Assembly (NCBI GenBank): GCA_031370645.1 | Contig: JANMQV010000059.1 | Location: 1-24,761, forward strand | Length of the DNA: 24,761 nt | Source of the DNA: Candidatus Eiseniibacteriota bacterium | GTDB lineage: Bacteria; Eisenbacteria; RBG-16-71-46; SZUA-252 | Reading direction: 5' to 3' | Shown here: positions 1 to 24,761 of the stretch, piece after piece | Layout: every line of letters starts with the position of its first letter | Position numbering within the stretch: the stretch's first letter is position 1 | The notes under the pieces: model-generated | Database searches by the model: none | Told to the model about the DNA's origin: nothing | Seen by the model: only the letters and a program-made list of their open reading frames with translations | Made by a program: the position numbers and the translations under genes

Positions 1-541
1 CGAAGACATAGAGGACGCGGAAAGTAGCGGTAGGGACGGTGAAGAAGTCGATCGAGGCGATCGCCGTTGCGTGGTTCTTCAGAAACGTCCGCCAGGTCTG
101 GGACGGCGGTCTCCTTTCGCGGGGCATGTACCTCGACACGGTGACTTGGGCCACGTCGAGACCGAGTTTGAGCATCTCTCCGTGGATGCGTGGCGCACCC
201 CAGAGCGGGTTCTCGTGCGCCATGCGCCGGACGAGGTTGCGGATCTCATGAGAGGTGCGCGGCCGTCCCCGGTGTCGACTCTTCCACCTCCAATAGAGGC
301 GGAATCCCTGGCGGTGCCACCGGACGACCGTCTCGGGACGAACGATCGTGAGGGACTTGCGCCAGTCCCTCCAGATGCGGGAAAGAACGACCCAGAAGAG
401 GCGGTCGCGTTTCCTCAGGTGGAACCTGGAACGAAGACGTTGCAGGACATAGAGTTGGTGGTGCAGAGCGAGGTTTTCGAGCACCAGGGCATGTCGGGAT
501 CGGAATATCGACCCGAGCAGGCGTATCATGATTTTGAGCAT
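1..541 (-). CDS. rve/integrase-core-domain DDE transposase (family A), N-terminal 180 aa, runs off the left edge
   Basis: Not in the ORF track because it has no stop in the window. Manual translation from ATG at 541: MLKIMIRLLGSIFRSRHALVLENLALHHQL...DRLFWVVLSRIW...VRPETVVRWHRQGFRLYWRWKSR...ENPLWGAPRIHGEMLKLG...SQTWRTFLKNHA...IDFFTVPTATFRVLYVF. These motifs are typical of this transposase family, and IDFF contains the first catalytic Asp. Confidence 0.92.
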   Translation of the reverse strand, partial: MLKIMIRLLGSIFRSRHALVLENLALHHQLYVLQRLRSRFHLRKRDRLFWVVLSRIWRDWRKSLTIVRPETVVRWHRQGFRLYWRWKSRHRGRPRTSHEIRNLVRRMAHENPLWGAPRIHGEMLKLGLDVAQVTVSRYMPRERRPPSQTWRTFLKNHATAIASIDFFTVPTATFRVLYVF

Positions 542-611
542 CGAACGACGCTACCGGGCAGTGGCGCCAACTGCAAGGATGGCAAGGCGGACGGAATTTT
601 GAGAAGGGACA
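542..611 (-). mobile_element. Left end (IRL region) of the family A element
   Basis: Lies just upstream of the transposase start. The terminus reads TGTCCCTTCTCAAAATTCCGTCCGC on the minus strand (611-587). It recurs at 7402-7424, 7425-7473, 10354-10378 and 12670-12694, and inverted at 1647-1671. Confidence 0.8.
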
Positions 612-671
612 GCTGTCTATTGAGCTTACGAATCGGTGACCGCGAGGCCCGTCCTCGCAATAGGAGGCCGT

Positions 672-1127
672 ATGGTCAAGCGCGCGATCGTTGCGTTCCT
701 CGCTTGTAGCTCGATTCTTCTGGTGTCCCGTGCGTACGCCCAGCCTATGCCGGAATCCCTACTCCGCCTGAAGCCGAGCGCGAACCTGCGCGTTGAAACC
801 ACGTCCCATCAGAAGATCGAGGGCCGGTTTCTCCGGGCCACGGGCGATACGCTCTTCCTGTCCGCTCAGGGAGCTGAAACTGCCGTGCCCTTGCGTGAGC
901 TGCACGGGCTCTGGAAGCGCGGCAGAGCCACCAAGACGGGCGCCATCGTCGTCGGCGCCATAGTGGGCATCGGATTTGGTGTCATTGCCGCGGGGGGAGG
1001 GCTTAATCCAGATACTCGCAGCAATGGCTCTCCCGTGGCCGCGTTCATCGTCGGCGCGGCGGCTGGTTCCCTGGTCGGGGCGCTGATCGGCGCCGCGATT
1101 CCGAAGTGGCACCGCCGCTATCCATGA
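672..1127 (+). CDS. Exported/membrane hypothetical protein with a C-terminal glycine-zipper-like hydrophobic region
   Basis: AGGAGG RBS at 662-667, ATG at 672, signal peptide ending AYA-Q, GxxxG-rich helices (GAIVVGAIVGIGFG; GAAAGSLVGALIGAA). Confidence 0.75.
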   Translation: MVKRAIVAFLACSSILLVSRAYAQPMPESLLRLKPSANLRVETTSHQKIEGRFLRATGDTLFLSAQGAETAVPLRELHGLWKRGRATKTGAIVVGAIVGIGFGVIAAGGGLNPDTRSNGSPVAAFIVGAAAGSLVGALIGAAIPKWHRRYP

Positions 1128-1612
1128 TGCGCGGCTGGTGGGTTGCCGTAGTCTGCCTGGGATTCGGTGTCGTACCAGCGGCCGCTCAGCAGACTGGTTC
1201 CGTGGGTATCCAGGGCGGCCTCAGTACTTCCGGGCCGGCCCTCGCCGGCACGGCAAACCTCCTGGCGGAGTTCGGCTCGTTCGGCATTGGCCCTGAAGTG
1301 GGGGTGTCTGGTCTGGGTGATGGCGCGAAGGCGTGGCACGTCGGGGGCACGTTCGGACTTGGCGCGTCTACTGGAAGGATCCGTCCCCATGGCGCTGTGG
1401 GCGTTGCGCGCTACTCGTGGAACATGTGCGCCGGCTGCGCGTCGCTTGGCTTGCTCGGCATTTCCATCGGCGCGGGCGCGGCGCTGGTCCGTCCACCGTC
1501 CGGGCTATCGCTGGAGACCGAGTTACGGTGGCATCGCCAGCTGCAGAGGGTCGGCGCATCGAAGACGATGAGCTTCGTGACAGTGACGCTCGGACCGACG
1601 TTGCACTGGTGA
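1124..1612 (+). CDS. Putative small outer-membrane beta-barrel protein
   Basis: ATGA overlap with the upstream gene, signal peptide ending AAA-Q, alternating Gly/hydrophobic strands, C-terminal strand VTVTLGPTLHW ending in an aromatic residue. Confidence 0.65.
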   Translation: MMRGWWVAVVCLGFGVVPAAAQQTGSVGIQGGLSTSGPALAGTANLLAEFGSFGIGPEVGVSGLGDGAKAWHVGGTFGLGASTGRIRPHGAVGVARYSWNMCAGCASLGLLGISIGAGAALVRPPSGLSLETELRWHRQLQRVGASKTMSFVTVTLGPTLHW

Positions 1613-1646
1613 GTTGTGGGCGTCGCGCGAGCGTGTCCCGTCTGCC

Positions 1647-1748
1647 TGTCCCTTCTCATAAATCCATCCGCATGCGAAAAGACCTCATCCGGGCCTGATC
1701 AGGGCCCCGAACCGTGGATGTCCTCGGCATCGGGAGCGGAGACTTTTC
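1647..1748 (-). mobile_element. Probable right end (IRR plus subterminal sequence) of the family A element
   Basis: TGTCCCTTCTCATAAATCCATCCGC (1647-1671) is an inverted copy of 587-611. The following 1684-1748 is repeated at 12498-12561, next to another family A relic. Confidence 0.7.
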
Positions 1749-1860
1749 TCCGAATAGTGCGTGGCGAAGTGGAAGGACCGTGGGACATCAGGGCAGACGC
1801 TCGGCACGAAGCTCCGCCCGCTCGGCTCGAAGCTTCTTGCGCTTGACCCGTTCTCGTGGA

Positions 1861-1889
1861 CATCTCCGATCGAGTTTTCGGACACTTCG
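1861..1889 (+). repeat. Family B element right-end motif
   Basis: CATCTCCGATCGAGTTTTCGGACACTTCG; the same motif follows the transposase C-terminus YHRRAA* at 7474-7532 and 9461-9521. Confidence 0.75.
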
Positions 1890-1924
1890 GCCATGGCCGG
1901 CCGTCCACCAGTTGCCGCTGGTAT

Positions 1925-1955
1925 TTGCCACAAAAACAGTCTAGTTTTGTGGCAA
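1925..1955. promoter_or_regulatory. Inverted-repeat operator upstream of abiEi
   Basis: Perfect 11-bp arms TTGCCACAAAA-N9-TTTTGTGGCAA ending 5 bp before the ATG. AbiEi antitoxins are known to autorepress through promoter inverted repeats. Confidence 0.65.
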
Positions 1956-1960
1956 TATCT

Positions 1961-2581
1961 ATGAGCAAGCACCCCGGATCCATCGACAGCCTCGTCCTCC
2001 GGCACATCCGCAAGATGAAGCCGGGCAACATCTTCACGCCTGGTGATCTGGCTAGGCTGGGGCCGCGCACGGCGGTTGCCTCGGCCCTCTCCCGGCATCT
2101 CAAGGCAGGCACGGTGAGGCAGCCGGCGCGCGGCCTCTATCAGGTTCCGGAAACGCATCCCCTCCTGGGAGAACTGGCCGCATCACCGGACCGGATCGCC
2201 AACGCGCTGGCAGGAAAGCATCGCCTCAGGCTTCAGCCATCGGGAGCGTACGCCGCGAATCTGCTCGGCCTGTCCGACCAGGTGCCCCAACGGATTGTCT
2301 ACCTCACGGACGGAACCCCGAGGCAGGTACGGATCGGAAAGCAGCAGATCGTACTTCGTCGCACCACCCCCCGGAACATGGCAACAGCGGGCCGCATCAG
2401 CGGCCTGGTCATTCAGGCATTGCGACACCTCGGCCGGCGCAACGTGGACCGGACGGTGATCGAGAAACTGCGGAAGCGGATCGGCCCCAGGGAGCGCGCC
2501 CAACTGCTCGCGGACGCGCCACTGGCGCCGGCGTGGATCAGTGAGCTGATGCGCGAGATCGCCCGCGGGACTAGGCGCTAG
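1961..2581 (+). CDS. abiEi: Type IV TA antitoxin, AbiEi-like (DUF6088 family)
   Basis: N-terminal wHTH (FTPGDL...ALSRHLKAGTVRQPARGLY) and SGAYAANLLGLSDQVP...YLTDG motif; directly upstream of AbiEii. Confidence 0.88.
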   Translation: MSKHPGSIDSLVLRHIRKMKPGNIFTPGDLARLGPRTAVASALSRHLKAGTVRQPARGLYQVPETHPLLGELAASPDRIANALAGKHRLRLQPSGAYAANLLGLSDQVPQRIVYLTDGTPRQVRIGKQQIVLRRTTPRNMATAGRISGLVIQALRHLGRRNVDRTVIEKLRKRIGPRERAQLLADAPLAPAWISELMREIARGTRR

Positions 2582-3607
2582 GTGAACCGGTTTCTGCTGC
2601 TCTCGCCCCACGATCGCGCGCGGGCATTCGAACAGGCTGCGGCAAGCCGCGGACTATCACCCGGGAGCGTGGAGAAGGACTTCTGGGTCTGCCTCATGCT
2701 CCGGGAACTGTTCACCCTGCCGGAACATGGTGAGCACCTCACGTTCAAGGGTGGGACCTCACTCTCCAAGGCATGGGGACTCATCGACCGCTTCTCCGAA
2801 GACCTCGATCTGACGATCGGGCGAGACACCCTGGGCTTTGGCGGCGACGACGGACCGGAAGCGGCAGGCAGCGGGAACGAGCAACGCCGACGGATTGAAG
2901 GGCTCAAGCAGGCCTGCCGGGACGTGGTTGCCCAACGGATCATGCCTGCACTAACCGCGCGAATGAGGGCGCTGCTTGCCCCGCATGAGTCCTGGAGCAT
3001 CACTTCCGATGACGAAGACCCCGATGCCCAGACATTACTATTCGGCTACCCGCGACTCGGGGCGACGACGACACCTTCCTATGTGAACCCGCTCGTGAAG
3101 CTCGAATTCGGCGCTCGATCCGATCCCTGGCCGGTCGAGGCGCGCCAGGTGACGCCCATCGTTGCCGAGGAATTTCCGCGGTTGTTCGACTCCCCCGCAT
3201 GCACAGTTCGAGCGCTGCTGCCCGAACGCACTTTCTGGGAGAAGGTCATGCTGCTCCACGAGGAAAGGTTCCGACCGGCGGGCAGGGCGCGACGGCCGCG
3301 GATTGCCCGTCACTACTACGACGTCTGGCGGCTAATCGAAGCAGGGGTCGCTGCGAGAGCCACCGCCGATCTGACGCTCTTCAAACAAGTCGCGGCGCAT
3401 CGCAGGGTGTACTTCCGGCAGGGTTGGGTGGACTACACCACGCTGAAGCGCGGAACGATCCAGATGCTGCCGCCGCCGGAACAGGTCGAGGAATGGCACC
3501 GGGACTATTCCGCCATGCAAGGGGATATGTTTGTCGGCCCCGCCCCGGGATTCGAGGAGATCCTGGCGAAGATCACGATCTTCCAATCGGAGTTCAATTC
3601 GGCATGA
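2582..3607 (+). CDS. abiEii: Type IV TA toxin, AbiEii/AbiGii nucleotidyltransferase
   Basis: VEKDFWV, FKGGTSLSKAWGLIDRFSEDLDL, ERTFWEK and RHYYD motifs; GTG start abuts the abiEi stop. Confidence 0.92.
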   Translation: MNRFLLLSPHDRARAFEQAAASRGLSPGSVEKDFWVCLMLRELFTLPEHGEHLTFKGGTSLSKAWGLIDRFSEDLDLTIGRDTLGFGGDDGPEAAGSGNEQRRRIEGLKQACRDVVAQRIMPALTARMRALLAPHESWSITSDDEDPDAQTLLFGYPRLGATTTPSYVNPLVKLEFGARSDPWPVEARQVTPIVAEEFPRLFDSPACTVRALLPERTFWEKVMLLHEERFRPAGRARRPRIARHYYDVWRLIEAGVAARATADLTLFKQVAAHRRVYFRQGWVDYTTLKRGTIQMLPPPEQVEEWHRDYSAMQGDMFVGPAPGFEEILAKITIFQSEFNSA

Positions 3608-3702
3608 GCCTGTTTGCCGTCCTCCAGCCCGAATGGCCGGGCGGCTTCGAGGCTGGAGCTAGGCTGGGGCACTGCGTGGCGGATCCCCTCGGCCATCGGT
3701 AG

Positions 3703-3818
3703 GAGTTCGAACAGGGTTACGTTTGGGGAGCCAGATGACGAATCGCGAACTTTCGGGTTCGCGTTGATACGCGGGACCCTGGGGGCGAAAGCCGCTGGGG
3801 TCTTGGCGTATGTGGGCC
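3703..3818 (+). repeat. Structured repeat C, copy 1 (tRNA-like 3' end plus two hairpins)
   Basis: GAGTTCGAACAGGGTTACGTTTGGGGAGCCA, hairpin CGCGAAC-TTTCGG-GTTCGCG (3744-3763), long hairpin with GAAA loop (3769-3809). Homologous to 8247-8362 and 18181-18290. Confidence 0.85.
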
Positions 3819-3842
3819 GGGATCGAATTACCTATCCTACAG

Positions 3843-3995
3843 CTACTGGGGCCGTTGATGGTCGCCCTTGGCGCGCCACTTGAGGATCGTGGCTCGCACC
3901 CGCTCCGCCATCCGTACCTTCTCCGACCAGGAGAGATCCTTCCGCGCTTTCTGCCAGAGTGCTTGTCGCTTCAACAGGTCGTGCGTATCACTCAT
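3843..3995 (-). CDS. Small (50 aa) partner of the upstream nucleotidyltransferase
   Basis: MSDTHDLLKRQALWQKARKDLSWSEKVRMAERVRATILKWRAKGDHQRPQ. Its ATG overlaps the stop of 3992-4498 (ATGA), and its 3' end is duplicated at 13649-13728. Confidence 0.65.
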   Translation of the reverse strand: MSDTHDLLKRQALWQKARKDLSWSEKVRMAERVRATILKWRAKGDHQRPQ

Positions 3996-4498
3996 GTTAG
4001 AAACCTGCTTTCGAAGCGCTGCCACGCCTCCGCGAGTCCATGCCGCGCGGCGAGGGCGGCGATGTCTTCTCGGGTGATGCTGCCGGCCTCCAGCAACGCC
4101 ACGATGCGAGTGTAGTCCTTGGCGCGTCCCACACTCAGGGCGATGACCGCCAGGTATTCCGCGCGGACCACTCGGAGAGGCACGCCTTCGAAGTCGGCGG
4201 TGTCGGCATGATCGACCGCCTCTTGGGTAAGTGGGCTGAATATCGGCACGAATTGGGTCGGCCACGCACCCACCTGGACGGCCTCCCCTTCCGGGCGCCA
4301 TCCGCGCGCAGCACAAAACTCGTAGATGTCGCTGAGTACATCAAGTCGCTCCGTATCAGGCACGGAGACGAGGACGTCGGCATCCAGTGTCGCGACCGGT
4401 TCCGTGTACCGCATTTGTGCGACCGCTCCGAACAATGCATACTCCTGGATCACTCCAGCCTGCCGCATTTCGTTGAGCAGCTGAGCCAGTTCCTTCAT
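3992..4498 (-). CDS. Pol-beta superfamily nucleotidyltransferase-like protein
   Basis: YALFGAVA...EPVATLDADVLV (G-x-x-A...T-x-D-x-D) and C-terminal GRAKD motif. Confidence 0.8.
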   Translation of the reverse strand: MKELAQLLNEMRQAGVIQEYALFGAVAQMRYTEPVATLDADVLVSVPDTERLDVLSDIYEFCAARGWRPEGEAVQVGAWPTQFVPIFSPLTQEAVDHADTADFEGVPLRVVRAEYLAVIALSVGRAKDYTRIVALLEAGSITREDIAALAARHGLAEAWQRFESRFLT

Positions 4499-4633
4499 GG
4501 GAGCAGCCTACCCAAAGTGAAGGGCGTCACCTTGCGGACATTGGCGGAAGGGAGCATGACGCAGGAGTCTAACTGCCCGGGAGCCGCCTGTCAGCACTCA
4601 GGGTGAGGGCACTGAACATCAGCACTACAACGT

Positions 4634-4655
4634 GATCTAGTCTTCGGACACTTCG
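4634..4655 (+). repeat. Family B element right-end motif (degenerate)
   Basis: GATCTAGTCTTCGGACACTTCG, ending 2 bp from the kinase stop codon. Confidence 0.6.
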
Positions 4656-4657
4656 CG

Positions 4658-7183
4658 CTAGAAGAGTCCCTCCACAACATACAAATCATTCAGTCGCTGC
4701 GAGTAGGAGTAGGCGTAGCCCTGCTCATCGTCCGTCATGCGGATGCCGGTCAACCCTTCGACGCCGGTCGCGTCGGACGGGCTTAGCTCTCTCCAAAGCT
4801 TTCGCTCCCCGGTCGCCAGGTCGATGCGATGAACTTTGGAAGGCAGCTCGCCGCGCGTGAAGGCGAAGACGGCAGAGCCGTCCTTGCTCCAACGAATGGG
4901 GCGATCGTTGAGGGCGAAGCCCTTGAGCGGAACGGGAGTGCCGCCCCCGACGGGGAAGAGCAGCATGGTCAGATCGGGTCCGCGCGCCGCGGCAAACTGC
5001 CCGTCGGGGGAAACCAATAGGTCGGTCGAGCTGATCCCACCCTCCGTGAATGGCTCGCACTTCCCGGTAACGGAATCAACTTTGTAGAGCCGCGTCCCGA
5101 GATCGGGCTCCTGCCCCATCACGCAAAGCGTTTCTCCATCGGGGAACCAGACCGCGTGGTGCACGTCGAGCCTCTCGAGAGGAATTGTCCGCGCCGTTCC
5201 GGCACCGCAAGGAAGCAGGTCGAGCCGCGTAGGCGCGTATCCCACGCCGGCGAGCGCCCACTGACCATCTGGCGAGAGGGCAAAGCAGGCGCCGTCGCCC
5301 AGACGGATCGCGGGCGACCCGTCGGTGCCGCGCAGGTAGATTGAGTGATGCTCGCCGCCCCCGACGCCCGTTTCGTCGAATAGAATCCGCGAGCCATCGG
5401 GGGAAAGCGCACGGACGAGCGTCCAGTCGAGCCACGTCAAGTCGTGCGTGGCGGCTTCGCCGTGCAAATATTGCGTCCGGGCCCGCTCGTTCTCGAGGAT
5501 GACCAAGGCGGCGCCCTGACGCGAGACGTCGAACAGGGTCATATGGCCGGGTACTTCGAGAATCGGGCGTTCTTGTCCGGATAGGGAGACCGCGTAGAGA
5601 GACCTGCCGACGCCTGTCTTGAACGCGGTGAAGACGATCTCGTCTCCCTCGGGAGACCACGCCAGTCCGCGTGCGCTCTGCCAGCCGGTGGAGAGCTTCG
5701 TGACCACGCCCTCCGTATCGACCACTGTCGCCGTGCCCATGTCGTCGCCGCGGGTCGGATGATCGAGGAACGCGACGCGCTTTCCGTCGCGCGAGACACG
5801 CATGTGGCTCACCCAACCGGTCGTCTGGTAGAGGAGGGTCCCCATGGGGTACTCGACGCGAGTCAAGCCCGCTTCCTCGCGCGATACGGCGAGATGGCGC
5901 CCATCGGGGCTCCAGTCGGCTTCGTAAACGTCGTTGAGAAGTTCGCGGGGCGCGCCACCGCCTACCGGCATTCTCGCGAGCATCCCGGTATAGAGGAATC
6001 CGCCGCGAGCGTGGCGGCGAAGCGAGACCGCCATCTCGCCGGTGAGCGAAATCGCGAGGAGGTCGGTCTTGGGATATCCGAGCGCTCGTGACTCCGGATT
6101 TCCTGGATAGGCCCAAAAGAGTTCCACGTTCCGGCCTTCCCAAGCGGCCCCGTAACAGACGCCTTGGCCGTCGGGCGCGAAACGGGCTGAGAGGATGGAG
6201 CCTTCGCGGTAGGTCGTGCGGCGAAACGTGTGTCGGCGGGAACTCGGAATGAGAGCCGCCCCCTCGGTCGTCGCGCTCTCCGCGGTTGTGCCGACCCCGC
6301 GTTGTCCCGCCGTCGCCGCAGACCGCACCATGGAGAGGGAGAACGCGAGGTCGTTCGCCGAATCGAAGCGGTCGTCGGCGCGCTTTTCGAGGCAATGCGC
6401 GAGTACCGCCGAGACACCCGGAAGCGCTCCCTCGATCTCCGCGGAGAGCGCCTTCGGATCCGCCATCAGAATGGCGCTCATCCGGTCGGCATGGCTTTCG
6501 CCTTCGAACGCGCGTCGACCGGTCAGCATCTCGTAGAACATGGAACCGAGGGCGAAGAGGTCCGTGCGATGGTCGACCGGCAGCTCCCGAATCTGCTCGG
6601 GCGACATGTACGAGGCGGTGCCGAGAATCATACCGGTGGCCGTGAGCTGCGTCTGGATTGGCCCCGTCTTGTCGCGATCGGAGGGACCAGGTTCCCCGAC
6701 CAGGATCTTGGCGAGTCCGAAATCGAGAATCTTCACGTGGTCGCCGCTCACGATCATGACGTTCTCGGGCTTCAAGTCGCGATGGGCGATCCCCTTCGCG
6801 TGCGCGGCGGCGAGTCCCTTGGCAATTTGGATCGCATACCCCAGCGCCCGACGGGGCAGGAGGGGCCCGGCTGTGATCGGAGCGCGGAGGTCTTCGCCGG
6901 CTAGGAGCTCGGAGACGATGTAGGGGATGTCTCCTTCGGTGCCGACGTCATAGATGGCGATGATGTTCGGGTGGCTCAGCTGCCCCGCGGCGCGCGCCTC
7001 GCGCTGAAAGCGTTTTAGGCGGTCGGGATCCGAGACGAACGTGCGGGGGAGGACTTTGACGGCCACATCCCGCCCCAGCCGCCCGTCGCGAGCGCGATAG
7101 ACTTCGCCCATGCCGCCGGCGCCGAGGAGACCCTGTATTTCATAGGGGCCGAGCCGGGTGCCGGGGGCGAGGGCGGGGCTCAT
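4658..7183 (-). CDS. Hanks-type Ser/Thr protein kinase with C-terminal TolB-like/PD40 beta-propeller repeats
   Basis: GAGGMGEVY, VAVK, HRDLKPEN, DFG and YMSPEQ motifs, followed by repeated (W/L)SPDG motifs. Confidence 0.95.
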   Translation of the reverse strand: MSPALAPGTRLGPYEIQGLLGAGGMGEVYRARDGRLGRDVAVKVLPRTFVSDPDRLKRFQREARAAGQLSHPNIIAIYDVGTEGDIPYIVSELLAGEDLRAPITAGPLLPRRALGYAIQIAKGLAAAHAKGIAHRDLKPENVMIVSGDHVKILDFGLAKILVGEPGPSDRDKTGPIQTQLTATGMILGTASYMSPEQIRELPVDHRTDLFALGSMFYEMLTGRRAFEGESHADRMSAILMADPKALSAEIEGALPGVSAVLAHCLEKRADDRFDSANDLAFSLSMVRSAATAGQRGVGTTAESATTEGAALIPSSRRHTFRRTTYREGSILSARFAPDGQGVCYGAAWEGRNVELFWAYPGNPESRALGYPKTDLLAISLTGEMAVSLRRHARGGFLYTGMLARMPVGGGAPRELLNDVYEADWSPDGRHLAVSREEAGLTRVEYPMGTLLYQTTGWVSHMRVSRDGKRVAFLDHPTRGDDMGTATVVDTEGVVTKLSTGWQSARGLAWSPEGDEIVFTAFKTGVGRSLYAVSLSGQERPILEVPGHMTLFDVSRQGAALVILENERARTQYLHGEAATHDLTWLDWTLVRALSPDGSRILFDETGVGGGEHHSIYLRGTDGSPAIRLGDGACFALSPDGQWALAGVGYAPTRLDLLPCGAGTARTIPLERLDVHHAVWFPDGETLCVMGQEPDLGTRLYKVDSVTGKCEPFTEGGISSTDLLVSPDGQFAAARGPDLTMLLFPVGGGTPVPLKGFALNDRPIRWSKDGSAVFAFTRGELPSKVHRIDLATGERKLWRELSPSDATGVEGLTGIRMTDDEQGYAYSYSQRLNDLYVVEGLF

Positions 7184-7237
7184 GCGGGGCGAGTTCTCCA
7201 GGGTGCGATGGGCCTAGGAAAGGAACGGCGACTCCAC

Positions 7238-7246
7238 ATTATAGCA
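7238..7246 (-). promoter_or_regulatory. Extended -10 promoter for the kinase gene
   Basis: The minus strand reads TGCTATAAT (perfect TGnTATAAT) about 55 bp upstream of the ATG, flanked by a GACTCC/GGAGTC inverted repeat (7230-7235, 7248-7253). Confidence 0.6.
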
Positions 7247-7378
7247 AGGAGTCACCGTTATCGCTCGCGTGCTGCACGGCTAACACTTGCCCTACGAGCC
7301 GGGGAGGTGGTGGCTCAAGACTTCGGGTCCCGGCGGAAAGGCCCGATCCGAACTCAGACCGACCTAGGCCCCTAGAGC

Positions 7379-7555
7379 AGTTCGAACATGGCTACGTTCG
7401 GGGACGGAATATCGAGAAGGCACAGGCGCCAACTGCAAGGACGGCAATGCGGACGGAATATTGAGAAGGGACAACTATCACCGGCGAGCGGCCTGAGAGA
7501 AAACATCTCCGATCGAGTTCTCGGACACAACCCGATCTACTTTTCGGACACTTCG
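7379..7555. mobile_element. Stack of five abutting element relics
   Basis: Partial repeat C (7379-7404), family A end (7402-7424), family A end (7425-7473), family B C-terminus YHRRAA* plus end (7474-7532), second family B end (7532-7555). Confidence 0.8.
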
Positions 7556-7567
7556 CCGCTGGTGGCT

Positions 7568-8050
7568 CTAGCGCTTCTCCTTCAATGTCCGCCGCAGAAC
7601 CGGGAGCACTGCACGGTCGGTCTCGCGGTTGAGGCGCTCCTTGATGGCGATGATTGTACGCAGGTCGAGAACCCGAACCCTCAGGCCGCCTTCGAGATCG
7701 AATAGATCGGAATGGGCGGCAAGCTCAGGGTAGCCCTCACCGGTCACGACCGCTCCCAGAACGTCCAACGGTCCGGCTCGGGTCATCAGCAAATGGTGCC
7801 CGGGCCCGCCCAGCCTCTGGCGATCAGGCGTGATCCGCACGTCCGGCTTCTCCCGATACCAAGCATCAAGATCCCGAAGCGCAGCCATCAGCCGATCGAG
7901 GTTGGTCTCTTCCCTCGAGTGCACGATGTCGAGATCGAACGTCGTGATCGGAGCACCCTGCAACGTGGCCGCGACGCCTCCCACGACGACCAGATCCACC
8001 TTGTGGCCGGCCAAGGCCTTGAGAATCGTCTCGAAATCAGTCGGCTGCAC
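7568..8050 (-). CDS. Pol-beta superfamily nucleotidyltransferase-like protein
   Basis: VVVGGVAATLQGAPITTFDLDIV motif, GPLDVLG, and KERLNRETD near the C-terminus; GTG start. Confidence 0.85.
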   Translation of the reverse strand: MQPTDFETILKALAGHKVDLVVVGGVAATLQGAPITTFDLDIVHSREETNLDRLMAALRDLDAWYREKPDVRITPDRQRLGGPGHHLLMTRAGPLDVLGAVVTGEGYPELAAHSDLFDLEGGLRVRVLDLRTIIAIKERLNRETDRAVLPVLRRTLKEKR

Positions 8051-8183
8051 GCCGCTCTCTGAGCCGGGAGATGGCGTTGACGGTGTCCTGGAGGACGCGG
8101 AGACGCTCCGCGGGGCTCAAGCTCAGGAACCATCGAATCAAGGACACGTCCACGCCGTCATTTCCTTCATCGCGCTCGGTCAT
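8037..8183 (-). CDS. Small (48 aa) protein upstream of the nucleotidyltransferase, putative antitoxin/partner
   Basis: Below the ORF-track cutoff. Manual translation MTERDEGNDGVDVSLIRWFLSLSPAERLRVLQDTVNAISRLRERRAAD*; overlaps the downstream start by 14 bp. Confidence 0.7.
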   Translation of the reverse strand: MTERDEGNDGVDVSLIRWFLSLSPAERLRVLQDTVNAISRLRERRAAD

Positions 8184-8246
8184 GCAGCCGAGTGTAGACC
8201 GCCCGAGCCCCTTCTGTCAGCAGTGAGGGTCGGGAAGGGAACTCGC

Positions 8247-8362
8247 GAGTTCGAACAGGGTTCCGCTCGGGGAGCCAGGTCACGAATTGCGAACTTTCGG
8301 GTTCGCGTAGAGACGCGGGGCCCCGGCAGCGAAAGCTGCTGGGGTCTTGGCGTATGGGGGCC
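8247..8362 (+). repeat. Structured repeat C, copy 2
   Basis: GAGTTCGAACAGGGTTCCGCTCGGGGAGCCA, hairpins at 8288-8307 and 8313-8353. Confidence 0.85.
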
Positions 8363-8585
8363 ACGGGGCGCCACGTTGGGTTGCTGGCGGGCGTCTGGCA
8401 GGGTCTTACAGCGGAAGCCGCCTTGGCCCCGATCCACTTGGGTGCGGGAGCCCTGCACCGAGTGCAAAGGCAGCGACCTTGGCACTTGCCGTGGCGCTGA
8501 CGCCAAGATAGCTGGAGGGAGCCACGTACTTAACCCTATGGGGTCTGTGGCTTGTGCGCGTGTCCTGCGACGATAAATCGCGAGA

Positions 8586-8613
8586 TTGACAAACGTCTCA
8601 ATTTTGAGAATCT
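8586..8613 (+). promoter_or_regulatory. Promoter/operator of the higBA-like pair
   Basis: TTGACA at 8586-8591 and palindrome TCTCAA-TT-TTGAGA at 8596-8609, just upstream of the toxin ATG. Confidence 0.55.
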
Positions 8614-8625
8614 GGGAACACGGGA

Positions 8626-8997
8626 ATGCCGATAACACGAGTAGTCTTCTTCCGGGAGGACGACGGGAAAGTTCCGTTCCTGGACTGGTTCGGGGGCCTC
8701 TCGATTCACGCGAAGGACCAGTGCGCCGCCAAACTTACGCTACTCCGAGATCAGGGCCATGAGCTGCGGCGCCCTGCTGCAGAGAATCTAGGCGGAGGAA
8801 TTTACGAGCTTCGGGCGAAGTCTCGCGGCGTGAACTACGGGATGCTTTACTTCTTCGCTGGTCAGCGCGCGATCGTATTGTCGCACGGGTTCGATAAACA
8901 GCAGGCGAAAGTTCCGAAGCGAGACACGCAACAAGCGAAAGAGCGCATGGGCCAATTCGAAGCGGATCCCAGAGCCCATACCCATAAGGAGTCATGA
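8626..8997 (+). CDS. RelE/ParE-superfamily toxin (HigB / phage Gp49-like)
   Basis: G.VPFLDW, LRRP.A..LGGGIYELR, YFF and LSHGF.K motifs; toxin-first gene order. Confidence 0.85.
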   Translation: MPITRVVFFREDDGKVPFLDWFGGLSIHAKDQCAAKLTLLRDQGHELRRPAAENLGGGIYELRAKSRGVNYGMLYFFAGQRAIVLSHGFDKQQAKVPKRDTQQAKERMGQFEADPRAHTHKES

Positions 8998-9329
8998 TGT
9001 CTAGCAAGCGAAAGCCAACAACCGACGCCATCGCCATTCTGGAACGGCGGTACTATTCCGGTCGCCCCGATCGCCTGGCCGATCTAGAGAAGGCTCGGCT
9101 CCACGCGCAGCTGGCCCAGGAGATCTATGCCCGCAGAAAGGCGATGGGTCTCACGCAGGCCGAGCTAGCGAAACGAGCCAAGACCAGCGCCAGCGCGATC
9201 TGTCGGCTCGAGGACGCAGACTACGACGGCCACTCCCTGAATGCGGTCGTGCGTGTGATGGCTGCGTTGAATCGAAAGCTGGAGTTCAGAGTGGTCCCCC
9301 TCACGAAACTGGCCGCTCAGCCGGAGTAG
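8994..9329 (+). CDS. XRE-family HTH antitoxin (HigA-like)
   Basis: RKAMGLTQAELAKRAKTSASAICRLEDADYDGHSL HTH; ATGA overlap with the toxin. Confidence 0.88.
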   Translation: MMSSKRKPTTDAIAILERRYYSGRPDRLADLEKARLHAQLAQEIYARRKAMGLTQAELAKRAKTSASAICRLEDADYDGHSLNAVVRVMAALNRKLEFRVVPLTKLAAQPE

Positions 9330-9460
9330 CGCCGAGGCGAGCGACGGGGTGCTAGGACTCCACGCCCGCCTGATATCGACTCAAATGAGCCGATTTATCA
9401 ATATTCGATAAACTCGATAATCTCGGCATAATTCATCGATGGGCCCAGAGTTCCTCGTCG

Positions 9461-9521
9461 CTACTATCACCGGCGGGCTGCGTGAGACGGACAGTTCCGA
9501 ATCGAATTTTCGGGCACTACG
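9461..9521 (+). mobile_element. Family B relic: transposase C-terminus plus right end
   Basis: TAC TAT CAC CGG CGG GCT GCG TGA (YYHRRAA*), then ATCGAATTTTCGGGCACTACG. Confidence 0.8.
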
Positions 9522-9575
9522 ATGTCATGAGGAAGGCCGCTAGCCTCGGCCCCATCGTTGCGCTAGGTTCCTTCC

Positions 9576-10061
9576 ATGCGTACCGGGGCCACGGAGTTCT
9601 CGTGCTTGCTGCTAGTCGTCGCGCTCGCCGCGCTCATCGGGTGTGGCAATCGCACGACCCCCGAAGAAGGCCGGAGCCGCCCCGAGTCCACCGCCACAAC
9701 GACGCCCCCCGAGACCCCAGCCTTCGACAGCTCCCTCGTGGCGCTCGGAAACGAACCCTTCTGGAACGTGCGCGTCGCCGCCGGCGAGATCATCTACACC
9801 ATCCCCGAGCATCAAGAGGGATACCGCTTTCCGCCCGCCCGCGCGGCTGTCGAGGGGAATGGGCGCGTTTACCGAACGCGACGCGAGCTCCCGCCGGGCG
9901 AGACCGGCCCGCGCACGCTCGAACTGCGGATTTGGCAGGGACCGTGCAGCGACGGCATGTCAGACCGGCAGTACACGATGAGCGCGGCGCTTCTGATCGA
10001 CGGGGAGTCGCGCTCTGGTTGCGCGTTTTTCAAAGGAGATGCGTGGACGGGAGAGCGGTAG
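9576..10061 (+). CDS. Lipoprotein with a COG3650-like domain
   Basis: Lipobox LIGC; ALGNEPFW and CSDGMSDRQY...GCA motifs. Confidence 0.8.
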   Translation: MRTGATEFSCLLLVVALAALIGCGNRTTPEEGRSRPESTATTTPPETPAFDSSLVALGNEPFWNVRVAAGEIIYTIPEHQEGYRFPPARAAVEGNGRVYRTRRELPPGETGPRTLELRIWQGPCSDGMSDRQYTMSAALLIDGESRSGCAFFKGDAWTGER

Positions 10062-10123
10062 AATGCCGTAACCCATTCCCGACCTGAACCCGCACGCCGA
10101 ACAAATGGCTGAGGAATCGATGG

Positions 10124-10182
10124 CGTAGTATCCGAAAACTCGAATCTGCTGGAGCGTCCCGAGTTGCCACCCGCCTGATACC
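10124..10182 (+). mobile_element. Family B left end
   Basis: CGTAGTATCCGAAAACTCGA followed by about 40 bp that align with the leader at 18315-18372. Confidence 0.75.
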
Positions 10183-10184
10183 CT

Positions 10185-10378
10185 ATCGACGCGACCGCGT
10201 TCGCGTGGTTCTTCAGGAATGTCCGCCACGTCTGGGACAGCGGTCTCTTCCCGCGGGGCATGTACCCAGACACGGTGGCCTGGGCCATGTCGAGACCGAG
10301 CTTGAGCATCGAACGACGCTACCGGGGAGTCGCGCCACCGCAAGCCTGGCAACGCGGATGGAATATTTAGAAGGCACA
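10185..10378 (-). pseudogene. Internally deleted family A transposase relic with left end
   Basis: 10185-10310 aligns with 51-176 and 10302-10378 aligns with 534-611; the two parts join at TTGAGCATC. Confidence 0.85.
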
Positions 10379-10405
10379 GGTGTCTGCTACACTTCGCTGC
10401 AGCCT

Positions 10406-11332
10406 ATGTCACCTCTCAAAAGGAAAAACGCACTCCTCGCGGGGATCTCCCTCTTGGTCGCCGCCGCCGGGGCAACCTGGTTGGCATGCGGCAAATCGAC
10501 GGCTACTGCCAAGGTCTTCTGCGGACCCGACGGGCGCCTGACGAGTACAGCACCTCTTCAGAGCCATCGGAGCTACTGCATCCGAGCCTTCACGCCCGTG
10601 ACGGGGCTCAAAGCCGGTGTGCCGGTCACCTTCACCTTCGACGTCATCGACGACCGCGGTGCGACTCTTCGACAGTTCGCGACGGTCCACGAAAAGATGA
10701 TGCACGTCATCGTCGTTCGGCACGACCTGAAGCAGTTTCAGCATGTTCACCCCATCTATGCGGCCGCGAGTGGCCGCTTCACCGTGAACGATCTCGCCCT
10801 GCAGACCTCGGGGCCGTACCGTCTCTTCGCCGACTTCACGCCGGTAGGCGCAATGGCGGGGCCCGATGGTCAGCCGCTGGGCGTGACGGTGCCGGTCGAT
10901 CTCGAGGTCGGCGATCATGCGGCATATCGGCTGGAATCCCTTCCAGCGCCTTCCGACACCGCCACCGTTGGTGACTTCGAGGTCACGCTGTTGCGGCCCG
11001 ATACGCTCCGAGCCGGCGAAATGCTCCCGATCACGTTCACGATCCGTCGTAGGGGCGAAGTCGTGACCGACCTCGAGCCCTATCTCGGCGCGAATGGCCA
11101 CGCGGTCATCCTGAGGGAGGGAGACCTGGCATTCATTCACAGCCATGCCCTCGAAGATCGGGCGGCCCTCCAGAGGGGCACGCTCCCGTTCAGGGTGCAC
11201 TTTGCCGAGCCTGGTCGTTATCGGATGTTCGTCCAGTTCCAGCACCGGGGGGCGGTCCAGACTATCGCCTTCACGCTACCGAGCGTCGCACCGCCCGCGG
11301 CGGGTGCAATGAGCGGTGGCCACGGACTTTAA
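10406..11332 (+). CDS. Secreted His-rich putative heavy-metal-binding protein
   Basis: N-terminal hydrophobic segment; paired motifs HEKMMHVIVVRHDLKQFQHVHP and LEPYLGANGHAVIL...FIHSH; GPYRLFADF / GRYRMFVQF repeats. The ORF-track extension to 10205 lies inside IS relics. Confidence 0.75.
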   Translation: MSPLKRKNALLAGISLLVAAAGATWLACGKSTATAKVFCGPDGRLTSTAPLQSHRSYCIRAFTPVTGLKAGVPVTFTFDVIDDRGATLRQFATVHEKMMHVIVVRHDLKQFQHVHPIYAAASGRFTVNDLALQTSGPYRLFADFTPVGAMAGPDGQPLGVTVPVDLEVGDHAAYRLESLPAPSDTATVGDFEVTLLRPDTLRAGEMLPITFTIRRRGEVVTDLEPYLGANGHAVILREGDLAFIHSHALEDRAALQRGTLPFRVHFAEPGRYRMFVQFQHRGAVQTIAFTLPSVAPPAAGAMSGGHGL

Positions 11333-11669
11333 CCAGGCATACATGGCCGGGCTGATGACGGCGCCCATGATCGTGATCGAACTCCTGCTGATGCGAGGGA
11401 TGTACTCCAACCGGAAGGCGAACGCCGCGATTCTGGCGGGGAGTCTTGCCCTCCTTGCGGTCTGTTTCCTGGCCATCCGTTTCCAGGCGGGAATCTCCGA
11501 CAAGCAGTTCCTGAAGTCCATGATCCCTCACCACGCCGGAGCCCTCCTGATGTGCGAGCAGGCATCGTTGAAGGATCCGGAAATCAAGGCGCTTTGCGAG
11601 CGGATCAAGGCGGGCCAGCTATCCGAGATCGAGTTCATGAAGTCCAAGCTGGAGCAGCCGGACAAGTAG
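11328..11669 (+). pseudogene. DUF305-domain protein, probably 5'-truncated
   Basis: NQAYMAGLMTAPM...DKQFLKSMIPHHAGALLMC...Q.SEI..MK. It starts mid-domain, overlapping the upstream stop, with no clear RBS. Confidence 0.65.
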
Positions 11670-11738
11670 CGCGCACGTCAGCGTCCTGGTAAGTGGCTCG
11701 CATTTGCGACGCGGCCGCGAGGATAGCCGCGAAGCGAA

Positions 11739-11776
11739 TCCATGGCTCCCCTCGCGTAAGGACGGGGAGCCATGGA
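11739..11776. terminator. Hairpin between convergent genes
   Basis: Perfect 13-bp arms TCCATGGCTCCCC / GGGGAGCCATGGA. Confidence 0.55.
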
Positions 11777-11796
11777 GCGACGCCTGACGAAAGGCT

Positions 11797-12282
11797 CTAT
11801 TTCTTTTGCTCGGTTGCCGGTGGGGGCGTAGGCGCATCCGTGTTGAAGATGTCGTGCACGGCCTTCCATTGACCATCCGGCTGCTTCTTCCAGACGGTGA
11901 CGTACTTCCCCTTCTCGGTCATGGGCGTTCCCGCAGCATCGTTGGCGGTCAGTGCGTATGTGCCTGCCGTGTAGGCGAGGTCTCCCGAGGCGCCGACGTC
12001 CGCCTTCACAGGTTCCCAAGTCAGCGCGTATCCCGGCATCGCCATCAATCCGGTAATCACTTGTAGGATGGCATCGTGCCCTTCGGCAATGGGCATTCCC
12101 GGCGGGCAGACTGACGCGTCCGGAGCAAAGTAGGACATGAACTTCTCGGTGTCCGTCGTCGTCTGCGCCCAGGCGCGGTCTGCCTCCATCAGCGCGGCCC
12201 TCTGCTGCTCCACGTTGACTTTGGGCGCGCACGCCGGGGCGAGCAAGCCCACGACGCACAGGATCCAAGCATACTTGTTCAT
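11797..12282 (-). CDS. DUF4440 / SnoaL-like (NTF2-fold) lipoprotein
   Basis: GGAGG RBS, lipobox-like APAC, SGDLAYTAGTY and GKYVTVWKKQPDGQWK..DIFN motifs. Confidence 0.88.
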   Translation of the reverse strand: MNKYAWILCVVGLLAPACAPKVNVEQQRAALMEADRAWAQTTTDTEKFMSYFAPDASVCPPGMPIAEGHDAILQVITGLMAMPGYALTWEPVKADVGASGDLAYTAGTYALTANDAAGTPMTEKGKYVTVWKKQPDGQWKAVHDIFNTDAPTPPPATEQKK

Positions 12283-12497
12283 GTTCTCTCCTCCTTGCGA
12301 TACAGCATCCATGAACCTCGCTTCCGGTGCACAACTCGTGAACACCGATGCGGACGCGCGCCTGGCGAGTCGACCGCGCCGACTCCGGTCATGCCCCCGG
12401 ACGCGAGAGGCCGAAGTCTAGCACCCGCGGGAATCCCTTGTAAGGTTCCGTGATCTCCCCCACGCGCGCTGGTGACCAGGAAGTCGGTCGTGGCCAG

Positions 12498-12694
12498 CTC
12501 ATCCGGGCTTGATCAGGGCCTCGAATCGTGGATGTCCTCGGCATAGGGAGCCGAAGTTTTCGAGCCCCTAGGCGCGTCGGATCCGAAATATCGAGCCGAA
12601 CAAGCGCCGAATGATTTTGAGCATCGAACGACGCTACCGGGGAGTGGCGCCAACCGCAAGGGCGGCAGCGCGGACATAATATTGAGAAGACACA
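12498..12694 (-). mobile_element. Family A deletion derivative (subterminal right-end sequence fused to transposase start and left end)
   Basis: 12498-12561 matches 1684-1748 and 12571-12694 matches 488-611. Confidence 0.8.
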
Positions 12695-12697
12695 GAG

Positions 12698-12765
12698 CTG
12701 CTGAAGTAGTATCAACGGCGGGTGGCGTGGAAGGGACCTCTCCAATCAAGTTTTCGGACACCACT
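12698..12765 (+). mobile_element. Decayed family B C-terminus plus right end
   Basis: CTGCTGAAGTAGTATCAACGGCGG (compare LLKYYHRR at 18770-18793), then TCTCCAATCAAGTTTTCGGACACCAC. A weaker second copy may lie at 12771-12788. Confidence 0.7.
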
Positions 12766-12877
12766 CGGTTGAGTATTCGGATACGATGAGTTCCGCATTC
12801 ATTCCGGAGGTGGGGTTCACGGTCGCGGCAGGGAATACTTGCCCGCCTACGTCTCATCACATTCAAGGAGGAAGCGT

Positions 12878-13456
12878 ATGTACCGACGGATCGCTCTTTT
12901 CGCCGCGGCATGGGTATCTCTCTTCAGTGTCTTGTCGATTCCGGCGCGCGCGGACGACAACATGAAGATGGCGCCGGGCGAACACATGAAGGGGAGCATC
13001 GGGTTTCACAACAGCAGCGCCCCCCTGGGCGTGCGGTGGTGGCTCGTGGACGAGAAGTACGCACTCGATCTCGGACTCGGGTTCCACTCCGAAAAGGCGT
13101 TGCCCGATTATCCCAGCGAGAAAGTGACGGGCTGGGCCCTCGACCTGGGCCTGCCGATCGTGCTGAAGAGCTGGGATCAGCTCCACGTTCTTTTCCGCCC
13201 GGGCATTCTCTTCGGAAGTCAGAAGGTCGTGGTGACCAGCCCGCCGGTCGCGTTCGACACGGAGAACGAAAAGACCATGAACATCAGCGGCGAAATCGAG
13301 GTTGAGGCGTTCCTTCACAAGAATTTCAGCGTGTCGGCGAGCACCGGGATCGCTTACGAGAGTGTCGATCCCCCGGGAGCCGGCGAGAAGTTCACGAGCT
13401 TCTCGACGATCGGCAACGGATTTACGAACGTCGGTTTCCACGTTTATCTCTTCTAA
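12878..13456 (+). CDS. Putative outer-membrane beta-barrel protein
   Basis: AAGGAGG RBS, signal peptide ARA-D, amphipathic strands, C-terminus VGFHVYLF. Confidence 0.8.
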   Translation: MYRRIALFAAAWVSLFSVLSIPARADDNMKMAPGEHMKGSIGFHNSSAPLGVRWWLVDEKYALDLGLGFHSEKALPDYPSEKVTGWALDLGLPIVLKSWDQLHVLFRPGILFGSQKVVVTSPPVAFDTENEKTMNISGEIEVEAFLHKNFSVSASTGIAYESVDPPGAGEKFTSFSTIGNGFTNVGFHVYLF

Positions 13457-13484
13457 ACGGGGGTAAGCCAGACTGCGATGCGAG

Positions 13485-13521
13485 CGAGCCCCCGAAGCAT
13501 TCCCTCGGGGGCTCGTCTCTT
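13485..13521 (+). terminator. Rho-independent terminator-like hairpin
   Basis: CGAGCCCCCGA-N9-TCGGGGGCTCG followed by TCTCTT, 29 bp after the stop. Confidence 0.6.
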
Positions 13522-13524
13522 GCG

Positions 13525-13639
13525 GTAGTGTCCGAACACTCGAGGCTGATCGCGGCCAAGTGGGCCCATCCGCAGGACGATCGCCAAGGTGCTGAAGGAG
13601 CACGGGCTGATATCTCCGATCGAGTTGTCGGAGACTACG
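13525..13639 (+). mobile_element. 115-bp MITE-like derivative of the family B element
   Basis: Left IR GTAGTGTCCGAACACTCGA, internal transposase scraps (RLIAAKW; RTIAKVLKEHG), right IR TCTCCGATCGAGTTGTCGGAGACTACG. Confidence 0.8.
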
Positions 13640-13648
13640 CGCGCCGCC

Positions 13649-13728
13649 ATCGAAATATCTATCCTTCAGCTACTGTGGCCGTTGATGGTCGCGTTTGGCG
13701 CGCCTCTTGAAGATCGTGGCTCGCACCC
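13649..13728 (-). pseudogene. Orphan 3' fragment of a paralog of the small gene at 3843-3995
   Basis: 80 bp with 8 mismatches against 3822-3901; encodes ...VRATIFKRRAKRDHQRPQ*. Confidence 0.85.
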
Positions 13729-13743
13729 CGTGGGCTCCGACAA

Positions 13744-15027
13744 CTATTCGCAGACCGGCCCGATTCCTCGACCGTTATTGATGGCCGTCAGCGCGGCATT
13801 GAGCCTCGCATAATTCCCGCGGTTGGCCTTGAGCGTGCGGTCCGTCACAACGATTAGATCCCGTAAGGTAGCCGCGGTGCGGAAGTCGACTCGTGTGTCG
13901 GGATCGAGCCCGATGCTTTCACTACCTTGGAACCCGACGTTCAACTCGCCGGCCGCGACGTTGGCCATTAGCGCCGCGAATTGCCGCACGACTTGCTTGC
14001 GGCGGGTCAGTCCGACGGGATTGAGCGCCTGGCGGAGGCCATCCAAATCATTGGTCCAGTTGAAGTACGTGGACCGCTCGTCGACGCGCTGGGCGATCGC
14101 CCGAAGATCGGCCTGGGTGAGGCCGTTCATGTCCCCGCCCGGTTGGCCGTTTCCAAATGCCCGCCGCCAAAACTGCAGCGTGCGCGGGCAGTTGTCCCAA
14201 ACGACCTCTTCCGGATCTTGGTTATCCCCCGTGCCGTCGTCCGCGAGCGATAGAATTTGACTGCAGGTTTCGGTGCGCCCGGAGGTTTGGTCCCGCAGCC
14301 TGAGGGTGTAGTTCCCGGGCGCATCCGCCGTAATACAGCGCGCGGAGCCCGTAAAGCCATTCGGTCCGGTCCAGAGGTAGGAGGTGCCGCTCCGGGATGG
14401 CGCGCACAGCTGCACGGAGGCGCCTTCGGATATGGTCGTTGGACCCGTGATGTCGCAGTTCCCATTGGACTGCCCCGTTACCGCCAGGTGATGTGTGCAC
14501 TGCCGGGTACTTCGGGTGATCGGATTGCGGCTTGTCAGGTAGTAGGTCCCTTCTTCCTCCACGGTGATGCAAGCGCTCGTCGCCGTGTAGCCGTTCGGCC
14601 CGGTCCACCGATAGCTGTGGAGTCCGTCGTTCGGAGCGCAGAGCCGGGCGCTCGTCCCAACCGGAATCGATTGCGGTCCGCTGATGGTGCACGATCCGTT
14701 GCCGCCCGTGCTTCCACCTGCGTTCACGACCTTCGTGCAGCGCCCCACCTCGGCGTAATTTAGTTTGAGAACAAGAACAAATTCGTACGTGCCGGCGTTT
14801 GCAAGCCTTGCGGTGACGCACCGCGCTTCACTCTGCGTACCAAGGCCCGGACCATACCACTCATACATGTAATCGCCACTCGTTGGACCGCACAAGGTGA
14901 AGGACTCGTTGATCCCGACATCTGCCGGTCCCGCGATTGTGCAGGAGGGTTGCGCCGAACTCGGGGACGCCGCCAAGAGACTCGCGACCGCGGCCAACAA
15001 CCAAAAGCGTAGAGCGTGCCTTTTCAT
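13744..15027 (-). CDS. Secreted protein with three Cys-containing Ig/PKD-like repeats and a helical C-terminal domain
   Basis: GGAGG RBS, signal peptide, three copies of C.I.GP......S..LC.P....Y.W.GP......C.T....G.Y. Confidence 0.8.
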   Translation of the reverse strand: MKRHALRFWLLAAVASLLAASPSSAQPSCTIAGPADVGINESFTLCGPTSGDYMYEWYGPGLGTQSEARCVTARLANAGTYEFVLVLKLNYAEVGRCTKVVNAGGSTGGNGSCTISGPQSIPVGTSARLCAPNDGLHSYRWTGPNGYTATSACITVEEEGTYYLTSRNPITRSTRQCTHHLAVTGQSNGNCDITGPTTISEGASVQLCAPSRSGTSYLWTGPNGFTGSARCITADAPGNYTLRLRDQTSGRTETCSQILSLADDGTGDNQDPEEVVWDNCPRTLQFWRRAFGNGQPGGDMNGLTQADLRAIAQRVDERSTYFNWTNDLDGLRQALNPVGLTRRKQVVRQFAALMANVAAGELNVGFQGSESIGLDPDTRVDFRTAATLRDLIVVTDRTLKANRGNYARLNAALTAINNGRGIGPVCE

Positions 15028-15274
15028 ATGCCCTCCAGGGGGTCAAAATCGTGGTAGGTCGCGTTTCATCGAACGGAACGTTTCTTTCGTGTGTGGGGTG
15101 GCTTCATCGCCGTGTCGAAAGCGGGCTAAGCCAGTTTCATGCCATGCGGAGCGACAATCGCGTGCCCCCGGCAAGGTGTTGCAGACATGCCGATTTGCGT
15201 GCGACTCAGCCAGGCGGACGCGTCCAAGGGTCGTGGCCGGAGCGGTGTTCCGAAGGAAGAAATTACATTAGATG

Positions 15275-15356
15275 ATCGAGGAGAACCGCGTCCTCAAGAA
15301 ACAGCTCGAGGCTCGCGGAAAGTCGTCTGCGCTTCACCGATGATCAGCTTCGTCGG
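15275..15356 (+). pseudogene. Family B transposase N-terminal scrap
   Basis: IEENRVLKKQLEARGK, a 1-nt frameshift, then RLRFTDDQLRR; homologous to 18462-18540. Confidence 0.8.
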
Positions 15357-15449
15357 TGGACGTCCTCAGAAAGGGCATTGGGTGGACGCGGATCTCTTAC
15401 CGGAATCGTGCGCATTCATCTCGAAGCATGCTCATCTCAGATCGACGGG

Positions 15450-16184
15450 CTAGAACTCGGACTCGATGGCCACCCGGCCGACGAGAGGGACGTCCGCGGA
15501 TCCGAGTCCAATCCCCATACCCAGCTTGAAGGTGATTTCGTGCGGGAACGCGAACCAGAGCTGCGGGAACAGCGTGGCGCTCTTCTGTGCCGGGAACTGC
15601 TTGAATTCAGCGCCCACTCGTAGAAACCCCTCCGCGGGGTATCGAGCGCCGATCGCGTAGCGAAACTGAACGGCTGGATCGGGCGCGACTGTGACGGGCA
15701 GATCCAAGTTCAGGGTTGTGTTGAACGCCGTGGAGAGATCTCGGGATACGACAAGTCGCGGGGTGAGCACCTGCTCTCGCTCTCCCTCGGTGGCGCGAGC
15801 GGTCTCGAGCTCGTATTCCAGGGAAGCTGCAAGGTCCAGCGGTCCCTGGCCCTCCTCCGCGAAGCGATAGCGGGTCTCCGCCCTAAATCGTCCGAATCCC
15901 AGGCCCGACGGATCCTGCACCCACTGGGCCGCTCCGTCGATCGTCCAATGCGACGTGGCACCGTATTCGAAAGCCCCCGTGTACCACTGGCGTGGATGCC
16001 GATCGCTGCCCGCGTGAATCTCTCCCCAGAGTTCGATCTCTCGCTCGCCGCGGCCCAGGGTCTGATAGACAAATGTTTCGTCGATGTAATCGTCTCGGTG
16101 GGCGAAGGCGCGGGGTGTGGATCCAAGGGTCGCTGCCATGAGCAGCAGCCAAACTCGGATGGCGACTGTTCGGAGCGTTTGCAC
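15450..16184 (-). CDS. Putative outer-membrane beta-barrel / transporter-like protein
   Basis: Signal peptide ending AFA-H, amphipathic strands, C-terminal Phe (IESEF). The start is estimated (GTG at 16184); the ORF-track extension to 16466 overlaps an unrelated fragment on the other strand. Confidence 0.7.
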   Translation of the reverse strand: MQTLRTVAIRVWLLLMAATLGSTPRAFAHRDDYIDETFVYQTLGRGEREIELWGEIHAGSDRHPRQWYTGAFEYGATSHWTIDGAAQWVQDPSGLGFGRFRAETRYRFAEEGQGPLDLAASLEYELETARATEGEREQVLTPRLVVSRDLSTAFNTTLNLDLPVTVAPDPAVQFRYAIGARYPAEGFLRVGAEFKQFPAQKSATLFPQLWFAFPHEITFKLGMGIGLGSADVPLVGRVAIESEF

Positions 16185-16251
16185 CGCATCATCGTCACAC
16201 GCTCTGAATCGCGACGTAAAGTTTTTCGTCACTCGGGTGGGTGTACGCGGG

Positions 16252-16407
16252 TACCTCCGAGCGATGGCGGATCTGGGACCGGGACCGCATCGATCGGGAG
16301 ACATCGCCGAAAAACTGGGGCGCGCGGTGACTGCGCTCGGCCCCACCAGAAATAAGCTGATAGCCAAGGGAATGATCTGGAGCCCCAACCACGGCGACAC
16401 CGCATAG
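16252..16407 (+). pseudogene. C-terminal wHTH fragment of an AAA-ATPase-type protein
   Basis: YLRAMADLGPGPHRSGDIAEKLGRAVTALGPTRNKLIAKGMIWSPNHGDTA* resembles, from recall, the conserved C-terminus of AAA_16-like ATP-binding proteins. No N-terminus is present. Confidence 0.65.
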
Positions 16408-16997
16408 GCGGGAGTCGGCCAGGCGAGTACCGGCCCTACCAAGATAGAGGGGACCAATGGGCCCATGGACTCACCCGGGCTGCGAGGAAGATTCTGGCAG
16501 TATGGAGACGAGGACGGTGTACCCTTGGCGTACGGGGGAAGGCCAGATCGCTGACGTTCCTACAACGAAAGCTCTGTGGTTTGAAGTACCCGGCGTGACT
16601 CTTGAACTTCTTTCCTTCCGGCCGATGGTTGCCCTCGATCAGCCGCCACGCGCGGCGACGAGAAACGGTGCTAACGGACGTACCCACAGGGGCCTATCGA
16701 GGGCCACGAAACTTCCTCCGACGCATGGCACCGTTCCTGCCTTGCTCTCGAGTGGGTAACGGAATTCGTCGGAGACGGCGGTGCCGGCTTCTTCGCCGTG
16801 TGTGGGCAATGTGACGTACTGCTCCATAGCTCATGCAAGCCACGAGTCGCCGAATCCACCAATCCCGGCGGGCCTCAGGACAACTCTCCGGTCCAGCCAC
16901 TGGCGTGCGGCGCCATTCACCTCGACAAGCCCACTCCACCGTTGCAGGGCAATACGCACGCGACGCACCACTAACGGCACAACAGGAGGATTTCCCG

Positions 16998-18044
16998 ATG
17001 CATCCCCGGACAAACAACTTCGCAGCGTGGCCACTGGTAGTACTGCTGGTCGCGATGGCTGGATGTAGCTCCGACAACCCCACCGGGCCCGGAGTCGACA
17101 CCGTCGCACCGACAGTGAGTTCCACTAACCCCGTCAATGGCGCCACAGGCGTGGCGATCATTACGGCATCGTTCAGTGAGGCGATGAACGCCTCGACGAT
17201 CACGACGACCACCTTCACCGTGAGCGGACCCGGCGCAACTCCCGTGATCGGGACCGTCGCCTACAATGCGTCGACCCACATTTCGAGATTCACGCCCACG
17301 AGTGCCCTCGCGGCCAACACGGCATATACCGCGACGATCACGACCGGGGCCAAGGATCTCGTCGGCAATGCGCTCGCGAGCCCCCATGTGTGGAGCTTCA
17401 CGACGTCGGCGACGTCCAGCAATCAGGCGCCAGTGGTTCTCGGCGGGGCTGGGCCTTTCGCGGTTCTGGCCGGTTCGACGGTCACCAACACGGGTGCAAC
17501 CGCTCTGACGGGAGATCTGGGCGTGAGCCCGGGAAGCGCGGTGACTGGCTTTCCGCCGGGAACGCTGACCGGTACGAAGCACGTTGCCGATCCCACTTCA
17601 GCGCAGGCCAAGCTCGATCTGACCACGGCGTATAACGACGCGGCTGGACGAACGCTGGCACCCGTCACCGTCGCCGGGAATCTCGGCGGCTTGACTCTGC
17701 CACCCGGCCTCTACAAATCCACGTCCTCGCTCATGGTCTCCTCAGGCGATCTGACGCTCGACGCCCAGGGCAACCCGAATGCTGTCTTCATTTTTCAAAT
17801 GGCATCAACACTTACCACGACATCTGGCCGAGCAGTGATCCTGAGCGGTGGCGCCAAGGCTTCAAACGTCTTCTGGCAGGTGGGCAGCTCGGCGACGCTT
17901 GGAACGACGTCCGCATTCAAGGGCACCATCATGGCAGATCAGGCTATCACTTTGAAAACCGGGGCGAGGCTGGATGGCAGGGCACTGACACGGATCGGCG
18001 GGGTTGCGCTGGCCGGCAATACCGTCGTAGTGCCCGCCCCGTAG
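16998..18044 (+). CDS. Lipoprotein with an SbsA-type Ig-like domain and an ice-binding-like DUF3494 domain
   Basis: AGGAGG RBS, lipobox MAGC, DTVAPTVSSTNP...FSEAMN...KDLVGNAL (Big_5), FAVLAGSTVTNTG, GDLGVSPG, LPPGLY, VFIFQ, NVFWQVGSSATLGT. Confidence 0.92.
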   Translation: MHPRTNNFAAWPLVVLLVAMAGCSSDNPTGPGVDTVAPTVSSTNPVNGATGVAIITASFSEAMNASTITTTTFTVSGPGATPVIGTVAYNASTHISRFTPTSALAANTAYTATITTGAKDLVGNALASPHVWSFTTSATSSNQAPVVLGGAGPFAVLAGSTVTNTGATALTGDLGVSPGSAVTGFPPGTLTGTKHVADPTSAQAKLDLTTAYNDAAGRTLAPVTVAGNLGGLTLPPGLYKSTSSLMVSSGDLTLDAQGNPNAVFIFQMASTLTTTSGRAVILSGGAKASNVFWQVGSSATLGTTSAFKGTIMADQAITLKTGARLDGRALTRIGGVALAGNTVVVPAP

Positions 18045-18056
18045 AGTTTCGAAGAC

Positions 18057-18081
18057 CGGCGGCGAAGGAGTTTCGCCGCCG
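18057..18081 (+). terminator. Hairpin downstream of the DUF3494 gene
   Basis: CGGCGGCGAA-GGAGT-TTCGCCGCCG, with no U tract. A second 12-bp inverted repeat follows at 18093-18104/18132-18143. Confidence 0.45.
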
Positions 18082-18180
18082 CGGGATCACGTCGCGCACC
18101 TCCAACCGGTGGAAGTCGAATCACGCCGGCATGGAGGTGCGCGCTCAGGAGTGTTCGTCACTCATCCCTCAGGTGTCTAG

Positions 18181-18290
18181 CGAATCGGGGGTACCCTCGG
18201 GGAGCCAGATCACGAATCGCGAACTTTCGCGTTCGCGTAGAGACGCGGGACCCTGGCGGCGAAAGCTGCTGGGGTCTTGGCGTTAAGGGG
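18181..18290 (+). repeat. Structured repeat C, copy 3
   Basis: CTCGGGGAGCCA (18196-18207), hairpins at 18218-18237 and 18243-18283. Confidence 0.85.
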
Positions 18291-18314
18291 CGTGGTTTGG
18301 GGCCTCGCGACGCC

Positions 18315-18802
18315 CGTAGTATCCGAAAAATCGAGTCCGCTGTAGTGCTGCGCGTTACCCCCGTCGGATACGCTCCCCGGATGATCGAACTACAGCTACT
18401 TCTGGGAACCTTTGCTGCCTGGTCCAACCGTCGCCGGGGAGCCGTGATCACGTATTTCGTTGAGGAGAACCGCGTCCTCAAGGAACAGCTCCAGTCGGGA
18501 GGGAGGCGCCTCCGCTTCTCCGATGACCAGCGGCGGCGCCTCGCCGCAAAGGGCAGGCCATTGGGCCTCAAAGCGTTGAGGCAGATCGCGACGGTCGTGA
18601 CGCCGGAGGCAATCTTGGCGTGGCACCGACGGCTCATCGCGGCCAAGTGGACATATCCGCGGCGCCGAACGAGCCGCCCCGGAGCCATCAGGGGCTCGGG
18701 AACGAGATCGTAAGCGGGGCTCCAGTACAGCGAGAGGGCGTGATCGAGGCGAGCGAGCGGCTCGGGGGCTTGCTGAAGTATTATCACCGGCGCGCGGCGT
18801 GA
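18315..18802 (+). mobile_element. Family B element relic: left end plus transposase lacking its catalytic core
   Basis: CGTAGTATCCGAAAAATCGA; ATG at 18381 gives MIELQLLL...EENRVLKEQL...RLRFSDDQRRRLAAKG...VTPEAILAWHRRLIAAKW...RPG, joined out of frame near 18682 to SHQGLGNE...ERLGGLLKYYHRRAA*. Confidence 0.88.
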
Positions 18803-18956
18803 GCGCGGAAAAAATACGAAAGACGAATGTCGCTTCCGCCTCCGATCCCTTCGGGAGTAGCCTCTAGTTCTCCCCGAGGCGAATCAAGGCCAACTCCGGA
18901 GGAATCGCCCCGGGTCCCGTCAGACAGCCCGCGCGTGAATGCAGATGTGGACACCC

Positions 18957-21737
18957 ATGAAATCCCTTCTCGGTTGGAACCTGCCATCACGCCTGTTTGG
19001 CGCCGTCGCGCGACGGCTCAACCTCGAGGAGCACGAACAGCGGCTGCTTCTCCTGATGGGAGCGCTGGTGGCGATCCTCTTCGGCGCCTACACCATCGCG
19101 AAAGTGCTCCGCGACGCGTTGTTTCTGGCCGAATTCGGGGCGCTCGCCCTGCCGTACGGATACATCGGGGTCGCGCTGGCAGCGGCCGGATTCGTCTGGC
19201 TTGAGAGCCGGGCGGCTCTCCGGTTCAAACGGGTCGGCGCCACCCGGTTCAATCAGTACGCGGCGATCGGATTCAGCCTCCTCGCGGCCGCGCTATTTCC
19301 GTTCGCACGTCACTGGACCACCGCCCTGTTCTTCGTCTGGACGGGCAGCCAGGCGATGATGCTGTTGCCGCACTTCTGGGCCCTGGCGCTCGACGTCTGG
19401 GACTCGCGCCGGGCGCGCAGCGTGTTCCCACTTCTCGGTGGCTGTGGCCTCGTCGGTGGTCTGATCGGCGGCGCCTTCGCCGCGTGGGCGACCCCCATCG
19501 TGAAACGGGACGGATTGATGTGGTCGATCTCGGGTCTCCTCATCGCGGCACATCTGCTGACGCGAGTGATCGAGAGACACCGCGCGCGCCGTCCCGCGCG
19601 GATCGAGGCCTCGCACACTGTCTCAGGCTGGGAAATCATTCGTCGGTCGGCGTACATCAAGGTTCTCGCCGCGGGACTCGCGTTGTCCGTGATCGTATCG
19701 ACGCTCGTCGATTTCCAATTCAAGCTATTCATCCAGAGGCTGTATCCCGACCCGCATGCGCTGACGCAATTCTTCGGCAAGTTCTACGTCGGGCTCAACG
19801 CCTTGGCGCTGGTGTTTCAGTTCAGCGCGGGAGGCTGGCTGATGTACCGGTTGGGGCTCGGGCCCACAACCGGCTTGCAGCCGATCACGGCGACGCTCTT
19901 TGTGTCGGGGCTGGCCCTCGGCGTGGGATGGTGGCCCGTCGTCGCGATGCGATGGCTCCAGGGCGTCGTGTTCCAGACGCTCGGCAAGTCCTCAGCCGAG
20001 ATCTATTTCATGGCTGTTCGTCCGCACGAGCGCCGCCGCATCAAGCCCGCCGTCGACACGCTCGTCGACCGCTGGTCGGACGCCGCGGTCGGCATCCTGT
20101 TGATCGTTCTGCTCCATGTCATGGGTGTCGGAACCACGGTCATCGCCACACTGACAGGCGCGTTCGTGGCGATCTGGATCGTCGTGCTCGTCTTCCTAAA
20201 CCGAGAGTATGGTCGATCCCTCGAGCAGACGCTGAGCAGCCATTGGCTCGAGCCCGATGTGGCGGTGGAGTCGATGCGGATTCCATCCGCGCGAAAGGCG
20301 CTCCGGCAAGGGCTGCACGCGGACGACGAGCACCGGATCGTGCTGGCCCTCAAGCTGAGCGAGCACTCCAGGGACCGAGGGATTGCTCTCGCCGTGCGCG
20401 GCTGCCTCCACCATCCGTCCCCGAGCGTGCGCGAGGCGGCGGTGGAGGCGATGGATGCGATGCGTCTGCGGGACGAGGAAGGCGTGGTCCGGAGCTTCCT
20501 CGGCAATCCGCATGAAGGTCTTCGCCGCGCGGCGGTTCGTTATCTCCTGGCCCTGGCGCCGCAGCCGGCCGTTCTCGCGCGCGGTTGGCTGGACGGCGCC
20601 GACCTGGCGCTCCGGCAGGACACCGTCGACGCGCTCTTCGACCGCCCCTCCGAGGGACGCGCCGCGCTAACTCTGGAGTGGATCGATGCCCGCCTCGAGT
20701 CCGGCAGGAGCGAGGATCTTCTCGTCGCGGCGCGCGCCCTGGGCGCGATGACCGGGAGCGCCCCCGTACGGCGATTGCGCGCCCTGCTGTCGAACCCCGA
20801 CCTCGAAGTCAGACGAGTGGCCCTGCTCTCCGCGGCGCGCCGACCTAGCCCGGAGCTTCTCGAAGCACTGCTGCCCCTCCTCCTCGTCCCGGAGCTGAAC
20901 GTTGAAGCGCGCGGGGCCGTGACCGCGATCGGCGCCCGGGCGGTGCCGGATCTCAAGTCACGCCTCGACGGCGAGCGCGGGGCCCGGGCCCAGGTGATCG
21001 CCGCTCGAATCCTGGCGTCCATCGCGAGCCCGAGCGCCGTGGGAGCCCTGATGACGCTGGTGAAGAGCCGCGAGCCGAGGCTGCGTAACCTTGGGTTTCA
21101 GAGCCTGGCCCGGGTGCGGGTGGTGACCGACAAGCCGGTCCTGCCGCGCTCGGCAGCGCACAAACTCTTCCTGCGCGAGCTGGGGGCGTACCGCGGATTC
21201 CTCGAGCCGGCTCTCTCGCTCGAGGGCGGGGCCGCTCCGGAGCTCCGCTTGCTCGCTGAATCCTTCCGCGAGTCCGCGGAGACGGCGATCGAGCTCGCCA
21301 TCGGGGCGCTCGCCTGCTGGTACGAGCCCAAGCCGCTTTTCGGCGCGCTACAACGGCTCAAGTCGCGCGAACCGGGTGCCTCGGCGCCGGCGCTGGAGTA
21401 CCTGAGTCACGTCCTGCCCCGCTCGATCTTCCGGCATGTGAGCCGCGTCTTCGAAGATCAGCCGGCGAAAGTCCGAGAGACCGCCGCCGACGGGCAGGGC
21501 AAGCCGCTCACCGAGTCCATACAGGCGGCCTGGCGGTCGGACGACGGGTGGCTGCGTGCCTGCGCGGTGCGCGCTTCGCGCCACGCACCGGCCTTCGATC
21601 TTCACCTGTTCGCGACCGGAGGGGGGCACGACCCGCTCGTGGGCGCGGAACTCGAAGCCCTTTCCACGAGCGGGGATCCTCGCCTCGGGCTGCCACCGGG
21701 AGCCGCGCCGGCCTCGTCGAAGGGAGCGTCCTGCTGA
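18957..21737 (+). CDS. MFS / Npt1-Npt2 (TLC ATP/ADP translocase-like) transporter fused to HEAT repeats
   Basis: About 12 hydrophobic helices with K.LRDALFL, FW.LA.D...R.AR..FP, STLVDFQF and R.KP.VD..V.R..D motifs, followed by helical repeats (HPSPSVREAAVEAM; NPDLEVRRVAL). Confidence 0.85.
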   Translation: MKSLLGWNLPSRLFGAVARRLNLEEHEQRLLLLMGALVAILFGAYTIAKVLRDALFLAEFGALALPYGYIGVALAAAGFVWLESRAALRFKRVGATRFNQYAAIGFSLLAAALFPFARHWTTALFFVWTGSQAMMLLPHFWALALDVWDSRRARSVFPLLGGCGLVGGLIGGAFAAWATPIVKRDGLMWSISGLLIAAHLLTRVIERHRARRPARIEASHTVSGWEIIRRSAYIKVLAAGLALSVIVSTLVDFQFKLFIQRLYPDPHALTQFFGKFYVGLNALALVFQFSAGGWLMYRLGLGPTTGLQPITATLFVSGLALGVGWWPVVAMRWLQGVVFQTLGKSSAEIYFMAVRPHERRRIKPAVDTLVDRWSDAAVGILLIVLLHVMGVGTTVIATLTGAFVAIWIVVLVFLNREYGRSLEQTLSSHWLEPDVAVESMRIPSARKALRQGLHADDEHRIVLALKLSEHSRDRGIALAVRGCLHHPSPSVREAAVEAMDAMRLRDEEGVVRSFLGNPHEGLRRAAVRYLLALAPQPAVLARGWLDGADLALRQDTVDALFDRPSEGRAALTLEWIDARLESGRSEDLLVAARALGAMTGSAPVRRLRALLSNPDLEVRRVALLSAARRPSPELLEALLPLLLVPELNVEARGAVTAIGARAVPDLKSRLDGERGARAQVIAARILASIASPSAVGALMTLVKSREPRLRNLGFQSLARVRVVTDKPVLPRSAAHKLFLRELGAYRGFLEPALSLEGGAAPELRLLAESFRESAETAIELAIGALACWYEPKPLFGALQRLKSREPGASAPALEYLSHVLPRSIFRHVSRVFEDQPAKVRETAADGQGKPLTESIQAAWRSDDGWLRACAVRASRHAPAFDLHLFATGGGHDPLVGAELEALSTSGDPRLGLPPGAAPASSKGASC

Positions 21738-21765
21738 CGCCCTGGGTATGCTCGCGACGTTAGCT

Positions 21766-21771
21766 TATAAT
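21766..21771 (+). promoter_or_regulatory. Possible -10 element for the histidine kinase operon
   Basis: Perfect TATAAT about 60 bp upstream of the start in GC-rich context; the -35 is poor. Confidence 0.4.
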
Positions 21772-21830
21772 GCTTACAGCAGCGAGGTTACTCACTTCCT
21801 CCGTGGCGCACGGCATTGATAGGGATGGTT

Positions 21831-24056
21831 ATGATCGAACGAACACCGTCGGTCGAAGATATTCAGAACTACGCCCAGAACATCGTGGATACGGTGCGCG
21901 AGCCCTTGCTGATCCTCGACGCCACCCTGCGCGTCCGGTCCGCCAACCGCGCCTTCTACCAGACGTTCCACGTCTCATCCGAGGAGACCGAGGGTCGCCT
22001 CATCTACGAGCTGGGCAACGGCCAGTGGGACATCCCGGATCTTCGTACTCTGCTTGAGGACATCGTTCCCAAGAGCTCCGTCTTCGACGACTTCGAGCTG
22101 GTGCACACCTTCCCGGCCATCGGCCGCAGGGTGATGCTGCTCAACGCCCGCAAGCTCCAGGCGGGCCAGCATGGCGAGCTCTTGGTCCTTGCGATGGAAG
22201 ACGTGACCGAGCGGCGGCGCGTCGAGGCGGATCTGAAGGCCATCGAAACCTACGCCCAGAACATCGTGGATACAGTGCGCGAGCCCTTGCTGATCCTTGA
22301 CGCCACCCTGCGCGTCCGGTCCGCCAACCGCGCCTTCTACCAGACGTTCCACGTCTCATCCGAGGAGACCGAGGGTCGCCTCATCTACGAGCTGGGCAAC
22401 GGCCAGTGGGACATCCCGGATCTTCGTACCCTGCTCGAGGACATCGTTCCCAAGAGCTCCGTCTTCGACGACTTCGAGCTCGTGCACACCTTCCCGGCCA
22501 TCGGCCGCAGGGTGATGCTGCTCAACGCCCGCAAGCTCCAGGCGGGCCAGCATGGCGAGCTCTTGGTCCTTGCGATGGAAGATGTGACCGAGCGGCGGCG
22601 CGTCGAGGAAGAGGTGGAAAAGGCGAAGAATGCCGCCGAAGCTGCCAACAGCGCCAAGAGTGCCTTCCTGGCGAACATGTCGCACGAAATCCGCACCCCC
22701 ATGAATGCCATCCTCGGGTTCTCACAGCTCATGCTGCGCGACCAGAACATCACCTCCCAGCAAAACCAGTACCTGGGAACGATCAACCGCAGCGGCGAGC
22801 ACCTGCTCGCCCTGATCAACGATATTCTGGAGATGTCCAAGATCGAGGCCGGCCGCACGACCCTGAACCCCACGACCTTCGACCTGCGCGCCCTGGTCAA
22901 GGATCTGGAAATGATGTTCCGCGTCCGCACGGATGAGAAGAAGTTATCGTTCTCGGCGGAGATGATCGGCGATGTCCCCCAATACATCATGGCCGATATC
23001 AACAAGCTGCGGCAGGTCTTCATTAACCTGCTGGGCAACGCCGTCAAATTCACCGAGCAGGGCGGCATCATCTTGCGCGTGCGCGCGGCCCGCGAGGCCT
23101 CGACGGGACCTCTTCTCCGAGTCGAGATCGAGGACACGGGCTCGGGCATTTCGCCGGACGAGCTAGGCAAGCTATTCCAGTACTTCGAGCAAACCAAGGC
23201 CGGGCAGAAGAAGGGGACCGGTACCGGGCTGGGTCTGGCGATCAGCCGGGAGTTTGTTCGCCTGATGGGGGGCGATATCACGGTGAGCAGCCAGGTCGGC
23301 AGGGGCAGCGTCTTTTCGATTCACCTGCCCCTAAGAGTGGGTGAGGCACAAGGGGTTCAACAAAAGGACAAGACGCGGCATGTCCTAGGGCTCCAGAGCG
23401 GACAGGCGAAGAGCCGGGTGCTGATCGTGGACGATCAGGAGGATAATCGCCAATTGCTGGCGCAGATTCTCGGTCCGGTCGGTTTCGAGATCCGGTTGGC
23501 GAACGACGGAGAGCAGGCCGTCAAGAAGTTTGAGGAATGGCAGCCCCATCTGATCCTGATGGATTTCCGCATGCCGGTAATGGATGGCCATGACGCGATC
23601 CACCAGATCCGGGCCGCCGCCGGCGGCAAGGCACTCAAGATCATCGCTGTCAGTGCCAGCGCGCTGAACGAAAACCGCCAAGCGCTGCTCGGGGTCGGCG
23701 CCGACGATTTTATCGCCAAGCCCATCCAGGAAGCGGAGCTGTTCCAGAAAATTCACGAACACCTAGGGGTTGAGTACGTGTACGCGGAGGGGCTCCCTGC
23801 CGTAACCGCGGCCCCGGAGGAAGGGACAGAGCTCACACCCGCGTCCCTGGCGGGCTTGCCGCAAGATCTCATCCACAAGATGCGTGAAGCCGTCATGACG
23901 GCGGATTTGGACCAGGTGCTGACAAAGATCAAGGAGGTTGAAGCCCGCGATCCCCGCATCGCTCAGGGGCTGCGCCGCCTGGCCGAAGGCTTCCAATACC
24001 AAAAGCTCCTCGATTTGTTGAGGATGGGGGCCTCCATTGAATCTGGAGAAGAGTAG
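21831..24056 (+). CDS. Hybrid sensor histidine kinase: PAS-PAS-HisKA-HATPase-REC
   Basis: H box FLANMSHEIRTPMN, N box NLLGNAVKF, G1 DTGSGI, G2 GTGLGL, receiver LIVDD...LILMD..MP...K. The start codon is uncertain (21816/21825/21831). Confidence 0.95.
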   Translation: MIERTPSVEDIQNYAQNIVDTVREPLLILDATLRVRSANRAFYQTFHVSSEETEGRLIYELGNGQWDIPDLRTLLEDIVPKSSVFDDFELVHTFPAIGRRVMLLNARKLQAGQHGELLVLAMEDVTERRRVEADLKAIETYAQNIVDTVREPLLILDATLRVRSANRAFYQTFHVSSEETEGRLIYELGNGQWDIPDLRTLLEDIVPKSSVFDDFELVHTFPAIGRRVMLLNARKLQAGQHGELLVLAMEDVTERRRVEEEVEKAKNAAEAANSAKSAFLANMSHEIRTPMNAILGFSQLMLRDQNITSQQNQYLGTINRSGEHLLALINDILEMSKIEAGRTTLNPTTFDLRALVKDLEMMFRVRTDEKKLSFSAEMIGDVPQYIMADINKLRQVFINLLGNAVKFTEQGGIILRVRAAREASTGPLLRVEIEDTGSGISPDELGKLFQYFEQTKAGQKKGTGTGLGLAISREFVRLMGGDITVSSQVGRGSVFSIHLPLRVGEAQGVQQKDKTRHVLGLQSGQAKSRVLIVDDQEDNRQLLAQILGPVGFEIRLANDGEQAVKKFEEWQPHLILMDFRMPVMDGHDAIHQIRAAAGGKALKIIAVSASALNENRQALLGVGADDFIAKPIQEAELFQKIHEHLGVEYVYAEGLPAVTAAPEEGTELTPASLAGLPQDLIHKMREAVMTADLDQVLTKIKEVEARDPRIAQGLRRLAEGFQYQKLLDLLRMGASIESGEE
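21869..22608 (+). repeat. Tandem intragenic duplication of the PAS domain (381-bp period)
   Basis: 21869-22227 versus 22250-22608: 359 bp with 6 differences by eye, all synonymous. Confidence 0.95.
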
Positions 24057-24761
24057 CGCCGGGCAACCTGCCAGCATCCTGGCTGTGGACGACACCCCCG
24101 CCAACTTGCAAGTATTGGCCGCCATGCTCAAGGACCACGGGTACAAGGTCCGCCCCGTTCCCAGCGGCAAGCTGGCGTTGCTCGCGGCGCGGCGCGATCC
24201 CCCGGACTTAATCCTCCTCGACATCAACATGCCGGAGATGAACGGCTACGAGGTGTGCGAACACCTCAAAGCCGACAGCAAGCTCAAGGAGATTCCCGTC
24301 ATCTTCATCAGCGCTCTCACGGAGCAACTGGATAAGGTGAAGGCCTTTGCCACCGGCGGCGTGGATTACCTCACTAAGCCGTTTCAGATGGAAGAATTGC
24401 ACGCCCGCGTCGAGACGCACCTGAACCTCCGCCGCTTGCAAATCGAGTTGGAGGATACGAACGCGCGACTGGCGAAGGCCAACGGCCTGATGTCCGGCGA
24501 CCTGAAGGCGGCGGCAAGAATCCAGGAGACGTTCCTACCCCGCGAGGTACCTCGCGTCCCGGGCGCGGACTTCGCCTGGATCTACCGACCCTGCGACGAA
24601 CTGGGCGGCGATGGCCTCAACATTATCCCACTGGGCGAGGGCCAGGTCGGGCTGTACATCCTGGATGTCAGCGGCCATGGCGTCGCGTCGGCCCTATTAT
24701 CGGTAACGCTCAGCCGCCTGCTCGCGCCGCAGTCGGAGCCTTCCTCAATTCTGTTTCAGGA
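24037..24761 (+). CDS. Response regulator with a PP2C/SpoIIE phosphatase domain (RsbU/RsbP-like), runs off the right edge
   Basis: Not in the ORF track (no stop). Manual translation from TTG at 24037: ...SILAVDDTPANL...PDLILLDINMPEMNGYEVC...DYLTKPF...AARIQETFLP...ELGGD...LDVSGHGVASAL. Confidence 0.92.
   Translation, partial: MNLEKSSAGQPASILAVDDTPANLQVLAAMLKDHGYKVRPVPSGKLALLAARRDPPDLILLDINMPEMNGYEVCEHLKADSKLKEIPVIFISALTEQLDKVKAFATGGVDYLTKPFQMEELHARVETHLNLRRLQIELEDTNARLAKANGLMSGDLKAAARIQETFLPREVPRVPGADFAWIYRPCDELGGDGLNIIPLGEGQVGLYILDVSGHGVASALLSVTLSRLLAPQSEPSSILFQ

What the first reader, a model, noticed from the sequence alone, without database searches (positions are those of the whole stretch)
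1..18802. Candidate integron-like cassette array built on the ends of rve/DDE elements, next to an apparently open transposase ORF
Seen in the sequence: roughly a dozen unrelated 1-2 gene modules, most separated by termini or deleted relics of two related DDE elements. Family A pieces: 542-611, 1647-1748, 7402-7424, 7425-7473, 10185-10378, 12498-12694. Family B pieces: 1861-1889, 4634-4655, 7474-7532, 7532-7555, 9461-9521, 10124-10182, 12698-12765, 13525-13639, 15275-15356, 18315-18802. None interrupts an otherwise intact gene. Ends survive while transposase interiors are lost, and genes sit tight against the ends (kinase stop 2 bp from 4655, nucleotidyltransferase stop 12 bp from 7555, ATG 27 bp after 10378). 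The cargo (TA pairs, lipoproteins, OMPs) resembles integron cargo, but I found no intI or attC. Inference: a DDE 'integrase' captures and stacks cassettes using its own ends as recombination sites. I do not know of a described system like this, but I cannot search to confirm.
Basis: partly seen in the sequence, partly recalled or inferred. Interest (0 to 1): 0.9.

Follow-up and report, generated by a model that had tools for sequence, protein, structure and literature searches.

The report
Decayed insertion-sequence stack beside tRNA-Asn hotspot
The repeats are real leftovers of two related jumping-gene families piled up, all facing the same way, in a gene-swapping hot spot that probably lies next to an asparagine-tRNA gene; known jumping-gene behaviour explains this better than a new integron-like gene-capture machine.

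Summary
The window, a whole contig of an Eisenbacteria MAG, carries 6 relics of IS family A (about 1.32 kb) and 10 of family B (about 1.16 kb). Both are unclassified IS3/IS481-like rve elements. The relics lie between about 11 small cargo modules. They are strongly clustered: 6 of 11 A-end hits and 9 of 14 B-end hits in the genome fall in 0.8% of it. They are also orientation-locked: all A point '-', and 9 of 10 B point '+'.

In relatives the same array lies directly downstream of tRNA-Asn.

The junctions show IS ends landing 23-70 bp inside the ends of resident copies, which leaves tandem stubs. No intact B transposase is assembled in this genome. Contigs from four metagenome runs show the same fixed order and no joints at IS ends.

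Same-orientation clusters of these IS families also occur in Planctomycetota and other phyla.

The best reading is a decayed tRNA-linked variable region colonised by end-targeting IS elements, as known for IS30 and IS911, and then eroded by deletions. An integron-like DDE cassette system is not supported. IS26-like stacking cannot be excluded.

The scan has noted tRNA-anchored cassette arrays before, on other DNA.

The parts
1..611 (-). IS family A copy a1: left inverted repeat (terminus at 611) and the first 180 codons of the transposase (ATG at 541). It is cut by the contig end and may be an intact copy.
   Evidence: 87% identical to G002:C109 863-1474. HTH_32/HTH_21. Terminal repeat with 1 mismatch.
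612..1646 (+). Module M1: two small secreted-looking ORFs of unknown family (636-1127, 1106-1612).
   Evidence: No Pfam or NCBIfam hit. Signal-peptide-like N-termini. The end of the first ORF is 71% identical to an ORF beside the full B copy in G002.
1645..1845 (-). A relic a2: right inverted repeat (terminus at 1647) plus about 200 bp of the transposase 3' end.
1859..1889 (+). B stub b1: last 30 bp of B, with its terminus at 1889. An ATG of the AbiEi gene follows within a few bases.
1890..3607 (+). Module M2: AbiEi-like (DUF6088/AbiEi_4) and AbiEii toxin-antitoxin / abortive-infection pair.
   Evidence: Pfam E 2e-40 and 2e-42. No DNA match in the 8 genomes of the genus.
3703..3901 (+). C repeat, copy C1, the longest uninterrupted copy. 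It has a 27-nt head, then GGAGCCA, then a copy of the tRNA-Asn 3' flank with two hairpins.
   Evidence: 96% identical to the true flank of tRNA-Asn in G002:C317.
4040..4606 (+). Module M3: ORF of unknown family. It is contiguous with C1 in G002 as well.
   Evidence: Window 3708-4510 is 86% identical to G002:C265 9401-10168.
4627..4655 (+). B stub b2: last about 30 bp of B, terminus at 4655.
4658..7183 (-). Module M4: Ser/Thr protein kinase with a beta-propeller (PD40/WD40) domain.
   Evidence: Pfam Pkinase 1.7e-45. Full-length homologues at 78% and 74% in G006:C39 and G004:C82, with no IS or C motifs nearby.
7372..7555 (.). Stack of five stubs: C head (7372-7399), A left-end stubs a3 (7400-7424) and a4 (7425-7473), B right-end stubs b3 (7474-7532) and b4 (7534-7555). 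Each terminus points right.
   Evidence: Sequence read directly..
7568..8050 (-). Module M5: small ORF, weakly nucleotidyltransferase-like.
   Evidence: Only a sub-threshold Pfam hit (E 0.0077).
8247..8420 (+). C repeat copy C2 (8247-8362), followed by a degenerate A left-end relic (about 8370-8420, minus orientation).
   Evidence: The same C-then-A-end order is seen in G003:C326. The A relic in the window was read by eye only.
8626..9329 (+). Module M6: Gp49/HigB-like toxin and HTH antitoxin pair.
   Evidence: Pfam. Window 8586-9199 is 85% identical to G003:C326, again next to a C repeat.
9340..9521 (+). B relic b5: clear 3' end at 9462-9521 (terminus at 9521). Possible degenerate 5' part at 9340-9380. 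Bases 9365-9463 are absent from contigs of 3 of the 4 runs laid.
9576..10061 (+). Module M7: lipoprotein.
   Evidence: Lipobox-like N-terminus. 93% identical to G002:C109 1516-2035. There it lies between a full A copy and a B copy.
10124..10379 (.). B left-end stub b6 (10124-10184, '+'), then A relic a5 (10185-10379, '-', internal deletion, terminus at 10378).
10406..12345 (.). Module M8: lipoprotein-like ORF (10406-11332, +), DUF305 (11316-11669, +), DUF4440/SnoaL-like (11797-12345, -).
12495..12764 (.). A relic a6 (12495-12695, '-', terminus at 12694), directly abutting B 3' stub b7 (12699-12764, '+').
12839..13456 (+). Module M9: secreted ORF of unknown family.
13525..13728 (+). B relic b8 (fragments plus right end, terminus at 13639), directly followed by the distal half of the C repeat (13643-13728).
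13744..15027 (-). Module M10: 427-aa secreted protein of unknown family.
   Evidence: 86% identical to G002:C299 7210-8513. There it lies about 100 bp from an A piece.
15270..15394 (+). B relic b9: an internal fragment only (B positions about 150-270).
15450..18044 (.). Module M11: 338-aa ORF (15450-16466, -) and a Big_5 / ice-binding-like secreted protein (16833-18044, +).
   Evidence: Paralogues elsewhere in the genome and genus.
18177..18292 (+). C repeat copy C3.
   Evidence: The same C-then-B order is seen in G003:C172.
18312..18803 (+). B relic b10: left end and codons 1-104 joined to codons 306-352, so it has an internal deletion. The right inverted repeat is missing.
   Evidence: 94% and 85% identical to the full B copy of G002.
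18817..24761 (+). Conserved block: HEAT-repeat/TLC-like membrane protein, hybrid histidine kinase, response regulator-SpoIIE. It is shared with G002 at 95% from exactly this point onward. In G002 it is again followed by C and B-end relics.

Best explanation
Bases 1-18.8 kb are an old, hypervariable accessory region that probably lies just downstream of a tRNA-Asn gene. It has been colonised repeatedly by two related copy-out/paste-in-type insertion sequences, A and B. These are IS3/IS481-like single-ORF rve transposase elements.

The two IS families tend to insert, in a fixed orientation, close to the ends of copies already present, and into the repeated copies of the tRNA-Asn 3' flank (C). 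Each such nested insertion, or the end-initiated deletion that goes with it, leaves the resident element's terminal 23-70 bp as a stub. Ordinary deletions then removed most transposase interiors. Only events that spared useful or addictive cargo survived: toxin-antitoxin pairs, AbiE and secreted proteins.

The result looks like a cassette array but is a decayed IS stack in an integration hot spot.

Shown here: the relics, their clustering, their orientation, the stub-on-stub junctions, the tRNA-Asn linkage in relatives, the variable content among relatives, the stability of the array in the population, and the same habit in distant phyla.

Inferred: that end-targeted insertion, as in IS30 and IS911, is the cause of the orientation lock. 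Also inferred: that C repeats mark former site-specific integrations, and that the window itself abuts tRNA-Asn.
For: 1. The references are ordinary IS elements.
- A: 1.32 kb, 337-aa transposase with rve_3, TGT...ACA inverted repeats.
- B: 1.16 kb, 352-aa transposase, CGTAGTATCCGAAAA inverted repeats.

2. Nested junctions were read directly.
- The A left terminus abuts B at two different positions, B 1114 (7473/7474) and about B 1100 (12695/12699). These are therefore at least two separate events in the same orientation.
- There are tandem same-side stubs: a3|a4 and b3|b4.
- G002:C109 has a tandem double B left end.
- A Planctomycetota locus has three tandem stubs of a third IS end, and a B end abutting an A stub.

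3. Orientation and retained ends.
- 6 of 6 A relics are '-'.
- 9 of 10 B relics are '+'. The tenth is a bare repeat that cannot be assigned.
- 4 of 4 C copies are '+'.
- 12 of 15 retained termini are right-hand ends.

4. The same habit occurs elsewhere. Counting neighbouring same-family copies in loci outside the genus, 13 comparisons were concordant and 1 was discordant. The loci were L107, L109, L110, L111, L124, G025:C3, G027:C279 and G030:C13.

5. tRNA-Asn linkage.
- G002:C109 reads tRNA-Asn, then flank, then a full A copy (87% identical to the window's left end), then the lipoprotein, then B.
- In the complete genome G018, tRNA-Asn lies at 2,894,430-2,894,504.
- Eight C copies on the same strand lie within the 89 kb downstream of it, by a scan limited to the 99 kb fetched there.
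- Genome-wide, 4 of 4 strict C hits in G018 fall in that region.
- So do all three B relics, 4 of 7 Phage_integrase hits and the genome's only resolvase-family hit.

6. Decay.
- Relics are 69-90% identical to one another.
- No full B transposase is found in the assembly, which is 95% complete.

7. Variable content. No genus-level DNA match was listed for M1, M2, M5, M8, M9 or 15450-16466 (15 weaker rows were not listed).

8. Stability. Contigs from 4 of 4 runs, from 2 studies, bridge nearly all junctions in the same order. The only well-supported structural variant is a 99-bp indel at 9365-9463.

9. Precedent. IR-targeting by IS30 gives 'exclusively IRL-IRR junctions', and the authors consider it probably similar to IS911 targeted transposition (passages read in PMC9333248; PMC7986276).
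Against: - tRNA-Asn is not assembled in this genome, so the linkage is by analogy with G002 and G018.
- No island-type integrase lies in the window.
- The first segment after tRNA-Asn in G018 has no recombinase among the 9 ORFs scanned.
- The tyrosine-recombinase hits in the G018 array are short frames of 77-210 aa.
- The head of C differs from the real tRNA 3' end, so C is not a simple displaced tRNA end.
- Only 4 of the 15 termini abut another IS stub. The other stub edges need ordinary deletions.
- Target-site duplications could not be shown. A possible 4-bp GGCT flanks the full B copy of G002, and none flanks the two G018 mini-B copies.
- The A-antiparallel-to-B rule is not universal. It is parallel in L118, in G030:C109 and in one of two cases in G030:C13.
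- End-targeting by these transposases has not been tested.
- Breakpoints at IS ends are equally expected if IS-plus-cargo units were moved as blocks.
Confidence: 0.6

Rival explanations
1. IS26- or IS30-like stacking. Units made of one IS copy plus adjacent cargo were inserted next to resident copies. This could happen by a targeted, orientation-specific transposase reaction, or by homologous recombination between copies. It would build a direct-repeat array of IS-cargo-IS-cargo whose IS interiors later decayed.
For: - Three modules are flanked by the outer ends of same-family copies in direct orientation. M1 lies between a1 and a2, M7 between b5 and b6, and M8 between a5 and a6.
- The lipoprotein-then-B-left-end junction is shared by G000 and G002, while the left neighbour differs.
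- Homology breakpoints lie near IS ends in 4 of 6 comparisons.
- Same-family co-orientation recurs across phyla.
- The mechanism is documented for IS26 and IS30 (PMC4196232 listing and abstract; PMC9333248 passages).
Against: - Copies within one array are only 66-87% identical, both here and in the Planctomycetota locus. That fits poorly with reactions that need matching ends or homology.
- No module was found with the same pair of flanking ends in two contexts.
- No circular or excised form appears in four runs. Only contigs were available, and contigs drop rare forms.
- A and B are not IS6-family elements.
Confidence: 0.15
2. The true cassette joints are the C repeats. A site-specific recombinase stacked small integrase-less modules at tRNA-Asn, as in other tRNA-anchored arrays. 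The IS relics are incidental later arrivals.
For: - C copies share a sharp 5' edge and one orientation.
- They recur 0.9-31 kb apart downstream of tRNA-Asn in G018, and they occur in G002, G003 and G007.
- C+M3 and C+toxin-antitoxin travel together in two genomes each.
- The only large serine recombinase of G018 lies inside its array.
- The scan has earlier notes of similar arrays on other DNA. Those are leads only.
Against: - There are only 4-5 C pieces for about 11 modules in the window.
- No recombinase of either class is in the window, and no resolvase-family hit is in G000 or G002.
- No recombinase was linked to C.
- C does not explain the 16 IS relics or their stub-on-stub junctions.
Confidence: 0.2
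3. A new integron-like system. A DDE 'integrase' at the array's edge captures and excises individual cassettes, using the retained IS ends as attC-like sites.
For: - Clustering, uniform orientation, ends kept while interiors are lost, and genes packed against the ends.
- A transposase ORF lies at the array's left edge.
Against: - The edge ORF belongs to a standard two-ended IS copy.
- B ends outnumber A ends, yet no B transposase is found in the assembly.
- The stubs are same-side ends in direct orientation.
- Stub lengths and sequences vary, and some relics lack the terminus (b9, b10).
- The cargo reads on both strands.
- No excision or re-ordering is seen in four runs.
Confidence: 0.04
4. 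Assembly artefact: a chimeric MAG contig stitched together at repeats.
For: The genome is fragmented into 247 contigs, and the contig ends inside an IS copy.
Against: Independent contigs from 4 runs, from 2 studies, bridge 529-2012, 1644-3767, 3753-7121, 7098-10587, 11629-12641, 12612-16905 and 18254-20000 with 0-11 differences each.
Confidence: 0.01

Closest known systems
IR-targeted insertion of copy-out/paste-in IS elements: IS30 'IR-targeting' and IS911 targeted transposition (PMC9333248 passages read; PMC7986276 passages and reference list read)
   Same: - DDE/rve-type transposases.
- New copies land beside or just inside the ends of resident copies, with strict orientation specificity.
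- The products are head-to-tail arrangements, followed by cascades of deletions that start at IS ends.
   Different: - Here the evidence is only the fossil pattern of stubs 23-70 bp from the termini and of co-oriented clusters.
- The families are different and unclassified. They score below the NCBIfam cut-offs for IS3 and IS481.
- Targeting appears to cross between two families that are only 32% identical.
- No experiment exists for these elements.
IS26 translocatable units and IS26-interspersed resistance regions (PMC4196232, PMC4676283: titles and abstracts seen)
   Same: Arrays of small cargo segments interspersed with directly oriented copies of one IS, built by a transposase reaction aimed at a resident copy.
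   Different: - IS26 belongs to the IS6 family.
- Its arrays keep full, near-identical copies, and their cargo is resistance genes on plasmids.
- Here the copies are diverged, mostly reduced to one end, and chromosomal.
tRNA-linked genomic islands and tandem island arrays (recalled: Williams 2002 on tRNA sublocations; asn-tRNA islands of enterobacteria; Islander)
   Same: - A variable region downstream of a tRNA gene.
- Direct repeats copying the tRNA 3' end region, in the tRNA's orientation.
- Content differs between close relatives, and recombinase genes lie in the fuller array of G018.
   Different: - The repeat carries about 95 nt of flank beyond the tRNA, and its 27-nt head is not tRNA sequence.
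- No integrase lies in the window.
- Modules are as small as 0.9 kb.
MITEs and mobile insertion cassettes (MICs; mentioned in PMC2266710 and PMC3129680, search listings only)
   Same: Internally deleted IS derivatives that keep the ends. G018 has 616-bp and 472-bp B derivatives with both inverted repeats. The window's b10 keeps the left end and both gene tips.
   Different: - No window relic keeps both termini.
- The B left end at 10124 and the B right end at 12764 bracket M8, but with no target duplication and with A relics inside.
Integrons
   Same: One-way oriented repeats between 1-2-gene modules. The cargo is rich in toxin-antitoxin pairs and small secreted proteins.
   Different: - No IntI-type tyrosine recombinase.
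- The repeats are transposon termini and tRNA-flank copies, not attC hairpins.
- Cargo orientation is mixed.

Membership tests
Integron | IntI-type tyrosine recombinase gene beside the array | tested here: not met
   PF00589 gives 2 hits in the whole genome, both on contig C68. None is in the window. The window's ORFs scanned with Pfam show none.
Integron | attC sites (imperfect palindromes with conserved R/L boxes) at the 3' end of each cassette | not tested
   No attC model was available. The inter-module repeats are instead accounted for as IS termini and tRNA-flank copies. Rfam found nothing.
IS3/IS481-type insertion sequences (rve DDE transposase) | Transposase with an rve catalytic core and an N-terminal HTH | tested here: met
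   rve_3 plus HTH_32/HTH_21 in both full-length references. Candidate D, D and E residues are visible in both sequences by eye (printout). This is a reading, not an alignment test.
IS3/IS481-type insertion sequences (rve DDE transposase) | Score above the curated family cut-off (IS3 NF033516, IS481 NF033577) | tested here: not met
   A scores 83 bits against a cut-off of 160, and 74 against 224. B scores 85 against 160, and 88 against 224. Relatives on plasmids are annotated only as 'integrase core domain-containing protein'. The elements therefore belong to the superfamily but not to either named family.
IS3/IS481-type insertion sequences (rve DDE transposase) | Terminal inverted repeats bounding a 1-1.5 kb element | tested here: met
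   A is 1.32 kb and B is 1.16 kb, each with matching ends.
IS3/IS481-type insertion sequences (rve DDE transposase) | Short target-site duplication | tested here: inconclusive
   A possible GGCT flanks the full B copy in G002. None flanks two mini-B copies in G018 or the full A copy in G002:C109.
IS26-type translocatable-unit arrays | IS6-family transposase | tested here: not met
   The best NCBIfam hits are IS3 and IS481, with no IS6 hit.
IS26-type translocatable-unit arrays | Directly oriented copies of one IS interspersed with cargo segments | tested here: met
   6 of 6 A relics and 9 of 10 B relics are co-oriented, with cargo between them.
IS26-type translocatable-unit arrays | Full-length, near-identical IS copies able to react | tested here: not met
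   The relics are truncated and 69-90% identical to one another.
tRNA-linked genomic island array | tRNA gene at one end of the region | tested here: inconclusive
   There is no tRNA in the window, and no tRNA-Asn in the assembly. In G002:C109 the homologous A copy follows tRNA-Asn. In G018 the array follows tRNA-Asn.
tRNA-linked genomic island array | Direct repeats copying the tRNA 3' end region, in the tRNA's orientation | tested here: met
   C copies share GGAGCCA and about 95 nt of flank with the true tRNA-Asn locus, and all lie on one strand. The 27-nt head of C is not tRNA sequence.
tRNA-linked genomic island array | Integrase gene(s) in the array | tested here: not met
   None is in the window. 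In G018 the array holds the genome's only resolvase-family hit, with a 551-aa open frame, and 4 short tyrosine-recombinase frames.
tRNA-linked genomic island array | Content differs between close relatives while the flank is conserved | tested here: met
   The window is 95% identical to G002:C265 from 18817 onward. To the left, only scattered modules are shared.
MITE / mobile insertion cassette | Both inverted repeats retained around a short or passenger-only interior, with a target duplication | tested here: not met
   No window relic has both termini. The pair 10124...12764 has no duplication. G018 has two-ended mini-B copies without a visible duplication.

The most novel reading that the evidence does not exclude
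A and B belong to a widespread, unnamed clade of single-ORF rve insertion sequences. These elements home in a fixed orientation on the ends of resident relatives, even across families, and on tRNA-flank repeats. By doing so they assemble and remodel one-way arrays of small cargo modules in several uncultured phyla. That would be a natural, chromosomal counterpart of IS26/IS30-type targeted stacking, and the window would be a fossil of such an array.
Probability: 0.15. Interest if true: 0.55.

Novelty: new member of a known kind. Interest (0 to 1): 0.3.

Why it matters
The finding shows how a striking 'cassette array' can arise without a dedicated capture system. A tRNA-linked hot spot, IS elements that land on each other's ends, and deletions are enough.

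The useful residue is twofold:
- Two unclassified IS3/IS481-like IS families from Eisenbacteria now have defined ends. One of them is spread across several phyla.
- There is a clean natural signature of end-targeted, orientation-locked insertion: tandem same-side stubs, and same-family co-orientation in 13 of 14 neighbour comparisons outside the genus.

If end-targeting were confirmed at the bench, it would extend behaviour known from IS30, IS911 and IS26 to environmental lineages. It would also help annotators tell IS-end stacks from integrons.

Tried and rejected
- Rfam found nothing in the whole window at gathering thresholds, or on 3600-4000 at E<=1. ARAGORN found no tRNA in the window or in the small contigs that carry relics.
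- I first read C as a plain displaced tRNA 3' end. I rejected that because its 27-nt head does not match tRNA-Asn and cannot form a T-arm.
- I tested whether C is the tail of a recombinase gene, a lead from earlier scan notes. No recombinase lies next to the first C copy in G018 among the 9 ORFs scanned. The G018 integrase-like proteins have no real match in the window: one 17-residue hit at E 0.001.
- The rve contig C115 turned out to be a different, IS3-type orfA/orfB element whose end merely resembles A's.
- The search for target duplications was inconclusive.
- Joints in the laid contigs other than the 99-bp skip have only 20-33 letters on one side, and none lies at an IS terminus. I treated them as noise from paralogues or other organisms. 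Parts without a listed long contig piece (10588-11628, 16906-18253) say nothing.
- The Bradyrhizobium plasmid context of an A relative is an ordinary IS-rich region and added nothing.
- A look-up of earlier findings by sequence returned nothing.
- No structure prediction, complex prediction or large protein-database search was run. They would not bear on the question.
- Supplementary files of papers were not consulted.

Full report
**What the window is**

The window is the whole of contig C186 of a 3.0-Mb, 247-contig, 95%-complete assembly. The sequence to the left of base 1 therefore cannot be recovered from this contig. Earlier notes of this scan call the genome Candidatus Eisenbacteria. The record title of the same-genus contig that matches G002:C265 says the same. 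GC content is 61-69%. Rfam and ARAGORN find no RNA genes in the window.

**The repeats are real and are IS relics**

A same-genus genome supplies intact references.
- G002:C109 148-1473 is a 1.32-kb element, A. It has TGTCCCTTCTCA... inverted repeats and a 337-aa transposase.
- G002:C265 4535-5694 is a 1.16-kb element, B. It has CGTAGTATCCGAAAA... inverted repeats and a 352-aa transposase.
- Both proteins carry HTH_32/HTH_21 and rve_3.
- Both score below the curated cut-offs of the IS3 and IS481 models.
- They are 32.5% identical to each other.
- Plasmid-borne relatives are annotated only as 'integrase core domain-containing protein'.

The ORF at the left edge is the first 180 codons of an A transposase on the minus strand. 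It starts at 541 and reads off the contig.

**Clustering**

A fuzzy scan of the whole assembly gave these counts.
- A end: 11 hits, 6 in the window.
- B end: 14 hits, 9 in the window. One of the nine is probably chance, and one true end was missed.
- Reversed-pattern controls: no hits.

The window is 0.83% of the assembly. The other hits lie on the last 4.5 kb of C210 and on the small contigs C9, C115 and C137. No full B transposase is assembled. For A, only the window's N-terminal half and a C-terminal 75-aa piece at the edge of C9 are present.

1. There is a third repeat family, C. It lies at 3703-3901, 8247-8362 and 18177-18292, with a head-only piece at 7372-7399 and a tail-only piece at 13643-13728.
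   - In G002:C109 the contig starts inside a tRNA-Asn(GTT) gene, followed by its flank and then a full A copy.
   - In G002:C317 the tRNA is followed by 93 nt that are 96% identical to C1.
   - C is thus a 27-nt head (TTCGAACAGGGTTACGTTTGG...), then GGAGCCA, then a copy of the tRNA-Asn 3' flank.
   - The two hairpins of the flank are conserved.
   - Rfam has no match.
2. Orientation is uniform.
   - 6 of 6 A relics are '-'.
   - 9 of 10 B relics are '+'. The tenth, b4, is a bare repeat that cannot be assigned.
   - 4 of 4 C copies are '+'.
3. 12 of the 15 surviving termini are the right-hand end of their element: the A left repeat and the B right repeat. Only 3 are left-hand ends, at 1647, 10124 and 18315.

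**Junction anatomy**

At 7372-7555 five stubs are stacked: C head, a3 (23 bp), a4 (49 bp), b3 (59 bp) and b4 (about 22-30 bp). Each stub ends in a true terminus that is joined 23-60 bp inside the right end of the next one.

At 12695/12699 an A terminus again abuts the B 3' end, but about 13 bp from the position used at 7473/7474. These are therefore separate events in the same orientation.

G002:C109 has a tandem double B left end. Both families also sit beside C at about the same point.
- B follows C at 18292/18312, and in G003:C172 and G002:C1.
- The B right end precedes the C tail at 13639/13643.
- A follows the true tRNA flank in G002:C109, and follows C in G003:C326 and, by eye, at about 8370 in the window.

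The remaining stub edges join non-IS DNA and need ordinary deletions.

**Relatives**

From 18817 onward the window is 95% identical to G002:C265 from 16173 onward. Immediately to the left, the window has a B relic and G002 has an A relic.

Shared modules sit in different contexts.
- The lipoprotein, with the B left end to its right, is shared with G002:C109. There its left neighbour is a full A copy.
- C1+M3 is shared with G002:C265.
- C2+toxin-antitoxin is shared with G003:C326.
- M10 is shared with G002:C299, next to an A piece.
- The kinase has full-length homologues in G006 and G004, with no IS or C motifs within 14-15 kb.

No genus match was listed for M1, AbiE, M5, M8, M9 or 15450-16466. 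In that search 15 weaker rows were not shown.

In G002:C1 the conserved right-hand block is again followed by C and B-end relics, so the array probably extends beyond the window.

**The complete genome G018 (same family)**

- tRNA-Asn lies at 2,894,430-2,894,504 on the minus strand.
- Eight C copies, all on the minus strand, lie within the 89 kb downstream (a scan of the 99 kb fetched).
- All 4 strict genome-wide C hits fall there.
- So do all three B relics. Two of these are 616-bp and 472-bp derivatives with both inverted repeats.
- So do 4 of 7 Phage_integrase hits, all short frames.
- So does the genome's only resolvase-family hit, with a 551-aa open frame.
- The first segment after the tRNA carries a LuxR-type regulator, a CARDB protein and methyltransferases, but no recombinase.

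**Population data**

Eleven runs from three studies hold part of the window. I laid the Logan contigs of four runs from two studies.
- They reproduce the order of relics and modules with 0-11 differences per piece.
- They bridge 529-2012, 1644-3767, 3753-7121, 7098-10587, 11629-12641, 12612-16905 and 18254-20000.
- The only well-supported structural variant is the absence of 9365-9463 in 3 of the 4 runs.
- The other joints have 20-33 letters on one side, and none is at an IS terminus.
- Contigs cannot show rare forms.

The mosaic is therefore not an assembly artefact, and it is not visibly being reshuffled.

**Generality**

B relatives at 40-88% identity occur in 30 loci of MAGs. Their records are titled Eisenbacteria, Latescibacterota, Krumholzibacteriota, Planctomycetota, Actinomycetes, Acidobacteriota and others.

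I counted neighbouring same-family copies in the loci outside the window's genus that hold two or more copies. I left out single-copy loci. I also left out G018 and G036, which agree with the pattern.

| Locus | Copies | Comparisons |
|---|---|---|
| L107 | 3 B | 2 concordant |
| L109 | 2 B, 3 A | 3 concordant |
| L110 | 2 B | 1 concordant |
| L111 | 2 B | 1 concordant |
| L124 | 2 B | 1 concordant |
| G025:C3 | 4 A | 3 concordant |
| G027:C279 | 3 A-like | 2 concordant |
| G030:C13 | 2 A-like | 1 discordant |

The total is 13 concordant and 1 discordant.

The A-antiparallel-to-B rule is less general.
- It holds in the window, G002, G036, L109 and L113.
- It fails in L118, in G030:C109 and in one of two cases in G030:C13.

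In the Planctomycetota locus L109, full-length A and B copies lie 1.7-2.6 kb apart. A B right end abuts an A stub there, and a third IS end occurs as three tandem stubs. The copies in that array are only 66-87% identical to one another. Its spacers hold unrelated genes.

**Interpretation**

The pattern matches what is described for copy-out/paste-in elements.
[quoted passage not shown] It then triggers deletions that start at IS ends. The authors consider this probably similar to IS911 targeted transposition (PMC9333248, passages).
- The IS6 review describes IS911 and IS26 targeted reactions, and it cites a left/right end bias for IS911. I saw that citation in the reference list only (PMC7986276).

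I therefore read the window as a tRNA-Asn-linked variable region colonised by end-targeting IS elements and then eroded by deletion. The survivors are toxin-antitoxin and Abi pairs and secreted proteins. That the IS elements target resident ends is an inference from fossil junctions and has not been shown.

A block-wise IS-plus-cargo contribution of the IS26/IS30 kind remains possible. So does a role for C as a recombination site.

**Novelty**

This is a known kind of feature: an IS-rich, tRNA-linked plasticity zone with nested IS insertions. The IS families themselves are new and unclassified. The one-way stub stacks, and their recurrence across phyla, are the only part likely to interest a specialist.

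Noticed in passing
window 21869-22608: A 381-bp tandem duplication at 98% identity inside the hybrid histidine kinase gene duplicates a PAS domain. The G002 ortholog contig ends in this repeat.
   Followed up: no
window 3727-3830; L004 60-140; G018 tRNA-Asn flank: The 3' flank of tRNA-Asn carries two hairpins conserved across genera. A few pairs change on both sides and stay paired. Rfam has no match. Their role (terminator, processing signal or recombination site) is open.
   Followed up: partly
window 9365-9463: A 99-bp AT-rich stretch is present in this contig but skipped in contigs of 3 of the 4 metagenome runs laid. Its right edge is 2 bp from the start of B stub b5.
   Followed up: partly
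G018:C1 2876767-2877225: The only resolvase-family gene of this complete genome (551-aa open frame, large serine recombinase size) lies inside the tRNA-Asn array, on the strand opposite to the tRNA. Its attachment site was not sought.
   Followed up: no
L109 6183-6209, 9518-9623, 16931-16957, 11294-11334, 20892-20913: A third inverted-repeat family (TGACGTACACCAAAACTCGTCGG-like) in a Planctomycetota locus. It includes three tandem same-side stubs within 105 bp, placed just upstream of B left ends.
   Followed up: no
G000:C115 1-1513: A separate IS3-type element (orfB of 311 aa with rve) makes up a 1.5-kb contig. One of its ends resembles the A terminal repeat, with 3 mismatches in 25.
   Followed up: partly
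window 6300-7180 and many contigs of all 8 genus genomes: The kinase domain of the 841-aa Ser/Thr kinase has dozens of paralogous DNA matches per genome at 65-80% identity. This points to a large kinase family expansion in the genus.
   Followed up: no
G018:C1 2833954-2834538, 2862878-2863507: Two similar short (195-210 aa) tyrosine-recombinase-like frames, consisting of the catalytic domain only, recur inside the G018 array. Two further fragments lie at 2842195 and 2843767.
   Followed up: partly

What the first reader, a model, noticed from the sequence alone, without database searches (positions are those of the whole stretch)
542..18802. Strict co-orientation of all element relics
Every family A piece is oriented as if its transposase were on the minus strand (6 pieces, taking 1647 as the right end). 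Every family B piece is oriented as if its transposase were on the plus strand (10 pieces). All four repeat C copies also face the same way, while cargo genes occur on both strands. Independent random insertions should give mixed orientations, so a directional, targeted accretion mechanism or a strong replication-linked bias is implied.
Basis: partly seen in the sequence, partly recalled or inferred. Interest (0 to 1): 0.75.

Follow-up and report, generated by a model that had tools for sequence, protein, structure and literature searches.

The report
Co-oriented IS relics in tRNA-linked island
The same-direction rule for all the decayed jumping-gene copies is real and recurs in distant bacteria, and it most likely arises because this gene island grows by insertions aimed at sequences already in place rather than by random hopping.

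Summary
Observation confirmed. With full-length reference copies from a same-genus genome, all 6 family-A pieces have transposase sense on the minus strand and all 10 family-B pieces on the plus strand. Repeat C is not a separate element: it is the last 8 codons of B's transposase gene.

A and B are two related rve/DDE insertion sequences (33-37% identical), near but outside the IS481 and IS3 models.

Window 1-18.8 kb is part of a variable island. In relatives it hangs on the 3' end of tRNA-Asn and carries co-oriented tRNA-tail copies and tyrosine-integrase 3' relics.

B-type copies are entirely co-oriented in 14 of 16 clusters examined, including Planctomycetota and metagenome loci without a tRNA. 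Where one element is nested in another, the insertion lies near an end and the polarity is fixed.

Local GC skew around 47 loci gives 26 positive and 21 negative, so a strict replication rule is not supported.

Best reading: growth by like-targeted insertion, meaning att-site integration plus IS end-targeting or IS-bearing circles. Such insertion can only make direct repeats.

The scan has noted tRNA-anchored cassette arrays on other DNA, but not this IS polarity rule.

The parts
2..613 (-). Family A IS, 5' part with left inverted repeat (587-612); open transposase N-terminus runs off the contig start
   Evidence: 87% to L002 863-1474; HTH_32/HTH_21
1644..1844 (-). Family A right end (inverted repeat 1647-1671 plus 3' untranslated part)
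   Evidence: 76-78% to A positions 1133-1338 = L002 148-335, downstream of the transposase stop
7403..7478 (-). Two stacked family A left ends (7403-7425 and 7425-7478)
   Evidence: (D7)
10185..10379 (-). Family A relic with internal deletion (A 449-574 joined to A 13-95)
12495..12695 (-). Family A relic with internal deletion (A 1244-1301 joined to A 13-128)
1859..1889 (+). Family B right inverted repeat, solo
   Evidence: (D6)
4627..4656 (+). Family B right inverted repeat remnant; carries the same stacked junction as 7525-7555
   Evidence: (D12)
7476..7555 (+). Family B 3' end (repeat C, last codons plus right repeat) followed by a second 24-nt right-repeat remnant
9462..9521 (+). Family B 3' end (repeat C plus right inverted repeat)
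10124..10184 (+). Family B left inverted repeat and 5' leader
   Evidence: orthologous junction in L002 2168-2228
12699..12764 (+). Family B 3' end (repeat C plus right inverted repeat), abutted by A's left end
13544..13653 (+). Family B fragments (B 327-367, 487-523) and right inverted repeat
15278..15383 (+). Family B N-terminal coding fragment (B 158-262)
18312..18808 (+). Family B copy with a 628-bp internal deletion; has the left repeat, no right repeat found; contains the fourth repeat C
   Evidence: 94% and 85% to L012
3703..3901 (+). T repeat, uninterrupted: T-left (tRNA-Asn 3' tail relic plus two hairpins, 3703-3818) and T-right (3816-3901)
   Evidence: (D2, D8)
8247..8362 (+). T-left copy 2
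18177..18292 (+). T-left copy 3, about 20 nt before B's left end
13643..13728 (+). T-right copy directly after a B right inverted repeat
16198..16269 (-). Relic of the last ~24 codons of a tyrosine integrase (…AYTHPSDEKLY…stop)
   Evidence: tblastn with the G018 island integrase relics, E about 0.002-0.003 within the window, 13 of 24 residues identical; weak
18815..18900 (.). Island/core boundary: from here on 95% collinear with G002:C265

Best explanation
Window 1-18.8 kb is part of a variable island that, in relatives, hangs on the 3' end of the tRNA-Asn(GTT) gene. Short accessory modules (toxin-antitoxin pairs, a Ser/Thr kinase, lipoproteins, an ice-binding-like protein) are separated by scars of recombination machinery:
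- copies of the tRNA tail plus its two downstream hairpins (T-left);
- the last codons of a tyrosine integrase;
- decayed copies of two related IS481/IS3-like insertion sequences, A and B.

Each kind of scar points one way because the island did not grow by scattered, independent transposition. It grew by insertions aimed at a like sequence already in place.
1. Integrase-type insertion at the tRNA tail leaves co-oriented tail copies.
2. A/B copies, alone or as circles carrying adjacent DNA, insert into or next to the ends of resident A/B copies. This could be transposase-mediated end-targeting or crossover between IS copies. Either way the topology allows only direct repeats, or in nested cases one fixed polarity.
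3. Later deletions, often ending exactly at an IS tip, trimmed the copies. They mostly left the end away from the tRNA (12 such ends against 3).

Shown here: the identities and orientations of the pieces; the tRNA anchor in relatives; the end-proximal nested junctions; the recurrence of co-oriented clusters in other phyla.

Inferred: the reaction type (end-targeted or Campbell-type insertion), the order of events, and that cargo travels with IS copies.
For: 1. Orientation: A 6 of 6 pieces minus, B 10 of 10 plus.

2. tRNA anchor.
- L002 starts with the 3' part of tRNA-Asn(GTT), then T-left, then an intact A 13 nt later.
- In the one-contig genome G018 the tRNA-Asn gene (minus strand, 2,894,430-504) is followed over 103 kb by 9 T-left copies (all minus), 3 B relics (all minus) and 4 Pfam-scored integrase relics (all plus).
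- G009:C20 has tRNA-Asn, 4 T-left relics (minus) and 3 integrase 3' relics (plus).
- T-left was found in 12 of 24 same-family genomes searched, and same-contig copies are always co-oriented.
- The window has an integrase 3' relic on the expected strand.

3. Same-family co-orientation elsewhere. Of 16 clusters with two or more B-type pieces, 14 are entirely co-oriented and 2 have one weak discordant relic. These include L047 and L048 (Planctomycetota by record title) and L113. No tRNA was found in L047 or L048, and no integrase among 13 cargo ORFs of L047.

4. End-proximal nesting.
- A's left end abuts B 56-68 nt from B's right tip at 7473 and 12695.
- A's left end abuts about 15 nt from B's right tip in L002.
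- B right repeat abuts a 24-nt B right-repeat remnant at 7529.
- A 24-nt left-repeat remnant abuts a left repeat in L002.
- A is nested in A at 62 nt.
- B's right tip abuts a 27-nt A left-end remnant, and another abuts an A 5' part, in L047.
- B is nested in an A-like copy at about codon 48 in L066.
- Polarity is parallel in 3 of 3 same-family cases and antiparallel in all cross-family nested cases.

5. Permuted flanks. B right end | T-right ... cargo ... T-left | B left end (13635-18316) is what a circle holding B inside T would give after crossover with a resident B. The intact A in L002 has no target duplication.

6. Precedents.
- IS30 IR-targeting has 'pronounced orientation specificity' (PMC9333248, passages read).
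- IS26 units insert next to a resident IS26 'always in the same orientation' (PMC4196232, abstract).
- Tandem islands with direct repeats lie within 100 kb downstream of ssrA (PMC3146451, passages).
Against: - No abutted right-end/left-end junction (circle or tandem-dimer signature) was found in any sequence held (0 hits).
- Target duplications could be read for only 1 of about 10 intact B-type copies (GGCT/GGGCTC in L036). The 'no duplication' argument is therefore weak.
- The tRNA-Asn gene is not assembled in this genome (0 of 49 tRNAs), so the anchor is inferred from relatives.
- The integrase relic in the window is a 24-residue match only.
- A and B are antiparallel in 9 clusters but parallel in 3 (G030:C13, G030:C109, L056), so the cross-family rule is not universal.
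- The Eisenbacteria islands are probably homologous by descent, so their agreement is not independent.
- L048 also has a duplicated cargo segment, which fits plain segmental duplication.
- Raw counts of direct against inverted repeat pairs are not diagnostic. In the other 38 contigs of 20 kb or more, 72 of 82 dispersed pairs are direct, and C210 holds inverted paralogues.
Confidence: 0.5

Rival explanations
1. Passenger model. The IS relics never chose their orientation. Each came in as a fixed part of a module integrated at the tRNA-Asn tail by the tyrosine integrase, or by crossover between shared relics. Polarity is simply inherited from the att site.
For: - T-left, integrase, A and B relics keep one relative orientation wherever they co-occur. 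B is parallel to T-left in 6 of 6 contigs; A is antiparallel in 5 of 6.
- T-left lies about 20 nt from B's left end in the window and in G003:C172.
- Conserved module ends (kinase 5' end, leader, then T-left) recur in G002 and G003.
Against: - Co-oriented A/B clusters with intact copies exist in other phyla with no tRNA in the locus (L047, L048) and no integrase among the 13 L047 cargo ORFs scanned.
- Stacked terminal remnants and junctions exactly at IS tips point to transposase action.
- An intact B with a target duplication sits at a non-T site, yet is co-oriented.
Confidence: 0.25
2. In-situ duplication. A few ancestral composites (for example a B copy carrying a nested A) were duplicated locally or moved as units and then diverged. 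The 16 pieces would then represent very few events.
For: - The junction of A's left end with B's 3' end recurs, and one alignment runs across it (7425-7551 against 12646-12784).
- 4627-56 and 7525-55 share one stacked junction.
- The B remnants at 7474 and 9463 start at the same base.
- L048 has a duplicated cargo segment.
Against: - Cargo between relics is unrelated throughout the window.
- The outer flanks differ at 7 of 7 B right ends and at 4 or more A left ends.
- Relics are closer to copies in other genomes than to each other: 10124-84 is 90% to G018 but 77% to 18315-74.
Confidence: 0.12
3. Replication-linked bias. The transposases insert in one orientation relative to the replication fork, so all copies on one replichore agree.
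For: - In G018, dnaA lies at 32.5 kb and the 120-kb region has plus-strand GC skew of -0.038. The tRNA, T-left and B (all minus) therefore run with the fork.
- The island part of the window has a weak positive skew, +0.017.
Against: - Flank GC skew relative to the transposase strand is positive at 14 and negative at 6 of 20 genome loci, and positive at 12 and negative at 15 of 27 metagenome loci. Nine loci are strongly negative (z<-2) and seven strongly positive (z>2).
- Co-oriented clusters occur with either sign: L113 z=-5.5, L047 z=+2.3.
- A and B are homologous but opposite.
- Local skew is only a proxy for the replichore.
Confidence: 0.05
4. Chance: independent insertions that happen to agree.
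For: None beyond the small number of truly independent events.
Against: The probability is about 2e-4 for this window alone if loci are independent. The same pattern is seen in 14 of 16 clusters.
Confidence: 0.01

Closest known systems
Tandem genomic islands at tRNA/tmRNA genes, e.g. Dehalococcoides ssrA islands (PMC3146451; passages read)
   Same: There is a variable region within about 100 kb downstream of one small-RNA gene. It holds many co-oriented direct repeats of the gene's 3' end, integration-module genes in one orientation, and cargo that differs between strains.
   Different: Here the repeat covers the last bases of tRNA-Asn plus about 75-100 nt of downstream hairpins. The integrases are tyrosine-type relics and none is intact in the loci examined. 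Two DDE IS families are interleaved with their own polarity rule. In the window's own genome the tRNA gene is not assembled.
IS26 translocatable-unit arrays (PMC4196232; abstract read)
   Same: Arrays of directly oriented IS copies with a unique cargo segment between each. New units enter next to a resident copy, always in the same orientation, without a new target duplication.
   Different: A and B are rve-type transposases near IS481/IS3, not IS6-family. Most copies are short end relics. Whether any conservative targeted reaction exists for them is untested.
IR-targeting of IS30 and 'targeted' transposition of IS911 (PMC9333248; passages read)
   Same: These are copy-out/paste-in-type DDE elements that insert at the ends of resident copies with strict orientation specificity, and they cause deletions that start exactly at an IS tip.
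   Different: IS30 gives abutted left/right-end junctions outside the repeat, and none was found here. Here the insertions lie 15-250 nt inside the resident end and also occur between two different families.
IS481 family insertion sequences
   Same: Elements of about 1.2-1.3 kb with a single rve/DDE transposase ORF of about 340-350 aa, terminal inverted repeats, and one copy with a 4-6 bp target duplication.
   Different: They score far below NCBI's IS481 model cut-off (74 and 88 bits against 224) and equally near IS3. Polarity-locked clustering is not, to my recollection, a described trait of IS481.
Integron cassette arrays (recalled, not tested against an attC model)
   Same: Co-oriented recombination sites separate single-gene or two-gene accessory modules, including toxin-antitoxin pairs.
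   Different: The repeats here are IS ends and a tRNA tail, not attC hairpins. No IntI-type integrase gene is adjacent.

Membership tests
IS481 family | Single-ORF rve (DDE) transposase with an N-terminal helix-turn-helix | tested here: met
   A has rve_3 and HTH_32. B has rve_3, HTH_21 and HTH_32. The single ORFs are 337 and 352 aa.
IS481 family | Score above NCBIfam NF033577 cut-off (224 bits) | tested here: not met
   A 73.9 bits, B 87.6 bits.
IS481 family | Terminal inverted repeats and short target duplication | tested here: inconclusive
   Inverted repeats are clear. A duplication (GGCT/GGGCTC) is seen in 1 of about 10 intact B-type copies inspected.
IS3 family | Two overlapping ORFs joined by a -1 frameshift; NF033516 cut-off 160 bits | tested here: not met
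   There is a single uninterrupted ORF. Scores are 83 and 84.7 bits.
tRNA/tmRNA-anchored tandem accretion island | Anchored at the 3' end of a tRNA or tmRNA gene | tested here: inconclusive
   Met in relatives: G018, G009:C20, G002:C109 and G002:C317 carry tRNA-Asn followed by T-left. In the window's genome no tRNA-Asn is assembled, and the contig starts inside an A copy.
tRNA/tmRNA-anchored tandem accretion island | Several co-oriented direct repeats of the gene's 3' end downstream | tested here: met
   Three T-left copies in the window, 9 in G018 and 4 in G009:C20. All are co-oriented.
tRNA/tmRNA-anchored tandem accretion island | Site-specific integrase genes or relics in fixed orientation | tested here: met
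   G018 has 4 Pfam-scored relics, all plus. G009 and G020 have relics. The window has one weak 24-residue relic on the matching strand. No intact integrase was seen in the loci examined.
IS26-type translocatable-unit array | Directly oriented IS copies interleaved with unique cargo | tested here: met
   Seen in the window, L047 and L048.
IS26-type translocatable-unit array | IS6-family transposase | tested here: not met
   The transposases are rve-type and nearest IS481/IS3.
IS26-type translocatable-unit array | Conservative, transposase-dependent reaction between two IS copies | not testable with these tools
   Needs a transposition assay.
IS30/IS911-type IR-targeting | Insertion at a resident end with fixed orientation | tested here: met
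   At least 10 nested junctions lie 15-250 nt from a resident tip. Polarity is parallel within a family (3 of 3) and antiparallel between families.
IS30/IS911-type IR-targeting | New abutted left-end/right-end junctions | tested here: not met
   Zero matches to right repeat, 0-14 nt, then left repeat in the window, the genome and all loci.

The most novel reading that the evidence does not exclude
A and B belong to a widespread, undescribed IS481/IS3-like group whose transposases carry out polarity-locked insertion into the ends of resident family members, including cross-family insertion that is always antiparallel when nested. They may also move adjacent DNA with them. In that way they would build co-oriented IS-cargo arrays, a gene-stockpiling platform comparable to IS26 arrays, in environmental phyla such as Eisenbacteria and Planctomycetota.
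Probability: 0.3. Interest if true: 0.7.

Novelty: new variant of a known kind. Interest (0 to 1): 0.5.

Why it matters
IS26 arrays are the textbook case of how directly oriented IS copies assemble accessory genes, and they are known mainly from clinical plasmids. This locus suggests that an unrelated rve-type IS group makes similar polarity-locked IS-cargo arrays in uncultured soil and sediment phyla, layered on a classical tRNA-anchored integration hotspot.

If the polarity comes from the transposition reaction itself, it gives a simple sequence signature for recognising targeted insertion from genomes alone: end-stacked relics all pointing one way. It would also offer a new model for how defence and toxin-antitoxin genes are stockpiled.

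If instead the polarity is only inherited from att-site accretion, the finding is an ordinary, though tidy, example of a known island type.

Tried and rejected
- Rfam and tRNA scans of the window found nothing, so T-left is not a catalogued RNA.
- Integron idea dropped: the repeats are IS ends and a tRNA tail.
- T-right as the N-terminus of a third transposase family: no BLASTP alignment to B; left open.
- Target-duplication analysis of intact copies: unreadable for most, so not used as evidence.
- Search for circle or tandem-dimer junctions: none.
- Raw direct/inverted pair counts (window 16 of 16; G018 154 of 154) are not a valid test. Other contigs of this genome give 72 of 82 direct, mostly intragenic repeats and tandem paralogues.
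- No integrase lies next to the live tRNA in G018.
- Reading the GATGTC/GATGGC flanks around the lipoprotein module as a permuted target duplication: only a 5 of 6 match, not conserved in L002; dropped.
- Public runs: only assembled contigs were available. They break at the repeats and gave no trustworthy joints apart from one 99-bp indel, and no view beyond the contig's left end.
- The 99-bp segment aligns to B ends only at noise level or slightly above it.
- Earlier-findings look-ups near the window and by sequence returned nothing.

Full report
**What the window is.** The window is a whole 24,761-bp contig (C186) of a 3.0-Mb, 247-contig genome. From about 18.9 kb onward it carries ordinary chromosomal genes: a TLC/HEAT membrane protein, a hybrid histidine kinase and a response regulator. 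Positions 1-18.8 kb hold short accessory modules on both strands. These are AbiEi/AbiEii, a Ser/Thr kinase with PD40 repeats, a Gp49/HTH pair, small lipoproteins, an ice-binding-like protein and several ORFs with no Pfam family.

**Checking the observation.**
- Self-BLAST gave 17 repeat pairs, all direct. Sixteen are in the island part. The only inverted matches are 20-27-nt terminal inverted repeats.
- Full-length elements were obtained from a same-genus genome. A is L002 148-1474, with a 337-aa transposase on its minus strand. B is L012 about 1432-2594, with a 352-aa transposase.
- Both transposases carry rve_3 and helix-turn-helix domains. They are 33-37% identical to each other. They score well below NCBI's cut-offs for both IS481 and IS3.
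- Mapped on the window, all six A pieces have transposase sense on the minus strand and all ten B pieces on the plus strand.
- Window 1644-1826 matches the part of A that lies after the transposase stop codon.
- Repeat C reads YYHRRAA-stop. It is the end of B's transposase gene, and B's right inverted repeat follows it in three of the four copies. It is part of B, not a third family.

**How independent the pieces are.**
- Seven B right ends have seven different outer flanks, and A left ends have at least four different flanks. Several separate junction-forming events are therefore involved.
- Some pieces share ancestry. The stacked right-repeat structure at 4627-56 and 7525-55 is one structure copied. 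The junction of A's left end with B's 3' end recurs at 7473 and 12695. The B remnants at 7474 and 9463 begin at the same base.

- The 116-nt repeat at 3703, 8247 and 18177 (T-left) is a decayed copy of the last bases of tRNA-Asn(GTT) plus two downstream hairpins. L002 begins with the real tRNA 3' part, runs into T-left, and has an intact A starting 13 nt later.
- In the single-contig relative G018, the tRNA-Asn gene at 2.894 Mb (minus strand) is followed over 103 kb by nine T-left copies, three internally deleted B copies (all minus) and tyrosine-integrase C-terminal relics (all plus).
- G009:C20, G020:C265, G014:C71, G002:C1 and G002:C265 show the same arrangement.
- T-left was found in 12 of 24 same-family genomes searched.
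- The window itself has a 24-residue integrase C-terminal relic at 16198-16269 on the strand this predicts. It is a weak match.
- The tRNA-Asn gene is missing from this assembly, so the anchor is inferred here.
- The island/core boundary at about 18815 is shared with G002:C265. There an A relic, not T-left plus B, abuts it.

This is the known scar pattern of tandem site-specific accretion, as described for Dehalococcoides ssrA islands (PMC3146451, passages). Earlier notes of this scan on other genomes describe similar tRNA-anchored arrays.

**Whether the IS polarity is only inherited from that process.**
- B-type elements are widespread: Eisenbacteria, Krumholzibacteriota, Latescibacterota, Planctomycetota and others by record title.
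- They form clusters elsewhere. Of 16 clusters with two or more B-type pieces, 14 are entirely co-oriented. Two have one weak discordant relic (L128, G027:C279).
- L047 (Planctomycetota) holds four B-type pieces, all plus, and five A-type pieces, all minus, spaced by 1.5-3 kb of cargo. The cargo includes an Mrr-type nuclease, methyltransferase, oxygenase and FG-GAP proteins. No tRNA was found, and no integrase among the 13 cargo ORFs scanned.
- The polarity rule therefore goes with the IS group, not only with the tRNA island.
- A and B are antiparallel in 9 clusters and parallel in 3.

**Junction anatomy.** Where one element is nested in another, the insertion point is close to an end of the resident. 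Known cases are:
- A into B at 56-68 nt from B's right tip (7473, 12695);
- A into B at about 15 nt from B's right tip (L002);
- B into B at 24 nt (7529; L002 left end);
- A into A at 62 nt;
- B into A at 27 nt and at about 245 nt (L047), and at about codon 48 (L066).

Polarity is parallel in the 3 same-family cases and antiparallel in every cross-family nested case. In the window the end away from the presumed tRNA side is kept in 12 cases and the near end in 3.

B right end | T-right ... cargo ... T-left | B left end (13635-18316) is a circularly permuted version of 'B inserted in T'. This is what integration of a B-bearing circle into a resident B would leave.

Orientation-specific insertion at resident ends is documented for IS30/IS911 (PMC9333248). 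Orientation-locked IS-cargo arrays are documented for IS26 (PMC4196232). The abutted-end junctions typical of IS30 were not found, and target duplications were mostly unreadable.

**Replication.**
- In G018, dnaA position and local skew put the tRNA and B co-directional with the fork.
- Across 47 B-type loci the flanking GC skew relative to the transposase strand is positive at 26 and negative at 21. Strong values occur on both sides, and co-oriented clusters occur under either sign.
- This proxy does not support a strict replication-linked rule. It cannot exclude a weak one.

**Control.** Counting all direct against inverted repeat pairs is not diagnostic. The other 38 large contigs give 72 direct of 82, mostly intragenic repeats and tandem paralogues, and C210 has inverted paralogues. 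The argument therefore rests on the IS and att relics, whose null expectation is 50:50.

**Verdict.** The best reading (about 0.5) has two parts:
- a tRNA-Asn integration hotspot that grows by insertion aimed at like sequences already in place;
- an IS481/IS3-like IS group that inserts, possibly with adjacent DNA, into or beside resident copies with fixed polarity.

The main rivals are pure inheritance as passengers of att-site modules (0.25) and in-situ duplication of a few composites (0.12). The island type and the polarity-locking principle are both known. The IS group, its cross-family nesting rule and its recurrence across phyla are not, to my knowledge, described. My three literature searches were aimed at precedents, not at this IS group by name, so that statement is limited.

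Noticed in passing
window 9365-9463: A 99-bp AT-rich stretch directly left of a B 3' relic is absent from contigs of three runs from two studies (joint 9364 to 9464; long flanks on both sides in two of the runs). This is a strain-level indel exactly at the relic's edge.
   Followed up: partly
window 21869-22608: A 381-bp tandem duplication (98% identical) inside the hybrid histidine kinase gene duplicates a PAS domain.
   Followed up: no
window 7150-7183 and 8190-8246; L029 9113-9400; L013; L028: A conserved leader of about 57 nt plus the 5' end of a minus-strand gene (usually a paralogous Ser/Thr kinase) sits directly left of T-left in several genomes. Integrated units therefore seem to end with a kinase gene. 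In the window about 1 kb has been inserted there, made up of IS relics and a small nucleotidyltransferase-like module.
   Followed up: partly
G018:C1 2,842,465-2,846,637 and 2,863,320-2,866,085 (L023, L024): Seven or eight copies of just the 3' end of the tyrosine integrase gene are spaced 0.7-2 kb apart, all in one orientation. This parallels the repeated B 3'-end relics in the window.
   Followed up: partly
L047 (Planctomycetota locus, 21 kb): An IS-cargo array with intact A-type and B-type copies, strictly antiparallel. It includes a composite of a B right repeat abutting a 27-nt A left-end remnant, present at two places (7753-7794, 14521-14562).
   Followed up: partly
window 18815 vs L029 16173: The island/core boundary is at the same base in two species of the genus, but the island side differs: T-left plus B here, an A relic there. 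Turnover therefore also happens at the far end of the island.
   Followed up: partly
window 1962-3607, 8626-9329, 7568-8133: Candidate toxin-antitoxin modules as cargo: DUF6088/AbiEi with AbiEii, Gp49 with an HTH protein, and a weak nucleotidyltransferase-like ORF with a small upstream ORF.
   Followed up: no
L025 1972-5127 (G018, near tRNA-Asn): A Type ISP restriction-modification enzyme and methyltransferases are among the tRNA-proximal cargo of the G018 island, so the island carries defence genes.
   Followed up: no
window 13744-15027 and 15450-16466 (minus strand): Two long ORFs (427 and 338 aa) have no Pfam family. The integrase relic lies inside the second in another frame, so that ORF may be spurious.
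   Followed up: no
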